The notes under the pieces: model-generated
Told to the model about the DNA's origin: nothing
Databases searched by the model: none
What the model saw: only the letters and a program-made list of their open reading frames with translations
Translations under genes and position numbers: made by a program
Part shown: piece after piece, positions 1-64,000 of the stretch
How the letters are laid out: every line of letters begins with the position of its first letter
Position numbering within the stretch: position 1 is the first letter of the stretch
Assembly (NCBI GenBank): GCA_964601175.1
Contig: CAZRMJ010000003.1
Coordinates: forward strand, 27-64,026
From: Candidatus Woesearchaeota archaeon
Lineage (GTDB): Archaea > Nanobdellota > Nanobdellia > Pacearchaeales > GW2011-AR1
Direction of reading: 5' to 3'
Length of the DNA: 64,000 bases

Positions 1-81
1 GCTTTAGTAATCGAACAGAAAGAGTTTGCAATAGGTTATAAAAAATATTTTGAGATATTGTGGAAAATTGCAAAAAAATAA
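1..81 (+). CDS. 3' end of a CDS that begins upstream of the window (product unknown)
   Basis: Frame 1 reads ALVIEQKEFAIGYKKYFEILWKIAKK followed by TAA at 79-81. There is no start inside the window. Confidence 0.35.
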   Translation, partial: ALVIEQKEFAIGYKKYFEILWKIAKK

Positions 82-111
82 GTTTATAATATCTAAAAAA
101 TTAACAAAAAA

Positions 112-663
112 ATGAAAAACAAAAAAGTTTTAATATGGTCAATAATAGCCCTATTAATAATAGCAGCAATAATTATATCAAATAACATGGTATCCAAACA
201 CACAAAAGTCTTACTAGAAACAAATAAAGGAAACATAACATTAGAACTTTACACTGGTGAAATGAAGATTACTGCAGGAAATTTTGTAGATCTTGTAAAC
301 AAAGGATTCTACAATGGAGTAATTTTCCACAGAGTAATTGATGGGTTTATGATTCAAGGAGGAGATCCGACAGGTACAGGCATGGGTGGTCCGGAATATA
401 AAATAAAAGATGAATTTACAGGAACAACATTGGATGAAAATGATAGGGGCACAATATCTATGGCAAATGCAGGACCAAACACTGGAGGAAGTCAGTTTTT
501 CATAAACCTAGTAGACAATAATTTCTTGGATGGAAGGCACCCTGTATTTGGAAAAGTAATTGAAGGCATGGATGTAGTAGATACTATTGCTAAAGTTAAG
601 ACTAATTCACAAGATAGGCCATTAGAAGAAATAATTATAAACAAAGCAACAGTAATCAATTGA
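112..663 (+). CDS. Peptidyl-prolyl cis-trans isomerase, cyclophilin type, with N-terminal membrane anchor
   Basis: Cyclophilin motifs FHRVIDGFMIQGGDPTGTGMGGP, GPNTGGSQFFI and HPVFGKV. Hydrophobic N-terminus VLIWSIIALLIIAAIIIS. ATG at 112. Confidence 0.93.
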   Translation: MKNKKVLIWSIIALLIIAAIIISNNMVSKHTKVLLETNKGNITLELYTGEMKITAGNFVDLVNKGFYNGVIFHRVIDGFMIQGGDPTGTGMGGPEYKIKDEFTGTTLDENDRGTISMANAGPNTGGSQFFINLVDNNFLDGRHPVFGKVIEGMDVVDTIAKVKTNSQDRPLEEIIINKATVIN

Positions 664-1034
664 TGAAAATAAGGGATTTGATGAAAAAGCCAGTAGTTAT
701 AGAAAAAGATCTTAGTCTATCAGATGCTGCAAAAATAATGACTAAAAATTCAATAAACAGCATAATAATAGAAAAAAATGGAGAAATTTTAGGAATAATA
801 ACCCATCACGATTTGATAAAATATTTCGGTCAACAAAAGAAAGTATTTGAAGTAATGACTAAAAAGGTATTAAGCGTTAAAGAAACTGATAAAATACAAA
901 GGGCAATAGAAATCGTAAGAGAAGAAGGATATGGAATATTTCCTGTAACAGATTCTAAAGGAAAAATTGTCGGAATATTGGATTCTAAAGATCTATTAAA
1001 AGTCTGGGATGAAGATGACTTTATGATTGAGTAA
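663..1034 (+). CDS. CBS domain pair protein
   Basis: Two CBS-like units (VVIEKDLSLSDAAKIM...GIITHHDLIK and VLSVKETDKIQRAIEIV...VGILDSKDLLK). The track start at 660 is TTG. The ATG at 663 overlaps the PPIase TGA by 1 nt (TGATG). Confidence 0.8.
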   Translation: MKIRDLMKKPVVIEKDLSLSDAAKIMTKNSINSIIIEKNGEILGIITHHDLIKYFGQQKKVFEVMTKKVLSVKETDKIQRAIEIVREEGYGIFPVTDSKGKIVGILDSKDLLKVWDEDDFMIE

Positions 1035-1035
1035 A

Positions 1036-1287
1036 ATGATCTATTACTTACTAACCTTAATTCTAGCAATCCCTACAGGTTTTATTATAGCAAAACTAGC
1101 AAATGATGAACTAATAGATGGATTTAGATACATAAAATCCCTATTTGTAGCATCATTCATCTTAATGGCAATATCCTCATTTTATAATGAAGTATTCACG
1201 TTAAGCATGGGATTTATATGCATAGTTAGTTACATAAGCACCCTACTAAGATTTGACAAAAGATGGGCAACAGAAAGATTCAGATAA
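1036..1287 (+). CDS. Small membrane protein (unknown)
   Basis: Two or three hydrophobic helices. The in-frame ATG at 1036 lies 1 nt after the CBS stop, whereas the track start at 1027 is TTG. Confidence 0.5.
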   Translation: MIYYLLTLILAIPTGFIIAKLANDELIDGFRYIKSLFVASFILMAISSFYNEVFTLSMGFICIVSYISTLLRFDKRWATERFR

Positions 1288-1289
1288 TC

Positions 1290-1400
1290 AAAAAATCGAT
1301 ACACTTTCAATCATATGAATTTGATAAGTGTTCGATTTTTGGATGATCGAAGTGCTAACCACGACTTGATAGGAGTGGTTTAGGAAAGCACTTGCGACAT
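1290..1400. repeat. Conserved double-hairpin element, copy 1 (candidate structured RNA or regulatory element)
   Basis: AAAAATCGA (1291-1299) pairs with TCGATTTTT (1332-1340), enclosing the inner stem ACACTT/AAGTGT. Next come GGATGATCGA, a second hairpin AAGTGCT/AGCACTT with nested AACCAC/GTGGTT, and GCGACAT. The same architecture occurs at 4490-4596. Confidence 0.45.
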
Positions 1401-1433
1401 AAGGTATAAAAGGTAGTTTCAAAACTATTCTAT

Positions 1434-4211
1434 ATGGAAGATGTAAACCAAAATGAATTAGAAACAATAGAATTTTGGAAAAAAGACAAAACGTTTGAAA
1501 AATCTCTGAAAAACAAGAAAAAACAATATGTTTTCTATGATGGTCCTCCGTTTGCAACAGGACTTCCCCATTATGGACATCTTTTGTCTAGTACGATAAA
1601 AGACACAATACCTAGATTTTGGACAATGAAAGGATTCAAAGTAGAAAGAGTATGGGGTTGGGACTGTCACGGGTTACCTGTAGAAAGCATAGTAGAAAAA
1701 AAACTTAATTTCAAAAGTAAAAAAGAAATAGAAAACTTAGGAGTAGATAAATTCTGTAACGAATGCGAAAGTACTGTATTAAAATATGTCCATGATTGGA
1801 AGGGTTTTGTAGAAAGATTGGGAAGATGGGTAAATTTTGACAACTCTTACAAAACAATGGATACAAATTATATGGAATCTGTATGGTGGGCATTCAAAGA
1901 AATCTGGAATAAAGGATTGATATATGAAGGAAGAAAAGTCTTGATGTATTGTCCAAGATGTGAAACTCCATTATCAAACGCAGAAATAGCGATGGATAAT
2001 AGCTATAAGGATATCACAGAACCTTCTGTAACAGTAAAATTCAAAATAAAAGGAAAAAATGAATATTTCTTAGCGTGGACAACAACTCCTTGGACATTAA
2101 TAGGAAATGCCGCACTTGCAGTAAAAACAGATGCGCAATACGTCAAGGTAAAAAGCAACAAAGAAATCTACATATTAGCAGCAGATAGACTGTCTGAATT
2201 GAAAGATAGTCATGAAATAATTGGATCTTTTAAGGGAAAGGACCTACATGGAATAGAGTATGAACCATTATACTTCATAAAAAATGAAAAGAAAGGACAC
2301 TATGTAATAGATGAAAATGAAAATATTACTGTAACTGATGGTACTGGAATAGTTCATATGGCAGCATATGGAGAATTTGACTATTCTATGATAAAGAAAT
2401 TTGATCTTCCATTAATAGAACACATAGGATTAGATGGAAAATTAAAAGAAGGTCCAACAGAATGGAAGGGACTATGGTTTAAAACATTAGATAAAGAAGT
2501 AGTAAAAGACCTTGAAAAAAGGAACCTTTTATACAAAATACAAAATAATAAACACAGTTACCCTTTCTGTTACAGATGCGATACTCCTTTATTTTACGCA
2601 CCACTCCCTTCTATGTTCATAAACATACAAAAGGTGAAAAAAGATATTCTAAAAAATAACGAAAAAATAAATTGGTACCCAAACCACCTAAAAGAAGGAA
2701 GATTCAAAAACAATATCTTAAACGCTCCAGATTGGAATATCTCAAGAAATAGATATTGGGCTTCAGTAATCCCTGTGTGGAAATGCTCTTGCGGAGAAAT
2801 AAAAGTAATAGGCAGCATAAAAGAACTAAAAGATAATGCAATAAATTTCCCAAAAAAAATTGACCTGCATAAACCAGTAATGGACAAAGTTAGATTAAAA
2901 TGCAAATGTGGTAAAGAAATGTCCAGAGTTCCAGAGGTTTTAGATTGCTGGTTTGAATCAGGATTAATGCCCTTTGCACAGGTACACTATCCATTTGAGA
3001 ATGAAAAATGGTTCAAAGAAAACTTCCCAGGAGATTTTATTTCTGAATATATTGCTCAAACAAGAACTTGGTTCTACTACATGCTAGCATCTTCAACTAT
3101 ATTATTCAATAAACCGTCTTTCAAAAATGTAGTAACAACTGGAACAATCTTAGCATCAGATGGTCAAAAAATGAGTAAATCAAAAAATAATTACCCCGAC
3201 CCGATGAATTTAATTTCAAAATATGGTGCGGATTCTTTAAGATTCTACTTACTAGGATCTCCAATAATGTCCTCTGAAGATATTAATTTTTCAGATAAAG
3301 GTGTTGAAGAGGTTTACAAAAAAATAATTTTAATCTTATCTAATACGTTGAATTTCTATCTGATAAATTCAAAAGGAAAAAGTATCATGCCTAAAAGAAC
3401 CAAGATACTCGATAAATGGATCCTATCTAGAATAGCAGAACTAGGTCTTTCAGTAAACTCAAGTTTAACGAGCTACGACACCATAAATGCTGCAAAGGAA
3501 ATTTCTAAGTTTGTAGATGATCTTTCTACATGGTATGTTAGAAGAAGTAGAGAAAGATTCAACGAACAAGAAGCAGAAAACGCAAGAGCGGTACTCAAAA
3601 AAGTACTCAATGATTTTGCAATAATTTCAGCACCAATGTTACCATTTATGTCTGAAAAAGTATATAGAACAATTAATGAAAATAAAGAATCCGTACATCT
3701 GCAAAATTGGATTGAATATTCTAAAAAAGAAGTAGATCAAAAAGTCATAGAATCTATGTCTAAAGTAAGGAAAATTGTAAGTGAAGCTCTAAAAATAAGA
3801 GATACAAATAAGATTCAAGTAAGACAACCACTAAAGGAGCTAACTATCCCAATTAAACTTGAAGATGAATTTTTAGAAATAATTGCCGATGAAGTAAATG
3901 TAAAAAAAGTAGTTTACAACAAATCAGATCAAATATCCCTAGACTTAGAAATAACTCCAGAATTAGAAGCAGAAGGATTTGCTAGAGAAATAGCAAGAAA
4001 AATACAAAGTGCTAGAAAAGAAAAAGATATGAAAAAAGAAGAACGTATAGTCTTAGAATTAAAAATAAGTGAAAATCTTAAAAAAAGATTATCAGAATAT
4101 CTAGAATTTATATCTAAAAGAGTTGGAGCAAGCAAATTGATACTTTCAGACAAAGACAAAGGATTTACAAATTTTGAATTAAAAGGAGAAACCATAGGTT
4201 TCAAATTTTAA
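1434..4211 (+). CDS. ileS: Isoleucyl-tRNA synthetase (archaeal/eukaryote-like type)
   Basis: HIGH region PPFATGLPHYGHLL, GWDCHGLPVE, editing-domain-length insert, WNISRNRYWASVIPVW, KMSKS loop QKMSKSKNN. 925 aa. Confidence 0.93.
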   Translation: MEDVNQNELETIEFWKKDKTFEKSLKNKKKQYVFYDGPPFATGLPHYGHLLSSTIKDTIPRFWTMKGFKVERVWGWDCHGLPVESIVEKKLNFKSKKEIENLGVDKFCNECESTVLKYVHDWKGFVERLGRWVNFDNSYKTMDTNYMESVWWAFKEIWNKGLIYEGRKVLMYCPRCETPLSNAEIAMDNSYKDITEPSVTVKFKIKGKNEYFLAWTTTPWTLIGNAALAVKTDAQYVKVKSNKEIYILAADRLSELKDSHEIIGSFKGKDLHGIEYEPLYFIKNEKKGHYVIDENENITVTDGTGIVHMAAYGEFDYSMIKKFDLPLIEHIGLDGKLKEGPTEWKGLWFKTLDKEVVKDLEKRNLLYKIQNNKHSYPFCYRCDTPLFYAPLPSMFINIQKVKKDILKNNEKINWYPNHLKEGRFKNNILNAPDWNISRNRYWASVIPVWKCSCGEIKVIGSIKELKDNAINFPKKIDLHKPVMDKVRLKCKCGKEMSRVPEVLDCWFESGLMPFAQVHYPFENEKWFKENFPGDFISEYIAQTRTWFYYMLASSTILFNKPSFKNVVTTGTILASDGQKMSKSKNNYPDPMNLISKYGADSLRFYLLGSPIMSSEDINFSDKGVEEVYKKIILILSNTLNFYLINSKGKSIMPKRTKILDKWILSRIAELGLSVNSSLTSYDTINAAKEISKFVDDLSTWYVRRSRERFNEQEAENARAVLKKVLNDFAIISAPMLPFMSEKVYRTINENKESVHLQNWIEYSKKEVDQKVIESMSKVRKIVSEALKIRDTNKIQVRQPLKELTIPIKLEDEFLEIIADEVNVKKVVYNKSDQISLDLEITPELEAEGFAREIARKIQSARKEKDMKKEERIVLELKISENLKKRLSEYLEFISKRVGASKLILSDKDKGFTNFELKGETIGFKF

Positions 4212-4263
4212 AGAATTGAAAAAATAAAGAAACATTTTTATCCCCTGGATTTACATCCACTAA

Positions 4264-4458
4264 ATGGAAGAAGAAAACAAAAAAACAGAAGAAGAGCAGT
4301 CTGAAGAGGCTGAAGATTCTGAGATTTCCGAAGAAGAAACATCTGAAATGGAAGATGAATCCGAGACATCAGAAGAGTCCGAGGATTCAGAAGATTCAGA
4401 TGATTCTGATGAATCTGAAGAAGATTCTAAGGAAGAAGAATCAAAAGAAGAGAATTAA
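4264..4458 (+). CDS. Highly acidic Glu/Ser/Asp-rich small protein (unknown)
   Basis: 64-aa ORF that is almost entirely E/S/D. It is low complexity, so coding status is uncertain. No competing ORF. Confidence 0.4.
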   Translation: MEEENKKTEEEQSEEAEDSEISEEETSEMEDESETSEESEDSEDSDDSDESEEDSKEEESKEEN

Positions 4459-4489
4459 TCTCTTATAAAGAATAATTTTTATTTTTATT

Positions 4490-4596
4490 AAAAAATCGAT
4501 GCATCATCTTACAATTTAATATCATGTCTGATGAATGCTCGATTTTTAGATGATCGAAGTGTCTAATACATTCAAAATGAAAGACACTGTCGACAT
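4490..4596. repeat. Conserved double-hairpin element, copy 2
   Basis: AAAAATCGA (4491-4499) pairs with TCGATTTTT (4539-4547). The inner stem is GCATCATC/GATGAATGC (one bulge). Next come AGATGATCGA, the hairpin AGTGTCT/AGACACT and GTCGACAT. Confidence 0.45.
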
Positions 4597-4633
4597 TAAA
4601 AAAACTTATAAATAGGAAAAAATTAGGAAAGGG

Positions 4634-5491
4634 ATGTTAAAAAGAGGCATAACCCTTACAATACTAGGAATATTGCTTACAGCATACCTCGCTGGAGCTT
4701 TATCTGTTCAAAAAACAGAATTTGTTATTAAAACAGATCCTTATCAAAATCTAAGTGTCTCTATACTTAACCCAGACAGTAAAGAAGGCATAGAGTTATA
4801 TCAAGGTAGGGCTCGTAAATTTGGAGAATATAGATTCACATATTATGGAACAATAAGCAAAGTCCTTGTTGATGCATCAATAATAAATAATGAAACAGGA
4901 GAAACGGTTAAAGAAAGAGAATTTGGACCATATACTCTTGGAACCCCTATAGTTAGTATAGATTTCTACTTAGAAGATAAAGAAACAGAAGGAATAGAAG
5001 AAAATAACATTACAGAGAAAAATGAAACAAATTCAACAGTATCTGAAACTCCAGCAACAAAAAACAAATTAATAGGCTTTGTAACTGGTGGAAGCGGAGA
5101 ATTCTCAAATGTTTACTACTATGTTGCAGCAGGAGCTTTGGGATTAATAGTAGTTCTAGTAGTATTCAAGAGAAAAATAAAAGTTAACAACGCCCCATCA
5201 GAACCAAATCCGAAAAAAACTAAAGCTAAACAAACCGAGAGGCCTGCAAAAATAGAAGCAATTGTTAAAGCTCCACAAAAAGCAGAAGAAAGCAATGTAA
5301 ATGACACAGAAAAAAAGATATTGGAGCTCCAAAAACAGTTAGACCAAATAAGAAGCGAAGAAAAGCTAGCAAAGTTACAAAAACAAATTAAGCTAGAAAA
5401 AGAATCTCTGCAAAGAATGAATAACAATTTAGAAGATAAAAATTCTTCTCAAAATAACCAAAACAATAATGAAGAAACTAAGAGCTTCTAA
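4634..5491 (+). CDS. Membrane protein with extracellular N-domain, one internal TM helix and a K/E/Q-rich coiled-coil tail
   Basis: Signal/anchor LTILGILLTAYLAGAL, internal TM YYYVAAGALGLIVVLVVF, then a charged heptad-like tail (KKILELQKQLDQIRSEEKLAKLQKQ). Confidence 0.6.
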   Translation: MLKRGITLTILGILLTAYLAGALSVQKTEFVIKTDPYQNLSVSILNPDSKEGIELYQGRARKFGEYRFTYYGTISKVLVDASIINNETGETVKEREFGPYTLGTPIVSIDFYLEDKETEGIEENNITEKNETNSTVSETPATKNKLIGFVTGGSGEFSNVYYYVAAGALGLIVVLVVFKRKIKVNNAPSEPNPKKTKAKQTERPAKIEAIVKAPQKAEESNVNDTEKKILELQKQLDQIRSEEKLAKLQKQIKLEKESLQRMNNNLEDKNSSQNNQNNNEETKSF

Positions 5492-6626
5492 TAAGTTTAC
5501 TTCTTTTTAACATAGCTTCCTTTACTCTGTCTAATGCAATCTTATTAGCAGAATCTCTTGGAGAAATTGAAAGCTTTTGAGATGTAGAAAGCACAAGATC
5601 TGTATTTTTAGTAATCTTGTCCTTCACAGTTTTATACATATATTTAGCGTCTTTTCCAATATATTCAACCCAACTAGATATAACTCCCCCAGCATTAGCC
5701 ACAAAATCTGGAACAATCATAATTTTCTTACTTAATTCCTCTTCAACATCTAAAGGAATAGGAATGTTAGCTGCTTCTACAATGATCTTAGCCTGTATCG
5801 AACTCATATTGTGCCTATTAATGACATCGGGAAGAGCTCCAGGAATTAAAACATCAACCGGAAGCTCAAATAACTTATGACCTAGCAAAATTCTTCCTTT
5901 ACCTGCAGTAACTGTACCCTTGGACATTTTTATTTTCTCTATATCTTCAAAAGATAAACCGTCTTCATTATACAAACAACCCTTACTATCGCTTATTGCA
6001 ACAATCTTAGCCCCTGCTTCTTGTAAATGTCTAAATGTAAAAGAACCAACATTTCCAAAACCTTCAATAGCAATTGTAGCCCCAGATATTGGAATCTTAG
6101 CATGCTTTAATGCTACTTGGGTAGCATAATTAACTCCTAATCCAGTACTTCCAAGTTCATGCGGAAGCCCACAAACTTTCTTTCCTTTTATTATCTTACA
6201 ATAATCAAGAGGTTTCCCAGTAGCAGAATTAAAGTTACCATTAGCTTCAACAAATGTCTTCATTTCATTTTCAGTAGTATTTATATCAGGACCAGCAATA
6301 TATTCACTAGGTACAAGATGTTTAAGGGCTCTAGCAAAAGCTTTTACAAAATCATCTTTCTTATCTTGATGAACTGCTTTATCATATATAATTCCGCTTT
6401 TTCCACCTCCAAAAGGCAAACCAGCTAAAGAATTCTTAAGAGTCATAGCTCTAGCAAGTCTAAAAACCTCTCTAGCATTAACAGTAGGAGTCATTCTAAT
6501 TCCTCCTTTAGCAGGACCAAGAGCAGTGTTATCTATTACAGTAAAACCCCTCATACCAGTAGAAGGATCATAAACCTCTACAACTTTTTCCGGACCAATA
6601 TCATCATTAAAATCTGACAATTCCAT
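5478..6626 (-). CDS. Glu/Leu/Phe/Val dehydrogenase family protein (glutamate dehydrogenase-like)
   Basis: GPAKGGIRMTP, catalytic-Lys motif PFGGGKSGI, dinucleotide fold IEGFGNVG. 382 aa. Tail-to-tail 14-nt overlap with 4634-5491. Confidence 0.88.
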   Translation of the reverse strand: MELSDFNDDIGPEKVVEVYDPSTGMRGFTVIDNTALGPAKGGIRMTPTVNAREVFRLARAMTLKNSLAGLPFGGGKSGIIYDKAVHQDKKDDFVKAFARALKHLVPSEYIAGPDINTTENEMKTFVEANGNFNSATGKPLDYCKIIKGKKVCGLPHELGSTGLGVNYATQVALKHAKIPISGATIAIEGFGNVGSFTFRHLQEAGAKIVAISDSKGCLYNEDGLSFEDIEKIKMSKGTVTAGKGRILLGHKLFELPVDVLIPGALPDVINRHNMSSIQAKIIVEAANIPIPLDVEEELSKKIMIVPDFVANAGGVISSWVEYIGKDAKYMYKTVKDKITKNTDLVLSTSQKLSISPRDSANKIALDRVKEAMLKRSKLIRSS

Positions 6627-6670
6627 CTTACCTCAAAAATGAAAGAAAAAACCCATTAATAAATATATTG

Positions 6671-7684
6671 TCACCAGCATCTATCTGGAGGACTATTGAG
6701 AAACTCTCCAATAAGAGAAACTGCATCTTCTATATCATCCTTAGAAGCGGCACCTATAGGAGTATGAATATTTGCCACAGCAACACCTATTACTGCAGAA
6801 GGAATCCCGCCTTTAGCTGCAAAAACAGAACTAGCATCAGTAGTTCCAACTTCACTAACTTCAAGTTGAAGCTTAATCTTTTTCTTCTTAGCAATGCGTT
6901 CAATAGCTTCATTTAGACATTTATTGCCGATCATTTCTGCATCCTTTATAGTCAAATAAGGTCCATTTCCCAAAAGCATCCTATCTCCATCATCATCGTG
7001 CGCAGTCACATCAACTGCTAAAGCATAATCCGAAGTCAAATTATAAAATGAAGTTTTTGAACCATAAAGTCCAACTTCCTCTTGAACTGTAAAAACAAAA
7101 ATGATCTCATGTTTAGTTTTTAATTTACGCATAACTTCCAACAATATATAACAACCCACTCTATCATCAAGTGCTTTCCCTGCAATTATATCTTTATGTC
7201 CAAGACTACAAAAATCTGATGACCTTGAAAAAGAAATATAAGATCCAACTTTAATCCCTAAATTTCCAAGAGCCTTCTTATTTAATCCCGTAAAAACAAA
7301 TAAAGATTCCATATTTATCTTCTTTTCTCCAGCAGAATCATTCAAAATTTCTTTAGTAGTAATTATTCCATTTATATGGCCTTTAGAAGTTTCTATTTCA
7401 ACCCTATGTCCGACTAATATTACTGGATCTATTCCGCCTATTGAGCTCAAATGTATTTTTCCATCACTTTCAATAGAGCTTACCATTAAACCAATTTCAT
7501 CCATATGAGCCATCAAAAGAACTGAAGGAGAAACACCTTTTTTTCTAGCTACAACATTGCCCATTTTGTCTATAAAAACATCCTTGCAATATTTTTTAGC
7601 TTCCTTATAGATAAAAGATCTTACAACTTTCTCATCTCCGCTTATTCCCTTCAAATTTATCAAATTTTCAAGAAGCTTCATCAT
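6671..7684 (-). CDS. M42 family metallopeptidase (TET/FrvX-like aminopeptidase)
   Basis: MAHMDEIGLMV, GKALDDRVGC, VQEEVGLYG and a C-terminal HTP motif, all typical of M42. Confidence 0.88.
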   Translation of the reverse strand: MMKLLENLINLKGISGDEKVVRSFIYKEAKKYCKDVFIDKMGNVVARKKGVSPSVLLMAHMDEIGLMVSSIESDGKIHLSSIGGIDPVILVGHRVEIETSKGHINGIITTKEILNDSAGEKKINMESLFVFTGLNKKALGNLGIKVGSYISFSRSSDFCSLGHKDIIAGKALDDRVGCYILLEVMRKLKTKHEIIFVFTVQEEVGLYGSKTSFYNLTSDYALAVDVTAHDDDGDRMLLGNGPYLTIKDAEMIGNKCLNEAIERIAKKKKIKLQLEVSEVGTTDASSVFAAKGGIPSAVIGVAVANIHTPIGAASKDDIEDAVSLIGEFLNSPPDRCW

Positions 7685-7719
7685 CCCTCAAGAGAATCTG
7701 TAAAAAGATTTATTTAAAC

Positions 7720-8853
7720 TTAACCAAATCTGTTATTTACATAATCAACAAGAGCACTGCCATTAAGTTTTATTGTAGAAGGACCATTCCTAACATAAAA
7801 GTCCTCATTATTATTGTCCTTAACAAATACTCTCTTATCACTAGGAAAACATTCAATCTTAAGAACTTTTTTATTATCAATCTCAAACAAATCATAATTA
7901 ACTAAATGCATTAACTGAGTGCCTATGTTATCTTTAATCAGATTATTCAAATGCAATTTAAGCTTATCATCATTTATGAAAGAATCTCTTTCTAATCCAA
8001 GTATCTCGCCATTATCTGAAACTCCTACTATTAAAGTTCCTCCATTTGTATTAAGGTAAGCAGCAATAGTTTTAAGCAAAGCATTTTCTATATTTTTATC
8101 TATAGAATTAGTATGCAGATTTGTTCTAATAGAAGACTTAAATTCAACTTTTGGACCTTCTCCTGCAGAAATTATAGATCTTATTTTTTGAATATGAGCT
8201 TCTGGATTTTTTTCCGATTTCAATAACTTAGGACTTCTCCTAATAGCTCCAGCGATTAATCCACTTATTGGATTGCCAAAACCTTTTTTCTTATATATGT
8301 AACCTCCAGCAGAAACAAAAAAAGCAGCAAAAGCATCTATTATCAAGTCTATCTCAACAACTCCAGTACCAACATTAGTTAATCCAAAACCCAATATATT
8401 ATCTAATGAAAACTCCAGAACTTCCCAAATTGCCCCAAAAGAAAAAGACAACGAAAATGCAATTAATATAGTCATAAATGGGCTAGAATCCAAATGCTCA
8501 TGTTCTTCCAAAACAAGAATTATGGTCAAGCCAACGAAACTCAATGCAACAGATGCCACTGCTTTAAGTAAAATATCCCACCACAAACCTGAGAAAACTC
8601 CTCTTACTTCTCCTAAAAACAAAGACCCATAAATTATCAAAACTATTGCTATCTGCATACCACTTCCCGTTTTCAAACCAAACCGATTAAGAATTTTAGG
8701 TAAAAAGGTGGCAAAAAAAGCGAAAACACAAAAAGCCATAACTAATTCCCTTGATCCTCTAAAAGCTTCTATAAATCCAATTATCAAAACGAGCCTAAGA
8801 GTGTTAGTAACAAATGATCCAACCGAAACTTTCTGAAAGAGCCTTTTAAGCAT
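7720..8853 (-). CDS. Polytopic membrane domain fused to a C-terminal AlbA_2 (Schlafen-like) domain
   Basis: About 6-7 hydrophobic helices in the N-terminal ~215 aa. The C-terminus reads EGPKVEFKSS...LLKTIAAYLNTNGGTLIVGVSDNGEILGL...FYVRNGPST, matching the AlbA_2 pattern. The track start at 8919 is GTG. An ATG at 8853 (MLKRLF) leaves a plausible divergent promoter gap. Confidence 0.7.
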   Translation of the reverse strand: MLKRLFQKVSVGSFVTNTLRLVLIIGFIEAFRGSRELVMAFCVFAFFATFLPKILNRFGLKTGSGMQIAIVLIIYGSLFLGEVRGVFSGLWWDILLKAVASVALSFVGLTIILVLEEHEHLDSSPFMTILIAFSLSFSFGAIWEVLEFSLDNILGFGLTNVGTGVVEIDLIIDAFAAFFVSAGGYIYKKKGFGNPISGLIAGAIRRSPKLLKSEKNPEAHIQKIRSIISAGEGPKVEFKSSIRTNLHTNSIDKNIENALLKTIAAYLNTNGGTLIVGVSDNGEILGLERDSFINDDKLKLHLNNLIKDNIGTQLMHLVNYDLFEIDNKKVLKIECFPSDKRVFVKDNNNEDFYVRNGPSTIKLNGSALVDYVNNRFG

Positions 8854-8937
8854 ATTAAAACAATAAGACAATATTATAAAAAAATATGCTTTATGCAAAA
8901 TAGCATATGTTAAATACACTAAAATAATACTATAAAC

Positions 8938-9873
8938 ATGAGAGTAAAATACACATTTTCATCTAGAAAAACAAGAAAGATAGACACCCATAACAAACAT
9001 AGACAAGAGTATCCTTCACTAGCTAAAGAAGTAATAATATCTTCAGACATAGTTTTAGAGGTATTAGACTCAAGATTCATAAAAGAAACAAGAAATTATG
9101 AAATGGAAAATTTTGCTAGGGAGCATGGAAGAATAGTAATCTATATATTAAATAAAGCAGATTTGGTAAATCATAAAGAATTAGAGGAATCCGGAGCAGT
9201 ATCAGATCTGGATCCATACATATTTATTTCTTGCAAAAAAAATCAAGGAAGAAGAGATTTAAGAGCATTAATAAAAATAGAATCTAAAAATATAAAAAAA
9301 GCTAAAAGCAAAAATACCGAAGACGAAAATAGTCATTTAGAGATCCATAAACACGGAATAGGCTTAAAAAAATTCTTTAAAACAGGAAACGAAATACATG
9401 TAGGAATAATAGGCTACCCAAATGTAGGAAAAAGTTCTCTAATAAACATGCTTAGTGGAAAAGGCGCTGCAAAAACAAGCCCAAAGGCAGGATTTACAAG
9501 AGGAATACAAAAAGTAAGACTCGCTAAGGATATAATCTTGCTAGATACTCCAGGAGTAATGTCTGATGAAGACGCAGCAGCGAGCCAAGCTTCAAATCTC
9601 AAAAAGCATGCAATGATAGGGGTAAGAACATATGACTCAACAAAGAATCCAGAATTCATAATAGCAGAATTAATGAATGAATTTCCAAATACTTTCGAAG
9701 GACATTACAAAATAGAAGCCAACGGAGATTCAGAAATACTTCTAGAAGATCTAGGAAGAAAAAGAAATCTATTATTGAAAGGTGGCGTAGTTGATACAGA
9801 TAGAACAGCAAGATTAATACTAAAAGACTGGCAATCAGGTAAAATAAAACCACATAAAAATTTAAATAAATAA
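8938..9873 (+). CDS. Circularly permuted GTPase (YlqF/RbgA-related ribosome-biogenesis GTPase family)
   Basis: G4 NKADL precedes G1 GYPNVGKSSLIN and G3 LLDTPG, which is the permuted motif order. Confidence 0.8.
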   Translation: MRVKYTFSSRKTRKIDTHNKHRQEYPSLAKEVIISSDIVLEVLDSRFIKETRNYEMENFAREHGRIVIYILNKADLVNHKELEESGAVSDLDPYIFISCKKNQGRRDLRALIKIESKNIKKAKSKNTEDENSHLEIHKHGIGLKKFFKTGNEIHVGIIGYPNVGKSSLINMLSGKGAAKTSPKAGFTRGIQKVRLAKDIILLDTPGVMSDEDAAASQASNLKKHAMIGVRTYDSTKNPEFIIAELMNEFPNTFEGHYKIEANGDSEILLEDLGRKRNLLLKGGVVDTDRTARLILKDWQSGKIKPHKNLNK

Positions 9874-9889
9874 AAGAACAATATATTTT

Positions 9890-10171
9890 ATGGATCCAAT
9901 TCTGGCAGCAGCACTTTTAGGGGCAATTGGAGGACTCACAAGAGGAGTAGTTGGATTACTAAAAGCTCTTTCATTGAGAAGAAGAATAATTTGGACATAT
10001 TATTTAATAACCGTGGTAATCGCGATAATAATAGGAATTTTTGTAGGAATAGTATTCAACTTTGATCCAAGATTATCTCTACTTTCGGGATATGCTGGAA
10101 CAGACATATTAGAAGGAATTTACAAGTCATTTGCGGTGCAAAAAGTGTACACTTCCGCAAAAAAGAAGTAA
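9890..10171 (+). CDS. Small membrane protein (unknown)
   Basis: 93 aa with two or three hydrophobic segments and a Gly-rich N-terminus. Confidence 0.5.
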   Translation: MDPILAAALLGAIGGLTRGVVGLLKALSLRRRIIWTYYLITVVIAIIIGIFVGIVFNFDPRLSLLSGYAGTDILEGIYKSFAVQKVYTSAKKK

Positions 10172-10287
10172 AGTGTATTTTAGTTGTAAAAATAGGAGGC
10201 GTTAGAAGAGATTAATATTATATTAAAAACTCTGAGTGAGCTAGTGAAATTTAATAAAATATATAAATCATAGAAACTATTATTTTT

Positions 10288-11805
10288 ATGCAAAAGAAGT
10301 TTTTATTAGTATTCTACTTATTTTCTTTCTTCGTTTTCATATCTATGGTTTCTGCACAGAATATTCAAAGAGATTTTACAGATATTGGATCTAACTTTGA
10401 GACATCATGTAATGAAATTATTTGTACCACTAAAATATATTCTTATGACAAATATTTTGATAGAAGGGGTACTTGGGAACTGATTGATGAAAGTTGGCAC
10501 AATTGTGAAGAAGGATTTTGTACTAATGATTACTATTTCAATGCTACAGTAGATAACCAAGGCTTAGTTAAGGTAAAATTTAGAAATGGTAGATTTAATC
10601 AAAGGATTTCTAACTTTGGAGCTGTAAATGTAAGTTTATCCACTCCACAAGTTAGCGGTAACCTTCTAACTTACCAGAATATTTCACCAAACGTTGATCT
10701 TGTCTATCAATATTTACCGCATAAATTGAAGGAAGAAATGATTATTAAAAGGCCAATACAAGGTTTACAAGGGCAAGATCTTGAAGTGAATTTCCCTATT
10801 TCTGGAGATCTTAACCCTAGTATAGATGATCCATTCATTTGCGACAGTGCTAGAAAATGTTCTAATCTTAGCTATAGTATTTCTTCAGAGCAAATTTCTT
10901 TATTAATTCCAGTGGACATTCTAAACTCAAGAAATATGGTTTATCCATTAGTAATAGATCCAAGCATTAATCTAGGAACACCTTCAATAGTGTGGAATGG
11001 GATGGTTCAATATTATTTTGATGGAGATCTGTTAGGTTATCCTAGAACCTCTAATCCTACAAGTTTAAAGATTGGGGTAGCACCATTTGGGAACTACAGA
11101 TCAGATATTGATTGGGACTTAGAATCTATTCCTAATGGCGGGACAATTATTAATGCAACTCTTTCGGCTTTTTTTGAAACAATAACAACAAATAAGATTA
11201 ACCTTACACATATGGAAAAAAATAGTAGCCAATATACAAATGATCTGAGTGGAAATAGCAAATTTTATAGTGATATGTTAAATGGTACTGTTTACTCAAA
11301 TTACTCCGCTCAATCTAATACAACAAACATATTTGTTAATTTTACGTTTAATCAACAAGGAATTAATGATCTTAATTCTGCTTTTAGTGGTAGTAAGAGA
11401 TTTAGTTTTGGAATTCATTCAGATAATAGTAATGATACAATCTCTGCGAGAGACAATTCTAATTCAAGTAGAAGGCCTTATATGTTGATTACTTACGACA
11501 TATCTAATTCTTCGGCAAATGAAGCTATAGAAGAGGGAATAATGAATGTCATTCCAGGAATCCCAATTTCAAGTAACCAGCAGATATATTTAGTAAACCA
11601 AAATGGTGAACATTATTTGGGAAGGTTTGACAAATCGACAGATAAAGATAATCAAACTTGGGCTTTCAATTATTTCAGTGGAAGTGAATCTATGATTAAT
11701 ATGTCCTCTTTATTTAATATTCTAAATATTTGGCAGAATTCATCAGTTAATTATACTGAAATAGTCAATCAAGTGAGGGCATTTATAAATAATACAATAA
11801 TATGA
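10288..11805 (+). CDS. Secreted N-X-S/T-rich protein, possibly with a DNRLRE-like domain
   Basis: Signal peptide FLLVFYLFSFFVFISMVSAQ. The segment YRSDIDWDLESIPNGGTIINATLSAFF...SSRRPYMLITY resembles the DNRLRE-type pattern (weak, by eye). The stop overlaps the next start as ATGA at 11802-11805. Confidence 0.6.
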   Translation: MQKKFLLVFYLFSFFVFISMVSAQNIQRDFTDIGSNFETSCNEIICTTKIYSYDKYFDRRGTWELIDESWHNCEEGFCTNDYYFNATVDNQGLVKVKFRNGRFNQRISNFGAVNVSLSTPQVSGNLLTYQNISPNVDLVYQYLPHKLKEEMIIKRPIQGLQGQDLEVNFPISGDLNPSIDDPFICDSARKCSNLSYSISSEQISLLIPVDILNSRNMVYPLVIDPSINLGTPSIVWNGMVQYYFDGDLLGYPRTSNPTSLKIGVAPFGNYRSDIDWDLESIPNGGTIINATLSAFFETITTNKINLTHMEKNSSQYTNDLSGNSKFYSDMLNGTVYSNYSAQSNTTNIFVNFTFNQQGINDLNSAFSGSKRFSFGIHSDNSNDTISARDNSNSSRRPYMLITYDISNSSANEAIEEGIMNVIPGIPISSNQQIYLVNQNGEHYLGRFDKSTDKDNQTWAFNYFSGSESMINMSSLFNILNIWQNSSVNYTEIVNQVRAFINNTII

Positions 11806-14800
11806 GAAAAACATTTATTTTAATCGGGACTATTCTGTGTTTTATATTTTTAGTTCATTTTGTAAGTGCTGTAGAATGTGGGAGTATTCCTACAAATGGT
11901 TGCACTATAACTCAAAATACTAATTTTACCAACGGAACCTATAATCTTCCCTCGGGAGTACGTATTATTACCAGTGGAATAACTCTTGATTGTCAAAATT
12001 CAACATTAATTGGAGATGGCGGGGTTTTTAGTTATGGAATTTTATTACAAGGAAGTTATAATTCAAACACCATTAAAAATTGCAATTTTGAAGGATATAG
12101 GGCAGGAATTTACTTTAGAAGATTTAACTCTGGTGAAGTACCCAATAATAACCTCATGGTAAATAACTCATTTAAGAATAATACTGATGGAATTCATTTT
12201 ACCACTAGCCCTCAATATAATATAGTAAAAGAAAACTATTTTGAGAATAACGGCCAAGGAGTTTATCTAGATGAAGATTTAAATGAGTATCCAAACAATA
12301 ACAATATTACTGAAAATTATTTTATCAATAGTTCAGGAAGCGATATAAACTTAAGAGATGATTCTAATGCAAATCGCGTATGGACAAATAATATATGGAA
12401 TAATACTATAACTCACAGCATAACTTATACACACACTAGCGAGAATAATTATGTAATAGACGGCGTTGAAAATGTATATCTCAATAATGCAACAGGCCCG
12501 ACATCAGAAGGGATTTATTTATACCAAGGCCTAATAATTAATAGCAATAGAAATTACAGACCTGGAAATTATACATTTACGGGAGTGTTAAATGCTCTAT
12601 CTATACAAGCCGGAGTTACTTTTGACTGCAATAATTCAATTAGTCTAACTGGAGATTTCAATAGTTTTGGAATGGGAATTAGACTTAATTTATATAATAG
12701 TGCTAGCAATGGAGTAGTAAAGAACTGCATTATTAGAAATTTTGGTGATGGAATTCAAATAAGGGAAGATGCTTTCGCTGGAGGCGCAAACAATATAACT
12801 CTAATAAATAATACTTTTGAAAATAATGCTGAGGCAATATATATTGAAGGAGACGGTTCTAGTTTTAATATCCTTAAAAATAAGTTTACTAATGGCACTG
12901 GAGTCAAATTAGACAACAATAGAGGAAATCCCATCCTACACAATATTACTTTAAATTTATTTAATCTAAGCAGTGTTTCGATTGAGTCTGGATCAAATCA
13001 AAATAATGTTTTTAATAATAATTTTATAAACTCTACTGGAAATGATGATGGATCATTAAATAATTGGAATCTAACTAATTACGGAGGAAATTATTGGAGT
13101 TTATATGATTCTATTTCAGAAGGATGTGTTAATTTAAATAATGATTTGTTCTGCGATGATCCGTATAACTTAACTGGTCCAGGCAATAACAAAGATTACA
13201 AACCTTATATTGTTGAAGATGGTTGGCTGGCAGGCCTTCAAGCTAGTGAACCTATACCTGTCCAAGTTGTAGCCGATGTTGATATGGTTAAAGGAAAGAA
13301 TACATTTATCAGAATCCTGATAACTTTCAAAGGAATGCTATCAAACGATACAATTATTCCAAACGTGACTGTTTATTGGAATGGAAACTTTATAGGCCAG
13401 AACATAACATCTAATTTTGAATATAATGAAAGTAAAAACATAGATTTTTGGTACGCCCCTCAGAATTCTGGGGCAAATATGACTATAGTAGTGATGGTTA
13501 ATGGAACTAGCTCTAACGGAATAAATTATTTTGATTCAAATAGTAAAACAGTTAATGTTTTAGATGAGAAAAAATTGGACATTCTTTACGTACCAATAAA
13601 TAGCCCCCTTACTTTCGATGAAGAAGTTAATAAAAATAAAGAAATCATTCAGACATTGTACCCAGTAGCAGATAATATGCTTGGAACTTATTATTCGGAG
13701 AATATTGAGTTAAATGTTAGCTCTAGTTCTGGAATTGCAGGTTTAATCTTAAGATTAGCTGTAATGAAAACCCTTTCTGGTTTAGATAGAAGTGTTGGAG
13801 TTGTTGAAAATGGTTGGTTCGCAACTTTAGGACAAAGTGGAGCTAAAGGCATCTCAATGTTTGTCGGAGGATTTGGAGGACCAGGAGGAGTAATTATAGA
13901 AGAAAGCGAGTATAGTTATATTGCAGCCCATGAAATTGGGCATACTTATGGACTTTGCGATGAATACGATAATGAAACCTGGAATGAACAAAATACGAGA
14001 CTTAGTTCATCAAGTAAATTATGTCCCAATGGGGATGAAGATAACGATGAGCTTTTAGATGAAAGTTGTTTACCTTACGGTTGTCAAGTAACTACTTTTG
14101 GAGAAATTGTCCCATGGAACGAATCAAATGGAGAGATAACTTTAATGAATCTTATGGGTAGCACAGACTCTGGAAGTGTTTGGATATCAAAAGATTCATA
14201 TAATGAGTTATTGAATGATTTTGAGAATATAAACCAATTTTCCAGTTCTGGAATATTGGTAAGTGGTTTCTTCAATAGAACAAGCAATCAGACTGAATTT
14301 GCTAACTTTTATATTATGGATCAGGGGTTATTTATAAAGGATATAAATTCTGGCCAAGGTAATTTCTCTATTGGGCTATCTAATGGATCAGGTTATTTAA
14401 TATCAAACTTCAGTTTTGATATACCCTTTTCAATAAATTATGTTAATGGCAGTTCAGAGGAGACTGATATTGGAGTGTTTTTAGTAGCTCTTAATTATTC
14501 TAATGAGATAAGCAAGGTTTCATTATCTTACTACAACACAACCCAATCAGAAAAAAGCCGTACACTAAATAATCCTGAAATTTTTGGCCTTCCAAACTTA
14601 TCCGGATTTAAAATTTCTAATTCGTTGATAAATCTATCTTGGAATGCTACTGATTCAGATAATGATACTTTAGTATATTCTCTATTGTTCAGTAAAGATA
14701 ATGGGCAAAGCTATACAGTTTTAAGCTTAGATTATCCAGATCAATTTATTTTATTAAATTCATCAAATTTGCCAGATTGCGATTTTTGCAAATTAAAGGT

Positions 14801-15149
14801 ACTAGTTACAGACGGGTTCAATACAAATTATACGGTCTCTGAACCTTTCACAATAGATAATGATTTGTCAATAGATGATTTAAGAGTGATTTATCAAAAT
14901 AATACTCAAAGGATTTTTAGATTTGGTATAAATAACACCTTTGTAAATAAAGTGATAGATACCATTTATTGGAGTTTAGACTTTGGAGAGTTAATAATTA
15001 ACTCTTCGATTAATATCACATTAGAGGGTTCTGAAGAAAGTTTTATATATGTTTATTACAATTATAATGTATCTGGTGGTTATAATATCAAAGCAAATGC
15101 TTATAACGGCATTTATTTAGATACAAGTAACATCACAGTAAACATATGA
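11802..15149 (+). CDS. Secreted right-handed beta-helix (PbH1/NosD-like) protein with an HExxH zincin domain and C-terminal Ig/FN3-like domains
   Basis: Signal peptide, then repeated N-N-x-F-x-N-N-x-x-G-I units (NCNFEGYRAGIYF, NNSFKNNTDGIHF, ENYFENNGQGVYL, NNTFENNAEAIYI). Zincin motif AAHEIGHTYGLCDEYD, with HEIGH at 13929-13943. C-terminal beta-rich domains. Confidence 0.75.
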   Translation: MRKTFILIGTILCFIFLVHFVSAVECGSIPTNGCTITQNTNFTNGTYNLPSGVRIITSGITLDCQNSTLIGDGGVFSYGILLQGSYNSNTIKNCNFEGYRAGIYFRRFNSGEVPNNNLMVNNSFKNNTDGIHFTTSPQYNIVKENYFENNGQGVYLDEDLNEYPNNNNITENYFINSSGSDINLRDDSNANRVWTNNIWNNTITHSITYTHTSENNYVIDGVENVYLNNATGPTSEGIYLYQGLIINSNRNYRPGNYTFTGVLNALSIQAGVTFDCNNSISLTGDFNSFGMGIRLNLYNSASNGVVKNCIIRNFGDGIQIREDAFAGGANNITLINNTFENNAEAIYIEGDGSSFNILKNKFTNGTGVKLDNNRGNPILHNITLNLFNLSSVSIESGSNQNNVFNNNFINSTGNDDGSLNNWNLTNYGGNYWSLYDSISEGCVNLNNDLFCDDPYNLTGPGNNKDYKPYIVEDGWLAGLQASEPIPVQVVADVDMVKGKNTFIRILITFKGMLSNDTIIPNVTVYWNGNFIGQNITSNFEYNESKNIDFWYAPQNSGANMTIVVMVNGTSSNGINYFDSNSKTVNVLDEKKLDILYVPINSPLTFDEEVNKNKEIIQTLYPVADNMLGTYYSENIELNVSSSSGIAGLILRLAVMKTLSGLDRSVGVVENGWFATLGQSGAKGISMFVGGFGGPGGVIIEESEYSYIAAHEIGHTYGLCDEYDNETWNEQNTRLSSSSKLCPNGDEDNDELLDESCLPYGCQVTTFGEIVPWNESNGEITLMNLMGSTDSGSVWISKDSYNELLNDFENINQFSSSGILVSGFFNRTSNQTEFANFYIMDQGLFIKDINSGQGNFSIGLSNGSGYLISNFSFDIPFSINYVNGSSEETDIGVFLVALNYSNEISKVSLSYYNTTQSEKSRTLNNPEIFGLPNLSGFKISNSLINLSWNATDSDNDTLVYSLLFSKDNGQSYTVLSLDYPDQFILLNSSNLPDCDFCKLKVLVTDGFNTNYTVSEPFTIDNDLSIDDLRVIYQNNTQRIFRFGINNTFVNKVIDTIYWSLDFGELIINSSINITLEGSEESFIYVYYNYNVSGGYNIKANAYNGIYLDTSNITVNI

Positions 15150-15421
15150 TAAACATTAAAGATTTTATTAAACCTAATAAGGGCAAAATAGTTTTCGCAG
15201 CTTTATTGATTTTTATATATCTTTTTCTATCTCTTTTTTGTACTCCTCTAACATATGATAATTTTTCTCAGGGCTCTGCAAATACAGTTTATTCTTGTGG
15301 AAAACTGATTGGAAATGTAGTTTCGCTTCCTTTAGTTAGTTGGATATTCTTTCCAGTTTATATTGTCTTAATTTACCTGATTAGTTGCTTATTGGACTAT
15401 CTTTTTAGGAAGAGGAAATAA
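15146..15421 (+). CDS. Small membrane protein coupled to the beta-helix/zincin gene
   Basis: ATGA overlap at 15146-15149. Two TM segments. 91 aa. Confidence 0.55.
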   Translation: MINIKDFIKPNKGKIVFAALLIFIYLFLSLFCTPLTYDNFSQGSANTVYSCGKLIGNVVSLPLVSWIFFPVYIVLIYLISCLLDYLFRKRK

Positions 15422-15848
15422 TCTAATTAATATTTATCATTCTAAACATTATAATATAGGCCTCATGCAACAAAGATTGTTTATTACTGATATAAAAGAT
15501 ATAAATGAGCTTATTTATTTGATTTATAAATAAATTTATGGAAAATCAAAAAGATCCATGGGTTTATGGAGGGGAATTATGAAATTCAAACATAAAATTA
15601 TTAGATACCATACGGAAGAAATGAAGAGTTTATTAAAGTTAAGAGAAGATATAAATTGAAAGAATGGTTTAGAGGATCAAAAACATAATTAACCAAATTA
15701 CTCTTTTTTATTATCTTAATAATACTCAAAAAACCTCCTCAAACAGAACAATATCAATTTATTTAATTTAGGTATAAGACCATGAGACTATAAAAAATGC
15801 AAATCCCAATTAATAAATGCTTATTAAGGGGTTAAACAAGTTATTTTT

Positions 15849-16607
15849 ATGAGCTACATAATGTACATAGATGAGAGTTATAACTCTAAAGCAGACCATA
15901 TTGTAATGAGTGGTTTAACTATACCATTAAATAAATGGAATGAAACTAATAAAAAAATAGAGGACTTAAAAAGAAAATATTTTAAGAATCAAAGTATGAA
16001 TTTGAAGGCAATAAGAAGAAAAGGTTATGATCAAGATAGTTATTGGAATTCATTAAGCAAACAAAAGCAAGATGAATTCAACCAAGAACTTTATGATATA
16101 ATTTGCGATAAAGAACATATAATAATTGCTGGATTGATAGTTAATAGTAAAATGAAAGATAGAAATAAAGAACTATTGTTCACTTTATGTTATAGTTTCA
16201 TATTAGAAAGATTTGAATACTTTTTAGATAGTAAAGACTCAGAGGGGCTTATAGTCATAGATAAAGCAGAGAGCTCCAAAGAAGTAATGAATTTACAAAG
16301 GAAGCACAGCGAATATTTAAAAAATGGTATTCCTGTGAAAAGAGAGGATACTAGAATTAATATTAAAGGAAAAGATAAAATTTTCAATAGATATATGAGA
16401 AGAGAAATAAAAAGAGTTTGTGAAAGCATTTTATCTTTAGATGATAAATCTAACAATTTCTTACAATTAGCAGACATTATTTCCTATGCAATTGCTTGCA
16501 GATATAATAGTAAAAAAGAATCTTGGTATTTTAATAAGATAAAGGGAAATATAAGGTGTAGCTCAAAAGGAGAAATAATGGGTTATGGATTGAAATTTTT
16601 TCCATAA
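15849..16607 (+). CDS. DUF3800 family protein
   Basis: N-terminal MYIDESYN (the family's YIDESG-like motif) and C-terminal FLQLADIISYAI (its QxAD motif). 252 aa. Confidence 0.7.
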   Translation: MSYIMYIDESYNSKADHIVMSGLTIPLNKWNETNKKIEDLKRKYFKNQSMNLKAIRRKGYDQDSYWNSLSKQKQDEFNQELYDIICDKEHIIIAGLIVNSKMKDRNKELLFTLCYSFILERFEYFLDSKDSEGLIVIDKAESSKEVMNLQRKHSEYLKNGIPVKREDTRINIKGKDKIFNRYMRREIKRVCESILSLDDKSNNFLQLADIISYAIACRYNSKKESWYFNKIKGNIRCSSKGEIMGYGLKFFP

Positions 16608-16617
16608 ATATGTAAAT

Positions 16618-17493
16618 TTAAAACTTGAGAACATCAAATCTATCCTTGATATCCTTAACCATTTGTTTTAATTCTCTCATCACGGTCAATTCTTCCTTAA
16701 AATTTAAGGAAAGAACAGAACCATCATGCCCTACAAGAGTATTATCTGAAAATCTATCTTCTTCAACACCTACATATTTATCAAACCCCCGGGCCTCCAC
16801 AAAAAAGATGCAAAAGTAAGCTAGTTTTAATGCATACTCGGCTGACGGAAAATTTTCTATACCTCTTTTAAGAAATTTATTTAATATTAAGTTGGCTAGA
16901 GATTCCCCACTACCTATACATTGAAAGTCCCTTTCTTTTTCTTCTCCATAAAAATCGATATAATGCAATATAGCCCTATCATTATGAGGCATTGCCAATA
17001 ACAAATTTAAGGAATTATAAACTGCTTCATCTTCAGCTGTACAAAGATCTCTTATAATTCTTCTACAATCCCCCAAAAAACTTTCATAAGTATATTGATG
17101 AATCATTGGAAGTTCATGACCTATTACATGCTCTGTCCGGCTAGTCTTATCAAGCTTAATATCTAAAGATTCATTTTTTTCTTCAATTTCAACTTCTTTT
17201 GGTTCTATTTTTTCAGGCATAATCTGAGGTTTGTAGGGGATATTTTTTTCCAAACATAGTTGATAATTTAAGAAGTCTAAATGGCGAATAGTTTGTTGAA
17301 CTGCAAGAGGTAATTGCCTCTTAAATCTATAAAATAAATGATCATATCCAGAAGTTGCAAAAGCCAAATTTATTTGGCCTATTTGAGACTCTATCTTCCT
17401 AACATAAGCCTCATTTTGATGTTCGTCGATAACCTTTCTATCTGCTACTATCAATACTCCTTCCTTGCAAGTTATTCCTATAACTAAAGTCAC
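16618..17493 (-). CDS. Proteasome beta-subunit homologue (Ntn hydrolase) without propeptide and with a large internal insertion
   Basis: GTG start followed directly by Thr (M-TLVIGITCKEGVLIVADRKV...VRKIESQI). Thr1, Asp17 and Lys32/33 equivalents are present, as is CIGSGESLAN (the GSG motif). A ~70-80 aa charged insert lies between them. Confidence 0.7.
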   Translation of the reverse strand: MTLVIGITCKEGVLIVADRKVIDEHQNEAYVRKIESQIGQINLAFATSGYDHLFYRFKRQLPLAVQQTIRHLDFLNYQLCLEKNIPYKPQIMPEKIEPKEVEIEEKNESLDIKLDKTSRTEHVIGHELPMIHQYTYESFLGDCRRIIRDLCTAEDEAVYNSLNLLLAMPHNDRAILHYIDFYGEEKERDFQCIGSGESLANLILNKFLKRGIENFPSAEYALKLAYFCIFFVEARGFDKYVGVEEDRFSDNTLVGHDGSVLSLNFKEELTVMRELKQMVKDIKDRFDVLKF

Positions 17494-17691
17494 ATATTTT
17501 CATATAAAATGGGATAAATAAAGATTGTTGCACTTTAGTTTTATAAGAATTTCAATTAACTAAATGAATTATCTTTTTATTACAAGCTTAAATGATATGA
17601 CATCTGAACATAGGCTAGAAATAAAGGCTTATTTATTCGATCAGATCCATAAAACAAAATAAATTTAAACTAATTAACTTAATAGATATAA

Positions 17692-18039
17692 ATGGCAAAT
17701 CCAGACTTAGTAAGATTTATTCTAGAAGCCAAGAGAAGAGGGTTTAGCGACAAAAAAATTCAAGAATCACTTCTAAGCAACAACTGGCCAAAAAATGAAA
17801 TAAATCGAGGCTTTGAAGCAGTAAAAGGAGAAGTCCATTCAAAGGGAAGCATAACTATCTGGTTAGATAAAGAAGTAATGAAATTATTAGAGAAAAGAGC
17901 AAGAAAAAATATGTTAACAATTCCAGAACAAGTAGAAGACATAATAAGAAGAAGCATCGCAAATCAAAAGACTACAACTAAAAAAGAAAAACTAGATGAT
18001 ATGCTAGTTGGATTATTTTCAAGAAAAACCAGAAAATAA
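17692..18039 (+). CDS. Small protein with C-terminal ribbon-helix-helix (CopG-like) motif
   Basis: ITIWLDKEVMKLLEKRARKNMLTIPEQVEDIIRRSI fits a beta-strand/helix/helix RHH pattern. The N-terminal ~45 aa are helical. Confidence 0.6.
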   Translation: MANPDLVRFILEAKRRGFSDKKIQESLLSNNWPKNEINRGFEAVKGEVHSKGSITIWLDKEVMKLLEKRARKNMLTIPEQVEDIIRRSIANQKTTTKKEKLDDMLVGLFSRKTRK

Positions 18040-18094
18040 TCAGCTCTCCTTAAAATAAAAAAAATAAAAAAACATCAATGAGAGCCACTAAAAA

Positions 18095-18202
18095 TCAATA
18101 AAGACTTTCGAGATCTTCGCAGAGATCATCTATAGTCACAGAGGCATCGGAGTCTTCTTCAGCCTCATTCATTATCTCAGGTTCTTTTGAAGCCATCACC
18201 AT
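18095..18202 (-). CDS. Possible 35-aa acidic micro-ORF (MVMASKEPEIMNEAEEDSDASVTIDDLCEDLESLY)
   Basis: Uninterrupted ATG-to-TGA ORF in a patch that is locally more GC-rich than the rest of the spacer. There is no homology argument. Confidence 0.2.
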   Translation of the reverse strand: MVMASKEPEIMNEAEEDSDASVTIDDLCEDLESLY

Positions 18203-18430
18203 TTTAACTAATCCTCTTTTTACTAATACATATTTAAATCTTTTTGAAAAAATTAATAAAAAAATTAAAACGAAAAGATTTATTAATAAAAACTACAAAA
18301 AAATTAACAGCCCAAAAATTACAAAATCATAAAAAAATTTAAATTGAATTAAATTTTACAATTTTTTAAATTTTTAGAACACAATTAACAAATTGAAGAT
18401 AAATAACTTAAAAAAATATTGAAAGTATCA

Positions 18431-18540
18431 CAAAACCCTGATGGGTTTTATACTCCACCCTAAAGGGTGGAGTTTGCTAGTGGGTTTTGGGATTACCGTT
18501 GAATATCTCCAAAGCAACTACTCCAATCTAAAGATTGGAG
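18431..18540. other. Cluster of three stable hairpins downstream of aEF-2 (candidate ncRNA or 3'-UTR structure)
   Basis: CAAAACCC-tgat-GGGTTTT (18431-18449), CTCCACCC-taaa-GGGTGGAG (18453-18472) and CTCCAATC-taaa-GATTGGAG (18521-18540). The two CTCC hairpins differ by compensatory changes. A T7 run on the minus strand follows at about 18410-18416. Confidence 0.4.
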
Positions 18541-18564
18541 ATTTCAACTAGTATTAACTAAAAT

Positions 18565-20754
18565 TTACTGATTCTCAGATAAACCCTTTCTTTCTCTTAT
18601 CTTTCTAACTACTGTTTCCTGTAATTCTCTAGGTAATTGTTTGAAGTCCTGAGTTATCAAACTAGAAACTCCTCTACCTTCAGTAATACTTCTCAGATCA
18701 TTACTCCATCCAATCATTTCAGAAACAGGAATTCTAGCTTTTATGAAAACATCTACTCCTTTCTGTTCTACATCAATTAAAACCCCTCTCTTACTTCCAA
18801 CTAATCCAGTAACTGATCCCATATAATCAACAGGTGCTTCTATCAAGTGAGTCTGAATAGGTTCAAGAATTGCAGCTCCACCCCTAGTCATAGCATTAAA
18901 CATTCCAAGTCTGATAGAAGGATATATCTGAGCAGGACCTCTATGCATATGGTCTACGTGTAGTTTAGCATCATGCAAAATAAATTTGGTCTTCATTAAA
19001 GGTTCTTTAGCTAAAGGACCATTATCTATTACAAGTCTCCATCCATCAATTATTGATTCTATAACTTCTGAAAGTAATACTAGACCTCTTGTTTGATCTT
19101 CGAAAACATTACCTTTGTAAATATCCCTATAAGCTCTAGCCTCATCGTTAGAAATTCCAAGAGAAGATAATTTGTTCCATATATCTTCAGGTTTCTTCTT
19201 TAATCTTCCTTCAGGAATTTCTCCTTTTTCAATCGCATCATAAACATTATCTTCAAGGGGCTGCATGCTAAGGAAGAATATGTTATGTCCATTAGGAGTT
19301 CTACTCTCAATCTCTCCACTATCTTTAGTGATAGTTTCACGATAAACAATTATAGGATTACCCATCTTAACTTCAAGTCCCTTTTCAGTCTTTATTCTTC
19401 CTTCAATAATTTCTAAATGTAATTCTCCCATTCCAGAAAGCAAGTTCTCTCCTGTTTCTTCATTTATTTCAATCTTTACAGAAGGATCTTCTTTTCCAAC
19501 CTTACGAAGAACTTCTATAAGCTTAGGAAGATCTTGAGGTTTTGTAACTTCTATAGACTTAGTAATTACTGGTTGGAATATGTGCTTAAGCTCTTCAAAA
19601 GGAGTTTGCTCATCAACAGTTATTGTTTCTCCAACATCTACATTTACTCCAGATATAGCCAAAACATTTCCTGCAGGAACGCTATCTAATTGTTCAGGTT
19701 TAATTCCATTATAAACTAAAACTTGTTGGATCTTAGCCTTCTTCTTGCTGTTATTACAATAAACTTCCATTCCATTCTGAATAGTACCTGAATATAATCT
19801 TCCAGCACAAATTTCTTTTCCTGATCTTGGATCAATAACTATTCTTGTAACTACGAAAGCCAACTGACCATTTCTATTACATCCTACAAGATCTTGACCA
19901 AGTTTACTATCCAAATCTCCTCTCCAAATCTTAGGAATTCTATATTTCTGAGCTTCAATAGGATTAGGCAAATGCTTTACAGCCATATCCAAAACTACTT
20001 CATGTAATGGAGCATTCTTCCAAACCCATTCTTTTCTCTGTTCATCTTCCATTTCATAAATCTTAATTATGTCGCTGAAGCTAATATTTTTCTTCTTCAT
20101 GAATGGAACTGACAAAGCCCAATTCTCTCTTGCAGAACCAAAAGCAACACTACCTTCTGCAACATTAACCCTCCATTTTTCTGCCAATTCAGGTTCAGCA
20201 ATTTGCAATATAAGAGTATTAAATTCTGCTATGATTTTAGCAAAACGTTCTTGCATTTGTTGAGGAGTAACCTTAAGCTCCTTGATCAATCTATCAACTT
20301 TGTTTATGAACAAAACAGGTTTAACCCTTTCACGTAAAGCTTGTTTCAAAACAGTTTCAGTTTGAGGCATTATTCCTTCAACAGCACAGACCAAAACAAA
20401 AGTACCGTCAATAGCCCTCATAGCCCTAGTTACGTTACCTCCAAAGTCTATGTGTCCTGGAGTATCAATTAAGTTAATCAAATATTCTTGAGTTTCATAT
20501 TCGTGACCCATGGACACGTTAGCAGCGTCTACTGTCATCAATCTCTCTTGCTCATCTTTATGCTGCCATGTACTCATTCCCTCTTCAAGATCTCCTGCAT
20601 TCTTAGCAGCCATCATTCCAGCAGCAGCAAGCAAGTTGTCTGTAAAAGCAGTCTTACCGTGGTGAATGTGAGCTGATGTTGCAACATTACGAATATTAGC
20701 CTGATTACTAGTCAAACGCTGTATCTTCTGTAAACTTGTTTCCTTTTCTGCCAT
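18565..20754 (-). CDS. fusA: Translation elongation factor 2 (aEF-2)
   Basis: G1 AHIHHGKT, G3 DTPGHIDF, G4 NKVDR, five-domain length (729 aa), and the diphthamide-region motif HVDHMHRGPAQI. Confidence 0.95.
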   Translation of the reverse strand: MAEKETSLQKIQRLTSNQANIRNVATSAHIHHGKTAFTDNLLAAAGMMAAKNAGDLEEGMSTWQHKDEQERLMTVDAANVSMGHEYETQEYLINLIDTPGHIDFGGNVTRAMRAIDGTFVLVCAVEGIMPQTETVLKQALRERVKPVLFINKVDRLIKELKVTPQQMQERFAKIIAEFNTLILQIAEPELAEKWRVNVAEGSVAFGSARENWALSVPFMKKKNISFSDIIKIYEMEDEQRKEWVWKNAPLHEVVLDMAVKHLPNPIEAQKYRIPKIWRGDLDSKLGQDLVGCNRNGQLAFVVTRIVIDPRSGKEICAGRLYSGTIQNGMEVYCNNSKKKAKIQQVLVYNGIKPEQLDSVPAGNVLAISGVNVDVGETITVDEQTPFEELKHIFQPVITKSIEVTKPQDLPKLIEVLRKVGKEDPSVKIEINEETGENLLSGMGELHLEIIEGRIKTEKGLEVKMGNPIIVYRETITKDSGEIESRTPNGHNIFFLSMQPLEDNVYDAIEKGEIPEGRLKKKPEDIWNKLSSLGISNDEARAYRDIYKGNVFEDQTRGLVLLSEVIESIIDGWRLVIDNGPLAKEPLMKTKFILHDAKLHVDHMHRGPAQIYPSIRLGMFNAMTRGGAAILEPIQTHLIEAPVDYMGSVTGLVGSKRGVLIDVEQKGVDVFIKARIPVSEMIGWSNDLRSITEGRGVSSLITQDFKQLPRELQETVVRKIRERKGLSENQ

Positions 20755-20812
20755 TTTAATAATGATAAAGCGTTTTACAAAAATAGGTTTTTAAAACTAT
20801 CCATGAATAAAG

Positions 20813-21220
20813 TCATAAAACTTTAGACATTACGGCTATAAATATGACTGTAAGATTGATAGCAGAGACTATACAATAAATGCAAAAAGCTCTAAGAACA
20901 ACAGCCTGTATAAATAAGAAGTAAAGCGAAAAAGCAAATCCAAAAACTGACAGAGCAATAACAGGCCAGAAAGGCATAGAAGTATACAAATTAAATAAAG
21001 TAAAAAGGAAAATAGCAGCATAAAGAAGCAATCCTAAATAACCATTAGGAATTCCAAACATTTTACTATACTTACTGTATTGAACTTTTTTACACCAACT
21101 CTTTGGAAAAAACCAACATTTCACAAGCTTTCCAGTTGTTGCATGAAAAGAAATATACATTGCATCAAAAATACCTATGATTGAAAAAATAATCAGTATT
21201 AGTGAAACAGGTTCCATCAT
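20813..21220 (-). CDS. Vitamin K epoxide reductase (VKOR) family membrane protein
   Basis: Four TM helices, loop cysteines (KCWFFPKSWCKK), SKYSKMFGIPNG and the redox motif FCIYCIVS (CxxC). The track start is GTG and ATGs lie at 21220 and 21217. Confidence 0.75.
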   Translation of the reverse strand: MMEPVSLILIIFSIIGIFDAMYISFHATTGKLVKCWFFPKSWCKKVQYSKYSKMFGIPNGYLGLLLYAAIFLFTLFNLYTSMPFWPVIALSVFGFAFSLYFLFIQAVVLRAFCIYCIVSAINLTVIFIAVMSKVL

Positions 21221-21293
21221 CACTCAATATTAAAGAGAATCAAGACATTATAAATATTATTAAAAATAAAAAAAATAAAAATTATTTATATTC

Positions 21294-21701
21294 TTAGTTA
21301 GAAGAAGCTTCAAGATTATGCCCCATGCGATAAGGCATTATTCCATACTCTTTCTGAAGAGTCTGAACTTTTGAATAATCTCCAGTTTTCTTTGCGTCTT
21401 GTATAGCAGATCTAAATTCTTCCATCTTAGCATGTTGATCTACAATAGCATTAAAGTTATTCTCCGTAATCTGAGACTGCATGTAAGCAATCTGCTTTTC
21501 CATAAGATCTTTCCAAACAGAATAATCTTTGTTATCTATTGCGTCTTGCATAGCCTTACGATCTTCTTGAATGGTCTGAATATCTTGATTAGCCATAGGG
21601 CTACCAAAACCGAACCATCCATGTGCAGCAGCCAAACCCGAGACCCCTAGTAATGCTACTGCAGCAAACACAAAGATTCCAAGCACGTTTTTGTTTTTCA
21701 T
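21294..21701 (-). CDS. Secreted helical protein (unknown)
   Basis: Signal peptide VLGIFVFAAVALLGVSGLAAAHG followed by a charged helical region. Confidence 0.6.
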   Translation of the reverse strand: MKNKNVLGIFVFAAVALLGVSGLAAAHGWFGFGSPMANQDIQTIQEDRKAMQDAIDNKDYSVWKDLMEKQIAYMQSQITENNFNAIVDQHAKMEEFRSAIQDAKKTGDYSKVQTLQKEYGIMPYRMGHNLEASSN

Positions 21702-21808
21702 GTTTTTTGTTTACCCCCTTTCAGCTCTTCACAAGCAATGCAACCCTATAACTTGCAACAGCTCGAAAATGTTAAATAAAAAATCCTTTTAAGCAAGGTG
21801 GATTAATC

Positions 21809-21833
21809 GTCCATTTATGGACTTAAAGTCCAT
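21809..21833. promoter_or_regulatory. Three GTCCAT/ATGGAC half-sites upstream of the ABC operon (candidate operator)
   Basis: GTCCAT-tt-ATGGAC-ttaaa-GTCCAT, ending 42 nt before the ATG at 21875. A related ATGGA-n7-TCCAT follows the operon stop at about 23421-23437. Confidence 0.35.
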
Positions 21834-21874
21834 TAAGAAGATTTTTAAAGATACAAACTAAAAAACTTAGTAAA

Positions 21875-22675
21875 ATGGATTCTATAATTCAAGTAAACAA
21901 TTTAGTAAAAAAGTTTGGAAATTTCGAAGCTGTAAAAGAGATATCTTTCTCAGTTCCATTGGGAAAAAGATTTGCATTTCTGGGTCCAAATGGAGCAGGA
22001 AAAACCACTACAATAAAAATGTTAACAACTATTCTTCAACCTACTTCTGGAGAGATAATAATAAACTCATTTAATCCTCAAAAACAACAACAAGAAGTTA
22101 GAAAATCATTCGGGATAGTATTTCAAGATCCAAGTTTAGACGATGATCTAACAGCATATGAAAATCTAGAATTTCATGGAATATTTTATCAGGTACCAAA
22201 AAAAATCAGAAGAGAAAGAATAGAAACTTTAATGAAATTGGTAGACTTATGGAGTAGAAAAGATGATTTGGTAAGAACATTCTCTGGAGGGATGAAAAGA
22301 AGATTAGAAATAGCAAGAGGATTGTTACACCATCCAAAAATATTATTTCTAGACGAACCAACATTAGGCTTAGATCCTCAAACAAGAAACCATTTATGGA
22401 ATTATGTTGAAAATTTAAACAAAACAGAAGGAATGACTATATTCTTCACAACACATTACATGGAAGAAGCTGATAAAAATTCAGATATTGTCGCAATAAT
22501 AGATAACGGTAAAATAATAATCCAAGGTACTGCTTCTGAAATAAAGAAAAAAACAAAATCTAAATCCCTTGAAGAAGCATTCCTTAAACTAACTGGACAT
22601 TCAATAAGAGAAGAAGAAGCTTCGGCAAAAGATCAATTCAGAAATATGGCAAAACTCTGGGGAGGAAGAAGATAA
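21875..22675 (+). CDS. ABC transporter ATP-binding protein (ABC-2/DrrA-like exporter subunit)
   Basis: Walker A GPNGAGKTT, signature FSGGMKRRLEIA, Walker B ILFLDEPT, H-loop TTHYMEEA. Confidence 0.92.
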   Translation: MDSIIQVNNLVKKFGNFEAVKEISFSVPLGKRFAFLGPNGAGKTTTIKMLTTILQPTSGEIIINSFNPQKQQQEVRKSFGIVFQDPSLDDDLTAYENLEFHGIFYQVPKKIRRERIETLMKLVDLWSRKDDLVRTFSGGMKRRLEIARGLLHHPKILFLDEPTLGLDPQTRNHLWNYVENLNKTEGMTIFFTTHYMEEADKNSDIVAIIDNGKIIIQGTASEIKKKTKSKSLEEAFLKLTGHSIREEEASAKDQFRNMAKLWGGRR

Positions 22676-23421
22676 TGGGCGCAATACATGCTATGTGGTT
22701 AAGACAACTAAAGAAGACTTGGAGATCTAAAGCAAGAATAATAGGTTCGTTAGGGCAACCATTACTGTTCTTATTGGCCTTAGGATTTGGACTTGGAAGT
22801 ACATTTAGCGGATCAGGTCAAGGAAATTATGTACACTTCTTAGTCCCTGGAATAATTTCAATGGGAATATTATTTACTGCAATGTTTGCAGGAATAGAAA
22901 TAATATGGGATAGACAGTTTGGATTTTTAAAAGAAACTTTAGTCGCACCAATTCCTAGATGGAAAATAATGTTAGGAAGAACTCTTGGAGGAGCAACAAT
23001 AGCATTCATTCAAGGACTAATAATATTTCTCATAACATTTGCAATTGGATTTAGGCCAGCTTCAATTTTTGGAGTAGTTATTGGCTTATTATTTATGTTC
23101 ATAATTGCATTTATGTTCACTGCATTAGGAACGGCAATAGCTTCAAGAATGAGGGATATGCAAGCATTTCCACTTATAATGAACTTCCTCATAATGCCTC
23201 TATTTTTCCTATCTGGATCTCTATTCCCTATATCTAATGCACCAAAAACATTGCAAATAATTTCTTTATTCAATCCACTTTCATATGGAGTCGATGGCCT
23301 AAGAGATGCCTTATCTGGAGCTGGAAATTTACCATTGTACATAAACTTGTTAATGCTTTCAACAGTAACAATATTATTAGGATTAATAGGCTCACATATG
23401 TTTTCTAAAATAGAAGCTTAA
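22675..23421 (+). CDS. ABC-2 type transporter permease
   Basis: Six TM helices. TAATG overlap with the ATPase gene. Length and topology are typical of ABC-2 permeases. Confidence 0.85.
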   Translation: MGAIHAMWLRQLKKTWRSKARIIGSLGQPLLFLLALGFGLGSTFSGSGQGNYVHFLVPGIISMGILFTAMFAGIEIIWDRQFGFLKETLVAPIPRWKIMLGRTLGGATIAFIQGLIIFLITFAIGFRPASIFGVVIGLLFMFIIAFMFTALGTAIASRMRDMQAFPLIMNFLIMPLFFLSGSLFPISNAPKTLQIISLFNPLSYGVDGLRDALSGAGNLPLYINLLMLSTVTILLGLIGSHMFSKIEA

Positions 23422-23877
23422 TGGACCTCAAATCCATGCGCCTTATCCTTTCAGTCATAATTAAACGAACCTTAATTACTCTTTAAATAAATATCGGAAA
23501 CATAAATTTCAAAACACATATAGTTATAACCTTAAAAATTTAAAGAATATAAATGGTCATTTTGAAAGAGGTAAATCTTGAAAGAGAAGATGCAAGTAAA
23601 ATAACTCTTGTAGATAGTATTCCATTACTTGGGGATCAAGACCAATTGATAGAATACCAATTTTAAGAGAAGTTATGGGAACAGAAGCTAGATCTAGAAG
23701 AATAGCAAAATTATACGGATCAATAAGAGGGTATGAGGGATTTAGCTTAAATGTAGATATGGCAGATCCAACTTTTCCTTACTATGCTGATTTTTATATG
23801 CTAGGCTAATAACAAGAAAACCAAGAGCAAGAAAGCTTAAACAATGTTTAAATAGTAAATATCACTTGAAAAAATAA

Positions 23878-24279
23878 ATGATGTCGAAGAAAACCTATGT
23901 CGTTTACCTTATAGCAATAGGTTTAGTCTTAGCATACTTATTGATAATTAATATAACTGCAAATATTCTTTCGAATGGCAATTCTGGAAGTAGCAAAACT
24001 TTAAACAAAAATAACTATGGGGATGTAGTCTTAGGAGTAAGCGATAGTATTGATGTAAGCGTAGTAAGAAATAGATGGTACGGTACGATATTAGAACAGA
24101 GTGGAACAAACACCAAGTTAAGCAAACTTTACTTATTCGGTCTTATAACCCTCCCCATTGACGTAAATGGCAGCAACCTTGTTTGGATACATATCTTATT
24201 TCTGATTGTAATTGCAGGCATAACATATTATGCTACAAATAGAATAAATAAATATTATTTTGAAAGGGGGTATTTCTAA
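23878..24279 (+). CDS. Bitopic membrane protein (N- and C-terminal TM helices), unknown
   Basis: 133-aa ORF that opens the surface-protein island. TM helices at residues ~7-28 and ~103-122. Confidence 0.5.
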   Translation: MMSKKTYVVYLIAIGLVLAYLLIINITANILSNGNSGSSKTLNKNNYGDVVLGVSDSIDVSVVRNRWYGTILEQSGTNTKLSKLYLFGLITLPIDVNGSNLVWIHILFLIVIAGITYYATNRINKYYFERGYF

Positions 24280-24280
24280 T

Positions 24281-24421
24281 ATGAAAACGTGGCAGAAAAT
24301 CCTGATAATATTTTTAGCAGGATTAGGATTTTATGTTCTTACCGGAGATGTTAGCATCTCTCTTCTATTGATCGTACTTTTTGGGTATTTTGAGCTTAGA
24401 AGAAAGGAAAGACATTACTAA
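24281..24421 (+). CDS. Possible 46-aa two-TM micro-protein
   Basis: The ATG lies 1 nt after the preceding stop. Sequence MKTWQKILIIFLAGLGFYVLTGDVSISLLLIVLFGYFELRRKERHY. Not in the track because it is under 60 aa. Confidence 0.35.
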   Translation: MKTWQKILIIFLAGLGFYVLTGDVSISLLLIVLFGYFELRRKERHY

Positions 24422-24532
24422 ATTTCAAAAAAATTAATTTATTTTTTATTTTATTAAATATCTCTTAAAATAAGCCTTTGACTCAATTAAATTTAAATAG
24501 TCTAATTAATTTACAAATGTCGAGGTTGATAA

Positions 24533-24736
24533 ATGGCCAACTTACAAAAATTTGTTGTTGTTTTACTTGTTCTTACAATAGTTTTGTCTGCAGTTTCAGT
24601 GGTTTTCAATCTTATAATTTTCAAAATGAGTTCTGAAAACAACCATGTTGTTAAAGAGATTCAATCCTCCAATGTCGGAAATGTAGGATTAGTCGTTGAG
24701 GGCTCCAACACTCCTAGTGGTGGTTCTAATGGCTAG
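24533..24736 (+). CDS. Small signal-anchored protein (unknown)
   Basis: TM FVVVLLVLTIVLSAVSVVFNLIIF followed by VGNVGLVVEGSNTPSGGSNG. The stop overlaps the next ATG (ATGGCTAG). Confidence 0.45.
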   Translation: MANLQKFVVVLLVLTIVLSAVSVVFNLIIFKMSSENNHVVKEIQSSNVGNVGLVVEGSNTPSGGSNG

Positions 24737-25361
24737 CTCAAAAGTTGTCGCATTCCTTGCTTTTGTTGCAGTCATTACATCTTTATTTTCAATAGGACTT
24801 GTTTATAATTCTACGAAGGGGTTGTTTAATATCATCTCCGGATATGCAACTTCAACGGGAGAAGCAAATCTTACAGTAGAATCTGTTGTCTCAATTAATT
24901 TTACCACAGCACATATAAATTGGGGATCTGGAAGAGTAAATGCAGGTTACGCTTCTGCTGGACTTAATACTCTTGAAACAAATAACGTTACTAATGGTAA
25001 CTGGACGCTTCAAAATGCTGGAGGATTAAGAATAGAAAACATTGGAAATGTTAATGTTACATTAAACTTGAGCGGTACCAAAACTGCAGCCCAGTTCATA
25101 GGAGGAACTGGTCCAACTTACAAATGGAATGTTTCCAATGTAGAAGCTAGCAGTTGTTTGAATTCTACAGGAGGTACCGCTACATTACCTTTAAACAACT
25201 TTTATGATGTTAATACCAGTACCGCATTGTTCTGCGGCCGTCTTCAATTTTTAGACTCTTCAGACTCAGTTAGAATTGATTTTAATTTAACCATTCCTTC
25301 AGACTCATTTACCGGATCTATAGGAGACACAATAACTGCAACTGCTTTTATATCACCTTAA
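24729..25361 (+). CDS. Signal-anchored beta-rich protein with a TasA/camelysin-like pattern (tentative)
   Basis: The track start at 24696 is TTG and an ATG lies at 24729 (MASSKVVAFLAFVAVITSLF). The body, GEANLTVESVVSINFT...INWGSGRVN...LRIENIGNVNVTLNL...VRIDFNLTIPSDSFTGSIGDTITATA, resembles the C-terminal domain of the 2204-aa protein. Confidence 0.6.
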   Translation: MASSKVVAFLAFVAVITSLFSIGLVYNSTKGLFNIISGYATSTGEANLTVESVVSINFTTAHINWGSGRVNAGYASAGLNTLETNNVTNGNWTLQNAGGLRIENIGNVNVTLNLSGTKTAAQFIGGTGPTYKWNVSNVEASSCLNSTGGTATLPLNNFYDVNTSTALFCGRLQFLDSSDSVRIDFNLTIPSDSFTGSIGDTITATAFISP

Positions 25362-25400
25362 TTTTAAAAAGATATTTAAAATAACCTTCTTTTCATTTTA

Positions 25401-26522
25401 ATGATGAAGTTTAGAAATATTTTGATACTAGTTATTTTAATTAATGCAATTGCATTAGTTTCCTCTTTAGGAATATCTCCCGCACTCAAAGATGTTTCTT
25501 TCGAACCAGGCAAAGAGGTAAATGTTACCTTTTTTGTTCTTGATGCTTCAGAAGATTCTTTTTATGACATCTCCATTCGAGGAGGAGATTTAGAACCTTA
25601 CTCCACTCTTAGCACTACTTCTGTTAAGGGAGGAAGTAATTTTATCTTAACAATTCATTTCCCTCAATCAATAAATGAACCAGGCCAGCATACAGTTAGC
25701 GTTAGTATCAAAGAAAGGCCTTCTGAATCTTCTTTTATTAATACAATTGTAGAAGTTGGCTCAGTAGTTACGGTTTTTGTACCTTATCCAGGAATTTATG
25801 GAGATCTTTCATTAAATGTTCCAGACGGAAATGTAGATGATAAATTACCTGTAGAGCTTCACGTGATAAATAGAGGAGATAATATTTTAAGCTTAGATAA
25901 AGTTTTCATAGATCTTGTTTCAGCAGAAGACTCTGTTGTTTTAACTGCTAATTTTACTCCAGTGGATATTCCAGTTGGAGGAGATAGATACTTTAGAAAG
26001 TATATGGATACTCAAGGAATAAGCCCAGGAAACTACTTAGCAATTGCTCACGTTTTTTATTCTGGAAATGAAAGACAATTAAATAAGTCCCTAAAAATAG
26101 GATCTTTATTTGTTAATATTACAAATTATACCAGATCCATTGAAAAAAATGGCATTCAGAAATTTTATGTTACTGTTGAAAGTCAATGGAATTCTCCAAT
26201 TTCCGCAGTTTATGTAGATGTAAATATCTCAAATAATCTTAATGAGAGTTATTCGTTCAGAACCCCTTCCATAGATCTGAAACCTTGGGAGAAAAAAGAT
26301 ATTGAAAGTTACCTAGATACAGATAAACTCGAAGGCATTTATACAGTCAATCTTAATGCAAGTTATCTTGGTCAATCAAGTTATCTAACTGGAAGTCTTG
26401 AAATATTGAGCAATAACCAATTACTAGCCTATTCATTAATAATTGCGGGAGTAGTAATCCTTGTAGCTATATTGATTATCTGGATCATAAAAAGATCGCA
26501 TAAAAAAGGAAAAAGAAAATGA
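25401..26522 (+). CDS. Multi-Ig-like surface protein with C-terminal TM anchor (paralogue of 43388-44569)
   Basis: Signal peptide, then shared motifs with the 393-aa protein (GISPA/AITPA, EPGQH/SPGSH, VPYPGIY/VPYPGKY). C-terminal TM plus basic tail KRSHKKGKRK. Confidence 0.7.
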   Translation: MMKFRNILILVILINAIALVSSLGISPALKDVSFEPGKEVNVTFFVLDASEDSFYDISIRGGDLEPYSTLSTTSVKGGSNFILTIHFPQSINEPGQHTVSVSIKERPSESSFINTIVEVGSVVTVFVPYPGIYGDLSLNVPDGNVDDKLPVELHVINRGDNILSLDKVFIDLVSAEDSVVLTANFTPVDIPVGGDRYFRKYMDTQGISPGNYLAIAHVFYSGNERQLNKSLKIGSLFVNITNYTRSIEKNGIQKFYVTVESQWNSPISAVYVDVNISNNLNESYSFRTPSIDLKPWEKKDIESYLDTDKLEGIYTVNLNASYLGQSSYLTGSLEILSNNQLLAYSLIIAGVVILVAILIIWIIKRSHKKGKRK

Positions 26523-26926
26523 AGAAGATTTTAATTTTAGCTTTTTTTATATCTTTTATTGTATTTTTAATGTCTCTTTCTGTTTTTTATTACTCTTTTT
26601 ATCCTGTCAAGATGTCCTCTTTTTTTGCTAATGCTGCAGTCACTCAAAATACAGCAGGTTTTGATATCAATTCCTCTGCCCTAACATTTGGGAGCGTAGC
26701 AATAGGAGGAACTTCAACAAGATCAATTTCAATAAATAATTCGTATCCTTTTCCAGTAAAAGTCAAAGTTAAAGCCCAAGGCACCATTTCAGATAAAATT
26801 TCGTATACTCCATTAATAATAGAACCAAATAAAGTCGAATCCTTAAAGATCACTTTTTCATCTAATTCAAGCTTAGATATTGGAAATTATGAAGGAAACA
26901 TATCTTTTATCCTCTATAGGGCTTAA
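26519..26926 (+). CDS. Signal-anchored single Ig-like (PapD/MSP/ASH-like) domain protein
   Basis: ATGA overlap with the previous gene. LTFGSVAIGGTSTRSISINNSYPFPVKVKV...LKITF...GNYEGNISF fits the pattern of a small beta-sandwich. Confidence 0.6.
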   Translation: MKKILILAFFISFIVFLMSLSVFYYSFYPVKMSSFFANAAVTQNTAGFDINSSALTFGSVAIGGTSTRSISINNSYPFPVKVKVKAQGTISDKISYTPLIIEPNKVESLKITFSSNSSLDIGNYEGNISFILYRA

Positions 26927-26965
26927 ACTTAATAAACTATTTAACTGAGTTTTATTTAGTTATAT

Positions 26966-27982
26966 ATGGTAAACATTAGATTAATGAAAATTCTATTAGT
27001 TATTGCAGTTATTTCTTCTCTAGCAAGTTTATCTTTTTCAATATGGATCTATACATTTGACTTTAGCTCAAAATTATCTGCCCACTCTTCTTCTCAAGCA
27101 GAAATTGGATTAAGCGTGGAACAATCTAATGCTTATTGCGGAGATAATTTATGTAACGGGGCAGAAACTTGTTCTAGTTGTTCTGCAGATTGTGGTGCTT
27201 GTTCTTCAGGATCATCTGGAGGATCTGGCGGAGGATCAAGTTATTCAGCAGCAAACTTTAAAGTAAACAAAGACAATTTCAATATAAAAATTGTTTCAGG
27301 AGATAGTCAAACAAACGAAGTAATAGTAGAGAATACTGGAAACATCCCCTTGAATATAAAAATTTCAGCAGTAGGTATAGAAAATTATATTGAGTTTAGC
27401 TCTGATTCTATTTATATTTCAAAAGGTGGAGTTACATCATTTAATTTTAAAGTCAATGGCCCAGAACCAGGAGTTTATGCAGGAAAGATAATCTTAACTT
27501 ATCAAGGAATAACTAAAGAAATTCTTGTTGTACTTAATGTGGTCAGTGAGGGAGTCTTATTTGATACCGTAGTTACTGTTCCAGATCTTTATAGAATTCT
27601 TAGGCAAGGTCAAAAACTGCCAGCATTAATAGAGCTTTTAGAACTCGGACAAGAAACAGGAGTTGATGTTACAATGACCTATGTTATAAAAGATTTTGAA
27701 GATCATATTTACTATACTGAATCAGAAACATTTTATGTAAAAGGTGCTAAAAGTTACAGCAAAAGATTTTCCACATCAAATCTTAGCCCTGGAGATTATA
27801 TTTTAGGAGTAGAACTTAGTTATATAGGAGGATTTGCTGTATCTACTGCACACTTTAGAATATCTGATTCAATAATAACTCCTCAAACCTGGGTAGCAAT
27901 AGGATCAATAATATTAACAGTCCTCGTAATTATTTTAGCAATATTATTTTTCAGAAAAAAATCCAAGGAGAAATTAAAATGA
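26966..27982 (+). CDS. Surface protein with a Cys-rich CGD..C..C..C..DCG.C knot, a Gly/Ser linker, two Ig-like domains and a TM anchor
   Basis: YCGDNLCNGAETCSSCSADCGACSSGSSGGSGGGSS. The following two domains align by eye with the C-terminus of the 2193-aa giant (VIVENTGNIPLNIKIS vs LVIENTGNRNIALNLE, and GVYAGKIIL...VLFDT vs ELYIGKIVA...ALFDI). Confidence 0.7.
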   Translation: MVNIRLMKILLVIAVISSLASLSFSIWIYTFDFSSKLSAHSSSQAEIGLSVEQSNAYCGDNLCNGAETCSSCSADCGACSSGSSGGSGGGSSYSAANFKVNKDNFNIKIVSGDSQTNEVIVENTGNIPLNIKISAVGIENYIEFSSDSIYISKGGVTSFNFKVNGPEPGVYAGKIILTYQGITKEILVVLNVVSEGVLFDTVVTVPDLYRILRQGQKLPALIELLELGQETGVDVTMTYVIKDFEDHIYYTESETFYVKGAKSYSKRFSTSNLSPGDYILGVELSYIGGFAVSTAHFRISDSIITPQTWVAIGSIILTVLVIILAILFFRKKSKEKLK

Positions 27983-29010
27983 AAAAACTGATACTTTTAT
28001 TGATTATTTTTAATTTATTTTTTGTTAGTGGTCTGAATGAAACTCCACATACCCCAGAGATAATTACAATTACGGATCAGGCCATAATTCCAGTTAGTTT
28101 CTTCAACAATGGAGATCAAGGCATCTATACAGCATCTTTTGAAAAAGAAAGTTCAATAGTTAGATTAGAATCTTCTACTACAGTAATTAACCATAAAGAT
28201 TTTGGATATTTTAAACTAATAATAGGAGAAAATAATCCAGAAAAAGGAATCTATTTCAATAACCTCTTAATTTATAATAAAGGGATTTTAGTTCAAAAAA
28301 TACCCATAGTGATAGGAATAGAATCAAAAAGACAAGAATATGACTCAATAATAGAATTTGATCAGTCATCTGATGTTTCTATTAATTCGTCAAATAATGA
28401 ACTTACAATATCTCCTAAAATCACTGTATACAAATTAGATTATAATTATGCAAATTCTAATGATGTTTCATTTAAGTTTTTTGTTTATGATCTTTCAGGA
28501 AATTTAATTTATTCTTCAGAAAGACCTTTATCAGTCTCCAGACAGAGCTCATTTGAAGAGTTTGCTAATCTAGGCACAATATATCCCTCAGAAGTAATTT
28601 TATATGCTGAATGTTCGAGCAATCTAGCTGGTGCGGAAAAACCTTCTTTAGGAATAGACCTATATCAAATAAGCCTTCCAAATGATCTACTATTAAGTCC
28701 TCCTCTTGAAGAAAAAGATTACTCTTTTGAAATTTATATAGGCATTTTCTTTATTCTTTTATGTTCAATAATTCTGATTAGTTATTTATGGTATAACAAA
28801 TATGTAGAACAAGCAAGAGATTGGAGATCAAAAGTTAATGAAATAAAAAACTTTAATTTTAACGATTCTGCTAAAGCGTTACGCAAATTAAAGAATCAAA
28901 GATCAATTTTAGATAGGGCTTATGCAAATCGTTATATCTCCAAGGGCTCATATGATTCTGCCATATCTGCGATTTCAAAGCTTGCCTCGAAATTAAAGAA
29001 ACGTTTATAA
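27979..29010 (+). CDS. Secreted Ig-like protein with TM anchor and helical cytoplasmic tail
   Basis: AAGGAG lies 8 nt upstream of the ATG and there is a 4-nt overlap with the previous gene. Signal peptide, beta-rich ectodomain, TM IYIGIFFILLCSIILISYLW and a basic helical tail. Confidence 0.65.
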   Translation: MKKLILLLIIFNLFFVSGLNETPHTPEIITITDQAIIPVSFFNNGDQGIYTASFEKESSIVRLESSTTVINHKDFGYFKLIIGENNPEKGIYFNNLLIYNKGILVQKIPIVIGIESKRQEYDSIIEFDQSSDVSINSSNNELTISPKITVYKLDYNYANSNDVSFKFFVYDLSGNLIYSSERPLSVSRQSSFEEFANLGTIYPSEVILYAECSSNLAGAEKPSLGIDLYQISLPNDLLLSPPLEEKDYSFEIYIGIFFILLCSIILISYLWYNKYVEQARDWRSKVNEIKNFNFNDSAKALRKLKNQRSILDRAYANRYISKGSYDSAISAISKLASKLKKRL

Positions 29011-29039
29011 ACAGATTTATCTTTTGATAGTAAAGAAAA

Positions 29040-29330
29040 ATGGTGATTCGGGAAAAATCTGTTCTCTCAGGAGCTATCAAGGATCTTGAGAATGAAATTA
29101 AATCTCTTGGTAAAGATAAAGCTTCAATAAGAAAATCTATAGATAAACTTTCATTAGGAATTTCTGAAAGTAGGAAAAAAGAACTTCTATTGCAAAAATC
29201 TCTTGCGACTATCCATGAGAAAGAAGCAAAATTAATTGAAAGAAAAAAATCTCTTGAAAGTAAATCTGACAAAGTAAGCGACAAACTAGGAAAGATGTCT
29301 AAGATAAGATCTGAAATGAAAGATATCTAG
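29040..29330 (+). CDS. Small coiled-coil protein (unknown)
   Basis: 96 aa, K/E/S-rich with a heptad-like pattern. Follows the island on the same strand. Confidence 0.45.
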   Translation: MVIREKSVLSGAIKDLENEIKSLGKDKASIRKSIDKLSLGISESRKKELLLQKSLATIHEKEAKLIERKKSLESKSDKVSDKLGKMSKIRSEMKDI

Positions 29331-29334
29331 TTTT

Positions 29335-29703
29335 ATGAGATTCCATCTTTTTCATAAGCGAAAGAAAATTTATATTGATTTAAAGAAAACCAATTTTATC
29401 TCCAAAGGCATTGGTTTGACTTTCAAAAGCAAGAATACTTCCAATTTACTTTTTGAATTTCCAAAAAAAGTTACGTGGCAAGGTAATCTAACCTCTATTT
29501 TTGTTTTTTTTCCATTTATTGCATTATGGCTCGATTCCAAAAATAAAGTGATACATAAAAAAATAATTAAGCCATTCAAGTTCTCTATTTCATTAAATAA
29601 ACCGTTTAATAAAATAGTCGAAATTCCAATAAATGTTCGCAATAAAAAAATAATCAAAAATTTTCTTACCGAGGGAGAATTTAAAAGATATTTCCCAAAT
29701 TAA
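29335..29703 (+). CDS. DUF192-like protein (tentative)
   Basis: KGIGLTFKS...LLFEFP...FPFIALWLDSKNKVI...IVEIP resembles the DUF192 (COG1430) pattern. Assigned by eye only. Confidence 0.45.
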   Translation: MRFHLFHKRKKIYIDLKKTNFISKGIGLTFKSKNTSNLLFEFPKKVTWQGNLTSIFVFFPFIALWLDSKNKVIHKKIIKPFKFSISLNKPFNKIVEIPINVRNKKIIKNFLTEGEFKRYFPN

Positions 29704-29771
29704 CCGAAAATATCGCTTTTTCCGTCGAAAGATTTATATATTACCGACGTGTAACTTGACTGGAGGTGTTC

Positions 29772-29897
29772 ATGGGAAAGATAATTGCAAAGAACGTCGT
29801 TAAGCGCCAGCATGGTTACTTATATTATGTTGATGCTCAAGGTAACGTTTGTGAGGCTAAAATGTCTCGCGGCGGGAGAAAGAAGAAGCGTAGATAA
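29772..29897 (+). CDS. 41-aa basic micro-protein (MGKIIAKNVVKRQHGYLYYVDAQGNVCEAKMSRGGRKKKRR)
   Basis: GGAGGTG lies 4 nt upstream of the ATG and TTTATATA is at 29733-29740. The ORF is a local G+C rise in an AT-rich spacer. T-rich tracts follow at about 29905-29935. Confidence 0.45.
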   Translation: MGKIIAKNVVKRQHGYLYYVDAQGNVCEAKMSRGGRKKKRR

Positions 29898-29997
29898 TTA
29901 GTTCTTCTTTTTTATTTTGTTTTTTTTATTTTGGATAGTTTTTTAATATCCTTTTTAGCATAATTATGTTTTTATATGCTTTTTTTATTAAGTTTTT

Positions 29998-30360
29998 ATG
30001 AGCGATAACTACCTTATTACTGAAACAGATAGACTCGCTGAGTTTTTGAAAGGAGTTGAGGGAGTGATTAGGAGTTATGAATCTAGATTAATGCCTCAAG
30101 TTCTTGCACATTTTAACGATTGGGCCTCGTCAAGCATCGATCCTTTACTCTCTTCAAGAGAAATTGCTAGATCTCCATCAACACATGCTAATTATACCTC
30201 TGAAAGAAGAGGATTTTTAATACATTTAGGAAATCTTATTGAAGATGGTAAAATTTTGCAAGATTTTTGGGATAAAGAAGTGCATGATAGAATAGAAAGA
30301 TACGTAGCTGAGACACGATGGGTCTGGAATGTTGAAACTGGATTTTACATTCCCAAGTAA
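29998..30360 (+). CDS. Hypothetical soluble protein
   Basis: 120-aa ORF with non-repetitive composition and no recognisable motif. Confidence 0.55.
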   Translation: MSDNYLITETDRLAEFLKGVEGVIRSYESRLMPQVLAHFNDWASSSIDPLLSSREIARSPSTHANYTSERRGFLIHLGNLIEDGKILQDFWDKEVHDRIERYVAETRWVWNVETGFYIPK

Positions 30361-30390
30361 TTATTTAAAGTTGATTTTTATGTTATTTTT

Positions 30391-31359
30391 ATGATAGTAG
30401 GAATAGAAACAACAGCCCACACATTTGGAGTAGGAGTTGTTAAATCTGGAAAGATACTTGCTAACATTAAAGATATGTATAAGCCTCTTGAAGGTGGAAT
30501 AATCCCCAACAAAAGTGCTGAGCATCACAAACTTGTTGCAAATCAAATATGGGAAGAAGCTTTGTCTAAAGCAGGATGTTCCAATTCAGATATAGAAGCG
30601 ATAGCAATTTCTAATTCTCCCGGGCTTGCTCCTTGTTTACACGCAGGAGTCAACTTTGCAAAGGAGAAAGCTAAATCCCTTAATGTACCACTTATTCCAG
30701 TCAATCATTGTATTGCACATCTCGAGATAGGTCAAAGCGTTGGTGCCTCTGACCCAGTATTGCTTTACGCATCTGGAGCAAATACTCAAGTCATTGCATA
30801 CTCATCAGGAAAATACAGAGTTTTTGGAGAAACTCTTGATTTAGGAGTTGGTAATTTTATAGATACATTTGGAAGGCACGTAGGAATTCCTTTTCCAGCA
30901 GGTCCTGTATTAGAAGGAAAAGCAAAAAATGGACATTACATTGAACTTCCATATTCAATAAAGGGAATGGATGTTTCATTCTCAGGTATGCAGACTAAAC
31001 TTAAACAACTTTATGATTCAGGGCATAAAATAGAAGATCTAGCATTTTCTATGCAAGAAACTGCATTTGCAATGTTAGTTGAAGCTGCTGAAAGAGCTCT
31101 AGCACATACAGGAAAAAACGAGCTTGTTTTAGGAGGAGGTGTTGCCTGTAATTCAAGACTTCAGGAAATGTGTAGGCTAATGTGTGAATCTAGAGGTGCT
31201 AAAGTTTTTTGTCCTGCCAAAGAATTTTTAGTAGATAATGGCGGAATGATTGCATATACTGGAGAAATATTGTTTAAAGCAGGAGTCTCTAAAAATCCTG
31301 AAGAAGTCATCGTAGATCCAAGAGAAAGAACGGATATGGTCAAAGTTACTTGGAAATAG
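30391..31359 (+). CDS. kae1: tRNA N6-adenosine threonylcarbamoyltransferase Kae1 (stand-alone, not fused to Bud32)
   Basis: MIVGIETTAHTFGVGVV, metal-binding VNHCIAHLEIG, GGGVACNSRLQEM, DNGGMIAYTG. 322 aa. Confidence 0.93.
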   Translation: MIVGIETTAHTFGVGVVKSGKILANIKDMYKPLEGGIIPNKSAEHHKLVANQIWEEALSKAGCSNSDIEAIAISNSPGLAPCLHAGVNFAKEKAKSLNVPLIPVNHCIAHLEIGQSVGASDPVLLYASGANTQVIAYSSGKYRVFGETLDLGVGNFIDTFGRHVGIPFPAGPVLEGKAKNGHYIELPYSIKGMDVSFSGMQTKLKQLYDSGHKIEDLAFSMQETAFAMLVEAAERALAHTGKNELVLGGGVACNSRLQEMCRLMCESRGAKVFCPAKEFLVDNGGMIAYTGEILFKAGVSKNPEEVIVDPRERTDMVKVTWK

Positions 31360-32278
31360 ATTCCTTTAGAATATCTTTTGCTTTTTTAGATTTTAAGAAA
31401 AAGTAACCTACAGTTACAAAAGTAATTACTGGAGATATCCATGCAGGAATATCATGTCCAAAACTATCCAAAACCATTATTATCCCTAAAAATAATATTG
31501 AATACATTGCCCCATTCTTTAGAAAGATATAATCTTTTATTTTATCAGTCCCTTTTATTGTTAAATGCCTTATTACTAATGCTCCTAAACCATTTCCCAA
31601 AATTATCAAGGGCACAGATAAAGTAAATGCAAAAGCTCCCAAAACAGAATCTATTGAAAATGTAGAATCTATTACTTCAAGATATAGTATTTTGCTCAAA
31701 TCTGAAAGGCCTTCTTTCTTTAAGTCTTTTTCATGTTGTTCAGCATTTGTTTTGAATCCATGCGTTATGAAAAAAGCCGTACTTCCAATTACTGCTCCAA
31801 ATGCCATCATAGTTTGTTTATGCAATGCAAGCCAAACTATTACTGCTAGAAATATTGAAACTACTGCAAAAAACCATATTCCAAACTTCTCTATTGTCCT
31901 TTCTCCATAAAATCCATAGCTTTTAGGTTCAAGGAACCACCAATGAAGAAATAAGAATATCAAATATGTTCCTCCACCTATCAACAATATTGGAGCAGAT
32001 GCTTCTATTGCGCCTAAGATACTTGGATCATTGGAAAAACTAGCCGCAAAAGCTCCTATTGCTCCTATCTTAGGATTTGAAGCCCAAACAATTGCCCAAG
32101 GTAAGAGTCCTCTTACAATAAATACTCCAACTAATAATCCCATTCCCAAGAACCATTTTCTATATCTTGGCCTCATTGTTTTTAGGACATCAGCATTAAT
32201 TATTGCATTATCTACGCTTGTAATAATCTCAAAAAGGGACAATCCTAAAACTGTAAGAATTATTGCCAAATAGTCCAT
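31346..32278 (-). CDS. Integral membrane protein, DUF475/TerC-related
   Basis: About 8 TM helices. The motif EIITSVDNAIINADVL and a second motif FSIDSVLGAF resemble DUF475 (SxDNA). 14-nt tail overlap with kae1. Confidence 0.7.
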   Translation of the reverse strand: MDYLAIILTVLGLSLFEIITSVDNAIINADVLKTMRPRYRKWFLGMGLLVGVFIVRGLLPWAIVWASNPKIGAIGAFAASFSNDPSILGAIEASAPILLIGGGTYLIFLFLHWWFLEPKSYGFYGERTIEKFGIWFFAVVSIFLAVIVWLALHKQTMMAFGAVIGSTAFFITHGFKTNAEQHEKDLKKEGLSDLSKILYLEVIDSTFSIDSVLGAFAFTLSVPLIILGNGLGALVIRHLTIKGTDKIKDYIFLKNGAMYSILFLGIIMVLDSFGHDIPAWISPVITFVTVGYFFLKSKKAKDILKESISK

Positions 32279-32282
32279 ATTA

Positions 32283-32663
32283 TTAATTTACTATCAAGTT
32301 TCCACGCATTCCGTTAGCCCTATGCTGTCCAACACTACAATAATATTCAAATGTGCCCGCTTTATCTGCTACAAATTCAACAGAGGTTGGCCCCTCAGTA
32401 TCTCTAACTTGACTTGTTGATGCACCAAATTCATCAACTTTCCAATCGTGGAAACCTCCAACACTCTTGAATTCTATTCTTACAGTATCTCCTTTATTAA
32501 CAACTATATCTGGATTATCAACCCCATCTAATGTAAACTTGAAGTTTTCTCCTGTTAAAGAGAATGTCTTCACAGTATTCACAGATTTATAGCTTAAAGA
32601 TGCATAAATAAGAAATAGACCTATAATTCCTAAGATTATTAGCCCTATATACAATTTCTTCAT
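32283..32663 (-). CDS. Membrane-anchored cupredoxin (plastocyanin/halocyanin-like blue copper protein)
   Basis: N-terminal anchor. Type-1 Cu ligands GGFHDW (His) and YYCSVGQHRANGM (Cys, His, Met). Confidence 0.8.
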   Translation of the reverse strand: MKKLYIGLIILGIIGLFLIYASLSYKSVNTVKTFSLTGENFKFTLDGVDNPDIVVNKGDTVRIEFKSVGGFHDWKVDEFGASTSQVRDTEGPTSVEFVADKAGTFEYYCSVGQHRANGMRGNLIVN

Positions 32664-32724
32664 AATAAGTTTGATTAATAATTGTTTATAAATTTGGTGA
32701 TTGTTAAAATATCAAATAGGTAAG

Positions 32725-32733
32725 ATTTAAAAA
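32725..32733 (+). promoter_or_regulatory. TATA-like box for tRNA-Asp
   Basis: ATTTAAAAA is centred about 28 nt upstream of tRNA position 1, the usual archaeal spacing. Confidence 0.4.
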
Positions 32734-32757
32734 CAAATTCTATTGTAATTGAATTAA

Positions 32758-32829
32758 GCTCGTCTAGTATATCGGTTAGTACATGGCCCTGTCGCGGCCA
32801 GGAGCCGGGTTCGATTCCCGGGACGGGCG
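32758..32829 (+). tRNA. tRNA-Asp (anticodon GUC)
   Basis: Hand-folded cloverleaf. Acceptor GCTCGTC/GACGGGC (one G-U), D-stem GTAT/GTAC, anticodon stem TGGCC/GGCCA with loop CTGTCGC, T-arm CCGGG-TTCGATT-CCCGG, discriminator G. No encoded CCA. Confidence 0.9.
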
Positions 32830-32864
32830 TAATACCATTTTGACGTAATCAGGGGTGTGTTTTC

Positions 32865-33194
32865 CTATCGTTCTATTGCTTTTTTAGTTAATTTCTCTAA
32901 GACTTTCTTTGTAACTTCAGTCTCTCTCAAATCTAATCTTGGATTTTTTTCTATGTGCTCAATATAAACACTGGCGTTTATTAGGAAATTTAGCAATCCT
33001 TCGTAATCAGACAAATGCCTTTTTGTTTCTTCTTTATTGTCTTGTAAAATGTTTATTATTTTGATGCTCGTAAGCTCTGGAAATCCATTCTCGTTTTGTC
33101 TAATTGAGATTAATCCCAGACTTAGTAATTTATCTATATGAGGTTTAAAATTTTTGCGAGTTATATTAAGCATTCTAAAAATTTCAATCATCAT
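32865..33194 (-). CDS. Small winged-helix-like DNA-binding protein (tentative)
   Basis: LNITRKNFKPHIDKLLSLGLISIRQNENGFPELT looks like an HTH plus wing. 109 aa. Confidence 0.5.
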   Translation of the reverse strand: MMIEIFRMLNITRKNFKPHIDKLLSLGLISIRQNENGFPELTSIKIINILQDNKEETKRHLSDYEGLLNFLINASVYIEHIEKNPRLDLRETEVTKKVLEKLTKKAIER

Positions 33195-33259
33195 ATAATT
33201 TTTTATAAGAATATCTATTTTGTAATTTCGATTTTTAGGAACCCGAAGTTTTTAAATCT

Positions 33260-33874
33260 TTACCGTTTTCTTTTTACAATCTTAAATATTATAAAAATAA
33301 GCAATAAGGCTCCCAAAATTATTGGCAATAAACTATAAGCTTCTGCTCTAATAAGAGAAATGATTACGATAATTAGGCACAACCATATTAAATTTCTTTT
33401 TTGAATTTTATTTAATTTAGGAATAGAGACTAATCCATAACATACAAACCATCCAAGAAGCAATCCGACTAAAGAATAAGTTACATTTTTGCTTATTACC
33501 CATGTAGTAAATGCAGAAATTAAGCTTAAAACTAAAACTATTGGAATTTTTGATTTATTTTCACTGTATAACTCAATTAAAGTATATATTATTATGCTGA
33601 AGCTTATCCCCCATAACAAGGAATAAATTAGATTGTTATTAATAAAAAAGGATATAATAAAAGAGAGAATAAGGGTAATAAACACATAGAGTAAAGATAT
33701 TTTCTTCATTTTAGTTAACTGAATGGCTGTGTAACTTATTACCATTCCAGCCCATAAACTAATAAATGCAAATCCAAAACTCTTTGTTAAAATAAAGGTC
33801 ATTATTGTAGCACACAACATGCTAATCAGAACTATGCTTCTCTCTTTACTCGTGATTTGTTGCTTTTTTTGCAT
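33260..33874 (-). CDS. Polytopic membrane protein (unknown)
   Basis: 204 aa with 6-7 hydrophobic helices. The start lies 1 nt after the stop of the upstream 70-aa ORF. Confidence 0.6.
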   Translation of the reverse strand: MQKKQQITSKERSIVLISMLCATIMTFILTKSFGFAFISLWAGMVISYTAIQLTKMKKISLLYVFITLILSFIISFFINNNLIYSLLWGISFSIIIYTLIELYSENKSKIPIVLVLSLISAFTTWVISKNVTYSLVGLLLGWFVCYGLVSIPKLNKIQKRNLIWLCLIIVIISLIRAEAYSLLPIILGALLLIFIIFKIVKRKR

Positions 33875-33875
33875 G

Positions 33876-34088
33876 TTAGAAACAGCTCATTATTGCTCCG
33901 CACCCTCCTCTAGAAGAATACTTATTTGAATCCCTATTTAAATAAAGACCAGCACTAATACCTATTATCCACTCGTAAAGATGATTCTCTTCTTTATACT
34001 TAAATTTGAAACATTCAAGGACATTGTTTACATCGTTAAATTCAGAACTAGTTTTTTCTAAATCCTTAAACCAACTTTTATATTCCAT
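33876..34088 (-). CDS. Small hypothetical protein
   Basis: 70-aa ORF abutting the next gene. No motif recognised. Confidence 0.4.
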   Translation of the reverse strand: MEYKSWFKDLEKTSSEFNDVNNVLECFKFKYKEENHLYEWIIGISAGLYLNRDSNKYSSRGGCGAIMSCF

Positions 34089-34168
34089 TTATTTAAGTAA
34101 TGTAGACTCTTTAAATAATCCCCTATTATTTTGTACTGTATTTTCTTTAATCTTATTAACTTAAAGGT

Positions 34169-34564
34169 TCACTTCACAAAAGTATTCTTAACTCTCTTTG
34201 ATACTAAGAAATACCATATCCATATTATGGCTGCAAAAAAGATAGATAAGAGGCTTTCATCTCCAGTCATAGTAAATATAAGAGTATTTGATGCAGCAAC
34301 AAACAAATAAGAAGTAATAAAGAAATTCTTTGCAGAAACTTTTTGTTTAAAAGCAAAAACTAAGGTAATGATGAATAAAGAAATCCCTATTAGATCTATT
34401 AAGGCTAACTTCCATGAAATTTCGCCTTCTAATCCCCAAGGATAATTTAAGAGGTCATAAACATAAGTAAATAAGTAATAGGACATATGGATAATTGGCA
34501 AAATCAACCATCCCTTGATTCCTTTTAATTTCGCATCATTAATTTGGCTTTTTTGTTTTTTCAT
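34169..34564 (-). CDS. Four-TM membrane protein, DUF2569-like (tentative)
   Basis: The N-terminal KLKGIKGWLILPII resembles the DUF2569 GIGGWLIL motif. 131 aa. Confidence 0.55.
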   Translation of the reverse strand: MKKQKSQINDAKLKGIKGWLILPIIHMSYYLFTYVYDLLNYPWGLEGEISWKLALIDLIGISLFIITLVFAFKQKVSAKNFFITSYLFVAASNTLIFTMTGDESLLSIFFAAIIWIWYFLVSKRVKNTFVK

Positions 34565-34578
34565 AATTCCGTTAAGTT

Positions 34579-35031
34579 TTATCTAAGAAGATTATCTAAA
34601 AGTTTACAATTTTCACAGCTTTTAACCAAACAACTAACCAATGAATAATCATTGGTTCCTAAAGCGCTATGATTCAATTGATATTCTTTTATACTTCTTG
34701 AAGCAACATTCCCGATATTTTCACTTACTGTAAATATTGGAGTTTCTGAAAGATGAACTCCTTCTTCATCAGAGTCATACATTTTACACTCCACGACTAC
34801 ATTTTTTGCTTCCATATCCCCATAATTAATAACCTTGCCGGGCATCAATAGCTCATTTGAGTCATATTTATTTTCTCCCCAATTATCAATTACTACCGTA
34901 ATTAATGCTTTTTCTTCAAATTGACCGTAATTTCTCTCAAAACTTTTATTAAAAGATAAAAACAATACTACAACTAAGATGGCAAGAGCAACAAAAAAAG
35001 CTATCTTATAAAATTTATCTTCTCTAGCCAT
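34579..35031 (-). CDS. Signal-anchored extracellular protein (unknown)
   Basis: TM IAFFVALAILVVVLFLSF followed by a Cys-containing domain. The ATG at 35031 lies ~25 nt downstream of a TTTATATA box, suggesting a leaderless transcript. The track ATG at 35046 is the alternative. Confidence 0.55.
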   Translation of the reverse strand: MAREDKFYKIAFFVALAILVVVLFLSFNKSFERNYGQFEEKALITVVIDNWGENKYDSNELLMPGKVINYGDMEAKNVVVECKMYDSDEEGVHLSETPIFTVSENIGNVASRSIKEYQLNHSALGTNDYSLVSCLVKSCENCKLLDNLLR

Positions 35032-35052
35032 AGTTAAGCAAAACATTTAATC

Positions 35053-35060
35053 TATATAAA
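35053..35060 (-). promoter_or_regulatory. Consensus archaeal TATA box (TTTATATA on the minus strand)
   Basis: The plus strand reads TATATAAA. The box centre is ~25 nt upstream of the ATG at 35031. Confidence 0.45.
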
Positions 35061-35093
35061 TTTAGTCAATTGTACATTTTTTAAGTTTTTATT

Positions 35094-35151
35094 AAAAAAA
35101 CTCAATCAAAAATGGACTATTTAGTTATTTGCCAAGTTTCGAAATAACTAA
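35094..35151 (-). terminator. Hairpin plus T-tract at the end of the giant-protein gene string
   Basis: A 10-bp stem TTAGTTATTT/AAATAACTAA (35121-35151) starts 5 nt after the stop of the 198-aa gene. The minus strand then has T5 and T7 runs (35094-35100). Confidence 0.45.
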
Positions 35152-35155
35152 ACAA

Positions 35156-35752
35156 TCACTTCAACCTAACTTTAGCCGAGCGAGAAGACATAACCTGATT
35201 CTTCATCATTTTTCTACATTTGAAGAACAATATTATTAGCAGTATAATTGCAGTAATAACTAAAGCTATTGCCATAAACGCAAGTAAATGTTTGCTAAAC
35301 GCGACAGACCATCTATCGTACAAAATTATTGTTTGACTTGTAGCCCCCAATAGTTCTTGAGTCTCAGAATCTGAAACTTCAATTTCCAAATTAATGGAGT
35401 TTCCTTTTATTGATTCTGGAATTTCCAATTTTGATATAGTTGATAAATAAGTGTCCAATGCTACAGTTTGAGATCTAACTTTTTGCTTTACATTATTCTC
35501 AACGAAATAATAACTGAGAGTAATATCTCTATCACCTACACTTGCCGGTTGGTATATTTTAATTTCTACTATTACCAAAGATCCTCTTGCAATTGGATAT
35601 GAAGGTTCAAGTTTTGCAGAAACTATTACTTGGTCATTGGAAACTAATCCAGAAATCTTACTTTTTATTCCGACAAAAATTAAAAATAATAAGATAATTA
35701 AAACTAGGATGATCTGAAATATTCTATAACTAGAATTACCTCTAATTTTCAT
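35156..35752 (-). CDS. Surface protein with N-terminal anchor, one Ig-like domain and a C-terminal TM
   Basis: The domain SLVIVEIKIYQPASVGDRDITLSYYF...TVALDTYLSTISKLEIPE...INLEIEV resembles the last domain of the giant and of the 338-aa protein. ATG at 35752, whereas the track start is TTG. Confidence 0.6.
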   Translation of the reverse strand: MKIRGNSSYRIFQIILVLIILLFLIFVGIKSKISGLVSNDQVIVSAKLEPSYPIARGSLVIVEIKIYQPASVGDRDITLSYYFVENNVKQKVRSQTVALDTYLSTISKLEIPESIKGNSINLEIEVSDSETQELLGATSQTIILYDRWSVAFSKHLLAFMAIALVITAIILLIILFFKCRKMMKNQVMSSRSAKVRLK

Positions 35753-35773
35753 CAATTAGTATAGTAAAGACAG

Positions 35774-38700
35774 CTATTTAAAATTGGCTCTTTTGAAGTT
35801 CTGAATATTTCTCATATAATATCCAGATCTACTGAAAAAGAAACCATTTCGCTTAAGATACATTACTACGTAAACTATTCCAGCCACTAATATCAAGATT
35901 ATCAAAGCATATACTGCATAGGTTTTGTAGCTAATTATTGAAAACCATGTACTTGCATTTACTATGCTTTCTTCATTATCATTTTCTCTACTTGGATATA
36001 CTGCTTTAACGTTTAGTAAGTAAACTCCACGAGTAAGTTCTTTTGGAACATTAATTGTTTTAAGTAAACTTGTTTGTGTGCTTACCGCTACTGTTTCATG
36101 TTCAATATCATATATCTGTCCAGTACTTGTATCTTCTATTGAATAATAGACCACTACATCAACTTCGCCTATGTCTCCTAAGTTTAATATTTGTACGCTT
36201 GCAAGTATTTTCCCGCCAGGACTTATTATTCTTCCATCTAATATTTCTGTGTTTATATCGAACAATGCGCCTTTAGAAGATGCGTCTATTGCAACTAACA
36301 CTTCATCTTCAAATCCGGGTGCCTTTGCAACTATCTTTCCAATATAAAGCTCAGGAGCAGCATCTTCTCTTACAATGAAATCTACTTTAACTGTTTTTGA
36401 CATTCCTGGTTCAAGAGTTATTTCAGTTTCAGATAACTTCAATTGATCCTTAAGTCCAGATACTTCAAGATTCAAAGCAATATTTCTATTACCCGTATTT
36501 TCAATTACTAAGTCCCTTGTTGAAGTTTGTCCTTGTTTAAGAGAAACTTTCATATTTTGAGGGCTAAACAACACTTCTTTCAGCCTTTCTGCTCCTAAAA
36601 GCGGAGTTAGTTCTATGGTTGCAGAATTCCTTAAACTATTTATTGAATTTAGTTTAACTGAAAGGTCGTCTAAGCCATCTTTATTGAAATCAAAGTTCTT
36701 AGAGTCTACAATATCAAGAGTAAAGACTTCAGGAGTACTTTCCATTGTGAATATTGCTTTTGAACCATCATATCCGTTAAATGTTATATGGTGTATCTGA
36801 CCATTTCCTATGGAAAAGCTCTTCCTATTAGAAGAGAATATTTCCCTATTTGTTCCTCTAATTATTCTACCAAATGAATTATCGCTTCCGAAAGAAGATC
36901 CGCCGCTTCCTCCGCCGGATCCGCCATTTCCATTAGAACCTCCGTTTCCGCCATTTCCAGATCCTGTAGGAAGATTCTTATCAGAGAATAAACCAAAGAA
37001 TAATCTCATTAAGTCAGAGAATCCTTTAAGTATATGACTATTTCTTTGAGTAGAATTTGTCAAACTTAATCTCTGCACCAATTCTACTAAATATTGTGTA
37101 AGTCCTCCAACTCTTGAAGCTATAGATTGAAGAACTATCTGCTGAGTTTGTAGCCTAAATATTCTTCCAAATCTTGTCACAGAATTAGTAATGGAAATAT
37201 CTTGTATGGCAACTCTTACTCTACTTGCTTGTTTATACAGCGAATCTGACAAACCGATATTTGTTGAACTAATTCTAAAGATTCCCGAGAATCTTGAAGC
37301 ATAATCTTCTAGACTTATTTCATTAGATATCTCTCTGTTTGCTCCAAAGAATCTTTCTAAATTAAAGTTGAAGCTTATCAAATTAGTTGGTAATCTGAAT
37401 ATATTTCCAATTCTTTCAGAAGCTAAATTTAATCCAACTATTTGCGAATTAATTCTATTTGCTCCAAGATTACCTCTAAATCCTAAGTCAAGAGTAAATG
37501 AATCATCCGTAGATCTAAACATATAAGCTAATCTATTGACGGCGTTATCTATTGTTAATCTTTGAGTATTGATTCTAAACAATCCACTAAATCTAGTGTT
37601 GCTTTCTGCAACATTCACATTTATGGAACTTGTTCTAATTAGATTTGCCAATCTGTTGATTGTTTCATTAAGATTGATTCTTTCTATAAGTTGAATTACA
37701 TACTTTAATATTTCAGCACCTAAATTGGTTCCGGCTCTAACATTAACAACTTGTGTAGGGGTCCTAAACATTCCCAAGAATCTGTTTACAGAATCACTCA
37801 AACCTATAGAATTAGAAGCAATTCTGTTAGCTCCATAAGTTCTTGAAATTCCTAAGCTAAATCCTAAAGAATCTTGGTTTACTCTAAATATTCCAGAATA
37901 TTTGCTATTACTATTATCAACCGCTATAGTTTGAGAGTTTATTCTGAATAGTCCAAGTAATCTTGTTACAGCGTTATCTAGTGTAAGAGTTTGGGCATTT
38001 ACTTTAAACAATCCACTAAATCTAGTATTTTTCTCATTTACATTTATACCTTGTTGATTAATTCTAAACAAACTAGCAAGTCTGGTTAGACTATTATCTA
38101 TTGTAAGTCTCTGAGTGTTCAATCTAAACAATCCAGAGAATCTTGTATTGGTATCGTCAATAGTCAAAGTTTGAGAGTTTATTCTGAATAATCCTGAGAA
38201 TCTTGAGTTACTATTTACCAAGTTTAATTGTTGACCCATTATTCTAAATAATCCTCCAAATCTAGTATTGCTTTCTGTAATTCCGATATTATTGTTATTG
38301 ATTCTGAATATTCCTGCAATTCTATTTGCTATACTATTCAGACTCATGTCCTGTATGTTTGCCCTAAGCCCAATATAGTTTCTATTTGATACTGCGTCAA
38401 TTGAAAGCAAGTTAGTTGGTATTTTGAAAATGCCTGCTAATCTTTCAACGGAATTATTTAAGTTAAGCTGTTGAACTAATTCTACAAGGTACTTTAGAAT
38501 ATTCTGAACATTAATAAGAACTTCATTTACATTTATGACTTGTAATTGTATCCTGAATAATCCTAATAACCTGTAACTATTTTCATCTAGACTTATAGTT
38601 TGTTGATTTATTCTAAATAATCCTGAGAACTTATTAGCATTTTCACCGAAAACAAATTCTTGATTGTTAATTCTAAATAATCCTCCGAATCTAGTATTGC

Positions 38701-41700
38701 TTTCTGTAATTCCAATATTATTGTTATTAATTCTGAATATTCCCAAGAATCTATTTACAGAATCACTCAAACCTATAGAATTAGAAGCAATTCTGTTTGC
38801 TCCATAAGTTCTTGAAATTCCTAAGCTAAATCCTAAAGAATCTTGGTTTACTCTAAATATTCCGCTATATCTTGTATTAGCATTATCAACAGCTATAGTT
38901 TGTGAGTTTATTCTGAATAGTCCAAGTAATCTTGTTACAGCGTTATCTATAGTCAATCTTTGAGTGTTGATTCTGAATAACCCACCAAATCGAGTATTAC
39001 TTTCTCCCAGGGTTAAACTATCAGAATTAGTCTTGAATAATCCCCTAAATTTACCAAATTGACTATTAAGGAGAATCTCTAAGTTGCTATTCTTAAATAA
39101 ATCCCCAATTCTATAATTTGAACCATTTATTCTTAAAATACCGGTCAAATTTATAGAATAAGTATTGACTAAATTAAGTGCGCTAAATGTAATATTTGTA
39201 GTAGAGTTTAAGTTATTGCTTGAATCCCAACAAAAGTATTTTGCAACGTAACTTCCATCAGAAATTGTAGAATTTGTAGCATTAAAGTCCCTATTGCCAT
39301 TATTTTGCATGGTATAATTTAATTTACCATTAGTTAATGTAAAGTTACATGCGCTTCCATCTTTGTTCAAGGTTACATTAAATAAGATCGGAGGATTCAA
39401 GGTATCGTTAGCAGGGTTATTTATTGTAACTTGAGGAGGAGTTATATCATTATAAATGACTGTAAAGTTAGTTGAATTCATAGCGCGATTACTTGCATTA
39501 TCAAAAGTAAGATAATTCCAAACATATGTCCCGGAATAAGGCAAGGTCACTGTAATATTGGTACTATCTGCCAATCCAACTATTGTAGCATCAGTAGTGT
39601 TAATAATATCTCCAGTAGAATTCCAAACATATAAAGTAGTATTATGAAGTGCGAAATTATCGCTAAAGGTGGCATTAAAACTAACCACAGGATCTGTTAC
39701 AGTGGTGCCATTAGAAGGTGCATTCAAATTCGTAACTGGAGGAATATTCTGTTCATAAACTACATCTGCGGACATGAAGTCAACACCAAATCCACCAGTA
39801 GCTGTGCTATTCTGATATGCCATCAATCTAAATTTACTATTAGACACAAAATGATCCATTTCGGAGACAGATAAATTATAGGTAGTAGTGTTCAATACTC
39901 CTATTGCTCCAGCACTAAAGTTTACTCTTCTCCAACCTCCAGAAGTAAAGTTCCATAAAGCCATACCCTTCATATGATTAGCTACTGTTGTATTTGATCT
40001 AACTGTAAGAAATATTCTTGTTATTGCTTCATTAGAAGGTACTGTGAAGTTAACAAATACAAAAGTATCTAAAGATGCACTTTCCCCTCTTGGCCTAAAT
40101 GCAATATTATTTGAAGTATTAAGGCCATTTATGCCACTTGAAGTAAGAAGAGACGTTCTTTGTATTGCAAATCCTCCAGTATCTGTATGAGTTCCGTTTG
40201 AAGCTCGTTGAGAAACTGCATTAGGAACCAATGTTTCAGAGACTAATGGATCTACAATATTATCGAATTGCAAATCTCCTCCTGAAATAAGCAAATCAAA
40301 AACACTTTGAGATCTACTACCTAAATTAGTCAAGAAAACAGTATTGTACTGATTATCAGTTATTGAAGTAAAGTTGACTATCTGATTCGTTCCATCTTCT
40401 TCATATACTGTAATCATTGGAGTTCCAGAAATAGTTCTTGGGTATATAGTAATATCATTAGAAGAAGTAAGATTCTTGTTAAAAGCAATTCTAACATAAT
40501 GCGTATCTGAAATAGTTTCGCTCCATATACCATCTATTTGTCTAACTGAATCAAAAATATTAGAAATAATAGTTCTATTTTCATCTAAGTGTAAAGCCTT
40601 TGTCAATTCTACAAATCCAAATGCAGAATTTCCAGAAGGCAAGGTAATATTATATTCTTGTCCAGGAGTTAGATCATGAAGAAATGGTTCCCATCCACTA
40701 GAACAACTTTGATCTGTAAAGTTCCATGAAGGACAATTCTTCAGCTCAGAACTTTGAGCTGTAAAGAAAACAGTATAATTAGTGAAATTATCCAATAAAG
40801 GATCAACGCTAAATACACTAAATAGGTTGTCTAAACTCGAAACACTATCCAATCTTGCAACTTCTAAAGATGTATCTGTAATATTTTGTTCTGTCAAATT
40901 TATATTGTCAAATCTTATTCTATCAACATAATCTATATCTAAAGGAAATACCCTTATTGTATAAGTAGAGTTTATCGGAATTATTGCAGTTAAGTTATCT
41001 CCAGTTTCATTATATACAAAAGAATTAGCAACTTCATCATATATTGTAACTTTAGCATTAATAGGATTCCCATTAGAATCTAAAACAGTCCCATTTACTA
41101 AAGCATATTGTTGAACAACTGAAAAGCTAACATTAGAAGTATAATTAGCATTACCATTAACGTCTTGTGCGTAGACTTGGAAAGTATAATCTCCAAAATC
41201 AAGATCTCCGCTACTAGCATTAAAGTTAAGCCCATCTTCAGAGCTCATTGAAATATTAGTTAAACCATTATCTAATGTATAATTTGCTACTCCATTTTCA
41301 TTTAATGAAATATTAAATGAAAGAGGCAGATCTAAAAGCCTAGAATATTCAGCATTATTTTCAGGAGAGTTAATGGTTACTAATGGAGCATTAGCATCTG
41401 AAGTCATACAAGTAACATTAACAAAATCAAAACCTGCTTCTTCATTTAAATCATTTTTACTTGCAGTTACTCTTATTTTGAAGTTGTTATTTAATCCAAC
41501 TCCAGAAGTAATATTATATGTCTCTGTATCCCAGGTGTTATCTTCACAAGCCTGACCATTAGTACATGAAAAGATGTTTACAAAATTCCCGCCTGAATTT
41601 GTAACATTTACATAATAAAATTCACCATTATCAAAAGAACTATCAACATATCTAGAATAAGTAAGAATGCATTCGCTATAAGGTGTTAAATCAAGAGAAT

Positions 41701-42355
41701 TTGTTAATTGTAACGCATTAATCGCTCCATTTTCAGCACAAGCACATTGAGCCCCATCAGCACAATTGGTAGGACATAAATTAACGTTAGACCATCCAGT
41801 CCCAGAAACTTCTGTCCAATGAGTCCAAGAAATTCCATCCTCAAAACTGTCGGAAAATACTTCTGTAACTGTTGGATCTATTATATGATCAAATTTAATT
41901 GATCCATTAATAACTCTTAAATCAAATTGATCTTGAGATTTTATTAAATCCCTTAGAAAGATCTTATTATATGAATCACTTGTTATGTCCCTAAAAGAGG
42001 CAATAACTTTATCCTTATCTTTTTCATAAACCTCTATTATTGGATTTCCATTAGTTACTATTGGATATATAGTAATATCATCAACAGAAGTAAGATTCTT
42101 CTCAAATGTAACTCTTACATATTCTCCATCATTTATTTCATTACTCCAAATATTATCTTTTGATTTAATAGAATCATAGATCTTTTCAACAAAGTTCCTA
42201 TTAACATCAAGATGTTCAGCGTTTACTATTTGTATCGAATTAAATCTATTTTGTTCATTATTTAAAAAGAGAATTAATTTATGAAGATTAATTAAAATTA
42301 ATATTCCCAGAGTTAAAACTAAAACGCCTATCAAGATAACCTTTTTATTATTCAT
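35774..42355 (-). CDS. Giant (~2193 aa) N-X-S/T-rich surface protein: N-terminal anchor, two HLD..FDHIIDP modules, Ig-like domains, 20-residue repeat array, Gly/Asn/Ser linker, two Ig-like domains, C-terminal TM
   Basis: Uninterrupted 6.6-kb ORF. The ATG at 42355 follows GGAGGG and overlaps the upstream wHTH stop as ATGA, whereas the track start at 42373 is TTG. The C-terminal TM is YAVYALIILILVAGIVYVVMY. Confidence 0.85.
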   Translation of the reverse strand: MNNKKVILIGVLVLTLGILILINLHKLILFLNNEQNRFNSIQIVNAEHLDVNRNFVEKIYDSIKSKDNIWSNEINDGEYVRVTFEKNLTSVDDITIYPIVTNGNPIIEVYEKDKDKVIASFRDITSDSYNKIFLRDLIKSQDQFDLRVINGSIKFDHIIDPTVTEVFSDSFEDGISWTHWTEVSGTGWSNVNLCPTNCADGAQCACAENGAINALQLTNSLDLTPYSECILTYSRYVDSSFDNGEFYYVNVTNSGGNFVNIFSCTNGQACEDNTWDTETYNITSGVGLNNNFKIRVTASKNDLNEEAGFDFVNVTCMTSDANAPLVTINSPENNAEYSRLLDLPLSFNISLNENGVANYTLDNGLTNISMSSEDGLNFNASSGDLDFGDYTFQVYAQDVNGNANYTSNVSFSVVQQYALVNGTVLDSNGNPINAKVTIYDEVANSFVYNETGDNLTAIIPINSTYTIRVFPLDIDYVDRIRFDNINLTEQNITDTSLEVARLDSVSSLDNLFSVFSVDPLLDNFTNYTVFFTAQSSELKNCPSWNFTDQSCSSGWEPFLHDLTPGQEYNITLPSGNSAFGFVELTKALHLDENRTIISNIFDSVRQIDGIWSETISDTHYVRIAFNKNLTSSNDITIYPRTISGTPMITVYEEDGTNQIVNFTSITDNQYNTVFLTNLGSRSQSVFDLLISGGDLQFDNIVDPLVSETLVPNAVSQRASNGTHTDTGGFAIQRTSLLTSSGINGLNTSNNIAFRPRGESASLDTFVFVNFTVPSNEAITRIFLTVRSNTTVANHMKGMALWNFTSGGWRRVNFSAGAIGVLNTTTYNLSVSEMDHFVSNSKFRLMAYQNSTATGGFGVDFMSADVVYEQNIPPVTNLNAPSNGTTVTDPVVSFNATFSDNFALHNTTLYVWNSTGDIINTTDATIVGLADSTNITVTLPYSGTYVWNYLTFDNASNRAMNSTNFTVIYNDITPPQVTINNPANDTLNPPILFNVTLNKDGSACNFTLTNGKLNYTMQNNGNRDFNATNSTISDGSYVAKYFCWDSSNNLNSTTNITFSALNLVNTYSINLTGILRINGSNYRIGDLFKNSNLEILLNSQFGKFRGLFKTNSDSLTLGESNTRFGGLFRINTQRLTIDNAVTRLLGLFRINSQTIAVDNANTRYSGIFRVNQDSLGFSLGISRTYGANRIASNSIGLSDSVNRFLGIFRINNNNIGITESNTRFGGLFRINNQEFVFGENANKFSGLFRINQQTISLDENSYRLLGLFRIQLQVINVNEVLINVQNILKYLVELVQQLNLNNSVERLAGIFKIPTNLLSIDAVSNRNYIGLRANIQDMSLNSIANRIAGIFRINNNNIGITESNTRFGGLFRIMGQQLNLVNSNSRFSGLFRINSQTLTIDDTNTRFSGLFRLNTQRLTIDNSLTRLASLFRINQQGINVNEKNTRFSGLFKVNAQTLTLDNAVTRLLGLFRINSQTIAVDNSNSKYSGIFRVNQDSLGFSLGISRTYGANRIASNSIGLSDSVNRFLGMFRTPTQVVNVRAGTNLGAEILKYVIQLIERINLNETINRLANLIRTSSINVNVAESNTRFSGLFRINTQRLTIDNAVNRLAYMFRSTDDSFTLDLGFRGNLGANRINSQIVGLNLASERIGNIFRLPTNLISFNFNLERFFGANREISNEISLEDYASRFSGIFRISSTNIGLSDSLYKQASRVRVAIQDISITNSVTRFGRIFRLQTQQIVLQSIASRVGGLTQYLVELVQRLSLTNSTQRNSHILKGFSDLMRLFFGLFSDKNLPTGSGNGGNGGSNGNGGSGGGSGGSSFGSDNSFGRIIRGTNREIFSSNRKSFSIGNGQIHHITFNGYDGSKAIFTMESTPEVFTLDIVDSKNFDFNKDGLDDLSVKLNSINSLRNSATIELTPLLGAERLKEVLFSPQNMKVSLKQGQTSTRDLVIENTGNRNIALNLEVSGLKDQLKLSETEITLEPGMSKTVKVDFIVREDAAPELYIGKIVAKAPGFEDEVLVAIDASSKGALFDINTEILDGRIISPGGKILASVQILNLGDIGEVDVVVYYSIEDTSTGQIYDIEHETVAVSTQTSLLKTINVPKELTRGVYLLNVKAVYPSRENDNEESIVNASTWFSIISYKTYAVYALIILILVAGIVYVVMYLKRNGFFFSRSGYYMRNIQNFKRANFK
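37771..37980 (-). repeat. Near-identical 210-nt intragenic duplicate, copy A
   Basis: Matches 38740-38949 almost base for base, apart from a ~25-nt divergent patch. The offset is 969 nt. Confidence 0.85.
38740..38949 (-). repeat. Near-identical 210-nt intragenic duplicate, copy B
   Basis: See 37771-37980. A shorter duplicate also occurs (about 38250-38320 vs 38680-38745). Confidence 0.85.
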
Positions 42356-42564
42356 GCCTTCCCTCCTTTCCAATAATGCAATTTAGCAATACCTACAGGC
42401 CTTATTCTAATAAGATCAGCACCTTTTAATTCAGCTAAAGCAACAGATACGGTATTTCGAGAGATACTTAATTTTTGTGCTATTTCTACTACTGTAAGAC
42501 CTTCGGTGTCCTTTCTAAGTAGATTCGCCACTAAATCTTTTTTTGTTTTTACTATTTCTTTCAT
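42352..42564 (-). CDS. 70-aa winged-helix DNA-binding protein (MarR/ArsR-like fold)
   Basis: LTVVEIAQKLSISRNTVSVALAELKGADLIRIRPVG is an HTH plus wing. Its TGA overlaps the giant gene's ATG. Confidence 0.7.
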   Translation of the reverse strand: MKEIVKTKKDLVANLLRKDTEGLTVVEIAQKLSISRNTVSVALAELKGADLIRIRPVGIAKLHYWKGGKA

Positions 42565-42565
42565 A

Positions 42566-42605
42566 GTGCACTAATGATTACTTTTAATGTTGAGCATTAA
42601 TGCAC
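42566..42605. promoter_or_regulatory. Imperfect 11-bp inverted repeat between the TATA-like box and the wHTH start (candidate operator or leader hairpin)
   Basis: GTGCACTAATG (42566-42576) and CATTAATGCAC (42595-42605), with one mismatch and an 18-nt spacer. ATATATAAA on the minus strand lies at about 42622-42631. Confidence 0.35.
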
Positions 42606-42751
42606 AATAAAATAAATCAGGGTTTATATATCTTTGTTAAAAATCGTAAAAAACTAAAATTTACAATCAAAGTTAATAATAAATAACAAATCAAATTCAA
42701 TAATAGGCATAAAAAACCAAGAAATTACAATAATAAAAAAATCAAAATAAA

Positions 42752-43303
42752 TTAACTTATCATTAATGTCCAGTTTATTGTAAGCTGGTCATTTGTCTGT
42801 AAAGTAACAAGAGTGAATGTATTTCCTGCAAACACTGAACCAGTTTGATTACTCAATCTTGTAGAGTTCACTTCTATACTATCACATGTTGATGTAAATG
42901 TCTTTGAAACTGACCAGTTACCAGGAGCATTATTCAAAACAGCATAAGTTCCAGCATTACTATTCAATCCACAATTAATATATGTATTAAAAGTTTCAGA
43001 TGCTGCCGCAACAGGTCCAGCACATCCAGCAGTAGCATTACATAATGAAATATTCAATATTGCTCCAACAACTCCAGTACCTAATGCATTTCTAGTCAAA
43101 TTCTTCCCATTATCGTAAAGCAAATTATGATCGCAACTTACTACTTCCCCATTTTTGTAAACACAAACATAACCTTTGTAATGAAGAACCGAAGAATCTG
43201 AACTTGAACCTTGAAGACCATCACTTAAAAGATATCCAAATGATAAAGCAAATAATATAGAAGCCACAAAGGCAAAAACAATTTGTCCTCTTTTTACCAT
43301 CAT
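42752..43303 (-). CDS. Type IV pilin-like protein with class III signal peptide
   Basis: M(M)VKRGQ followed directly by the hydrophobic IVFAFVASILFALSFGYLL, i.e. [KR]G then Q plus a TM helix, the archaeal prepilin-peptidase pattern. The track start at 43342 is TTG. The body is beta-rich and N-X-S/T-rich. Confidence 0.6.
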   Translation of the reverse strand: MMVKRGQIVFAFVASILFALSFGYLLSDGLQGSSSDSSVLHYKGYVCVYKNGEVVSCDHNLLYDNGKNLTRNALGTGVVGAILNISLCNATAGCAGPVAAASETFNTYINCGLNSNAGTYAVLNNAPGNWSVSKTFTSTCDSIEVNSTRLSNQTGSVFAGNTFTLVTLQTNDQLTINWTLMIS

Positions 43304-43387
43304 AACATGATAAAAAAGTCTCAAGTATTTAAATCTTTTCAATTTTTTATTTTAAAGTTCCAATAAATAATATTATTTTCTAGAATT

Positions 43388-44569
43388 TTATCTATGCTTA
43401 ACTCTCTTTCTTAACAAAAGGAACCATGTAAAATTAAGCAATACAAGAACTGCTATTGCAATTACTAAAATTGTATTGAAACTTCCCCCAGATTTGCTAG
43501 ATTTTACGACGTAACCAACTCCAACAACAGAAATATCATTTTCAGAAACATCTAAAGTCAATTGTTTCTGAATAGACTTTTCTCCAAAATGAATAAATGC
43601 CTTCGCATCATAAGATCCAGCACTAACACCTTCAGTATCCCAAAATGCAACAAGCAATTGACTTCCAAATGGTTCAAAATCATATGTTGCAGACTTAAAT
43701 TCTGCCATAACATCGCCACTTTTATCAAAAACCTGCATTAAGATATAAGCATCACTGATCGGAGTACCTAAATTGTTATTAACAAGAAATTCAAATTTAG
43801 CAATTTGACCCAAACTAAAGTCGTTTACTTCAACATTTTTAAGCTCAAGAGTATCTGATCCGATAGAAAATTCTTTTCTCAAGTCAATAGTAGCTTCATC
43901 ATAAACAATAGTGGCAAAAACCCTGTAAATTCCAGGAACATTATTTGAAGGAGCCCATTGAGCTGCTAATTCTTTTCTTTCACCTTTAGATAATGGAACT
44001 TCTTCAGTTACCAATGAAGCGATTTTACTATTAGATGAATTAAATATATCCAAAAAAGCCTTAGTATGTGCAATGTTTAAATTTCCCTTACTTACTACAG
44101 GGATAACGAAACTAGCGAGACTATCGTTTGAAACACTTATACTCAAAGCAGATTCTACATATTTCCCCGGATAAGGCACATCAATTACAGCCTTTGTGAT
44201 TACACCCACAATAGAATTTATGTAAGTCTTCCCTGATCCAACATTATTTGGAACTTCAGTTATAAGAATGTCTATACTATGACTTCCAGGAGATAACTTA
44301 GGAGGAGTTTCCAAAGAGTAATATATCCTAACACTTTTTACTTCAGGAGTTAATGAAATAGTATAATTAGAAAGAGATAAAAAATCTTTCAAGTCTCCTT
44401 GAGGTTCTAAAACAATATCTACTTTTTTATTGTCTGAGTTAATAACTTCGAAATAAGAGGTTTGCTCAGATCCAGGATCATATCCAAATATATGCTGTGC
44501 CGGAGTTATTGCAAATGCAGAAGAAAATGGAATTAAAATCAAAAAAATTAAAATAGAATAAGCTTTCAT
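43388..44569 (-). CDS. Multi-Ig-like surface protein with C-terminal TM anchor (paralogue of 25401-26522)
   Basis: Signal peptide ending SSAFA, shared motifs AITPA, SPGSH and VPYPGKY, and a C-terminal TM plus basic tail LLRKRVKHR. Confidence 0.7.
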   Translation of the reverse strand: MKAYSILIFLILIPFSSAFAITPAQHIFGYDPGSEQTSYFEVINSDNKKVDIVLEPQGDLKDFLSLSNYTISLTPEVKSVRIYYSLETPPKLSPGSHSIDILITEVPNNVGSGKTYINSIVGVITKAVIDVPYPGKYVESALSISVSNDSLASFVIPVVSKGNLNIAHTKAFLDIFNSSNSKIASLVTEEVPLSKGERKELAAQWAPSNNVPGIYRVFATIVYDEATIDLRKEFSIGSDTLELKNVEVNDFSLGQIAKFEFLVNNNLGTPISDAYILMQVFDKSGDVMAEFKSATYDFEPFGSQLLVAFWDTEGVSAGSYDAKAFIHFGEKSIQKQLTLDVSENDISVVGVGYVVKSSKSGGSFNTILVIAIAVLVLLNFTWFLLLRKRVKHR

Positions 44570-45018
44570 TTTTCCACAACACCACCTTTAACTTCTGAAG
44601 AATTTACCAGAGAACCTATGTTATAGGTATCCACATGTATCGGGAATTTATTTACATTAAAGATTCCAACAGAATTATCTGTAGTTCTTTTAACTTGAAT
44701 ATTTAAAACGATTTCAGAAGAAAGTTCCCTAACTTGACCAGAAGACTCGAAAAAGGATTTAATATAATATCTTCCAGGATCAAGATTAAAAACATCTCCG
44801 ATAAACAAAGTTCTAGGAGAATCAAATTGCAAATTATCATCCACAATTACATAATCCGTGTCTGAAGGAATCTCAAACATCAGAGAACTAGCCCCCTCAG
44901 AAAGAGGCCCTGTAACTAAAGGTTGAGAGTAACCAATATAAATGAAAGCAAGTAATAACAATCCAGCTAAAAGAATAGAGTCTATTATCAACAAATATTT
45001 CTTGTTTTTATTTTCCAT
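44566..45018 (-). CDS. Signal-anchored small beta-rich protein
   Basis: TM LLIIDSILLAGLLLLAFIYIGY followed by a ~110-aa beta-rich domain (LDPGRYYIKSF). ATGA overlap with the downstream gene. Confidence 0.55.
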   Translation of the reverse strand: MENKNKKYLLIIDSILLAGLLLLAFIYIGYSQPLVTGPLSEGASSLMFEIPSDTDYVIVDDNLQFDSPRTLFIGDVFNLDPGRYYIKSFFESSGQVRELSSEIVLNIQVKRTTDNSVGIFNVNKFPIHVDTYNIGSLVNSSEVKGGVVEK

Positions 45019-45019
45019 C

Positions 45020-45118
45020 TTATTGATTTATGTTTGATACCCCCAAAACATCCCTTAACATAATATTAGAAGACTCGACATTTATATCTATTTCTGCTCC
45101 ATATCTACAGTTCATCAT
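45020..45118 (-). CDS. Possible 32-aa micro-ORF wedged between the giant gene and the 150-aa gene
   Basis: GGAGGT (the last codons of the giant) lies 5 nt upstream of ATGATG. The ORF MMNCRYGAEIDINVESSNIMLRDVLGVSNINQ ends 1 nt before the next ATG. Confidence 0.25.
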   Translation of the reverse strand: MMNCRYGAEIDINVESSNIMLRDVLGVSNINQ

Positions 45119-45119
45119 T

Positions 45120-48100
45120 CTAACCTCCAACTCCTGCAGCATAAGTATCTCCCGTACCTAAAACTATAGTGAATGTAATAGTAGAAGATCTAGATCCTGG
45201 ATTTTCCGAAGAAGGAACTGTAACGTTGATATCTATCTCTGCACTATCTGAAGAGTACGTATAATTAAGATCTGTAATTATCTTAGTATTATTTGAAGTT
45301 TGAGGGACAGGGAAATAAGTAGTTTTAGAAGTTGGCCATTTAAATGAACCATTTTCAGAAATTCCATTTGTAGTAACATTATCTGCTTTAGCTAAATAAT
45401 AAGATGAAGGATTTGTTAAACTCTGCCAAAGATCAGTAGCTTGAATAGAAATATCGACGAGAGAGTTACCTTGATTAACCAATATAATCGGATTAGGAGA
45501 ATTATCTACAGTATCATTGGATGCAAGATAATTCAAATTACCGAAGTCTATCGAACTTATGTTCATTATAGTATCTAAATAAGCCTGGACGCTAAGCCTA
45601 TATTTAGGAGAATAAGAACCATAATTAACCCCATCATCAGAAGCAGAAGCACTCCAAATATAACGATCATTATTATCAATCAAACAATTGAATCCCAAGA
45701 ATAGCGTAGAAATATCAAATGTATTAATAAATTCAGGCTCATAAATATTTGCTCCATTGAAACTAGAATCTGTGCATACTGAAGAACCAGAAAGACTAAT
45801 ATTGAATCTGGAAGAGACTATCGAATCACCATCATCATCACTAATTGCAATAGAAAATATTTGAGAAGTCCTATTAAAAGTAACAGAGCTATTTATTGGA
45901 GATATCAAACTTACATTTGGAAGACTATTAAGAATAGTTAAATTACTTGAATTAACTGAAAAAGAAGAAAATCCATCATTTAATATCAATTGGGCAGACC
46001 AGTTCTGACCTTTAGTTGTGTTTCCATAACCCAAAGAAGCAATAAATGTAGTGCCATTAGCATAACTAGAATTATAAGGTATAGATAGATGTCTAACACT
46101 ATTATTATACCAAACTACTGTAACATTTATAGTATTATTGTTCTGATCCAACAGCGTTGTCCTTATATTCAAATTATCAAGAGTTTTATTTGTTCCTAAA
46201 GTAGAATTAATTACTAATGAAGTTCCATTATAAGGAGCAACATTTGTAGATACAGTTATAGTTCTAGTTTCAGTGGAATTAATATTTCCATAGATATCTT
46301 GAGCATAAGCTTTGAAATTGTGAGTTCCAGAAGAAACGCTAGAATAATCTATTAAGCTATATCTATCTGATTGGTTTTCATAAAGCTGTGCTATTTCAGT
46401 CTGAGACAAAGATCTATTGAAAAACATAACATTATCGATACTCCCATTGAAGTAATTTAGGGTCTGTGATCCTCCTTGACCTATAGTTACACTTCCAGAT
46501 ATAACATTACCAGGTGAAAAAGTAAATGGAGTACCATTAACTCCATTTTTGTATAATTTGGAATTAGAACCATTAGCAACTAAAGCAATTTGACTCCAAG
46601 AGTTTGCTGAAACTTGTAATTGAGTATCGGCAGCAGGAGGAGAAACAACAAAAACATTTCCAGTTGAATTTATTCCCAATCTATACTGGAAGTCTCCAAA
46701 AGCATCAGAATCTTCCCTAGAAAGAACATCTCCCCCAAGAGTAAAAGGCTTTATCCATGCGACAATAGTAAAACGATCTAAAACATCTAATGGAGCAGCT
46801 GGACTATTAGCAAGATCTGGATCTCCAAGATCCAAGTAATCTCCATTTCCATCAAAAGAAAATGAACCTCTAAACCTACCGCTTGAGTTAGGTGCAGCAT
46901 TTCCGTTAATTGTACCATTTATAACGCCAAGATAATCATAAACGATAGTAGGACTATAATCATCCATTCTCCACCATCCAACTAAAGATTTATCAAAATC
47001 AACGAAAACGCTAGTATTACTCAAATCAGAAACACTAACGTTTATTGAAAAACTACTAGATTGAGTACTAGCATTAACCGGAGTAGGTCCAGTAAAATTA
47101 ATAGTTGGAGGAATACCATCTGAAACCGTAAATGTTCTAGTCTCGCTAATTTTTTGATTTCCAGCATCATCTAAACAAGTAACATTCCAATAATGGTCGC
47201 TAATAGAAAATCCGCTAACACTTACATTAACAAGAGTATTGTTTGAAGAACCAATATTAGATTTGTTAACTGAATTATCTATAGTCAAATTACAGTTAAG
47301 GGAAGTATCTATAGCATCTGTAGCAGTCCAATTAAATGATATTGGAATTCCAGATGAACTAGTACTTGCATTAGAAGGAGCATTCAAAGTGATATTTGGA
47401 GCAGTAGAATCAATATAGAAAGTATATATTGGAGTTGCATTAAGAGCCCCAGTATCTCCGCTAACATTAGCCCTTAAGAAATATACTCCTTCATTTAGCC
47501 TGTATGCATTTAATATTTCTGAAGCAGTTAAAGTTCTATTATAAATAACAAGATCGTCAATTAATCCGGGAAAATAACCAGTAGCAATAGGGGCAGAGCC
47601 AACTCTTAAAGTCCCACTTATATTTGGAAGATAAGCCGAGTTTGTATTTAAAGTACTAGAAGAGTTAAGATAACCATTAACATAAGTAGCAGCATCTCCT
47701 GTAGCTCTATCAAAAGTAACTGCATAATGATACCAAGTAATATTTGGCATAAATATTGCACTAGTGCCAATTGCTACATTAGATGTGCCATTACCTGTAT
47801 CGAAAGAAATAGTTTTAGTCGAGTTTAAAAACTCGACATTATAACTTCTATTGACAAATGTACCGACTCCAGATCTAGAAACTGGAGATGGCCAACTATA
47901 AATAGTATCATTAAGGGATAAATTAAACCAAAACATAATAGTTATCTGCCCAGTAAAGTATGGAGACGCAAGCAAAGTATTTTCTGAAAATGATATCACT
48001 TGGCTTCGATTGCCTCTAAAAGCATTTCCTAAACCAGTTATACTTTTTTGTCTACCTCCTTCAGCATTAGTCACGGTACCATTAAATTGACCGGTCGCGA

Positions 48101-51100
48101 AATCCGTTACAGTAGTTCTATTTTCTCCATAATAAGAATTATTATCAAAATGATACAATAAGATCATTCCATTAGGATCATAATCTAAAGGAGGGATACT
48201 ATAATTGAAAGATATATTTCCGGCAACAACAGGAAAACTATCGGTAGAATAAACAAGATGATCATTTTTGAAAGGAGAACTTTTACTTATGTAAAAATAA
48301 GAATAATTATAATCGCCCCCTAGATAATAACTATCATTTACATATAAGGTAATATTAACTGCTCTAACTGAAGTAGAAGAACCATTAATTGGAGAAGTTA
48401 AATTAAATGTGCCTATAGGCAAATCATCAACTCCTGAAATAGTAGGAAGTTCTATTACTTGCCAAGTTCCAGTTTGAACGTTAGAAGTAGTAGCCCTGGT
48501 TAGATTTATAGTATTTGTACTAGAAATATTAATAGTCCCCATAGAATTTTGCCAACTAGTACCAGTTCCAGTATTGTTGAACCAAAGAGTAGCAAATGAC
48601 CTATTCAACTCAACAGCATTTATAGAAATAGAGTTACTAGTAAATACTTGTTGACCTGTTTGAACTTTAGCCCCTGGAGTAGAAATTACATACCATTTAG
48701 CCATAACATTACCATTACCCGAAGCAGCAAGCCTAGAAAACCTAAAAGTGGTCTGATTAAGAGGTTCTACAGTTACACCTACATATCCTAAACCTATAGC
48801 CGTATCATTAGTAGTTTCTGAAAAATAATACCAAGTACTTCCTAAATCAACAGGATTAACATTTGCATAAGATGGAGAGGCAGTAGTTCCTACATTAGAA
48901 ATTTCTCCTTGCTGAATAGTAGACCCATCATTAAATTCTGTAACAAAATAAGAAACATTACCTGCACATGCTCCAGAAGAATCTCTTCTCAATTCAAGAT
49001 TTGTAGAGCTAGTTATATTTGCAATCCAGAATATTTCATGACCATCTGCATTAGAAGCTGAAGCACAACTAGCAAAATTAATAAAAGCAACGGATCTAGA
49101 AACATTAACTGAATTAATAGTTACGTTAAAAGATTTATCGGTAAGACTATAATTCTTACTACCATTCTGAACATTAATATAATTTCCTTCTATGACATAC
49201 CAATCAAATATAGCTCCAGCTTCTGTACTTACCTTTACAATATTAAACCTAGTCCCATTTACCCATTCTGCATAAGCCCCAGAATCCGCAGGAACTTCTT
49301 CAGCTACAGGAGCTCTCCTAGTAAGTAAAATAAATGCCCTAGAGTTATTAACTGATCTTGACAAATTAATCGGAGTTATTTGACTAGCACCGAGCACATT
49401 TTCACCATGCTCTGTCCACCAAGAAGGATTAGGAGACAAAGGATCAATTATATGATCGAATTGAATATCTCCTCCAGTAACATAAAGATCAAAAGTATCT
49501 TGAGATCCTTGAAGGCCAGATAAAATTACTCTGTTATAGCTTTCATTTTCAATAGATGAAAACTGAGCAATTTGAACAGTTTGATTATATTCATAGACAA
49601 TTATTGATGGACTTCCAGAAATAATTCTAGGATACAAGGTGATATCATTTTTAGAAGTAAGATTATGTTCAAAAGTAACTCTCACATAATGTCCCCCTGG
49701 AATAGTTTCGCTCCAAACACCATCAAGAGCTTTAGTTTCATTATAGATATTGGAAACAAAAATCCTACTCTGATCTAAATGTTGAGCATTAGTTATAACA
49801 ATTATATTGAAAGTCTGATTACTAAGGTGTGGAGCGATCCACTCAACATAGTCATAATAACCGTCGCCATCAGTATCATTAGCATAATAAATATCAAGCA
49901 ACGAGTTATTCTCGACCCATTCTATTTTTATATCTGCAAGATTATTTATCCTAAGCCCATTAGATAAATTAGTAAATATCAAAACATTTTCATAGTGAAC
50001 ATCATTAGGGCTTGAAACGTGAACTATTTTTTTATTACCTTCATCTTCTTCAGTAGAAGTAGGTGCATCAGTATAATATTCAATTTCGACAAGATCATCA
50101 GTTTGATCAATTTCAAGAGATATTTCCGAAGTAGCACTTGCGGATTGATCTTCAACAACTCTTCCAGTTAAAGCAAAAAACTCAAGTATCTTTGAAATAA
50201 AAGATTTTTTAGAAACGCCTATATTAGCAACAACTCCTCCAGTTATTGGAGAAAGAGAATTATCAGAAACACTTTCACCATTCAATTTTATTTTATTAAC
50301 TGTAATATTATCTGCACTTGAAGGAACTTCGATAATTAAACTAGAAGTATCATTTGCATCAACTTCTATAGTCTTTTTCCATTTAACTGGCTTGCCAATA
50401 ACTGCAGAAAATTGTTCAACAGTAACATTAGTTGATGATTCTACTATTAATGGCAACGTATCATTAATCAAACTAGTTTGATTAGTAACCGTAAAATTAG
50501 AAACAATAGTGGAATTGCTTAAAGTATTATTAGAAGGAATAGTCTGATTTGAAGTTGATCCGTTTAAATCTGGTGAAACATTAGAATCTTCTACTACTCC
50601 TGAGGATCCAGAATCAGAAGAAGAATCAATTTCAGAATTATCTGATATGATAACTATGTTTTTAGAATCTTGAGAGATTACATCATTTCCATAACTTAAA
50701 ACTATAGATATCTCAGAATTTTCTGTAGCAATTAAACCAAAGCTTTCAAGATTAAGAGATATTGTTTCCTTTTTATTTCCAGCAAAATCTTCCCCATAAC
50801 CTTCCTGATCAATTGAATAGCTAGTTGAAACAGTTACCTCTCCATTTTTAATTTTAATTTTTACAGAATTATCATCTAGCATTTCCCCATTATAATAAAC
50901 ACTTCCAGAAACTAATTCAACAGTTTCACCATCATTTAATGAATATGTAAATTCTTTATCCTTAGAAACTCTTCCAGAAATAGTATCTTCAGAGATAACT
51001 GATCCTGTGATAGCTGACTGATCTGAATTTTCTGAAGAACTAGTGGAATCAGATGGAGTCTCCGAAGAAGAGGTTTCCAAATCTGAAGATTGTGAAGATC

Positions 51101-51734
51101 CCGTGTCAGCAGAAACTCCTTCAACATTCTGAGTATTTTCAGAAGTTTCAGACGAAACACTATTTTCAGAATTAGAATTACCAGAAGATTTAGAATCCTT
51201 AACTATGCGAAGATCAAAATCGACAAAAGGATATTCTTTATTTGTTCCAATCAAACCATAACCATTACCGTAACCTTCAATAGAAACACTTTTAGAATAA
51301 AAATTACCTTGTACAGCAGGTTCATTTACTAAAGAAGAAAGAACAAAATCCTTAGTAATATTTCCATATTTAACAGTCACAATAGAATCGGAAGGTATTA
51401 GTTCTCCCTGAGCTAAATTTAAATTAAACTTGCCATTTATAATATCTCCAACATTATAAGTATCATGAACTTCCAAAGAAACATTTCCAGTAATATTCAA
51501 AGGAATTAAAAACAAAGCAAGAGAAAAAAACGCTACATAAAAAACAAAAAGCAATTTATGTTTTGAAAAAAAGTTATTTTCAATATCTGAACCAAGATAT
51601 TTTGTTACAATTTTTCCATTAATTCTTTTAGTCTCATAATAATATGGACCAAAACGTTTGCCATCTTTATACGTATATTTTTTATGCACCACTTTCAGTT
51701 CTCTTACACTCTTTTTTAGATAAAAGAAAAGCAA
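45120..51734 (-). CDS. Giant (~2190-2204 aa) surface protein: basic cytoplasmic N-terminus, TM anchor, Ser-rich region, one HLD..FDHIIDP module, two LamG/ConA-like domains, Ig-like domains, C-terminal TasA-like domain
   Basis: Uninterrupted 6.6-kb ORF with no in-frame ATG near the 5' end. The track start is TTG at 51734. GTG at 51692 or 51689 fits better with the TATA-like TTATAAATA at about 51739-51747. LamG-like signatures LLYHFDNN...ITIMFWFNL...LVIYNRTLTASEI and LVGWWRMDD...FTIVAWIKP...VMFFNRSLSQTEI. Confidence 0.85.
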   Translation of the reverse strand: MLFFYLKKSVRELKVVHKKYTYKDGKRFGPYYYETKRINGKIVTKYLGSDIENNFFSKHKLLFVFYVAFFSLALFLIPLNITGNVSLEVHDTYNVGDIINGKFNLNLAQGELIPSDSIVTVKYGNITKDFVLSSLVNEPAVQGNFYSKSVSIEGYGNGYGLIGTNKEYPFVDFDLRIVKDSKSSGNSNSENSVSSETSENTQNVEGVSADTGSSQSSDLETSSSETPSDSTSSSENSDQSAITGSVISEDTISGRVSKDKEFTYSLNDGETVELVSGSVYYNGEMLDDNSVKIKIKNGEVTVSTSYSIDQEGYGEDFAGNKKETISLNLESFGLIATENSEISIVLSYGNDVISQDSKNIVIISDNSEIDSSSDSGSSGVVEDSNVSPDLNGSTSNQTIPSNNTLSNSTIVSNFTVTNQTSLINDTLPLIVESSTNVTVEQFSAVIGKPVKWKKTIEVDANDTSSLIIEVPSSADNITVNKIKLNGESVSDNSLSPITGGVVANIGVSKKSFISKILEFFALTGRVVEDQSASATSEISLEIDQTDDLVEIEYYTDAPTSTEEDEGNKKIVHVSSPNDVHYENVLIFTNLSNGLRINNLADIKIEWVENNSLLDIYYANDTDGDGYYDYVEWIAPHLSNQTFNIIVITNAQHLDQSRIFVSNIYNETKALDGVWSETIPGGHYVRVTFEHNLTSKNDITLYPRIISGSPSIIVYEYNQTVQIAQFSSIENESYNRVILSGLQGSQDTFDLYVTGGDIQFDHIIDPLSPNPSWWTEHGENVLGASQITPINLSRSVNNSRAFILLTRRAPVAEEVPADSGAYAEWVNGTRFNIVKVSTEAGAIFDWYVIEGNYINVQNGSKNYSLTDKSFNVTINSVNVSRSVAFINFASCASASNADGHEIFWIANITSSTNLELRRDSSGACAGNVSYFVTEFNDGSTIQQGEISNVGTTASPSYANVNPVDLGSTWYYFSETTNDTAIGLGYVGVTVEPLNQTTFRFSRLAASGNGNVMAKWYVISTPGAKVQTGQQVFTSNSISINAVELNRSFATLWFNNTGTGTSWQNSMGTINISSTNTINLTRATTSNVQTGTWQVIELPTISGVDDLPIGTFNLTSPINGSSTSVRAVNITLYVNDSYYLGGDYNYSYFYISKSSPFKNDHLVYSTDSFPVVAGNISFNYSIPPLDYDPNGMILLYHFDNNSYYGENRTTVTDFATGQFNGTVTNAEGGRQKSITGLGNAFRGNRSQVISFSENTLLASPYFTGQITIMFWFNLSLNDTIYSWPSPVSRSGVGTFVNRSYNVEFLNSTKTISFDTGNGTSNVAIGTSAIFMPNITWYHYAVTFDRATGDAATYVNGYLNSSSTLNTNSAYLPNISGTLRVGSAPIATGYFPGLIDDLVIYNRTLTASEILNAYRLNEGVYFLRANVSGDTGALNATPIYTFYIDSTAPNITLNAPSNASTSSSGIPISFNWTATDAIDTSLNCNLTIDNSVNKSNIGSSNNTLVNVSVSGFSISDHYWNVTCLDDAGNQKISETRTFTVSDGIPPTINFTGPTPVNASTQSSSFSINVSVSDLSNTSVFVDFDKSLVGWWRMDDYSPTIVYDYLGVINGTINGNAAPNSSGRFRGSFSFDGNGDYLDLGDPDLANSPAAPLDVLDRFTIVAWIKPFTLGGDVLSREDSDAFGDFQYRLGINSTGNVFVVSPPAADTQLQVSANSWSQIALVANGSNSKLYKNGVNGTPFTFSPGNVISGSVTIGQGGSQTLNYFNGSIDNVMFFNRSLSQTEIAQLYENQSDRYSLIDYSSVSSGTHNFKAYAQDIYGNINSTETRTITVSTNVAPYNGTSLVINSTLGTNKTLDNLNIRTTLLDQNNNTINVTVVWYNNSVRHLSIPYNSSYANGTTFIASLGYGNTTKGQNWSAQLILNDGFSSFSVNSSNLTILNSLPNVSLISPINSSVTFNRTSQIFSIAISDDDGDSIVSSRFNISLSGSSVCTDSSFNGANIYEPEFINTFDISTLFLGFNCLIDNNDRYIWSASASDDGVNYGSYSPKYRLSVQAYLDTIMNISSIDFGNLNYLASNDTVDNSPNPIILVNQGNSLVDISIQATDLWQSLTNPSSYYLAKADNVTTNGISENGSFKWPTSKTTYFPVPQTSNNTKIITDLNYTYSSDSAEIDINVTVPSSENPGSRSSTITFTIVLGTGDTYAAGVGG

Positions 51735-51776
51735 ACCTTATTTATAAGCATTTCCAGAAGAAATAATCTAGTTCTC

Positions 51777-52160
51777 TTACAACTTTTTTTGATAATCTGG
51801 AGAATATTTTAGCCTATAATGCAAACGTTCAATATTTTCATCACAAACAAAATCATGTTGCCTAAATCCGCCGCCAAAAGTTTTAGGAATATGCAACAAT
51901 TCATGAATAATAACCTTATCTTGATCTGACAAACTAAGCTTATCAAACTTTTCTAAAAACTCAATAGTGTAAAAAGCAGGGACTTTCATTCCTTTTTGCA
52001 TAACCTTGCCTATAGTGTGACATCTAGCAATAGTTCTTTTAGTACTAGATCCAAAACTTCTAAGACATTCAACCCTATCTAGATTTATATGGTCCATTTG
52101 AAGTTTGGCAACAATCTCAGAAAGTCTTGCTTTCAAATCTGGAGCATAATCATACCTCAT
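51777..52160 (-). CDS. Small HExxH metallopeptidase (SprT/WLM-like or COG4900-type)
   Basis: VIIHELLHIPKTFGGGFRQH. 127 aa. The family was assigned by eye. Confidence 0.65.
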   Translation of the reverse strand: MRYDYAPDLKARLSEIVAKLQMDHINLDRVECLRSFGSSTKRTIARCHTIGKVMQKGMKVPAFYTIEFLEKFDKLSLSDQDKVIIHELLHIPKTFGGGFRQHDFVCDENIERLHYRLKYSPDYQKKL

Positions 52161-52180
52161 AAAACAAAAGATAAAATAAC

Positions 52181-52402
52181 TTATTTAATGATTTCTATTA
52201 TTTTGTTTCTAGATTTTGGATTTTTTATCAAAACCTTTCTGAAATCAACTCCAAATTCCTTAGAAACAATTTTAATAATAGAAGCATTAGCCTTACCATC
52301 AACAGCCTTCTCAATCGTATGAATCAGATAAGTTCCATCTTCCTGTTTTTCAAAGTTATTTTTTAATGAGCCAGGTTTAACTTTAGCACGAATAATCATC
52401 AT
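52181..52402 (-). CDS. DUF167 (YggU/UPF0235) family protein
   Basis: RAKVKPGSLKN...VDGKANASIIKIVSKEFGV...NPKSRNKIIEI matches the DUF167 pattern. The ATG overlaps the upstream TGA (TGATG). Confidence 0.7.
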   Translation of the reverse strand: MMIIRAKVKPGSLKNNFEKQEDGTYLIHTIEKAVDGKANASIIKIVSKEFGVDFRKVLIKNPKSRNKIIEIIK

Positions 52403-53577
52403 CACCTTGTCATAATTTCAAGACCGTCAAGATGCTTAATAATATAATCTTTTCCAACTGCCTGTTTAGTCTTCAAATTAATAGCCTTAACAAATTTATC
52501 TCCTATGTCTGTGTGTAATTTATATGCAAAATCTAATGCAGTTGATCCAGGAGGCATTAAAAAGCAATCTGGAAGAACATTACCTTTACTATCTTCCATT
52601 TTAGAACCGGCTGGAAAAACAGCAATATACTTCAGCAAATCAAAAACCACTGAATTAAGAACTTTTTGAACTCCTGTATCTCCAAAATTATCCATAACTT
52701 GTTTAATCTTATCAAGAGCATTTTTTTGTTGCTCATTTAAATCGCCTGAAACAACAAAATCATTCTCTCCAGGAATATATTTGATCATTCCAGCTTTATC
52801 TGCTTGACGAAGACTAAGTTCTCCATCTGCAAAACATGGAACAATAGTATAATGAAACTTTTCTTTTACATTATTAAAATTTTTAATCCCATTTGGCCTA
52901 TCAACTTTATTGGCTGCAATAATCATAGGTTTAGTATAAATTCTCAAAGCCCTTGCAAAATTAAATAATGTTTTATCATCCCAAACAGATGGTCTTGAAA
53001 CATCAAGTTTTTCTTTTAGGACAACATGATTTACATCATCCTCTGTAACCTTAAGCCCAGAAAATTGTTTGGCAATAGTTTTAGAAAATTGACCTTTCTG
53101 CATTTCCATAGATTTCATTATAGTAGTCCAAGCTCTTTTCAAAACGCCAAGATACCATAAATCAAGTTCTCTTTCAATAAGAGAAATATCTTTAGAAGGA
53201 TCATAATCTGTAGTAGGCTTTCCTTCAGAATCTGTTTCTCCAGACATATCTACAACATGAATAAATGCGTCAACTCCTGCAAGATCATCTAAGAATTGAT
53301 TTCCAAGACCCTTTCCTTCAGAAGCGCCTTCAACTAATCCTGCTACATCGAATAAGTCTACTGGAACAAATCTAAAACCCTCTCTTACATAACCTTGTCT
53401 AGGATTAGACACCTTTCCAAAATCAGCAGCTAAATCATGTATCTTAACATAAGCAATACCGTGATTTGGTTTTATAGTCGCAAAAGGATAATTTGCAATT
53501 AAAACATCAGAAAGAGTAGCAGCCTTGAAAAAAGTAGATTTTCCACAATTTGGTTTTCCAACTAATCCTAATATCAT
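52402..53577 (-). CDS. ychF: Obg-like ATPase/GTPase of the YchF/OLA1 type with C-terminal TGS-like domain
   Basis: G1 GLVGKPNCGKSTFF, NYPFATIKPNHG, G3 DVAGLV, G4 ANKVD, and a C-terminal TGS-like region ALDFAYKLHTDIGDKF. Confidence 0.85.
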   Translation of the reverse strand: MILGLVGKPNCGKSTFFKAATLSDVLIANYPFATIKPNHGIAYVKIHDLAADFGKVSNPRQGYVREGFRFVPVDLFDVAGLVEGASEGKGLGNQFLDDLAGVDAFIHVVDMSGETDSEGKPTTDYDPSKDISLIERELDLWYLGVLKRAWTTIMKSMEMQKGQFSKTIAKQFSGLKVTEDDVNHVVLKEKLDVSRPSVWDDKTLFNFARALRIYTKPMIIAANKVDRPNGIKNFNNVKEKFHYTIVPCFADGELSLRQADKAGMIKYIPGENDFVVSGDLNEQQKNALDKIKQVMDNFGDTGVQKVLNSVVFDLLKYIAVFPAGSKMEDSKGNVLPDCFLMPPGSTALDFAYKLHTDIGDKFVKAINLKTKQAVGKDYIIKHLDGLEIMTR

Positions 53578-53633
53578 AAAATCTCCACTATATGTTTAAA
53601 CATAATTGAGCAACTTTATCTTGATTTAAAAGA

Positions 53634-53942
53634 TTAATGTTTCCCGAAATTAAAGCCATATTTATCTAAATCTATAATCCCGTTAATTATTTCGACACCT
53701 TCAGACCTTAATCTAGAAACCTTAGCATTAGAACCTTTTGCATATCCTCCAACTTGTCCCGAACTCTTAATAACTCTATGGCAAGGATAAATACTTGTGT
53801 TGTGAGGATTCTTATTCATAGCATTTCCTACAGCCCTGTAAGCCTTAGTACCTAAAGCTTTGGCAATATTTCTATAAGTAGTAACTTTTCCACTTGGTAT
53901 TTTTTTAAGAAGATTCCAGCAAAGTTCATTGAATCCATTCAC
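53634..53942 (-). CDS. ogt: Methylated-DNA--protein-cysteine methyltransferase (single DNA-binding/active-site domain)
   Basis: IPSGKVTTYRNIA and the active site YPCHRVI. The likely start is GTG at 53942, overlapping the ogg TGA as GTGA. The track's TTG at 53972 is the alternative. Confidence 0.85.
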   Translation of the reverse strand: MNGFNELCWNLLKKIPSGKVTTYRNIAKALGTKAYRAVGNAMNKNPHNTSIYPCHRVIKSSGQVGGYAKGSNAKVSRLRSEGVEIINGIIDLDKYGFNFGKH

Positions 53943-54562
53943 TTCAAAACTTCTCCTGTTTTCATATACCAAAGAAAAAGATCTAATTTTGCAGGAGACA
54001 TCCTTAAAACACTTGAAAGATCAACAAACTTACGCTCAATTTCAAGATAAGTTTGAACATTAAGTTTCTTGGGTCTATCTATAATCTTATAATCTGATAA
54101 TAAACTCAAAATATGTCGATCTAATATCGCAAGATTTTGTCCCCCTGTATTTCTTATAAAATGCGATGCTTCTTTCATTCCAAGACCCTTTATATTTTCA
54201 ACAAGAAAATTTCTAGAATCAACTTCGGATAAGTCTTGCAAAATTTTCTTAATTTCAGTAAATTTACGAGCTTGTACAATGTATTTAGCTTTAACATTAT
54301 GAAATCTATGTTTGTTCAATTTTATGAGATTAGCAAGAGTTTCTTGAGATAATGTCTTAAAGCCTTCAGCTCTAATTTGATTTTGTATAGCCGCTCCCGT
54401 CTTTTGTTTAGCATTCGCAGTAAGAATACAAAAACATAACTCTGAAAACCATTCATCATCAGATTTATTCTTAAAAGATTGAAATTCTGCAAGTCTTTCA
54501 ATAATAGTATCATTAATAGAAGACTTTTCAAGTTCACGCACTTTCTCAACAAGTTCGTTCAT
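53939..54562 (-). CDS. ogg: 8-oxoguanine DNA glycosylase/AP lyase, archaeal Ogg2 type (HhH-GPD)
   Basis: ELCFCILTANA, HhH plus catalytic Lys in IKGLGMKEASHFIRNTG, and Asp in LAILDRHIL. 207 aa. Confidence 0.8.
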   Translation of the reverse strand: MNELVEKVRELEKSSINDTIIERLAEFQSFKNKSDDEWFSELCFCILTANAKQKTGAAIQNQIRAEGFKTLSQETLANLIKLNKHRFHNVKAKYIVQARKFTEIKKILQDLSEVDSRNFLVENIKGLGMKEASHFIRNTGGQNLAILDRHILSLLSDYKIIDRPKKLNVQTYLEIERKFVDLSSVLRMSPAKLDLFLWYMKTGEVLK

Positions 54563-54597
54563 ATAATTTAATGTTTTTTTAGATTATAATCTTTTCC

Positions 54598-55353
54598 TTA
54601 TTCAAGAATAAGCAATAATACCATTACTGCAATTCCGAGAGCAAATGAAATTATTTGAATTAAAGATTTCTTAACTCCAAAATCTTTATGAAGTTCAGGA
54701 ATCAAATCAGATCCAGCAATATAAATAAAACTACCTATAGACAAAGGAATTAGATAATCATTTAATGATGGGATTATGCCTGAAGCAAGTACAGCGATCA
54801 AACCTCCTATAATTGCAGTTAAAGCAGATAAGAAATTAAACAATAAAGCCCTGGATTTTGTAAATCCTCCATGAAGAAGAACCCCAAAATCTCCTATCTC
54901 TTGAGGAATCTCATGAAATATAACTGCTATAGTTGTAGCAATACCGACAGGGATGCTAGCTAAATAACTCGCCCCTATAATTATACCATCTAAAAAGTTA
55001 TGAACTCCGTCTCCTACAAGATTTGTTATTGCAAATGGATGTGTATGTTTGGAACTTTGAGGAACATGACAATGTTGCCAATGAACTATTTTTTCTATAA
55101 TGAAGAAAAGCAAAATACCTGACAAAGTAAGAAGAGAAGTTTTAAGAGTAAAATTCCCGTTTTCAACTAATTGAGGAATAAGATGTATGAATACGTCTCC
55201 TAAAAGAGCACCTGCAGAAAAACTTACTAAATAAATGAGAATCCTGCTCAACCTCTTAGTACTTATAGATAAAGTGAATATACCAATTAAAGAAATTAAA
55301 CTAACTATAAAGACACTAAGTAATGTATAACTTAGAACATTCATAATTAACAT
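54598..55353 (-). CDS. zupT: ZIP family zinc/iron transporter (ZupT-like)
   Basis: Eight TM helices, a His-rich loop (HWQHCHVPQSSKHTH) and the ZIP signature HEIPQEIGDFGVLL. Confidence 0.85.
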   Translation of the reverse strand: MLIMNVLSYTLLSVFIVSLISLIGIFTLSISTKRLSRILIYLVSFSAGALLGDVFIHLIPQLVENGNFTLKTSLLTLSGILLFFIIEKIVHWQHCHVPQSSKHTHPFAITNLVGDGVHNFLDGIIIGASYLASIPVGIATTIAVIFHEIPQEIGDFGVLLHGGFTKSRALLFNFLSALTAIIGGLIAVLASGIIPSLNDYLIPLSIGSFIYIAGSDLIPELHKDFGVKKSLIQIISFALGIAVMVLLLILE

Positions 55354-55374
55354 TCGAAAACAAAGTATTTAAAG

Positions 55375-55399
55375 CTTATTGATTCTAGCTATCAATAAG
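55375..55399. promoter_or_regulatory. Perfect 9-bp inverted repeat between ZIP and Fur-family genes (candidate Zur/Fur box)
   Basis: CTTATTGAT-tctagct-ATCAATAAG. It lies 22 nt from the ZIP start and 4 nt from the Fur-family ATG. It is AT-rich with a TGAT/ATCA core, as in Fur boxes. Confidence 0.5.
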
Positions 55400-55402
55400 A
55401 AA

Positions 55403-55792
55403 ATGTCAGATAAAAGAGAAACAAAACAGAAAAAAGCAATAGCTCTAGAAGTAAGCAAAACAAAATCAATATTCACAACAGAGAGTATATATGAAAAAAT
55501 AAGAAAACAAAATTCCAAAATTGGAATAGCCACAGTGTATAGGTCTCTAAAAGAACTAGAAAAAGAAAGATCGATTCATGCATTTAAATGTGACCGGAAA
55601 ACTCTATATTCAAAAAGTGAAATGGATCACAATCATTTTAAATGTGAAGTCTGCAGATCTATAAAGCATATCAAAATAAACAAAATAGATTTTATAAAAG
55701 AATTGCCAGATGAAGAAATCTGTCATATTCAAATAGAATTAAATGGAATTTGCAAAAACTGCAAACAAAAATTAGATAAGTATATAAATTAA
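55403..55792 (+). CDS. Fur family metal-responsive transcriptional regulator (Zur-like by context)
   Basis: wHTH IATVYRSLKELEKERSI, metal sites HNHFKCEVC and CKNCKQ. The track start at 55379 is TTG and an ATG lies at 55403. Confidence 0.8.
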   Translation: MSDKRETKQKKAIALEVSKTKSIFTTESIYEKIRKQNSKIGIATVYRSLKELEKERSIHAFKCDRKTLYSKSEMDHNHFKCEVCRSIKHIKINKIDFIKELPDEEICHIQIELNGICKNCKQKLDKYIN

Positions 55793-55809
55793 AATATTCT
55801 TTGGAGTAT

Positions 55810-56238
55810 ATGTTTAACGGTGTAGTCAATTTAGGCTCAATTTTCTTGATTACTATAATTCTTTATATCATAGGATTTCTATGGTACGGCCCTATATTCG
55901 GAAAATTGTGGTTAAAACTATCTAAAGTTCCAGCTGGTGAAATTGCAAAAGCAAAAAAGAAGGGAATGAAAGGAATGTGGAAAGAAATGATCTTAAATTT
56001 TGTAGGTACATTCGTAATGACTTATGTTCTTGCATGCATAATAATTTTACTTGGTACAACATCACCATTACAAGGAGCAATCATAGGATTCTGGATATGG
56101 TTGGGATTTTTCGTATCAACTACTCTTTTAGGAGGAGTCCTATGGGAAAAGAAACCATGGAGTTTATTTGCACTTAACGGACTTTACTGGCTAGTAACCT
56201 TAAAGGTAGCAGGATTTCTAATAGTTCTTTGGAACTAA
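55810..56238 (+). CDS. DUF1761-like membrane protein
   Basis: GFLWYGPIFGKLW matches the DUF1761 motif. Four TM helices. ATG at 55810. Confidence 0.6.
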   Translation: MFNGVVNLGSIFLITIILYIIGFLWYGPIFGKLWLKLSKVPAGEIAKAKKKGMKGMWKEMILNFVGTFVMTYVLACIIILLGTTSPLQGAIIGFWIWLGFFVSTTLLGGVLWEKKPWSLFALNGLYWLVTLKVAGFLIVLWN

Positions 56239-56248
56239 GACAGAAACA

Positions 56249-56256
56249 TTTTAAAG
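56249..56256 (+). promoter_or_regulatory. TATA-like box for tRNA-Leu
   Basis: ATTTTAAAG is centred ~28 nt upstream of tRNA position 1, the same spacing as for tRNA-Asp. Confidence 0.4.
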
Positions 56257-56280
56257 CGACTCAACTTTACTCAAATCAAT

Positions 56281-56408
56281 GCGGGGGTAGCAAAGCGGTC
56301 AAATGCGCGAGACTTAAGATGTCGCTCCCTCACTAGAGGAAGTAGCTAACGAGATGTAAGCAATCTCGTGGCTTAGTGCCTTCGGAGGTTCGAATCCTCC
56401 CTCCCGCA
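56281..56408 (+). tRNA. tRNA-Leu (anticodon UAA), class II, with a 44-nt intron at the canonical 37/38 position
   Basis: Acceptor GCGGGGG/CTCCCGC (one G-U), 3-bp D-stem GCA/TGC with an 11-nt loop, anticodon stem CGAGA...TCTCG split by the intron, loop CT-TAA-GA, long variable arm TGGCTTAGTGCCTTC, T-arm GGAGG-TTCGAAT-CCTCC, discriminator A. Confidence 0.88.
56319..56362 (+). other. tRNA-Leu intron (boundaries ambiguous by 1 nt)
   Basis: Removing it restores the 5-bp anticodon stem. The anticodon-loop CTTA can pair with intron TAAG (56357-56360), giving the central 4-bp helix of a bulge-helix-bulge-like motif flanked by AG|A and CA|A bulges. Confidence 0.75.
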
Positions 56409-56536
56409 TTTTTTATAATATAGAATTTCTTCGTCAGAGATTATTAACAGGCATTAAATTGTATAATCTTATATAACTTTATTTATGAATTAAAGGTTCA
56501 GTTAATAAAAAGAAAAAGATTTATTAACTTTATTTA

Positions 56537-56767
56537 ATGTTATATAACAAGATGGTGATAAAAACTTTTAACATTGACGAAGAAGTCTATAAGACTTTTT
56601 CAGAACACTGTAAGAAAAACGGAATAAGCATGAGTAAGAGAGTTGAAAATTTTCTAAAAGAAGAAGTATCAAAAATAAAGTTCAAAACTCAAGATAGAAG
56701 CAATAAAAAAGAAATAGAGAAACCAACTACAAACCAAAATAACCATACATTCAGTAAATACTGCTAA
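56537..56767 (+). CDS. Small ribbon-helix-helix (CopG-like) protein
   Basis: VIKTFNIDEEVYKTFSEHCKKNGISMSKRVENFLKEEV has the RHH pattern, followed by a basic tail. Confidence 0.5.
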   Translation: MLYNKMVIKTFNIDEEVYKTFSEHCKKNGISMSKRVENFLKEEVSKIKFKTQDRSNKKEIEKPTTNQNNHTFSKYC

Positions 56768-56771
56768 AAAA

Positions 56772-56948
56772 CTAAGAAAATTTCTCTATATCAAAAGAAA
56801 CATCTTTTTCGGACATTTCCTTGACCTTCCATACTCTCTTTGAACCATTAGCAGATTTTAAAACCAAATGAGTGACTTTGAAATTCTTTCCAGTATCTGC
56901 AATAAGATTATATTCTCCTTGCTCAACAACCATCTGATCTTCATCCAT
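56772..56948 (-). CDS. Small hypothetical protein
   Basis: 58 aa from the ATG at 56948 (the track start is TTG). No motif recognised. Confidence 0.35.
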   Translation of the reverse strand: MDEDQMVVEQGEYNLIADTGKNFKVTHLVLKSANGSKRVWKVKEMSEKDVSFDIEKFS

Positions 56949-56986
56949 AAAATTCAATGTTCAAAGATCTTTAAAAACATTTATAG

Positions 56987-57376
56987 TCATTTGACAATCC
57001 AAGTTTGAACAACTATAATCACTATAGCTAAAAGAGAAAGTATTCCCTTTACAGCCAGAAATCCTGTAGAAACAACATTTATTTGAGGGAAACTAAGTAT
57101 TCCTGTAATTATAGCAATAACTCCTATTATAAGAGTAGTCAAATGAGTAAAATTAGTAGGATTCAAACCCTCTTCTCTTAACCTCTTTAATGTTTTAATT
57201 TGACCTTCCAAGATAAATCCTATCCCTATTGTAATCATCCAAAAAGGTTCAACATAATTTCTCAATGAAAAATCAAACAACGTATAACTAACTATTTCTA
57301 TAAAACCAATTATACTTACAATAGCAAGGATCATCACAAATTTATCAGATGCTGTAAGGTTTGAATCTCTTTTCAT
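56987..57376 (-). CDS. Four-TM membrane protein (unknown)
   Basis: 129 aa with four clear hydrophobic helices. Confidence 0.55.
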   Translation of the reverse strand: MKRDSNLTASDKFVMILAIVSIIGFIEIVSYTLFDFSLRNYVEPFWMITIGIGFILEGQIKTLKRLREEGLNPTNFTHLTTLIIGVIAIITGILSFPQINVVSTGFLAVKGILSLLAIVIIVVQTWIVK

Positions 57377-57416
57377 AGATCAATTAAACTAAAACAATAT
57401 AAAAAAGTTTTCAAAA

Positions 57417-58028
57417 CTAATGATTAAAGTTTTTCTCGACTTGTTTCCAGTTAATAAGATTCCACCAAGCACCTATAAATTCAGGTCTTCTATTTTGATA
57501 CTTCAAATAATATGCATGTTCCCAAACATCTAAAACTAAAACAGGCCTCTTACCCATAGACAATGGACTATCTTGATCTTTTGTGTTAATTATTTCCAAT
57601 TTTTTATCAGAATTAGAAACAAGCCAGCAATATCCAGATCCAAAAAGCTTTGTAGCAGAATCAGTAAATTTCTCTTTAAACAAATCAAAACTACCAAAAT
57701 CTCTATTGATAGCCTCTAAAATTTTCCCGGTACATTTTCCGCTATTAGAAACTGAGGTCATACAATCCCAAAATATGTTGTGGTTAACAAAACCACCTCC
57801 AAAGTTACGAACAGCAACTCTTATATCCTCAGGCACAGAATTCAAATCTGAAAGCAAATCCTCAACTTTCTTATCAAAAAGAACTGGATGCTTTTCTAAT
57901 GCAACATTAAGCTTATCACAATACCCTTGATGATGCTTTCCATAATGTATCTCAACAGTCTTAGCATCCATATATGGCTCCAAAGCATCAAAGGAATAAG
58001 GCAATTTCGGAAGAGAATGTTTGTTCAT
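57417..58028 (-). CDS. sod: Fe/Mn superoxide dismutase
   Basis: LPKLPYSFDALEPYMDAKTVEIHYGKHHQGY and DVWEHAYYLKYQNRRPEF. The ATG at 58028 gives a typical ~203-aa protein. The 17-aa upstream extension in the track is unlikely to be real. Confidence 0.93.
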   Translation of the reverse strand: MNKHSLPKLPYSFDALEPYMDAKTVEIHYGKHHQGYCDKLNVALEKHPVLFDKKVEDLLSDLNSVPEDIRVAVRNFGGGFVNHNIFWDCMTSVSNSGKCTGKILEAINRDFGSFDLFKEKFTDSATKLFGSGYCWLVSNSDKKLEIINTKDQDSPLSMGKRPVLVLDVWEHAYYLKYQNRRPEFIGAWWNLINWKQVEKNFNH

Positions 58029-58107
58029 AAAGATCAATAAAATTAAGACTATATAAAAATTTGCAGACACCCATAACATATTTAATCATTCAAAGAGTAA
58101 AACAATC

Positions 58108-59418
58108 ATGGCTTATGACATAATGCTTGGAAGAGACAACTCTGATAAAAAGAAATTTGGAAAATCTGGATTAATTCAAATAGGAAAAGGATACGTGACG
58201 ATGGGAAATTATACTTCAATGTCCAATAATATTATGCTTGATGTGGCAAGATCTCATGTAATTCTAGTTTCAGGAAAAAGAGGTTCTGGTAAGTCTTATA
58301 CCTTAGGAGTTATAACTGAAGAAATAGCCAATTTACCTCAAGAACTAGCAAGAAACATCGCCCCAATTATATTTGATACAATGGGAATTTTTTGGACAAT
58401 GAAATTCAAAAACGAAAAAGATAAAGAAATTCTAACTGAATGGAATCTATCCCCTAAAGAATCTCAAGTAAAAGTATTCGCACCAATAGGAAAAATAGAA
58501 GAATACAAACAAAAAGGAATTCCTATAGATGAACCATTTGCACTAAAAGCATCAGAACTAGATAGCGAAGATTGGATTATAACCTTCAATTTAACAATGA
58601 CTTCCCAAGAAGGAGTTTTAATAACAAATGCAATAAGCCAGTTAAAAGAAAAAAACGAAACATTTACCATACAAGATATAATAAAACAAATAACACATGA
58701 GCATAATACAAACCAAGAAACAAAAAATATAGTAAACTCTTTATTTCAGGCAGCCGAAGGTTGGGGAATATTTTCTAAATCAGATGAAGGAACAAATATT
58801 AAAGATCTAGTAAATGCAGGAAAAACAACAATAATAGATCTATCAGTTTACAGTTCAATAGGATCATTTAATGTTAGAGGGTTAGTCATAGGATTAGTAA
58901 GTAAAAAAATGTTCAATGAAAGAATAAATGCAAGAAAAAAAGAAGAAATAGAATCAATACAACACGGAATAGATTATGCATCATACAATCCAACTAGGGA
59001 AAACCCGTTAATTTGGTTTTTTATTGATGAAGCACATGAATTTCTAAAAAAACAAGAAAAAACTCCTGCAACAGATGCACTAGTGCAAATCCTAAGAGAG
59101 GGACGCCAACCAGGAATATCCCTAGTTTTAGCAACTCAACAACCAGGACAAATACACAATGATGTAATGACTCAATCAGATATTGTAATATCCCATAGGC
59201 TTACCGCAAAGCCAGACTTAGACGCATTAAACCAAATAATGCAGTCTTACTTGTTAGAAAGCATTAAATCGAGTATGGACAAACTACCTAATGCAAAAGG
59301 CTCAGCCATAGTCTTGGACGACAATTCAGAAAGAATATACCCTATAAGAGTAAGGCCAAGACTAACTTGGCACGGAGGAGAATCTCCGTCAGCAGTCAAA
59401 GGAGAATCAAGTCTATAA
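58108..59418 (+). CDS. HerA/FtsK-like P-loop ATPase (DUF87-type core, short form)
   Basis: Walker A SGKRGSGKSYTLG, Walker B WFFIDEAHEF, LREGRQPGISLVLATQQP, and IVISHRL followed by the sensor region. 436 aa with no TM helix. Confidence 0.75.
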   Translation: MAYDIMLGRDNSDKKKFGKSGLIQIGKGYVTMGNYTSMSNNIMLDVARSHVILVSGKRGSGKSYTLGVITEEIANLPQELARNIAPIIFDTMGIFWTMKFKNEKDKEILTEWNLSPKESQVKVFAPIGKIEEYKQKGIPIDEPFALKASELDSEDWIITFNLTMTSQEGVLITNAISQLKEKNETFTIQDIIKQITHEHNTNQETKNIVNSLFQAAEGWGIFSKSDEGTNIKDLVNAGKTTIIDLSVYSSIGSFNVRGLVIGLVSKKMFNERINARKKEEIESIQHGIDYASYNPTRENPLIWFFIDEAHEFLKKQEKTPATDALVQILREGRQPGISLVLATQQPGQIHNDVMTQSDIVISHRLTAKPDLDALNQIMQSYLLESIKSSMDKLPNAKGSAIVLDDNSERIYPIRVRPRLTWHGGESPSAVKGESSL

Positions 59419-59459
59419 GCCACCGTAAGCTTTTTAAACCACTGAAAAGTAACAAATTT

Positions 59460-60173
59460 ATGATAAGAAAAAGACCAGTAGCATTAGGAGTTCCAGGCTT
59501 GTTAGCACAAGATGAAACTGGAAGGGTAGATGAAATATTGAAAATATTAAGAGAAAGAGGGTACCTAACACATAAAGTTCAAATTCCTTCAACAAGAGAA
59601 GATGGCAAAATAATCTTTGATTTATCTGATTTAACTGGAAGTGTTGAAGAAGGAATAGAAACTATGTTAAGAGGAAATGAAGTTGATCCAAAAAGAATCG
59701 TTTTAATAGGATCAAGCATGGGCGCAGCAGCAATAGATTCTTATTTAGCTTCTTTAGGTCATAAAGCCTTAGCAGGATCAGAAATAACTTATGTAACTAT
59801 TTCTCCATTTGCAAAGATTAATGGCCAATTAAGTCCTGGGTTGAGAGATTTAAAGGAAAGAGGTCTTGATCTAACTATAAACCCTGGCCAAAATCCTGCT
59901 AGAACAATCCCTTGTGAACAGATAGATTATATATTAGGAATAGACACTCCAAATGCTCTATTAGGAAGAAACCGAGAAAGTCCAAGAATAAGGCCTATAA
60001 CAATTTACGGATTGGAGGAACAATTAGCAGATCAAGAAGCAATAAGATTAAGACATAGAGTTTTAGGCGGAAATCCTCAAGAGTTAATTGCAATTAAAGC
60101 GGCACATGAAATCTCTAAAAAAGAATCAATAGAAATGGTAATGGAACGTTTGTTAGGCCATAGATTAAACTAA
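59460..60173 (+). CDS. Alpha/beta-hydrolase fold protein (unknown substrate)
   Basis: Nucleophile elbow LIGSSMGAAA (GxSxG) and a C-terminal AAHE. The track's 31-codon upstream extension overlaps the ATPase gene in another frame, so the ATG at 59460 is preferred. Confidence 0.55.
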   Translation: MIRKRPVALGVPGLLAQDETGRVDEILKILRERGYLTHKVQIPSTREDGKIIFDLSDLTGSVEEGIETMLRGNEVDPKRIVLIGSSMGAAAIDSYLASLGHKALAGSEITYVTISPFAKINGQLSPGLRDLKERGLDLTINPGQNPARTIPCEQIDYILGIDTPNALLGRNRESPRIRPITIYGLEEQLADQEAIRLRHRVLGGNPQELIAIKAAHEISKKESIEMVMERLLGHRLN

Positions 60174-60950
60174 AACTTTAACATCAGCCCTATATCTAAA
60201 CTTTCTAGCACCTATATCTCCGGCCTTAACAATTCTAATTATCTTAACTTTCCTTTTAGATTTAGAAGCTTCATTTAAAATTAAGCTATTAAGACTATCA
60301 ATCTCATCTTCGTGATAGAAACCATAATAATGAATCATAGTTCCCTTCTTACAAACAGAAAATGCAACATCTAAAAAACTATCTTCAAGATTTGGCCTAG
60401 ACATAACTATCCTATCAAATTTTCCGTAAACCTTAGAACTAGGAATAACTTTTCTTACATCTCCTTGAACAATATGAACTTTTCCAATTAATTTATTCCT
60501 TCTAACATTTTCAAGAGCATATTTACTACATTCACGACCTAATTCAACACTGTAAACTTCTGAAGCTTTAGAATTTTTAGCAATAACAATAGAAAAAGGA
60601 GCAACGCCCGCAAACATAACTAAAACTCTTTCCTTAGATTTAACAAATGAAGCAATGTTTTTCCTCTCTTCACTTAATCTAGGAGAAAAATAACAAGTCT
60701 CTACATTAAACCTAAACTCGCAACCATTCTCACGGTAAAGTGCCTCAAGAGTCTTATCTCCAGCTAGAAACTTAGTCTTTAAAGTGCGTAGCCTTCCAGA
60801 AAACTTTCCTACTTTTTCAAGAACAGTATTAACTGCTTTATGTTTATCCAAATAGTTAAGAGCAAATTTCTTCTTCGAAGATAAAGAAACATTCCTATCA
60901 AATTTTAGAATAGCAATATTCCCAACAATATCATAACCAATTCTATTCAT
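60165..60950 (-). CDS. trm5: tRNA (guanine37-N1)-methyltransferase Trm5 / Met-10+ like SAM methyltransferase
   Basis: YDIVGNIAILKF, ENGCEFRFNVETCYFSPRLSEER, SAM motif VLVMFAGVAPFS, RIVMSRPN in the NLP position, and GTMIHYYGF. Confidence 0.75.
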   Translation of the reverse strand: MNRIGYDIVGNIAILKFDRNVSLSSKKKFALNYLDKHKAVNTVLEKVGKFSGRLRTLKTKFLAGDKTLEALYRENGCEFRFNVETCYFSPRLSEERKNIASFVKSKERVLVMFAGVAPFSIVIAKNSKASEVYSVELGRECSKYALENVRRNKLIGKVHIVQGDVRKVIPSSKVYGKFDRIVMSRPNLEDSFLDVAFSVCKKGTMIHYYGFYHEDEIDSLNSLILNEASKSKRKVKIIRIVKAGDIGARKFRYRADVKVLV

Positions 60951-60993
60951 AACAAAATCAAGCAAAAAGAGTATAAAAGACTATTCAGATTAT

Positions 60994-61752
60994 CTATCTA
61001 ATAAGCGATTTAATAGTATCTTCTTTAATCCTAACCATATGATCTGCAGATGCTTTAGACATATGTCCTCCAGATTGCAAACTCCTAATTTCCGCAATCT
61101 CTTTCTTTAATCCAGCAATCAAGGTGTCTCTTTGAGCTGCATTTCCCCTTCTAGCGTCTTGAACTGCAATCCAACGAATAACCATTGAATCAAAAACAAA
61201 TGCGTAAACAAGAGCAACAAGAGCCCCCCATAAATAAACTGAAGAATAAGTCTCAAGACTAGTAGTGGCCCACAAACCAAAATAGATTATAGCATAAAAT
61301 ACCCAAGCAGTTTTTCTTACCCAATTATCAAAACTCTTTGCAAAATACCAGTATATCATGAAAGGTAAAATTCCGGCAATAGAAATAAACAAAACCTGAT
61401 ACTGAACAAGAATTGTGCCTATCCAGATATAATTTAGGTTTCTCACTCCAATAATCCCTATAATTAAGGAAATTAATCTCAATATCCCCTTTTTCTTATC
61501 TTTAAATGGAGGCAAGTTACCCAAAACAATAGAAACAACTATAGAAATAAGAATTAACAATAAAATCTTCTCAAATAAAAGATAACCAGTCCAATCATTT
61601 CCGCCTAACAAAGCTCGGAAAAATGGCTCAAGATTAGAAACAACTGAATCAATAACCTGCTCAGTACCATAACCCCAATTACCAAAATATTGTGCGGAAA
61701 CAAAAGGCATAAAACCAAGAAAAGAAATCAAAAACAAAGCTCTTTTATTCAT
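60994..61752 (-). CDS. Signal-peptide-bearing polytopic membrane protein with cytoplasmic helical tail (family member 1)
   Basis: Signal peptide ending FVSAQ, 4-5 TM helices and a charged C-terminal helix. Paralogous to 61794-62588. Confidence 0.6.
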   Translation of the reverse strand: MNKRALFLISFLGFMPFVSAQYFGNWGYGTEQVIDSVVSNLEPFFRALLGGNDWTGYLLFEKILLLILISIVVSIVLGNLPPFKDKKKGILRLISLIIGIIGVRNLNYIWIGTILVQYQVLFISIAGILPFMIYWYFAKSFDNWVRKTAWVFYAIIYFGLWATTSLETYSSVYLWGALVALVYAFVFDSMVIRWIAVQDARRGNAAQRDTLIAGLKKEIAEIRSLQSGGHMSKASADHMVRIKEDTIKSLIR

Positions 61753-61793
61753 CACAAATTAAAACCAAAATAGATTATAAAGCTTTTGAAAAG

Positions 61794-62588
61794 TTAAGAA
61801 TACATTGTCTTAAGATTAGTTTCCAGTATAGATATCTGTTGTTCTATAGCAGCTCTACCCGCAGGAGTCTTAGCCTTAGACAGCTGAACATACAAATCAT
61901 CTATTTCTGTAGAAATCTTTTCAGCTTGCACCTTCTTGACAGAATCAGTAATTCCTTTTATGCTTCTATACCTAAACCGTGCATGTATTTGGCGATCTGC
62001 AAAAATAAGGGTGCCAGATACAAAAGCAATAACCAAATAGATTAAAGCCGCATTTGCATAATCACCAGGACCAACTTTTAAAGCATCCCATCTTGTAACT
62101 GCGAAATACAAAAAGATTACCAAATAAGTAGTCCAACCAAATTTACGTAGAACAGAACTATCAAAGCCCTCAATTAAAAAGAAAAAGAGTACAAAAGGAA
62201 TTATAGAAGTTAAAGCAACAGCAAAAGTACTAGTAGGTAACCAAAGAGTATTAATTAGTTCAGGAGTTGTAACATACCTCACTCCAATTACTCCTATAAT
62301 TGCAGCAACCAAAAACGAAGAAAGAGGTTTATCTCTTAAAAGAGGAATATTTTTCGCAGCGGCGGCACTAAAAATCAACACAAGCAAGAAAACCAAGAAT
62401 TTAATAAAAACTTCTTCTCCATTTAAAACGGATCCTTCACCCGGTCCAAACAAAGCCCTAGCGATAGGAGAAAATATCCCTGCAACACCATCAACAACAC
62501 TTTCAATAGGATTAGCAAAATTTTGTGCACTAACAAAACCAGAGATTAATAATAATGAAAGAATAAATAATACACCAAACTTTTTCAT
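61794..62588 (-). CDS. Signal-peptide-bearing polytopic membrane protein with cytoplasmic helical tail (family member 2)
   Basis: MKKFGVLFILSLLLISGFVSAQ. Shared blocks with member 1 include SVVDGV/SVVSNL, ARALFG/FRALLG and AAIIGVIGVRY/SLIIGIIGVRN. Confidence 0.6.
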   Translation of the reverse strand: MKKFGVLFILSLLLISGFVSAQNFANPIESVVDGVAGIFSPIARALFGPGEGSVLNGEEVFIKFLVFLLVLIFSAAAAKNIPLLRDKPLSSFLVAAIIGVIGVRYVTTPELINTLWLPTSTFAVALTSIIPFVLFFFLIEGFDSSVLRKFGWTTYLVIFLYFAVTRWDALKVGPGDYANAALIYLVIAFVSGTLIFADRQIHARFRYRSIKGITDSVKKVQAEKISTEIDDLYVQLSKAKTPAGRAAIEQQISILETNLKTMYS

Positions 62589-62664
62589 GCCAACAAGTAT
62601 CAAAAGCAGTATATAAAGATTTCTTAAAACAAACATTTATATTAAATCTACAATAAATAGAATT

Positions 62665-63246
62665 ATGAAAAAGGTATTGGGATTATTAGTAATTTTTACT
62701 TTTTTAATAAACCTAACATTAGCTCAAAACAGTCAAGATAATCAAACACTTCAAAAAAGCAGCCCTAAGGACCTAACTCCAAAGATTGATGAAAAACTAG
62801 AAAAAGAGATCACAATACCTCAAGGGCTCCATACATTAACTAGAGTAGGCCTGGGGATAAATCCTGAAGAAAATATCAAAATCTCAGAATTAATCACGAT
62901 AGTAACCCTGTGGCTATTGATATTTGTAGCAACATTTACTGCAATAAGTTCTTTTTCAATTTTAGGACCGTTGTCTAAAGTAATAGCTTCCATAACTATG
63001 ACCATGATAATTGGTTCTACAGAGGCTATAGCGTTTGCAACAGAACAATGGTTGTTAAATGAAAAGTTTTTCATTTATATAAACGGTTGGAGCTTCGGCA
63101 ATTTAATAATAAATATGGTAGCAATAATAATTGCAGCTATAGCAATATTATTTATTAGAGAAAAAATTAAAAAGGAACAAGAAAAAGATAAAGAAGAAAA
63201 GTTACTTGATGGAATAAAAAAATGGCTCTCTGAATTTAGAAAATAA
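62665..63246 (+). CDS. Signal-peptide-bearing membrane protein with K/E-rich tail (possibly the same family)
   Basis: Signal peptide ending LTLAQ, three TM helices and the tail KKEQEKDKEEKLL. Confidence 0.55.
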   Translation: MKKVLGLLVIFTFLINLTLAQNSQDNQTLQKSSPKDLTPKIDEKLEKEITIPQGLHTLTRVGLGINPEENIKISELITIVTLWLLIFVATFTAISSFSILGPLSKVIASITMTMIIGSTEAIAFATEQWLLNEKFFIYINGWSFGNLIINMVAIIIAAIAILFIREKIKKEQEKDKEEKLLDGIKKWLSEFRK

Positions 63247-63247
63247 A

Positions 63248-63928
63248 TCAAGAAGTAGCTTCAGCAGCACTTTCTCCTATAGCAGTTACCAATCTTTCAG
63301 TTTTTTGAACAGAGTTCATAAGATCTTCATATTTTTTATTTTCTTTCCTTTTTTTCAACCAATCTGCAATAGATTTATGTACAAGCATCCAAACAACATA
63401 TAATCCTATCAAAAAGATAAAAAATACAGATCTCCAAAGAATAGACGTTTTATAAAAAACTAAAGCAACAGACCATTTTCCAATATATTCAAAAAAATTA
63501 ATTTGTGCAAGAAGAATAACGCCTATAAAAGAATAAAGTAATCCTATGTTGAATTTACCAATTGAAGAAAAATATTTCAAAATGGAAAAAAAGGTAAATA
63601 TCCAAAATAAAAATGCAAAAAGCATATTAAATGAAAGGCTCCAATCCATTCCAAACAGTATAACAAACAATAAGTTTATTTTAGTAAAAAAAGAATCAAC
63701 TCCTGCAATCAATTTATTTTTAAGCAAAATTTCTTTCCATTGTGATCCTATATTCTGCCAATAGTCTTCTTGAGTAAATCCTCTTGCCTTGTCAACACTT
63801 TCTTGCAAATTTTTAGCAGAATCCTCTATATTTTTTTGATTTTGTTCAAGAGTAGAAGACTGACCATAAACCCCTCCAATAAGCATAGAAAAAACTAATA
63901 AAATAAAGAAAATCTTATAGCGTTTCAT
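63248..63928 (-). CDS. Signal-peptide-bearing membrane protein with charged tail (possibly the same family)
   Basis: Signal peptide ending GGVYGQ, 4 TM helices and the tail KKRKENKKYEDLMNSVQ. Confidence 0.55.
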   Translation of the reverse strand: MKRYKIFFILLVFSMLIGGVYGQSSTLEQNQKNIEDSAKNLQESVDKARGFTQEDYWQNIGSQWKEILLKNKLIAGVDSFFTKINLLFVILFGMDWSLSFNMLFAFLFWIFTFFSILKYFSSIGKFNIGLLYSFIGVILLAQINFFEYIGKWSVALVFYKTSILWRSVFFIFLIGLYVVWMLVHKSIADWLKKRKENKKYEDLMNSVQKTERLVTAIGESAAEATS

Positions 63929-64000
63929 AAAATGACAAAGAACCAGCCATTTATATAACTTAATAATAAACTATTACTTAATGCTAGAATCAACTTCGTT

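What the first reader, a model, noticed from the sequence alone, without database searches (positions are those of the whole stretch)
1290..1400. Double-hairpin element with compensatory stem changes, present twice (candidate novel structured RNA)
The two ~110-nt copies (1290-1400 and 4490-4596) share identical blocks: AAAAATCGA, TCGATTTTT-(G/A)-GATGATCGAAGTG, and CACT-(T)G(T)-CGACAT. The sequence between the blocks differs but keeps its pairing. In hairpin 1 the inner stem is ACACTT/AAGTGT in one copy and GCATCATC/GATGAATGC in the other. In hairpin 2 the stem is AAGTGCT/AGCACTT in one copy and AGTGTCT/AGACACT in the other. Conserved stem bases and junction combined with covarying stems and unrelated loops points to selection on RNA or DNA structure. 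Simple duplication of a mobile repeat would not be expected to leave this pattern. The GATGATCGA ... CGACAT pair is reminiscent of, but does not match, box C/D (RUGAUGA/CUGA). The 3' ACA is reminiscent of H/ACA RNAs, but no two-sided pseudouridylation pocket is evident.
Basis: seen in the sequence. Interest (0 to 1): 0.65.

Follow-up and report, generated by a model that had tools for sequence, protein, structure and literature searches.

The report
Guide-bearing hairpin insertion element of DPANN archaea
The two look-alike double hairpins are copies of a small mobile DNA repeat that litters the genomes of tiny Pacearchaeota/Woesearchaeota archaea, often sits in-frame inside essential genes, and appears to choose its insertion site by base-pairing with a four-letter bulge in one hairpin.

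Summary
Window 1287-1400 and 4487-4596 are two ~110-nt double hairpins (fold z -5 to -8) with the shared blocks and compensatory stems described.

They are not a private RNA gene. There is no Rfam match.

- **Both window copies are insertions.** A 66.5-kb contig of a relative (IleRS 97% identical) lacks both precisely.
- **Covariation is strong** (22 of 39 pairs). G·U pairs (1.6%) are as rare as A·C, so the constraint acts on DNA hairpins rather than RNA.
- **Copies sit in-frame inside genes** (AlaRS, a GyrB intein, E2 acyltransferase). One frame is open, and the inserted length is a multiple of three in 74 of 111 sites, as in Rickettsia palindromic elements.
- **New finding: guide-like bulges.** The TTTN bulge of hairpin 2 is complementary to the four host bases after the insertion point (75 of 88 sites). 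The TTTGAT bulge of hairpin 1 is complementary to the element's own 5' end.

Best reading: a non-autonomous hairpin transposon with cis guides, closest in logic to IS200/IS605. The mobilising enzyme was not found.

The parts
1287..1400 (+). Copy 1 of the element (114 nt counting the AT at both ends; inserted DNA is 112 nt, 1289-1400 or equivalently 1287-1398).
   Evidence: Sequence. Covariance model hit of 93 bits. Precisely absent from relative L240, whose empty site is TTCAGATA-AT-AAGGTATAAAAGG. Present in strains 98-100% identical in DNA runs.
1287..1344 (+). Copy 1, hairpin 1: ATC.AAAAATCGA foot, ACACTT/AAGTGT stem, closing TCGATTTTT.GAT.
   Evidence: Folds. Family consensus structure, helices 1 and 2.
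1320..1325 (+). Copy 1, TTTGAT bulge of hairpin 1. It is complementary to the element's own 5' end ATCAAA (1287-1292).
   Evidence: Read from the sequence. The same 6-nt bulge appears in canonical copies. The guide role is inferred.
1341..1345 (+). Invariant GGATG junction between the hairpins. Its ATG pairs with the terminal CAT, or its GAT with the 5' ATC. Extra hairpin modules are inserted just after it in larger family members.
   Evidence: Invariant columns. Alternative pairings. Larger variants.
1343..1400 (+). Copy 1, hairpin 2: ATG, bulged A, TCG-AAGTGCT lower stem, CCAC/GTGG upper stem, terminal CGACAT.
   Evidence: Folds. The lower stem covaries freely across the family: TCGAAG/CTTCGA, TCAAAG/CTTTGA, TCAACG/CGTTGA, TCGACG/CGTCGA.
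1379..1381 (+). Copy 1, TTT guide bulge of hairpin 2. It is complementary to the host bases AAG at 1401-1403, directly after the insertion point.
   Evidence: Family-wide complementarity between this bulge and the 3' flank. In this copy two Watson-Crick pairs and one G·T.
4487..4596 (+). Copy 2 of the element (110 nt). It is a degenerate member: its 5' end is ATTAAAAAA instead of ATCAAAAAA, and neither hairpin keeps a TTTN bulge.
   Evidence: Sequence. Covariance model hit of 76 bits. Absent from relative L240, whose empty site is TTTTTATTAAAAAACCTTATAAAC. Present in close strains.
4487..4551 (+). Copy 2, hairpin 1 (AAAAATCGA foot, GCATCATC/GATG.ATGC stem).
   Evidence: Folds.
4550..4596 (+). 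Copy 2, hairpin 2 (ATG, bulged A, TCGA-AGTGTCT lower stem, terminal GTCGACAT).
   Evidence: Folds.
18427..18554 (+). Related second-type element (starts ATCACAAAAC, ends CAACTAGTAT), intergenic. The same type directly follows GACAT of type-I copies in L065, L001 and L166.
   Evidence: Covariance model hit of 22.8 bits, E 0.005. Sequence. Comparison with L065 and L001 and L166.
1285..1287 (+). Context: TAA stop codon of the upstream 86-aa ORF. Its last base is the first base of copy 1. The stop is kept in the empty site.
   Evidence: ORF list. Empty-site sequence.
1405..1434 (+). Context: TATA-like box TATAAAA (1405-1411) about 25 nt before the IleRS start codon (1434). Copy 1 lies just upstream of it. 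This stretch is identical in the relative without the element.
   Evidence: Sequence and alignment. The promoter assignment is an inference from known archaeal promoter spacing, not a test.

Best explanation
The two window features are copies of a non-autonomous mobile DNA element found in Pacearchaeota/Woesearchaeota (DPANN archaea).

**Architecture (shown).** A unit is two hairpins on one strand. Each hairpin has a conserved foot containing TCGA, a freely covarying lower stem, an 8-bp upper stem with a TAAA-type loop, and a bulge of about 6 nt on the 3' arm that begins TTT. The invariant parts are ATCAAAAAATCGATG at the 5' end, GGATG between the hairpins and GACAT at the 3' end.

**Insertion site (shown).** The element is found after a host AT. 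It ends in AT itself, so AT stands at both junctions, and head-to-tail tandem copies share one AT.

**Guide-like pairing (shown).** The TTTN bulge of hairpin 2 is Watson-Crick complementary to the four host bases that follow the insertion point (N'AAA). Subfamilies with TTTT, TTTC and TTTG lie next to A.., G.. and C.. respectively. The TTTGAT bulge of hairpin 1 is complementary to the element's own 5' end, ATCAAA.

**Mechanism (inferred).** The element folds as single-stranded DNA. An enzyme supplied in trans recognises the two hairpins and uses the bulges as cis guides for the element end and for the target. This is the logic of IS200/IS605 'peel-and-paste' transposition by a Y1 HUH transposase. 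Read on the bottom strand, the target would be TTTN-AT^ and the right end TTTG-AT^.

**Tolerance inside genes (shown pattern, inferred cause).** One reading frame is open, and the inserted length is usually a multiple of three. Copies landing after an NAT codon therefore add 25-79 residues instead of breaking the gene. This lets the family persist in gene-dense genomes, as Rickettsia palindromic elements do.

**In this window.** Both copies are intergenic insertions. Copy 1 lies between a stop codon and the IleRS promoter and keeps both bulges. Copy 2 has lost them and is probably an immobile relic.
For: **Family size and host range.** A genome scan found about 20 archaeal loci, with five contigs of one MAG carrying copies. 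Together these gave 152 copies, 120 of them distinct. The covariance model found further copies, up to 4-5 within one locus.

**Recent spread.** An identical 122-nt copy lies at six sites with unrelated flanks.

**Insertion polymorphism.**
- Relative L240 (JGI contig of 66.5 kb, IleRS 97% identical) lacks both window copies. Its flanks at site 1 are identical for at least 40 nt on each side.
- Relatives at 76-78% IleRS identity have only 41 nt between the same two genes and no model hit.
- Homologous small proteins in L213 and L231 carry the element at different positions.
- Mini-elements are nested inside larger ones, and tandems share the junction GACATCAAAAAATCG.

**DNA-level structure.** 22 of 39 pairs are compensatory and 0 of 500 shuffles reach this. 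G·U is 1.0% of all cells, and 1.6% at variable pairs against 1.6% for A·C. Both strands fold equally well as DNA, z -9.9 and -9.5 for a canonical copy.

**Guide pairing.** The bulge base N is complementary to flank +1 in 75 of 88 sites. Permutation gives a mean of 38.6 and a maximum of 53 in 20000 trials. Mutual information is 0.81 bit at +1 and insignificant at nearly all other flank positions. All four GG-TTAT-C bulges have T at +2, where T is 5% overall.

**The flank is host sequence.** This follows from empty site 1 and from one-to-one residue alignment of host proteins across insertion sites: L191 against L180, and L213 against L231.

**In-frame habit.** Inserted length is a multiple of three in 74 of 111 sites. 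Sense frame 3 is open in 66 of 111, against 3 and 5 for the other sense frames. Of 13 sense copies flanked by long ORFs, 11 are in that frame. Hosts include AlaRS, GyrB inteins, an E2 acyltransferase linker and a PheRS-beta-like protein. The AlaRS insert replaces a 5-residue connection of the Aquifex structure.

**Candidate enzyme class is present.** IS200-type Y1 transposase genes occur in these genomes (L167, L159).
Against: - **No mobilising enzyme found.** There is no transposase or recombinase domain in 40 window ORFs. No such family recurs among the 142 ORFs nearest to elements, though that output lists only the 25 families with most matching members, so single matches would not show.
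- **No autonomous copy.** No copy has a kb-sized insert between its ends.
- **The IS200-type genes do not match.** The two found are flanked by unrelated hairpins.
- **Guide position differs from IS608.** Here the guides sit in bulges inside the hairpins. From my own knowledge, in IS608 they sit 5' of the hairpin foot.
- **Other mechanisms fit the AT.** The AT at both junctions is equally compatible with a 2-bp duplication or a conservative crossover at an AT core.
- **Signs of homology-dependent exchange.** In copy 2 and in a short AlaRS copy the element's 5' end equals the target sequence over about 9 nt. This hints at branch migration, which IS200/IS605 does not use.
- **Ascertainment.** Some invariance of the hairpin-1 foot is due to the search patterns, which required it.
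- **Transcription and translation were not observed.**
- **A few genic copies carry in-frame TGA** (L174, L137).
Confidence: 0.72

Rival explanations
1. RNA-guided recombination of the IS110 'bridge RNA' kind. The element would be transcribed, and its two bulged hairpins would act as a donor-binding loop (TTTGAT with ATCAAA) and a target-binding loop (TTTN with N'AAA). A recombinase supplied in trans would exchange strands at the shared AT core.
For: - There are two hairpins, each with an internal bulge complementary to the sequence just right of a shared dinucleotide, one in the donor and one in the target.
- AT stands at both junctions and once in tandem junctions, as expected for a conserved core.
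- The 5' end takes over the target sequence in copy 2.
Against: - G·U pairs are as rare as A·C mismatches, which argues against an RNA-level constraint.
- Only the right side of the core shows complementarity. No left-flank position carries information.
- No recombinase gene is linked to any copy.
- No promoter is evident at copy 1, and transcription was not shown.
- At 71-122 nt the unit is much smaller than described bridge RNAs (about 180 nt, from my own knowledge).
Confidence: 0.1
2. A family of structured non-coding RNAs (small RNA genes or cis-regulatory RNA). The hairpins would be selected for an RNA function such as protein binding.
For: - Covariation is strong, with invariant junction and end motifs.
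- Orientation is clearly defined: 130-145 bits on one strand against about 30 on the other.
- Some hairpin-2 loops carry GA/GA juxtapositions that resemble a K-turn or K-loop (read from the sequences).
- The element matches no known family.
Against: - Both window copies are absent from a close relative with otherwise identical flanks.
- Copies lie in either orientation relative to neighbouring genes and in-frame inside coding sequences, including antisense copies.
- Identical copies lie at unrelated sites, and copies are nested and in tandem.
- G·U is not enriched over A·C.
- The GA/GA motif is not conserved; both window copies lack it.
- A multiple-of-three length and an open frame are not expected for an RNA gene.
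Confidence: 0.06
3. A mobile intron-like element. Copies inside genes would be removed from the mRNA, for instance by the archaeal splicing endonuclease, so that the host protein is unchanged.
For: - Copies interrupt essential single-copy genes such as AlaRS and GyrB.
- Two genic copies carry in-frame stop codons while the host ORF continues in phase on both sides (L174, L137).
- Assemblies from RNA-seq libraries lack both window copies.
Against: - Those RNA-library contigs are the genome of the relative, which also lacks the copies in a 66.5-kb JGI contig. They therefore say nothing about splicing.
- The second joint has a different sequence (TTT) rather than a clean excision.
- Read by eye, the boundaries cannot form a bulge-helix-bulge motif, because only AT can pair.
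- An intron needs neither an open frame, nor a multiple-of-three length, nor a fixed phase. Yet 11 of 13 genic sense copies are in the one open frame.
- Antisense in-frame copies exist (L186).
- Most copies are intergenic.
Confidence: 0.05
4. Immobile palindromes that serve mainly as bidirectional transcription terminators or insulators between genes. They would be generated and lost by local replication slippage.
For: - Hairpin 1 is flanked by A6 and T5, which looks like a terminator on either strand.
- Several copies fill the whole gap between convergent genes (L091, L093).
- Copy 1 sits between a stop codon and the next promoter.
Against: - This does not explain identical copies at unrelated sites.
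- It does not explain in-frame copies inside genes.
- It does not explain the invariant second hairpin and ends.
- It does not explain the bulge-to-flank complementarity.
- A side effect on termination remains possible.
Confidence: 0.04

Closest known systems
Rickettsia palindromic elements (RPEs; Ogata et al. 2000, 2002, as summarised in PMC10969869)
   Same: - Small (about 100-150 bp) palindromic multi-copy repeats in a reduced, gene-dense genome.
- Many are inserted in-frame into unrelated protein-coding genes.
- Each carries an open frame that yields a peptide insert (for RPEs; here).
- No linked transposase, and the mobilisation route is unknown.
   Different: - The host domain differs (archaea, not alphaproteobacteria).
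- No sequence relation was tested or is expected.
- Here the unit is two defined hairpins with invariant ends.
- Here the insertion site is defined (AT^N'AAA).
- Here there is bulge-to-target complementarity. To my knowledge this has not been reported for RPEs.
IS200/IS605 family and its miniature derivatives (PATEs): single-strand 'peel-and-paste' transposition by the Y1 HUH transposase TnpA
   Same: - No terminal inverted repeats.
- Hairpins at both ends on the same strand.
- Insertion next to a short specific sequence without a classical duplication.
- The element end and the target are recognised by base-pairing with short cis 'guide' sequences next to the hairpins, so a changed guide changes the target. 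This mechanism is from my own knowledge of IS608 and ISDra2.
- Y1 transposase genes occur in these genomes.
   Different: - No cognate TnpA or TnpB was found with these ends.
- The guides lie in bulges within the hairpin arms, not 5' of the hairpin foot.
- The whole unit is only 71-122 nt.
- The in-frame habit is not a known feature of PATEs.
- AT stands at both junctions.
IS110-family bridge RNA (target-binding and donor-binding loops around a shared core dinucleotide)
   Same: - Two stem-loops have internal loops complementary to the donor and to the target.
- A dinucleotide is shared by donor and target and ends up on both sides of the inserted element.
   Different: - The constraint here looks DNA-level.
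- Only one side of the core is matched.
- No recombinase gene is attached.
- The element itself would have to be both the donor and the guide gene.
Classical prokaryotic MITEs and REP/BIME repeats
   Same: - Short, non-coding for a transposase, multi-copy, hairpin-forming and mostly intergenic.
- Some are co-transcribed with neighbouring genes.
   Different: - There are no terminal inverted repeats. The ends are ATCAAAAAA and GACAT.
- There is no multi-base target duplication.
- There are two separate hairpins rather than one long foldback.
- According to the review read, archaeal MITEs have been described in Sulfolobus, Halobacterium, Haloquadratum and Desulfurococcus, not in DPANN.

Membership tests
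Any Rfam family (including box C/D, H/ACA and known ribozymes) | A covariance-model match at or near the family's gathering score. | tested here: not met
   There were no hits on the elements at gathering thresholds in the window. At E up to 10 the only hits were chance miRNA-like hairpin matches far below threshold. There were no hits on six related loci.
Box C/D sRNA | C box RUGAUGA and D box CUGA forming a K-turn, with single-stranded guide regions. | tested here: not met
   GGAUGAUCGA does not fit RUGAUGA, and there is no CUGA partner. The would-be guide regions are fully base-paired with each other.
Archaeal H/ACA sRNA | Lower stem, two-sided pseudouridylation pocket, upper stem with K-turn or K-loop, and a single-stranded ACA 3' of the stem. 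| tested here: not met
   There is no two-sided pocket; the bulge is on the 3' arm only. The ACA of GACAT lies within or abuts the stem.
Classical MITE | Terminal inverted repeats. | tested here: not met
   The 5' end ATCAAAAAATCGATG and the reverse complement of the 3' end (ATGTCGAAG..) are not inverted repeats of each other.
Classical MITE | Target-site duplication of fixed length. | tested here: inconclusive
   Only AT is shared by both junctions. This could be a 2-bp duplication, a crossover core, or a target AT plus the element's own terminal AT.
Classical MITE | Small, multi-copy, encodes no transposase, and shows presence/absence polymorphism. | tested here: met
RPE-like in-frame palindromic element (a functional class, not a sequence family) | Repeated palindromic unit inserted in-frame in unrelated protein-coding genes, with one open frame. 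| tested here: met
   Ten open in-frame genic copies were found in different proteins. Frame 3 is open in 66 of 111 copies, and the inserted length is a multiple of three in 74 of 111.
RPE-like in-frame palindromic element | The insert is translated and compatible with the host protein's fold. | not testable with these tools
   The only evidence is indirect: intact essential genes carry the insert, and the AlaRS insert falls in a 5-residue connection of the solved Aquifex enzyme. No proteome or RNA data were available.
IS200/IS605-derived miniature element (PATE) | Hairpins at both ends on one strand, without terminal inverted repeats. | tested here: met
IS200/IS605-derived miniature element (PATE) | Insertion next to a specific short sequence that pairs with a cis guide; the element's end cleavage site pairs with a second guide. 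| tested here: met
   The TTTN bulge matches the N'AAA flank in 75 of 88 sites, with a second covarying position. TTTGAT matches ATCAAA at the other end. The position of the guides differs from IS608.
IS200/IS605-derived miniature element (PATE) | A full-length relative with the same ends that encodes TnpA (Y1) and/or TnpB. | tested here: not met
   None was found in about 0.9 Mb of loci held. Two IS200-type TnpA genes were found, but with unrelated end hairpins. Whole genomes could not be searched.
IS110 bridge-RNA system | The guide RNA is encoded next to a DEDD recombinase gene, and both flanks of the core are matched by loop guides. | tested here: not met
   No adjacent recombinase was found. 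Only the right flank carries information.
Archaeal bulge-helix-bulge intron | A bulge-helix-bulge motif formed across both boundaries. | tested here: not met
   The boundaries share only AT, and no 4-bp helix flanked by 3-nt bulges can be drawn (sequence). Phase and frame statistics also argue against splicing.
Integron attC site | R''/R' core sites (RYYYAAC / GTTRRRY) and arrays of co-oriented gene cassettes. | tested here: not met
   Neither motif is present in the consensus. Copies lie in both orientations among housekeeping genes.

The most novel reading that the evidence does not exclude
The element is a minimal self-targeting transposon, 71-122 nt long, that carries its own programmable address. 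A four-base bulge in one hairpin specifies the host sequence next to the insertion point. A matching bulge in the other hairpin specifies the element's own end. Natural subfamilies have already been retargeted by single-base changes (TTTT, TTTC, TTTG, TTAT). The enzyme that reads these guides would be an undescribed or highly divergent single-strand transposase or recombinase of DPANN archaea. The in-frame design would be an adaptation for colonising coding sequence in genomes with almost no intergenic space.
Probability: 0.3. Interest if true: 0.85.

Novelty: new variant of a known kind. Interest (0 to 1): 0.7.

Why it matters
- **Annotation.** A cautious annotator would otherwise call these features small RNAs, terminators or odd protein inserts. 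Recognising the family explains unexplained 38-79-residue inserts in essential DPANN proteins such as AlaRS, GyrB inteins and E2. It also explains apparent N- and C-terminal extensions, and it should be masked before phylogenomic or indel-based analyses of these lineages.
- **Convergence.** In-frame palindromic 'selfish DNA', known from Rickettsia, also arose in archaea with reduced genomes. This suggests it is a convergent solution to life in gene-dense genomes.
- **Targeting rule.** The complementarity between a hairpin bulge and the host bases next to the insertion point gives a concrete, testable rule. The rule has natural variants. If an enzyme is found, this would be an unusually small guide-directed DNA insertion system.
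- **Strain typing.** Presence or absence of copies can distinguish otherwise very similar strains in wastewater and groundwater metagenomes.

Tried and rejected
- **Rfam.** I searched at gathering and at permissive thresholds on the window and on six related loci. Nothing relevant turned up.
- **K-turn, box C/D and H/ACA.** I read the sequences for these. GA/GA juxtapositions exist in some hairpin-2 loops but are not conserved. The C-stem/NC-stem geometry does not fit, and the window copies have A·A instead. Rejected.
- **T-box-like leader of IleRS, or aaRS-linked regulator.** An apparent cluster of 'AlaRS' neighbours turned out to be unrelated proteins joined by the element-encoded peptide. 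Rejected.
- **A third partial match at 33228-33255**. It has no hairpins or end motifs. Chance.
- **Viral contigs.** No copy was found.
- **Autonomous copy.** No copy has a kb-sized insert between GGATG and hairpin 2.
- **Linked enzyme.**
  - All-against-all clustering of 926 neighbouring ORFs found no linked enzyme.
  - A Pfam scan of the 142 nearest ORFs gave housekeeping genes, nucleotidyltransferase/HEPN-type modules and RhuM, but no recurrent transposase.
  - Forty window ORFs carry no transposase or recombinase domain.
- **Probing with IS200-type TnpA sequences written from memory.** This found two genes, but their flanking hairpins are unrelated to the element.
- **RNA evidence.**
  - RNA-library contigs that skip both copies proved to be the relative's genome, not spliced RNA.
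  - One metatranscriptome covers only the last 18 nt of copy 1.
  - No RNA run holds a genic copy.
- **Left-flank guide.** No left-flank position shows association with the hairpin-2 guide base.
- **Literature.** Three full-text searches found no description of such elements in DPANN archaea.
Full report
**1. The observation**

Window 1287-1400 and 4487-4596 (+ strand) are two stretches of about 110 nt. They share these blocks:
- ATCAAAAAATCGAT at the 5' end (ATT in copy 2);
- TCGATTTTT(G/A)GATGATCGAAGTG in the middle;
- CACT..CGACAT at the 3' end.

Each copy folds into two hairpins far better than shuffled sequence:

| Folded as | Copy 1 +/- | Copy 2 +/- |
|---|---|---|
| RNA | z -6.4 / -7.0 | z -5.2 / -5.0 |
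| DNA | z -7.9 / -7.5 | z -5.5 / -5.9 |

The conserved blocks occur exactly only at these two places in the window. A third partial match at 33228 is chance.

**2. The organism**

- The window carries a tRNA with a long intron that a bacterial-style tRNA finder misses.
- Its genes have TATA-like boxes about 25 nt before the start codon (read from the sequence).
- Its IleRS is closest to proteins named Candidatus Pacearchaeota.
- Near-identical DNA is found in wastewater, activated-sludge and aquaculture metagenomes.

So this is a DPANN archaeon of the Pacearchaeota/Woesearchaeota group.

**3. A large family, not a pair**

- *Genome scan.* I scanned one genome per species for GATTTTTNGATGATCGAAG. 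Besides a bacterial coding motif, this returned about 20 low-GC loci from Woesearchaeota, Pacearchaeota and 'Nanoarchaeota' MAGs that carry the whole element. Five contigs of one MAG had copies.
The loci come mostly from groundwater.
- *Viral contigs* gave nothing.
- *Totals.* I extracted 152 copies, 120 of them distinct. The modal lengths are 116 and 122 nt, and the range is 61 to more than 240 nt.
- *Model search.* A covariance model built from 29 diverse copies finds further, more divergent copies, up to 4-5 within a few kb.
- *In the window* the same model finds only the two copies, plus a relative of a second type at 18427-18554.
- *Rfam* has no matching family.

**4. Anatomy**

A canonical copy reads as follows:
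- ATC, then A;
- hairpin 1: foot AAAAATCGA/TCGATTTTT, a bulged T, a 6-bp stem, an 8-bp upper stem with a TAAA-type loop, and a 6-nt bulge TTTGAT on the 3' arm;
- GGATG;
- hairpin 2: ATG/CAT, one bulged base, a 10-bp lower stem, an 8-bp upper stem, and a bulge beginning TTTN on the 3' arm;
- the terminal GACAT.

Short forms of 71-80 nt lack the upper stems but keep the ends.

Larger forms carry extra hairpin modules at fixed places:
- a 66-nt module right after GGATG;
- a module in the apical CTAAAG loops;
- a 51-nt mini two-hairpin element nested in the hairpin-2 bulge, which has the same kind of ends (ATCAAAAAC...TTTTTGACAT).

Head-to-tail tandems share one AT, giving GACATCAAAAAATCG (L131, L226, L232).

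**5. Structure is selected, but at the DNA level**

On the 29-sequence alignment, 22 of 39 pairs show changes on both sides and 97% of cells are paired. No shuffle out of 500 reaches the observed values, and sliding the partners destroys the signal. The lower stem of hairpin 2 runs through these variants:
- TCGAAG/CTTCGA
- TCAAAG/CTTTGA
- TCAACG/CGTTGA
- TCGACG/CGTCGA
- TCACGATG/CATCGAGA

On 81 distinct copies, G·U makes up only 1.0% of paired cells. At the 22 variable pairs, G·U (1.6%) is no commoner than A·C (1.6%).

An RNA helix tolerates G·U and not A·C. A constraint that is the same on both strands, as for DNA hairpins or a cruciform, treats them alike. I therefore read the covariation as selection on DNA secondary structure. 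That alignment was fitted to the model, which leans towards pairing but not towards a particular pair type.

**6. The window copies are insertions**

- *RNA-library contigs.* Two RNA-seq-library assemblies contain a contig about 93% identical to the window. It skips 1287-1398, with a 2-nt ambiguity, and 4490-4594.
- *Same sequence in a long contig.* It is also present in a 66.5-kb JGI contig whose IleRS is 97% identical (P0002, L240). The skips are therefore the relative's genome, not RNA splicing.
- *Empty site 1* is TTCAGATA-AT-AAGGTATAAAAGG, with flanks identical for at least 40 nt on each side. The filled site is ..GATA-AT-[CAAAAAATCG...GCGAC-AT]-AAGG...
- *Empty site 2* is TTTTTATTAAAAAACC. 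The filled site has ATTAAAAAA at the element's 5' end and again in the flank.
- *More distant relatives* (76-78% IleRS identity) keep the gene order, have 41 nt between the two genes and give no model hit.
- *Close strains* (98-100% identical) in four DNA metagenomes keep both copies.

**7. Other signs of mobility**

- An identical 122-nt copy lies at six sites with unrelated flanks.
- Orientation relative to neighbouring genes is mixed.
- Homologous small proteins carry the element at different positions (L213, L231).
- Elements are nested within elements.

**8. In-frame life inside genes**

An ORF cluster that looked like 'AlaRS next to the element' turned out to be unrelated proteins joined by a shared peptide, QKIDAPPHLKRCGLIGARFLDARSVPHTKVCGFQTLRH. 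That peptide is the element read in its third frame.

Open, in-phase copies lie inside:
- AlaRS;
- the linker of an E2 acyltransferase;
- GyrB inteins;
- a PheRS-beta-like protein;
- a low-molecular-weight phosphatase (two copies);
- several other proteins;
- one further protein, with the copy in the antisense open frame (L186).

In AlaRS, the element plus a short second copy replace a 5-residue connection of the solved Aquifex enzyme.

Over 111 distinct sites:
- inserted length (length minus the shared AT) is a multiple of three in 74;
- sense frame 3 is open in 66, against 3 and 5 for the other two sense frames;
- one antisense frame is open in 35.

Of 13 sense copies flanked by long ORFs on both sides, 11 are in frame 3. 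One third would be expected by chance.

The codon before the insert is always NAT (Y, N, D or H). The peptide sequence itself changes freely with the stem covariation, so it is a passenger.

This is the pattern described for Rickettsia palindromic elements (PMC10969869, read). I infer selection at the level of the element for being tolerated in gene-dense genomes.

A few genic copies have in-frame TGA (L174 in a RhuM-like gene, L137). These may be recent knock-outs. Splicing cannot be excluded for them.

**9. Guide-like bulges (new)**

The host bases after GACAT are A-rich for about seven positions: +1 is A/G/C, and +2 is A in 86% of sites. The +1 base depends on the subfamily. It is the Watson-Crick partner of the fourth base of the hairpin-2 bulge:

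| Bulge | Partner base at flank +1 | Sites |
|---|---|---|
| TTTC | G | 14 of 16 |
| TTTG | C | 11 of 12 |
| TTTT | A | 49 of 55 |

- *Overall,* 75 of 88 sites are complementary. Permutation gives a mean of 38.6 and a maximum of 53 in 20000 trials.
- *Mutual information* is 0.81 bit at +1. At other flank positions it is at or near the null, at most marginally above it at +3 and +8.
- *A second position covaries.* The four copies whose bulge reads GG-TTAT-C (L130, L217, L177, L186) have T at +2. T is there in only 5% of all sites.

The flank is host sequence, not part of the element. It is present in empty site 1. Host proteins also align residue for residue across insertion sites: L191 against L180 in the GyrB intein, and L213 against L231.

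The corresponding bulge of hairpin 1, TTTGAT, is complementary to the element's own 5' end, ATCAAA.

So both hairpins have the same design. One bulge matches the bases right of AT in the element, and the other matches the bases right of AT in the target. Window copy 1 keeps both bulges (TTTGAT at 1320-1325, TTT at 1379-1381 against AAG at 1401-1403). Copy 2 has neither.

**10. Mechanism**

*Shown:*
- a defined insertion site, AT^N'AAA;
- AT at both junctions;
- cis sequences complementary to the element end and to the target;
- DNA-level hairpins.

*Inferred.* The element is moved in trans by an enzyme that binds the folded single strand and uses the bulges as guides. The closest known logic is IS200/IS605 transposition, where a Y1 HUH transposase binds end hairpins. 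There the cleavage sites, including the target, are recognised by pairing with short guide sequences, so a changed guide changes the target (from my own knowledge of IS608 and ISDra2).

Read on the bottom strand, the element would insert 3' of TTTN-AT and end in TTTG-AT. Each site is matched by a bulge in the adjacent hairpin.

*Weaknesses of this model:*
- No cognate enzyme was found. Forty window ORFs have no transposase or recombinase domain.
- The 142 ORFs nearest to elements show no recurrent transposase family.
- No copy has a gene between its ends.
- The two IS200-type TnpA genes found in element-bearing loci have unrelated end hairpins.
- The guides sit in bulges rather than 5' of the hairpin foot.
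- In copy 2 and in the short AlaRS copy, the element's 5' end has taken the target's sequence over about 9 nt. This hints at homology-dependent exchange.

An IS110-like, RNA-guided exchange at an AT core is the main mechanistic rival. The G·U result and the one-sided complementarity speak against it.

My estimates are about 0.9 that this is a mobile, insertion-polymorphic DNA element family, about 0.7 that the bulges act in target and end recognition, and about 0.4 that the enzyme is of the Y1 HUH kind.

**11. What it does in this window**

- *Copy 1* lies between the stop codon of an 86-aa ORF (TAA at 1285-1287, kept in the empty site) and the TATA-like box of IleRS (1405-1411; start codon 1434).
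- *Copy 2* lies between a 64-aa acidic ORF and the TATA-like box of a membrane-protein gene.
- *Possible side effects.* Hairpin 1 followed by T5 could terminate transcription, and the insertion changes the bases just upstream of the TATA box. Neither effect was tested.
- *Available RNA data* do not settle this. One metatranscriptome contig covers only 1383-1550.

**12. Comparison and novelty**

- *As a class,* the family behaves like Rickettsia palindromic elements: in-frame selfish palindromes.
- *In mechanism,* it most resembles miniature IS200/IS605 derivatives.
- *What it is not.* It is not a classical MITE, because it has no terminal inverted repeats. It is not an Rfam RNA, a box C/D or H/ACA RNA, a bulge-helix-bulge intron or an attC site.
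- *Prior description.* I found none for such elements in DPANN archaea in three full-text searches. A recent review lists archaeal MITEs only from Sulfolobus, Halobacterium, Haloquadratum and Desulfurococcus. Absence from that library is not proof of novelty.
- *Rating.* I rate it a new variant of a known kind. The bulge-to-target complementarity is the part that would surprise a specialist.

Noticed in passing
window 18427-18554 (+); also L065 (- strand) about 567-690, L001 84-235, L166: A second, related repeat type starts ATCACAAAAC and ends CAACTAGTAT. It has its own hairpins (CAAAACCC/GGGTTTT, CTCCACCC/GGGTGGAG, GTTGAATATCTCCAA...TTGGAGATTTCAAC). In several loci it directly abuts the GACAT end of a type-I copy. 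In the window it is intergenic, next to the aEF-2 gene.
   Followed up: partly
window 56281-56408 (+): A tRNA gene of 128 nt, so carrying an intron of about 57 nt. Rfam finds it but ARAGORN in bacterial mode does not. This is consistent with an archaeal host.
   Followed up: no
window 35777-42355 (-) and 45123-50882 (-): Two very large ORFs of 2193 and 1920 aa. One has 60-nt periodic internal repeats (37.2-39.1 kb), and they share paralogous segments (40.2-42.1 kb and 49.4-49.7 kb). They are probably repetitive surface proteins.
   Followed up: no
window 4264-4458 (+): A 64-aa ORF made almost entirely of Glu, Ser and Asp. The relative has a 71-aa version with several small indels (section 4).
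   Followed up: no
L180 1-3933 and L191 2731-5223: GyrB genes interrupted by inteins (two in L180). The hairpin element sits inside intein sequence, at different places in the two genes. This is selfish DNA nested in selfish protein elements.
   Followed up: partly
L167 743-1135 (+); L159 2-217 (+): IS200-type Y1 transposase ORFs (HUH motif DHVHFML in L167). They are flanked by their own GC-rich hairpins (CCCTATGG/CCATAGGG and CGCAGC/GCTGCG), which are unrelated to the element. In L167 an element copy lies 325 nt downstream on the other strand, inside a neighbouring ORF.
   Followed up: partly
L014 3299-3369, L041 3275-3345: Short 71-nt copies lie at the 5' end of genes for pilin-like proteins (..KKG/IARIIELLIAI..). 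In L014 a TTG inside the element's 3' end (CACTTGCGACAT) could serve as the start codon, giving a short MRHKKG leader.
   Followed up: no
L068 2312-2395, L093 about 2990-3230, L096 about 960, L149: Several copies lie directly beside tRNA genes. In L093 a copy sits between two tRNA genes. I did not test whether this is more frequent than expected for intergenic DNA.
   Followed up: no
L192 223 to beyond 550, L163, L205: Composite arrays of more than 240-330 nt are built from many nested small hairpins of the form TCAAAAA...TTTTTGA. This suggests repeated insertion of hairpin modules into the loops of earlier ones.
   Followed up: partly
window 51780-52160 (-) and 58108-59415 (+): One ORF matches a putative phage metallopeptidase family, and another matches a HerA/FtsK-like ATPase. 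These are possible remnants of a mobile or viral region.
   Followed up: no

Follow-up and report, generated by a model that had tools for sequence, protein, structure and literature searches.

The window analysed here, a 64,000-nt chromosomal stretch of a DPANN archaeon of Pace-/Woesearchaeota type, encodes two giant surface proteins, and we read the locus, with a probability of roughly 0.6, as a chromosomal surface-fibre/adhesin island in which the second giant, giant 2, belongs to an autoregulated, translationally coupled operon. The overall role of this island would most likely be to make contact with surfaces or with other cells. For DPANN archaea, which live attached to other cells, the mode of attachment and its control are, to our knowledge, largely unknown.

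Table 1. Features of the island and of the separately encoded c1 and c2 genes, with positions in the window.
Feature	Position	Strand	Description
c1	23878-24279	plus	133-aa two-TM protein, motif VSVxVxRxRWYGTI, E = 1.9e-37
c2	24281-24421	plus	Membrane peptide of roughly 46 aa, FYVLTGD...YFE motif, E = 2.9e-21
Hairpin then T-tracts	35085-35160	minus	-17.3 kcal/mol, z = -3.7 versus shuffles
199-aa protein gene	35156-35755	minus	
Giant 2	35774-42355	minus	2193 aa from ATG
wHTH gene	42352-42564	minus	70 aa
wHTH–giant 2 promoter/operator (putative)	42566-42633	minus	TATA-like box about 42622-42633 and inverted repeat
Pilin-like gene (pil183)	ORF 42752-43342; 42752-43303 as called	minus	
393-aa protein gene	43388-44569	minus	
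150-aa protein gene	44566-45018	minus	
Candidate small ORF	45020-45142	minus	40 aa, or 32 aa from ATG at 45118
Giant 1	45120-51734	minus	2204 aa

The first-pass annotation had described a same-strand string of surface-protein genes, and this was borne out by TM or signal segments, by an excess of sequons and by LamG domains in giant 1. The ORFs, both ATGA overlaps, the GGAGGG, the TATA-like box with its inverted repeat and the terminal hairpin all lie where they had been placed. By hydropathy scan, N-terminal hydrophobic segments are present in 6/6 membrane proteins of the locus, and C-terminal ones in giant 2 and in the 393-aa and 199-aa proteins. Metagenome gene callers put the start of giant 1 at 51692, and in metagenome gene calls the pilin-like protein has 183 aa from MMVKRGQ at 43303. 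The hairpin and T-tracts at the other end of the string are likely the end of the transcription unit.

Giant 1 has a basic cytoplasmic N-terminus of roughly 55 aa and then a single TM segment (residues 59-83); the hydropathy scan found no C-terminal TM. It carries two LamG/ConA-like domains (Laminin_G_3, E = 1.3e-34, 2 stretches) and one copy of a 125-aa '...DHIIDP' domain that is common to giant 2 (53% identity) and that gave nothing significant in a sequence search against the PDB. Both giants had been called dense in N-X-S/T sequons. Giant 1 has 103 sequons where its composition predicts 49 (z = 9.3), and the N-terminal half of giant 2 has 52 against a predicted 26 (z = 6.1), whereas sequons are depleted in the repeat rod of giant 2. 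The candidate small ORF, called by gene finders in near-identical contigs, overlaps the end of giant 1, and its stop lies 1 nt before the gene of the 150-aa protein. That protein has one N-terminal TM segment, received no family assignment from a Pfam search and has homologues in near-identical strains only. The stop of its gene is overlapped by the start of the 393-aa gene (ATGA at 44566-44569, read directly), whose product combines a signal-peptide-like N-terminus with a C-terminal TM anchor and is a paralogue of a 373-aa protein encoded at 25401-26522 (E = 7e-21); it had been labelled Ig-like, and no Pfam or PDB match was found for it.

Giant 2 begins with a signal/TM segment, followed by a glycosylation-rich N-terminal half with two copies of the shared 125-aa domain and, at residues about 1100-1790, by a rod of about 35 copies of a strict 20-aa repeat (consensus SNTRFSGLFRINxQxLxI). 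After the repeats come a Gly/Ser linker, a PapD/Cep192-type Ig region (a model match to its C-terminal part only, E = 3.6e-6), a C-terminal TM and a basic tail; Pfam found no LamG domain in this protein. Direct display in a 20-residue register revealed the 20-aa repeats also in the giants of two other loci (L012 and L020), and a short HMM of the repeat gave zero countable matches across the locus ORFs. The repeat region was predicted as all-beta by AF2 in single-sequence mode, at a low confidence (pLDDT 46.8) for which we do not trust the rod model. The 199-aa protein encoded after giant 2 has TM segments at both its N- and C-terminus, and its ectodomain and anchor are homologous to the membrane-proximal module of giant 2 (E = 3e-5).

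The wHTH encoded ahead of giant 2 passes the Pfam model MarR_2 (29.9 bits, cut-off 27) and scores 27.0 with HTH_20 (cut-off 27) and 26.0 with HTH_11 (cut-off 25), while a sequence search against the PDB gave nothing significant. The wHTH stop codon and the giant 2 start codon share an ATGA at 42352-42355, with GGAGGG at 42361-42366 ahead of the giant 2 start, both read directly. The spacer upstream of the wHTH gene, 187 nt long, holds the TATA-like box and the inverted repeat, whose arms are TTGTGCATTAATG (42595-42607) and CATTAGTGCAC (42566-42576) and which ends at the wHTH start codon; the predicted operator palindrome, as read from the sequence, sits between the TATA-like box and this ATG. 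A TATA-like box with the same or a similar paired site is found upstream of the wHTH in six other genomes (L026, L028, L106, L107, L108 and L109).

The coupling of wHTH and giant, singled out in the first-pass annotation, which had named a lack of conservation in related genomes as a refutation, was searched for in relatives and recurs there. It is kept in about 10 genomes, with a stop/start overlap or abutment at the junction in L012, L026/27, L028, L084 and L106-L110, the last being five distant genomes with the same arrangement. There are 176 wHTH homologues, of which the 120 listed are 67-100% identical; those of the other coupled genomes are 67-83% identical, and lengths among the matches listed are 58-84 aa. 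The giants downstream of this conserved protein are often unrelated, without BLAST similarity to each other, and L107 and L110 encode completely different giants behind the wHTH at the same syntenic site. Other small ORFs ahead of giants were also considered: a 64-aa ORF before the L018 giant, read by eye as ribbon-helix-helix, was not confirmed by Pfam, and a 53-aa ORF before the L052 giant had sub-threshold zinc-ribbon matches only (Pfam).

Selection was estimated as dN/dS against a strain 95.6% identical to ours (L002). All testable locus genes are under purifying selection, with values of 0.13 for giant 1, 0.04 for the 393-aa protein, 0.06 for pil183 and 0.36 for the N-terminal part of giant 2; the wHTH has no amino-acid change at a dS of 0.18 (dN/dS 0). 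The candidate small ORF gives no selection signal because it does not vary between the two strains.

The variability of the giants bears on a reading of the locus as part of an S-layer-type cell envelope, in which the giants would be wall components, not adhesins, and the small membrane proteins their anchors. We consider this unlikely. The locus does show features typical of archaeal S-layer glycoproteins, namely anchoring by a C-terminal TM, many N-glycosylation sequons and membrane-proximal domains of Ig type, and an S_layer_C protein is encoded about 5 kb away from one wHTH locus. However, giants that are wholly different behind a conserved wHTH, even at one syntenic site, would be expected of variable adhesins more than of a lattice protein. 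Giant 1, moreover, carries lectin-type LamG domains and has diverged more between strains than any other gene (dS 0.26 versus L002), and no S-layer family match was obtained among the locus proteins.

The pilin-like protein, pil183, has a TM helix at its N-terminus, joined by a Ser-rich linker to a beta-sandwich that contains Cys. Its AF2 model is confident (pLDDT 86.5), with the Ser-rich linker disordered between helix and domain. A Foldseek search of the model against 350,542 PDB chains returned one significant match, the tail of HFTV1 (9h4p_BD, E = 3e-5, probability 1.0; the tail structure, PDB 9h4p, is described in bioRxiv 10.1101/2024.12.09.627619), and no pilin or archaellin. In BFVD the model had 32 viral matches with E < 1e-3, including annotated tail fibre and tail-collar fibre proteins, with E-values down to 9e-8 and TM-scores of 0.5-0.7. 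In its predicted structure, the pil183 ectodomain shares the beta-sandwich fold of the N-terminal (base) domain of virus tail fibres. At the sequence level, weak matches to PF23140 (gp80 phage fibre) were found in 2/31 members of the pil family (best E = 7.7e-4) and none in the window protein; the family profile had nothing significant in the PDB, PHROGs gave nothing useful for all locus proteins including pil183, tblastn of pil183 against 50,697 deposited phage records gave zero matches, and a scan of IMG/VR with the family gave a single weak match. The family itself is large (about 1,100 clusters) and unnamed, and a cluster look-up for the homologues returned no names. Its best 150 representatives range from 123 to 250 aa, almost all of them between 160 and 250 aa, and are matched nearly end to end, and an N-terminal hydrophobic segment is present in 224 of the 228 full-length members examined.

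The first-pass annotation had taken pil183 for a pilin with a class III signal. At its N-terminus, MMVKRG followed by QIVFAFVASILFALSF, a class III-type motif stands directly before the hydrophobic helix and fits the FlaFind-type cleavage pattern that we applied, [KR][GA][ALIFQMVED][ILMVTAS]. In a type IV pilus or pilin-based fibre, pil183 would be a prepilin cut after KRG by a PibD/EppA-type peptidase and then polymerised, with the machinery for this encoded elsewhere; the 'helix plus beta-sandwich' outline of the model would suit such a protein, and FlaI-/FlaJ-like genes lie 1.5 kb downstream of the pil homologue in one Aenigmatarchaeota locus, L012. This reading is nevertheless highly improbable. 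The KRGQ-type motif occurs in only 4/224 full-length family members, and the family alignment (A1) has no Gly/Ala conserved at the motif position, even among the closest homologues; the disordered linker parts the helix from the domain, and the only significant PDB match is the virus tail protein. L012 is also the sole locus with FlaI/FlaJ-like neighbours among 76 dereplicated ones, and in the window no assembly ATPase, platform protein or prepilin peptidase and zero FlaI/FlaJ-type homologues were found, in agreement with what had been noted before. We reject pil183 as a pilin on motif conservation, fold and linkage, and of the two possibilities originally left open, an adhesin or surface-fibre locus fits and a type IV pilus does not.

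In Pace-, Woese- and Aenigmatarchaeota, as well as on virus-/plasmid-like contigs, homologues of pil183 adjoin membrane-anchored giants and c1 and c2, which are small membrane proteins. In relatives, c1 is usually encoded directly upstream of the pil183 homologue (within 1.5 kb in 30/46 loci) and c2 usually between the two. Of the 16 loci with enough flank, 10 encode within 2.5 kb of pil a giant that has an N-terminal TM, and in other genomes the giants beside pil homologues carry a signal/TM at the N-terminus and, in most cases, a TM at the C-terminus. The c1 and c2 genes of the window, overlooked by the first-pass annotation, lie 19 kb from pil183 on the opposite strand, so that the partnership may be loose; speculatively, c1–c2 and pil could have been parted by one inversion. 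The inverted repeat found at 24431/42737, considered as a mark of inversion, turned out to be AT-rich low complexity. A 221-aa protein encoded after c1–c2 was tried as a hidden pil homologue and rejected (hhalign probability 0.65%). As pil, c1 and c2 were not found within 8 kb of the five distant wHTH–giant cassettes, the two parts of the island may be functionally independent.

The pil183 fold, matching virus tail fibres, also brings up an integrated virus or mobile-element remnant, in which pil183, c1, c2 and the giants would be attachment proteins of a virion or element and not host genes. Homologous c1–c2–pil–giant modules are indeed present on contigs with virus-/plasmid-type genes (PrimPol-helicase with intein, T7-endonuclease-I-like, SNF2, family B polymerase exonuclease) and long same-strand gene runs without Pfam matches. 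Three assemblies of one element, about 108.6 kb in size, begin at different points, suggesting that it is circular. Immediately upstream of giant 1 there is a 'phage metallopeptidase' gene and, 2.3 kb downstream, a tRNA-Asp; both would suit such a remnant. Given this presence on virus-/plasmid-like contigs, the pil183 family may have a virus-related role. For the locus in the window, however, we regard a remnant as quite unlikely. Among the window ORFs scanned, no integrase, capsid, portal or terminase was recognised; attachment-site repeats (tRNA-derived or other flanking) were not found in the window, and GC stays at 0.29-0.34 throughout, with no composition shift across the region. PHROGs gave no structural matches, either for the proteins of the window or for neighbouring genes on L104 and L105, two virus-like contigs, and the phage-record and IMG/VR searches described above argue in the same direction. 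The island is flanked by housekeeping genes (EF-2, IleRS, Kae1, Obg-like GTPase, Ogg), chromosomal copies with such flanks exist in several lineages, and the purifying selection is strong.

The chromosomal surface-fibre/adhesin island that we favour would have two parts. In the first, the wHTH–giant 2–199-aa operon would be transcribed from the TATA-box promoter, and the wHTH probably binds as a dimer to the inverted repeat over the expected transcription start and would thereby repress its own operon. Translation of giant 2 would start at the ATGA overlap behind GGAGGG, so that its production would be confined to the time and place at which the regulator is synthesised. After export, giant 2 would stay fixed in the membrane through its C-terminal helix and project a beta-rich rod of about 35 twenty-residue repeats with the glycosylated N-terminal half on top. 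The second part would comprise the genes of giant 1, the 150-aa and 393-aa proteins and pil183, with giant 1 as an N-terminally anchored, heavily glycosylated protein of LamG lectin type and pil183 as a membrane-anchored protein whose ectodomain is predicted to have the tail-fibre-base fold of tailed viruses. Relatives encode the pil183 homologue together with c1 and c2 beside a giant that resembles giant 2 in type; pil183 most likely helps to mount, assemble or partner such a giant on the cell surface. Repression, translational coupling and attachment are all inferences here.

A bolder version, which we find rather doubtful, would make c1–c2–pil–giant a cellular counterpart of the virus tail-fibre apparatus: pil183, probably trimeric, would form a membrane 'fibre base' that, with two small partners, mounts the giant rod; the module would be traded among DPANN chromosomes and circular elements of ~100 kb, and the wHTH would go beyond repression and act as a dedicated expression factor allowing long variable surface genes to be swapped behind one fixed control element.

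A nearly invariant wHTH with a recognisable putative operator before very different giants in many genomes offers a testable entry into cell-surface regulation, and the wHTH may serve as a simple finder of variable surface genes in uncultured DPANN. The virus-fibre-like family, unannotated and common to cells and virus-/plasmid-like elements, points to an exchange of attachment hardware. The locus also carries a correction, namely that 'KRGQ plus a helix' is insufficient for a pilin call.

Among known systems, archaeal type IV pilins and archaellins resemble the window protein in the short basic N-terminus, the Gly and the hydrophobic helix, and in the small beta-rich globular part; pil183 differs from them in a cleavage motif that its family does not conserve, in matching no solved pilin structurally, in a helix trailed by a disordered linker and in having no linked assembly genes. 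With the base or tail-collar domain of virus tail fibres, pil183 has the same beta-sandwich fold in predicted structure, but the domain, of about 140 aa, stands alone behind a TM helix instead of forming the N-terminus of a long fibre, and it is encoded in cellular chromosomes without a sequence match in the PDB or deposited phage genomes. Small autoregulatory winged-helix repressors of MarR/ArsR type share with the window wHTH a domain above the MarR_2 threshold and, in the promoter of their own operon, a palindrome flanked by the TATA box and the start codon. A full-length MarR protein, however, comprises about 140 aa and includes a ligand pocket and dimerisation helices, whereas the window wHTH, at half that length, has no dimerisation or ligand domain, is unusually conserved (67-83% identity across orders) and is always in apparent translational coupling with the gene of a giant, highly variable surface protein.

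Giant LamG/ConA-like surface proteins of DPANN archaea and their viruses have been proposed to act in host-cell attachment (PMC11310336). The locus resembles these in encoding a very large, secreted or membrane-anchored LamG protein in a small-genome archaeon and in occurring also on putative mobile elements. It differs in that its giants belong to a conserved cassette that also encodes two small membrane proteins, a membrane protein resembling virus fibres and a wHTH of its own, and in giant 2, which has a novel, strict 20-aa repeat rod in place of LamG.

The most striking feature of this locus is the coupling of a DNA-binding protein to a giant surface protein, in that the stop codon of the 70-aa winged helix-turn-helix (wHTH) gene overlaps the start of the giant 2 gene. 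The first-pass annotation had flagged this arrangement as unusual, and we found it conserved in relatives. Among loci carrying homologues of pil183, the "pilin-like" protein of the string (hereafter pil), L012 (Aenigmatarchaeota), L026/27, L028 and L084 show such an overlap between a wHTH homologue and the start of a giant. The same holds more distantly: in 5/5 distant genomes looked up, the wHTH stop codon overlaps or abuts the start of a large signal/transmembrane (TM) protein (1013; 2224; 260 and then 1301; 2642; and 984 aa), and none of these downstream proteins shows BLAST similarity to the giants of the window. The wHTH search returned 176 homologues; the 120 matches listed, 58-84 aa long, are 67-100% identical, which puts their conservation well above that of pil183 (38-70%) or of the giants. 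Two relatives' loci, L107 (8001-14872) and L110 (10001-13155), have in common the upstream order OGG_N, ASCH, HhH-GPD, PEMT, AlaX-like, plus the wHTH, while the coupled protein is of 2224 aa without Pfam match in the former and of 984 aa with Big_9/NosD/beta-helix matches in the latter, which suggests that the surface gene was exchanged behind a fixed regulator. No pil gene, nor either of its usual partners, the small membrane proteins c1 and c2, lies within 8 kb of the five distant cassettes; therefore, regulator cassette and pil module can be separated and merely coincide at this locus. Judged from sequence, the arrangement first flagged is real and widespread, in that across DPANN lineages a small, highly conserved wHTH, which has a putative operator of its own, is coupled to giant surface proteins that vary. 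Elsewhere, small ORFs of another kind overlap the start of pil-adjacent giants, namely a 64-aa basic ORF without Pfam match (L018, 9661-9855) and a 53-aa ORF that bears a Cys-x2-Cys pair motif and matches zinc-ribbon models below threshold (L052, 12286-12447). Possibly these ORFs have taken the place of the wHTH without being homologous to it.

The TATA-like box and the inverted repeat described in the 187-nt spacer ahead of the wHTH gene are both present, the repeat ending about two bases ahead of the ATG. A TATA-like box followed by a paired site of the form TTGTGCATTAATG ... CATTAxTGCACAA recurs upstream of the wHTH in L026, L028, L106 and L109, and variants of the site occur in L107 (GCGATATCGC core) and L108. 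Archaeal transcription is expected to start about 25 nt past the TATA centre, so that the first repeat arm covers the predicted start site. This placement suggests that the wHTH would negatively autoregulate its own operon through the putative operator, and that giant 2 would be translated by re-initiation at the ATGA behind GGAGGG.

Features of the locus and of the rest of the window
Feature	Position	Strand	Remarks
Gene string	35156-51734	-	all ORFs of the first-pass annotation present (ORF listing)
Giant 1	45120-51734	-	2204 aa
Giant 1, residues 1-55	51570-51734		basic motif KKYTYKDGKRFGPYYYETKRINGKIVTKYLG ahead of TM segment
ATGA overlap	44566-44569		seen in sequence directly
pil183	42752-43303	-	
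TATA-like box	~42622-42633		187-nt spacer
Inverted repeat, first arm	42595-42607		TTGTGCATTAATG
Inverted repeat, second arm	42566-42576		CATTAGTGCAC
wHTH	42352-42564	-	70 aa
GGAGGG	42361-42366		seen in sequence directly
ATGA overlap	42352-42355		seen in sequence directly
Giant 2	35774-42355	-	2193 aa
Giant 2 repeat segments	37764-38029, 38733-38998		266 nt each, 88% identical
Putative phage metallopeptidase	51777-52160	-	127 aa; PF18894, E = 8e-17
Small ORF	52181-52405		
tRNA match	56281-56408	+	Rfam, spanning 128 nt, 46.7 bits
505-aa and 1115-aa proteins	10288-15149	+	overlapping secreted-type pair; no Pfam match (505 aa), NosD/right-handed beta-helix (1115 aa)
Second surface-protein cluster	23878-29010	+	signal/TM proteins, same strand
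c1 and c2	23878-24421	+	E = 1.9e-37 (c1), 2.9e-21 (c2)
67-aa TM peptide	within 23878-29010	+	
221-aa N-terminally anchored protein	within 23878-29010	+	not a pil homologue
373-aa paralogue of the 393-aa protein	within 23878-29010	+	E = 7e-21
Three more signal/TM proteins	within 23878-29010	+	two with below-threshold Ig-type Pfam matches (Cep192_D4, HYDIN/VesB-like)

The pilin reading of pil183 did not survive closer analysis. A word-indexed search gave 98 homologues and an exhaustive search 1,106 clusters at E ≤ 0.001, the best 150 of which are 123-250 aa long (nearly all 160-250 aa) and align over essentially their full length; Pfam and cluster look-ups gave the homologues neither a domain nor a name. 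In the alignment, a variable basic N-terminus and a hydrophobic helix lead into a well conserved Cys-containing domain that ends in ...NDQLTINWT, and the KRGQ motif is restricted to the nearest relatives, with a FlaFind-type pattern in 4/224 members. In the AF2 model (pLDDT 86.5), a Ser-rich disordered linker connects a helix (residues 4-26) to a beta-sandwich. The sole significant Foldseek match of the model in the PDB, at the level of the chain, was to 953 aa of tail protein from Haloferax tailed virus 1 (HFTV1; 9h4p, E = 3e-5); the tail fibres of this virus possess a trimeric "base" (bioRxiv 10.1101/2024.12.09.627619). The 32 BFVD matches at E < 1e-3 include phage tail fibre, tail-collar fibre, Halogranum tailed virus and lipothrixvirus proteins, and two family members weakly match PF23140 (podophage fibre protein). 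On motif conservation, fold and the near-absence of linkage to pilus machinery we reject the pilin, and on the predicted model pil183 is a membrane protein resembling virus tail fibres, one of a large family as yet uncharacterised.

As the first-pass annotation had stated, no FlaI- or FlaJ-like gene was found in the window, and with pil183 not a pilin we reject a type IV pilus locus. Among 76 dereplicated pil loci pooled from species genomes, metagenomes and exact look-ups, such genes occur near pil at a single one, the Aenigmatarchaeota locus L012. There, genes for a FlaI-like ATPase and for two FlaJ-like membrane proteins (12140-15656) stand behind a wHTH–giant–c1–pil–402-aa cluster, separated from it by a small Cys-rich ORF that looks like ribosomal protein S26e (all three labels were assigned by eye). 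The usual neighbours of pil are different. Of the 16 loci with flanks of 3 kb or more to both sides, 10 have a giant (≥ 800 aa, N-terminal hydrophobic segment) no more than 2.5 kb away, and most of the adjoining giants have a C-terminal TM anchor. Directly upstream of pil lie c1 (~130 aa, two TM segments) and c2 (about 46-48 aa), c1 being found within 1.5 kb in 30/46 loci with enough upstream sequence. A 12-kb contig from a Dehalococcoidia bacterium bin (DAOWJC010000046.1) carries a pil homologue beside a 1160-aa repeat giant, probably through a binning error or as a transferred/mobile copy.

Giant 1 begins with a basic cytoplasmic stretch and has a single TM segment; it carries two LamG domains (E = 1.3e-34) and a 125-aa domain in one copy. 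Its basic motif may resemble the short DNA-binding leaders, beta-hairpins, known from some transposases, and 42 nt upstream, on the same strand, lies a gene for a putative phage metallopeptidase, itself preceded by a small ORF and the Obg-like GTPase gene. In giant 2, a signal/TM segment, two 125-aa domain copies and some 35 strict 20-aa repeats are followed by a Gly/Ser linker, a PapD/Cep192-type Ig region (E = 3.6e-6) and a C-terminal TM segment, and the 199-aa protein is a paralogue of its membrane-proximal module. The repeat region is predicted to be all-beta in a low-confidence model, so that any rod geometry is putative. Four same-strain metagenome contigs (L001, L003, L005, L006) all stop at position 38945; assemblies therefore break in this repeat, and repeat number may vary between strains. 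The repeat region or the 125-aa domain is common to several pil-adjacent giants, and the strict 20-residue register is also visible in those of L012 and L020. The claimed richness in sequons was borne out for giant 1 (2x compositional expectation, z = 9.3) and for the N-terminal half of giant 2 (2x, z = 6.1), whereas the repeat region of the latter is depleted.

The hairpin with T-tracts noted behind the last gene was recovered (-17.3 kcal/mol, z = -3.7). Against strain L002, 95.6% identical to the window, dN/dS is 0.13 for giant 1, the most diverged locus gene between strains (dS 0.26), 0.04 for the 393-aa protein, 0.06 for pil183, 0 for the wHTH (dS 0.18) and 0.36 for the N-terminal part of giant 2, and these five are genuine genes that evolve under purifying selection. 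The DNA of the window is archaeal and chromosomal, with genes for EF-2, IleRS, Kae1, an Obg-like GTPase and Ogg and a uniform GC content of ~31%. Assemblies of Pacearchaeota, Woesearchaeota, "Nanoarchaeota" and Aenigmatarchaeota supplied the homologues of the locus proteins. An Rfam tRNA match absent from the ARAGORN output is probably an intron-containing archaeal tRNA. A second signal/TM protein cluster has c1 and c2 at its head, and the pair of 505-aa and 1115-aa proteins indicates that the genome spends on more big surface proteins beyond the locus. In conclusion, the locus forms an island of surface-protein genes on the chromosome, for which a function in cell attachment is plausible. The literature searched, which missed one DPANN mobile-element study (Wu et al. 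2024, cited in PMC12960796), contained no published account of the wHTH–giant cassette or the pil183 family.

The locus is not recognisable as a provirus. The c1–c2–pil–giant module is also found on virus- or plasmid-like contigs, which encode a PrimPol-helicase with intein, a T7-endonuclease-I-like protein, an SNF2 helicase and a PolB exonuclease, together with long same-strand stretches without Pfam matches; a search of these contigs for a capsid-type gene recognised none. Three samples each yielded an assembly of one ~108.6-kb element (Ga0116241_10000382; NODE_92, ERZ795055; Ga0209202_1000085; loci L020, L021 and L030), which is probably circular since the three assemblies have different start points. 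Besides an NrdD fragment and genes for the PrimPol-helicase with intein, the T7-endonuclease-I-like protein and the SNF2 helicase, the element encodes c1–c2–pil and two giants, one of 2500 aa with LamG and one with DUF2793; predicted DPANN viruses have already been reported to carry LamG proteins (PMC11310336).

Follow-up and report, generated by a model that had tools for sequence, protein, structure and literature searches.

The giant surface protein and its repeat array

The window, the whole stretch of 64,000 nucleotides that was analysed, carries on its minus strand a gene for a giant surface protein (35774..42355), which appears in the ORF list with 2193 aa counted from the ATG at 42355; the mechanical ORF start lies at an alternative in-frame TTG (42373), which extends the frame to 35774..42373. 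A hydropathy scan placed an N-terminal hydrophobic segment, either a signal peptide or a transmembrane (TM) segment, at residues 1–25 (42281..42355), and hydropathy likewise indicates a C-terminal TM anchor at residues 2138–2162 (35870..35944), followed by a short basic tail. Together with 51 N-x-S/T sequons outside the repeat array, where 29.5 are expected, these segments agree with the preliminary description, which had placed the array in a giant surface protein. C-terminal of the array lie a flexible linker rich in Gly/Asn/Ser (residues ~1797–1830, 36866..36967) and an Ig-like beta-sandwich domain (residues 1932–1997, 36365..36562), the latter assigned from a borderline Pfam match to Cep192_D3 (E 3.6e-6). 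The non-repeat domains have relatives in Candidatus Pacearchaeota and Woesearchaeota MAGs, which, on sequence grounds, points to a Pacearchaeota/Woesearchaeota-like (DPANN) archaeon as the source organism. Directly upstream, a 70-aa HTH-like ORF (42352..42564, minus strand) has a stop codon that overlaps the ATG at 42355 (ATGA), and is possibly a putative regulator co-transcribed with the giant gene. Elsewhere in the window, another ORF (11802-15149) has Pfam matches to Beta_helix and NosD.

The array, delimited by autocorrelation and in-register cutting, covers residues 1058–1786 (36998..39184, minus strand), and contains 32 canonical units of 20 aa, three variant units of 23 aa and one degenerate unit, i.e. 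~36 copies. Its location is as first described, with an extent slightly wider than the 37030-39145 given then. The unit consensus is [NE]-S-N-T-R-F-S-G-L-F-R-I-N-S-Q-x-[IL]-x-[LI]-D, with Gly8 present in 23/32 units at the centre of a palindromic R-F-x-G-x-F-R. Autocorrelation along the region, whether by BLOSUM score or by identity, has positive values at lags 20, 40 and 60 only; the lag-20 identity is 0.265, where 2000 shuffled sequences give 0.082 ± 0.010 (z = 17.7), and at every other lag identity is at most 0.111. At the DNA level, a 60-nt family of 15 copies is found. The claim of about 30 tandem 20-residue repeats is thus well founded, and all peptide strings quoted in its support are present in the ORF. 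The composition is rich in N, S, T and G (37% combined) and poor in A, E and K, with no Cys or Trp.

The canonical units form three blocks: 11 units at residues 1058–1277, the first two degenerate (38525..39184), 12 units at residues 1301–1540, the target for structure prediction (37736..38455), and nine units at residues 1564–1743 (37127..37666), all on the minus strand. Of the ~8, 12 and 9 units originally counted, the last two numbers hold and the first is too low. Each block is followed by a 23-aa variant unit: EVLINVQNILKYLVELVQQLNLN at residues 1278–1300 (38456..38524), AGTNLGAEILKYVIQLIERINLN at residues 1541–1563 (37667..37735), which is predicted to be helical with low confidence, and SIASRVGGLTQYLVELVQRLSLT at residues 1744–1766 (37058..37126). 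The array closes with the degenerate unit NSTQRNSHILKGFSDLMRLF (residues 1767–1786, 36998..37057). The interrupting elements noticed earlier are real and are kept in the relatives P0009 and P0047: both proteins retain the first variant unit and the degenerate terminal unit, and P0047 carries DMVSRVGGVAEYLIELVQRLSLT at the position matching the third variant unit.

A wider family of 20-residue repeats

Searches of the array against Pfam-A, NCBIfam and PHROGs returned no match, no Pfam model covered the repeat in 55 full-length homologues at E ≤ 1e-4, and PDB sequence and profile searches with the repeat gave nothing genuine, in line with the initial impression that the unit belongs to none of the named repeat types. 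Conversely, the profile search of other sequences proposed at that stage, carried out with a 60-column profile built from the units against 1.84 billion proteins, yielded representatives of at least 516 clusters with E ≤ 1e-3, of which 179 reach ≤ 1e-10 and nine ≤ 1e-30. The repeat is therefore one member of a previously unannotated 20-residue repeat family. The family unit follows the pattern [DE]-s-h-t-R-h-x-g-h-h-R-t-h-s-[DQE]-s-h-t-h-s, or in shorter form [DE]xhxRhxxhhRxhx[DQE]xhxhx. Across 90 family sequences, only the two Arg are conserved in a majority; most members have an acidic Asp/Glu at positions 1 (71%) and 15 (63%), Ser/Thr occupy the even positions 12–20 as well as 2 and 4, and positions 17 and 19 are both more than 85% hydrophobic. 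The autocorrelation maximum lay at lag 20 or 40 in all 12 family matches checked, and arrays hold phase over up to 765 residues with zero indels, as expected if every unit must keep one length.

Two architectures recur, one comprising membrane-anchored giant archaeal surface proteins, including that of the window, and the other soluble proteins that combine LamG with the array. Two soluble members, at L012 and L013, lie within phage virion modules directly behind the capsid gene, and a few family members have tail-related domains or virion-structural PHROGs. Judged from these sequences, the repeat is not confined to the giant protein or to DPANN archaea and includes proteins of phage structural modules. 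A C-terminal TM segment occurs in 38 of the 150 best family members, accompanied in 25 by an N-terminal hydrophobic segment, and the array often ends only ~60 residues from the C-terminus. The array is not essential to this type of giant protein, because it is absent from the Pacearchaeota and Woesearchaeota relatives L001–L004.

Cell-wall/choline-binding repeats (CW_binding_1) and the CROP repeats of Clostridioides difficile toxin have a ~20-residue period and paired short beta-strands that build a solenoid-like rod, in which longer variants break up the series of short repeats and introduce kinks; they sit in surface or secreted proteins and are defined by aromatic residues. The array shares the period, the predicted strand pairs, the location in a surface protein and the runs of short units punctuated by longer variants, but it is unrelated to them in sequence, has no Pfam match, is Trp-free, is defined by two Arg plus Asp/Gln, and its variant units are longer by three residues only. 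With curli CsgA (Curlin_rpt; 8c50) the array has in common strand-turn-strand units of 19–23 residues, a parallel in-register stack, here predicted, and a conserved Gln/Asn/Asp within the strand (position 15 in the array). In contrast to CsgA, however, it has the motif R..G..R rather than S-x5-Q-x-G-x-G-N, gives no match to Pfam Curlin_rpt and only E = 1.3 and TM 0.17 against 8c50 in Foldseek, and forms part of a membrane-anchored multidomain protein instead of a secreted amyloid subunit.

Fold of the repeat units

AlphaFold2 predicted all-beta units both with three alignment rows (pLDDT 52) and, for block 2, with 39 family rows (pLDDT 76.9, pTM 0.70), and we read the latter model as a parallel beta-solenoid in which each coil is formed by a single unit. 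The earlier suggestion that the period is compatible with a beta-solenoid is to this extent supported by prediction, considering that AlphaFold2 can yield confident yet unrealistic beta-solenoids for repeats, 20-residue units included (PMC11795689). In a direct-coupling analysis of 1435 adjacent-unit windows, local couplings linked residues two positions apart (mean APC 0.62), whereas separations of 3 and 4 gave no signal (−0.05 and −0.04), and ladders appeared around positions 8 and 18 (7-9, 3-13, 5-11, 4-12, 1-15, 13-23). The couplings favour beta over alpha geometry and place the turns at Gly8 and Thr/Gly18; the ladders suit an antiparallel meander equally well as the arches of a solenoid, and couplings from i to i+20 are uninformative on in-register stacking because those from i to i+40 are equally strong. 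Sequence features also speak for beta structure: Ser/Thr at the even positions, the wealth of N, S, T and G alongside little A, E and K, and Gly8 at the centre of the palindrome. We infer that a unit most likely folds into a pair of short beta-strands with tight turns at Gly8 and Thr/Gly18, and that successive units would pile up as an extended, non-globular rod rich in beta structure. If the rod is a parallel solenoid as predicted, 36 coils with a rise of ~0.48 nm would give a length of ~17 nm.

Foldseek found no significant match to the model among solved (PDB) or viral predicted structures, although many top PDB matches were beta-helices (TPS domains, tapirin, LbH enzymes, CsgA). The best structural neighbours, likewise non-significant with TM up to 0.52, are right-handed beta-helix stalks. 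The modelled array would resemble the stalks of two-partner-secretion (TPS) adhesins (FHA, HMW1, HxuA, EtpA) and PbH1/NosD proteins as an elongated beta-helical rod presenting adhesive functions at the cell surface, but it has no Fil_haemagg or Beta_helix Pfam match, and its strictly invariant 20-residue unit differs from the three-sided coils of irregular length in those proteins.

Two other folds were weighed, both of which we regard as improbable. The units could form an alpha-helical hairpin solenoid, in which every unit contributes a helix of ~16 residues and a 4-residue loop and two units pair into a hairpin, comparable to HEAT-like repeats or to designed helical repeat proteins. Family profile A5 aligns with the DHR14 structures (5h7c, 5cwh, 5h78) at E = 3e-14 to 1e-5, ungapped across ~140 residues, and the two agree in the 20-residue half-period, in part of the hydrophobic pattern and in a [ST]-D motif in phase. 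Hydrophobic positions 3, 6, 9/10, 13 and 17 have an a/d-like 3-4 spacing, 37% of the family hydrophobicity power lies in the 108-degree harmonic with no peak at 160-180 degrees, the alpha-band exceeds the beta-band in 34/39 arrays, and the top autocorrelation is at lag 40 in P0001 and P0003; Chou-Fasman means for the units are ambiguous. However, a single DHR14 unit scores only 2.7 bits and 3/400 perfect repeats of shuffled units attain the DHR14 score (empirical P ~0.008), so homology to DHR14 was rejected: the score reflects near-identical copies of the same period being multiplied. DHR14 is moreover an artificial, idealised alpha-helical protein that differs from the array in composition and coupling pattern. 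The hydrophobicity spectrum is distorted by the two Arg spikes six positions apart, which leave zero power at 90 degrees. Couplings at i+2 rather than i+3 or i+4, Gly8 in the middle of the supposed helix, the abundance of N, S, T and G and scarcity of A, E and K, and the two hydrophobic positions 17 and 19 also argue against helices, as do the absence of a match to Pfam helical-repeat families and the AlphaFold2 models, which assign beta structure to the units in both runs yet helix to a variant unit within the same chain. Alternatively, the repeat could form an intertwined trimeric fibre, a triple beta-helix or beta-spiral of the kind that occurs in phage and adenovirus fibres, instead of a monomeric solenoid. 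The members in phage virion modules and those with tail-related domains or virion-structural PHROGs would fit such a fibre; a strict period with conserved charges would lend itself to salt bridges between chains, and on one strand face hydrophobic rows take turns with charged ones, an arrangement hard to accommodate in a monomer. On the other hand, Foldseek gave no fibre match among viral models, tblastn found nothing in 50,697 GenBank phage genomes, and the monomer model attains pLDDT 77.

Role and length of the array

The array, the proposed rod, sits between distal, heavily glycosylated globular domains on one side and the Gly-rich linker, Ig-like domains and C-terminal membrane anchor on the other, a position that makes a rigid stalk the most likely role. 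The hydrophobic segments at both ends of the protein, the frequent C-terminal TM segments of other family members, and the concentration of sequons outside the array speak for the same role. We infer a segmented stalk of variable length that most likely projects distal binding domains away from the DPANN archaeal cell; the conserved 23-aa variant units, which end the blocks, probably serve as caps or kinks and so divide the rod in three. The overall explanation, which joins an unannotated repeat family, a beta-rich rod, a stalk role and a length driven by duplication, seems to us to have a slightly better than even chance of being correct.

The array has a net charge of +34 over 729 residues (67 Arg, 12 Lys), whereas the rest of the protein has −67; this large positive charge suggests that the rod may do more than spacing. 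Much like the 20-residue repeats that bind choline or carbohydrate, the array itself could be a binding surface, a polycationic rod whose two Arg ladders hold acidic polymers such as S-layer glycans, acidic lipids or nucleic acid, of a host or of the cell's own envelope. Such a function, which we consider rather unlikely, would be in keeping with the charge difference, with the strong preference for Arg over Lys inside the array only (67:12, against 45:48 outside), with a ~3-fold depletion of N-x-S/T sequons (5 observed against 15.4 expected, P = 0.0016) that would leave the array surface bare, and with a mostly ectosymbiotic lifestyle of DPANN archaea, as stated in one account (PMC8407392). 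Against it, Pfam ligand-binding families gave no match, and in most members the two Arg are offset by Asp/Glu at positions 1 and 15, a balance of charge which suggests that the Arg pair is structural. Binding is compatible with the stalk model and does not exclude it.

Rod length most likely changes through duplications within the gene that take in several units each. The recent duplication proposed from two 210-nt stretches stands, as these are 94% identical and form the centre of a longer pair with 88% identity over 266 nt, copy A with units at residues 1138–1217 (38733..38998) and copy B with units at residues 1461–1540 (37764..38029), both on the minus strand. The array of P0009 has two blocks of six units, each closed by a matching 23-aa variant unit, compared with 11, 12 and 9 here. 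In periscope proteins, the repeating element is an entire folded domain, and the DNA copies that encode it are nearly identical. The array units, in contrast, comprise 20 residues and are mostly diverged (median DNA identity 47%, >85% in only 3/496 pairs), so rapid length switching is not expected. Periscope proteins have been described as bacterial surface proteins in which stalk length tracks repeat number (PMC9704523), and the giant protein resembles them in being surface-anchored, in having a repetitive rod between anchor and distal functional domains, and in a unit number that varies among relatives (~14 in P0009, ~36 here) through intragenic duplication.

Short reads can mis-assemble repeats, and the 210-nt pair is of the kind that could be affected, but there is only a negligible chance that the array arose by mis-assembly or goes untranslated. 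An artefact is unlikely because the other units are diverged, so that reads place uniquely; a chance open frame of 2199 codons in DNA of 31% GC would be very improbable, and conservation is higher at the protein than at the DNA level. Two proteins from independent metagenomes reproduce parts of the array, P0047 with 80% identity over the last 533 residues and P0037 with 90% identity to residues 1397–1454.

Gene layout, array units and their relatives

On the minus strand, an ORF of 2199 codons spans positions 35774–42373 (−), in a window with a GC content of ~31%. Translation likely starts at the ATG at 42355 and not at the TTG at 42373, because a 70-aa upstream ORF (42352–42564 (−); HTH-like, MKEIVKTKKDLVANLLRKDTEGLTVVEIAQKLSISRNTVSVALAELKGADLIRIRPVGIAKLHYWKGGKA) stops in an ATGA overlap with 42355; the resulting protein has 2193 aa. 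The overlap suggests translational coupling, and the HTH-like product could be a dedicated regulator. Upstream of this small ORF, the AT-rich intergenic region carries a 30-nt tandem repeat with 1.9 copies and 82% match (42679–42735). From the N to the C terminus, the giant protein comprises a hydrophobic segment, sequon-rich globular domains, the repeat array, a Gly/Asn/Ser linker, an Ig-like domain, a transmembrane (TM) segment (residues 2138–2162) and a short basic tail.

Autocorrelation over residues ~1030–1800 is positive at lags 20, 40 and 60 only, with a lag-20 identity of 0.265 compared to 0.082 ± 0.010 in shuffled sequences (z = 17.7), and at the DNA level a 60-nt repeat family is found in 15 copies. 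In-register cutting places the whole array at residues 1058–1786 (36998–39184 (−)), where block 1 (residues 1058–1277) contains 11 units, the first two degenerate, block 2 (residues 1301–1540) contains 12 and block 3 (residues 1564–1743) contains 9, all on the minus strand. Each block is closed by a 23-aa variant unit, at residues 1278–1300, 1541–1563 and 1744–1766, respectively, and a degenerate terminal unit occupies residues 1767–1786. The repeat units quoted in the preliminary description, their strict 20-aa period and the three 23-aa interruptions are all found in the translation; the division into three blocks and the sizes of the last two hold as well, whereas the first block, put there at about 8 units, has 11. 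The unit consensus is [NE]-S-N-T-R-F-S-G-L-F-R-I-N-S-Q-x-[IL]-x-[LI]-D, with Arg or Lys at position 5 in 30 of the 32 units and at position 11 in 31, Gly8 in 23, Phe10 in 24 and Gln, Asn or Asp at position 15 in 28, while positions 17 and 19 are hydrophobic in all 32. Within blocks the units remain in phase, in line with the equal coil lengths of the beta-solenoid class. The two 210-nt stretches noticed earlier as near-identical share 94% identity, and the duplicate reaches 266 nt at 88%, corresponding to four units. Because the remaining unit pairs have diverged (median DNA identity 47%), the array is old apart from a single recent duplication of four units, and an assembly artefact is not a plausible explanation.

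Relatives found in database searches help to interpret the variant unit. One homologue (P0047) is 80% identical to the last 533 residues of the target, including the last variant unit. A more distant relative of the same layout (P0009; 36–43% identity) differs in copy number: it has just two six-unit blocks, both closed by a 23-aa variant unit with the motif GG[IL]xxY[LFV][IV]E. Because P0047 and the blocks of P0009 keep it, the variant unit can be regarded as a conserved block terminator, with copy number varying between relatives. The non-repeat domains of the target have relatives in Candidatus Pacearchaeota/Woesearchaeota MAGs, at four retrieved loci (L001–L004), where all matches start at target residue 38. 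This position lies inside an unannotated ~130-aa domain, present in two copies in the target (residues 38–182 and 576–704) and also in a second giant ORF of the window (residues 639–775; 50–53% identity to the target copies). The array is absent from the four loci and is therefore a module of only some such proteins. Close orthologues of the array were also sought in metagenomes, where none was confirmed.

Comparison with described repeats and the double-arginine family

The array has no match in Pfam-A, NCBIfam or PHROGs, and PDB sequence searches with the array and with the unit profile returned none, in agreement with the preliminary description, which did not recognize the unit as a named repeat. 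Likewise, no Pfam or NCBIfam model covers the repeat in ten homologues scanned singly or in 55 full-length homologues scanned as a set, although in some homologues PHROGs of unknown function are matched, among them phrog_12240, which occurs in 9 of the 55. A literature search for a description of the 20-residue repeat found none.

The characteristic features of individual repeat classes are also missing from the array. LRRs have an LxxLxLxxNxL core with hydrophobic spacing 3-2-5, whereas the family hydrophobic positions 13-17-19-3 are spaced 4-2-4, and no Pfam LRR family was found at E ≤ 1 for the whole protein or the array. Pentapeptide repeats have a 5-residue sub-period, A(D/N)LXX, with four per 20-residue coil; the array has no autocorrelation at lag 5 or 10 and no Pfam Pentapeptide match. 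For LbH (hexapeptide) proteins, which combine a 6-residue sub-period, [LIV]-G-x4, with 18 residues per coil, neither a lag-6 or lag-18 signal nor a Pfam Hexapep match was observed, and LbH enzymes occur among the Foldseek neighbours of the structural model at non-significant scores only. The coils of PbH1/Beta_helix (PF13229) and NosD (PF05048) proteins are ~22–25 residues long and variable in length, and neither family matches the target ORF in Pfam. As a positive control, another Pfam scan picks up NosD and right-handed Beta_helix repeats in a 1115-aa ORF of the same window (11802–15149 (+)), probably encoding another surface protein; such repeats are therefore detectable when present. CW_binding_1/CROP repeats (PF01473/PF19127) share the 20-residue unit length and have a conserved aromatic signature (GW, YYF), but the array lacks Trp, rarely contains Tyr and has no Pfam match to them. 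Curlin repeats of CsgA/CsgB follow S-x5-Q-x-G-x-G-N-x-A-x3-Q; Curlin_rpt gave no Pfam match, and the Foldseek comparison with CsgA (8c50) yielded E = 1.3 and TM 0.17. Finally, RHS/YD repeats form beta-hairpin units of variable length (~20–22 residues) with a YD-x-x-GR motif, while the array has an invariant unit length, no YD motif and no match to Pfam RHS_repeat.

By its build, the array resembles the rods of ~20-residue units in choline- or carbohydrate-binding repeat proteins, including their interspersed longer repeats, and it would work most like these, curli-type arcades, TPS-adhesin beta-helices and periscope-type stalks. Nevertheless, sequence tests place it in none of these groups. 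Of the features of periscope-type stalks, the target has the anchor, with the array between it and the distal domains, but not the near-identical DNA repeats, its single four-unit duplicate (88–94%) standing against the low median identity of its units. The array thus represents a sequence family that is new, although the kind of structural element to which it belongs is known.

A search with a repeat profile, which the preliminary description had recommended for archaeal and DPANN metagenomes, revealed the extent of this family. Using a 60-column profile built from ten non-overlapping, ungapped 3-unit windows of the array (A2), an exhaustive search of 1.84 billion representatives identified 516 proteins at E ≤ 1e-3, of which 179 fell at ≤ 1e-10 and 9 at ≤ 1e-30. 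Word-indexed homologue searches with the 705-aa array and with a 90-sequence family profile gave no matches; the exhaustive HMM search alone succeeded. In each of the 12 matches inspected, autocorrelation peaks at lag 20 or 40, and many family arrays keep an indel-free phase for hundreds of residues, the longest for 765. Across 80 non-self sequences, the unit reads D/E1 s2 h3 t4 R5 h6 x7 g8 h9 h10 R11 t12 h13 s14 [DQE]15 s16 h17 t18 h19 s20, with Arg/Lys at position 11 in 99% and at position 5 in 88%, Asp/Glu/Gln/Asn at position 15 in 96%, and hydrophobic residues at positions 17 and 19 in 95% and 86%, respectively. We define the family by a strict 20-residue period, Arg at 5 and 11, acidic or amide residues at 1 and 15, and hydrophobic residues at 3, 6, 9/10, 13, 17 and 19. 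The target array falls within this definition, although it deviates in having the acidic residue at position 20 instead of 1 and often Asn at position 3. The target ORF is matched at E = 2.5e-170 by the family HMM (A4), which itself includes ten 60-aa segments of the target array, and is the only ORF of the window with a match at E ≤ 1e-3. Compositionally, the family has AT-rich and GC-rich dialects. All members looked up, 20 by cluster and 10 further matches, are unnamed or 'hypothetical', and the sole taxon name among the 20 is Candidatus Bathyarchaeia. A new Pfam/NCBIfam model built from A2, A4 and an alignment of 39 in-phase family arrays (A5) would annotate hundreds of such proteins.

Predicted fold

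AlphaFold2 with three rows derived from the window produced a weak all-beta model (pLDDT 52) with one variant unit helical. With the ungapped A5 alignment, pLDDT rose to 76.9 and pTM to 0.70, with nearly all residues beta-bridged, and we read this model as a parallel solenoid whose units stack in register, each forming one coil. AlphaFold2 is prone to confident beta-solenoids for repeat sequences (PMC11795689). Foldseek found no match to the model at E ≤ 0.001 in the PDB or BFVD, although the top PDB neighbours include many beta-helices. Direct-coupling analysis of 1435 adjacent-unit windows (Meff ~1300) gave a mean coupling of 0.62 at sequence separation 2 and none at 3 or 4, together with ladders centred on positions 8 and 18 (7-9, 3-13, 5-11, 4-12, 1-15 and 13-23). 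On account of the separation-2 couplings and the ladders, the sequences favour a beta geometry in which each unit contributes two strands, with turns at Gly8 and Thr/Gly18. The alternation of Ser/Thr with hydrophobic or charged positions is likewise as expected of beta strands; the counter-signal is a 108° harmonic. Couplings from i to i+20 might be taken as evidence of in-register stacking, but those from i to i+40 are equally strong and they therefore reflect each protein's own dialect, so we do not use them in this way.

Alternative folds include a helical solenoid, an antiparallel meander and an intertwined trimeric beta-fibre. The helical alternative draws on the match of A5 to the designed helical repeat protein DHR14 (5h7c_A, 5cwh_A and 5h78_A; best E = 3e-14) and on the Fourier spectrum of family hydrophobicity, which peaks at 108° and not at 160–180°. 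The spectrum is distorted by the two Arg spikes, and Chou-Fasman propensities together with it do not settle alpha versus beta. We rejected the DHR14 match as an indication of homology or helical fold, as one unit scores 2.7 bits and four copies 25.5 bits, and 3 of 400 perfect repeats of shuffled units score equally well; the score arises because both share the 20-residue period and the copies in the design are identical. HMMER E-values are unreliable for such repeat-versus-repeat comparisons, and whenever a query is repetitive, explicit controls are required both for AlphaFold2 models and for HMM E-values obtained against idealised designed repeats. On balance, the array is likely beta-rich, and the parallel solenoid is the leading model among the predicted folds. 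Compatibility with a beta-solenoid, suggested in the preliminary description, gains from the all-beta A5 model and the beta-like couplings, but not from the uninformative stacking couplings or from Foldseek.

Architectures, proposed role and genomic surroundings

In a survey of 150 family matches, 38 have a C-terminal TM segment, 25 of these also having an N-terminal hydrophobic segment, while the remaining ~110 lack such segments and appear soluble. Membrane-anchored members are often giant (e.g. P0001, a 3254-aa hypothetical protein of a Candidatus Bathyarchaeia MAG), and in many the array ends only ~60 residues short of the C-terminus. Across all 150, the median lengths are 321 aa for the N-terminal flank, 424 aa for the array and 65 aa for the tail. 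Among 55 shorter members scanned, 13 contain Laminin_G_3 and three match 'virion structural protein' PHROGs; single members carry Gp77 fiber-tail adaptor, tail completion gp17 or tail terminator domains. Two soluble members are encoded in phage-like structural modules, P0152 (locus L012, 10001–11422) after the major capsid and cement genes and P0112 (locus L013, 8359–9582) directly after the major capsid gene. Both precede head-tail connector, tail-tube and tape-measure genes where these are annotated (in L012), suggesting a head-associated fibre or decoration protein; the double-arginine module thereby also belongs to proteins of phage virion gene clusters. Seven loci on viral contigs (L005–L011) have weak array matches only (E 1e-4 to 2e-7), and tblastn with the family member P0017 and the target array against 50,697 GenBank phage genomes gave no match.

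Few genes of DPANN and other uncultured archaea are as poorly annotated as those for giant surface proteins, although these proteins are the natural candidates for mediating the cell-to-cell contact on which such organisms presumably rely. On positional and comparative grounds, the array is best read as a stalk, rigid and segmented, that separates the distal glycosylated domains from the membrane anchor, because the anchor adjoins the array in many members, unit length is invariant while copy number varies, and the modules occur in phage virion clusters. If the stalk is a solenoid, it would be ~17 nm long, assuming that each unit adds the ~0.48 nm rise typical of stacked beta strands; its length changes by multi-unit duplication. 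The array has a net charge of +34 (67 Arg, 12 Lys, 24 Asp and 21 Glu) and no Cys; the rest of the protein carries −67. N-x-S/T sequons are depleted inside the array (5 versus 15.4 expected, P = 0.0016) and enriched outside it (51 versus 29.5 expected from shuffles), a pattern consistent with globular domains that are heavily N-glycosylated and a repeat rod deliberately kept bare. With its surplus of positive charge and its bare surface poor in sequons, the array may also have a direct binding role. In a more far-reaching scenario, to which we give little credence, the repeat would adopt a new fibrous fold (a solenoid of two strands with Arg and Asp/Gln ladders on its outside, or else an intertwined trimer) that phage head-proximal virion proteins share, through virus–host exchange of modules, with giant surface proteins of DPANN archaea and Bathyarchaeia; the archaeal form would have lost its acidic counter-charges to become a bare polycationic rod gripping the acidic host envelope. 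With the segmented stalk as the proposed role, ~730 unexplained residues become a defined module with profiles and alignment (A2, A4 and A5), at least 516 clusters and a structural model, making the array a strong candidate both for structure determination and for a family model of its own.

Elsewhere in the window, a 399-aa ORF at 7720–8919 (−) contains a C-terminal Schlafen/AlbA_2 domain (E = 8e-22) and is unrelated to the array. The gene for the target protein is flanked at 34579–45018 (−) by five ORFs (155, 199, 196, 393 and 150 aa), all with an N-terminal hydrophobic segment and without a Pfam match. The second giant ORF (45120–51734 (−)) encodes 2204 aa with two Laminin_G_3 domains; together, the two giant genes and the five ORFs resemble a gene cluster for surface or membrane proteins. 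A small ORF at 51777–52160 (−), immediately upstream of the second giant gene, matches Pfam PhageMetallopep, a putative phage metallopeptidase, with E = 8e-17.
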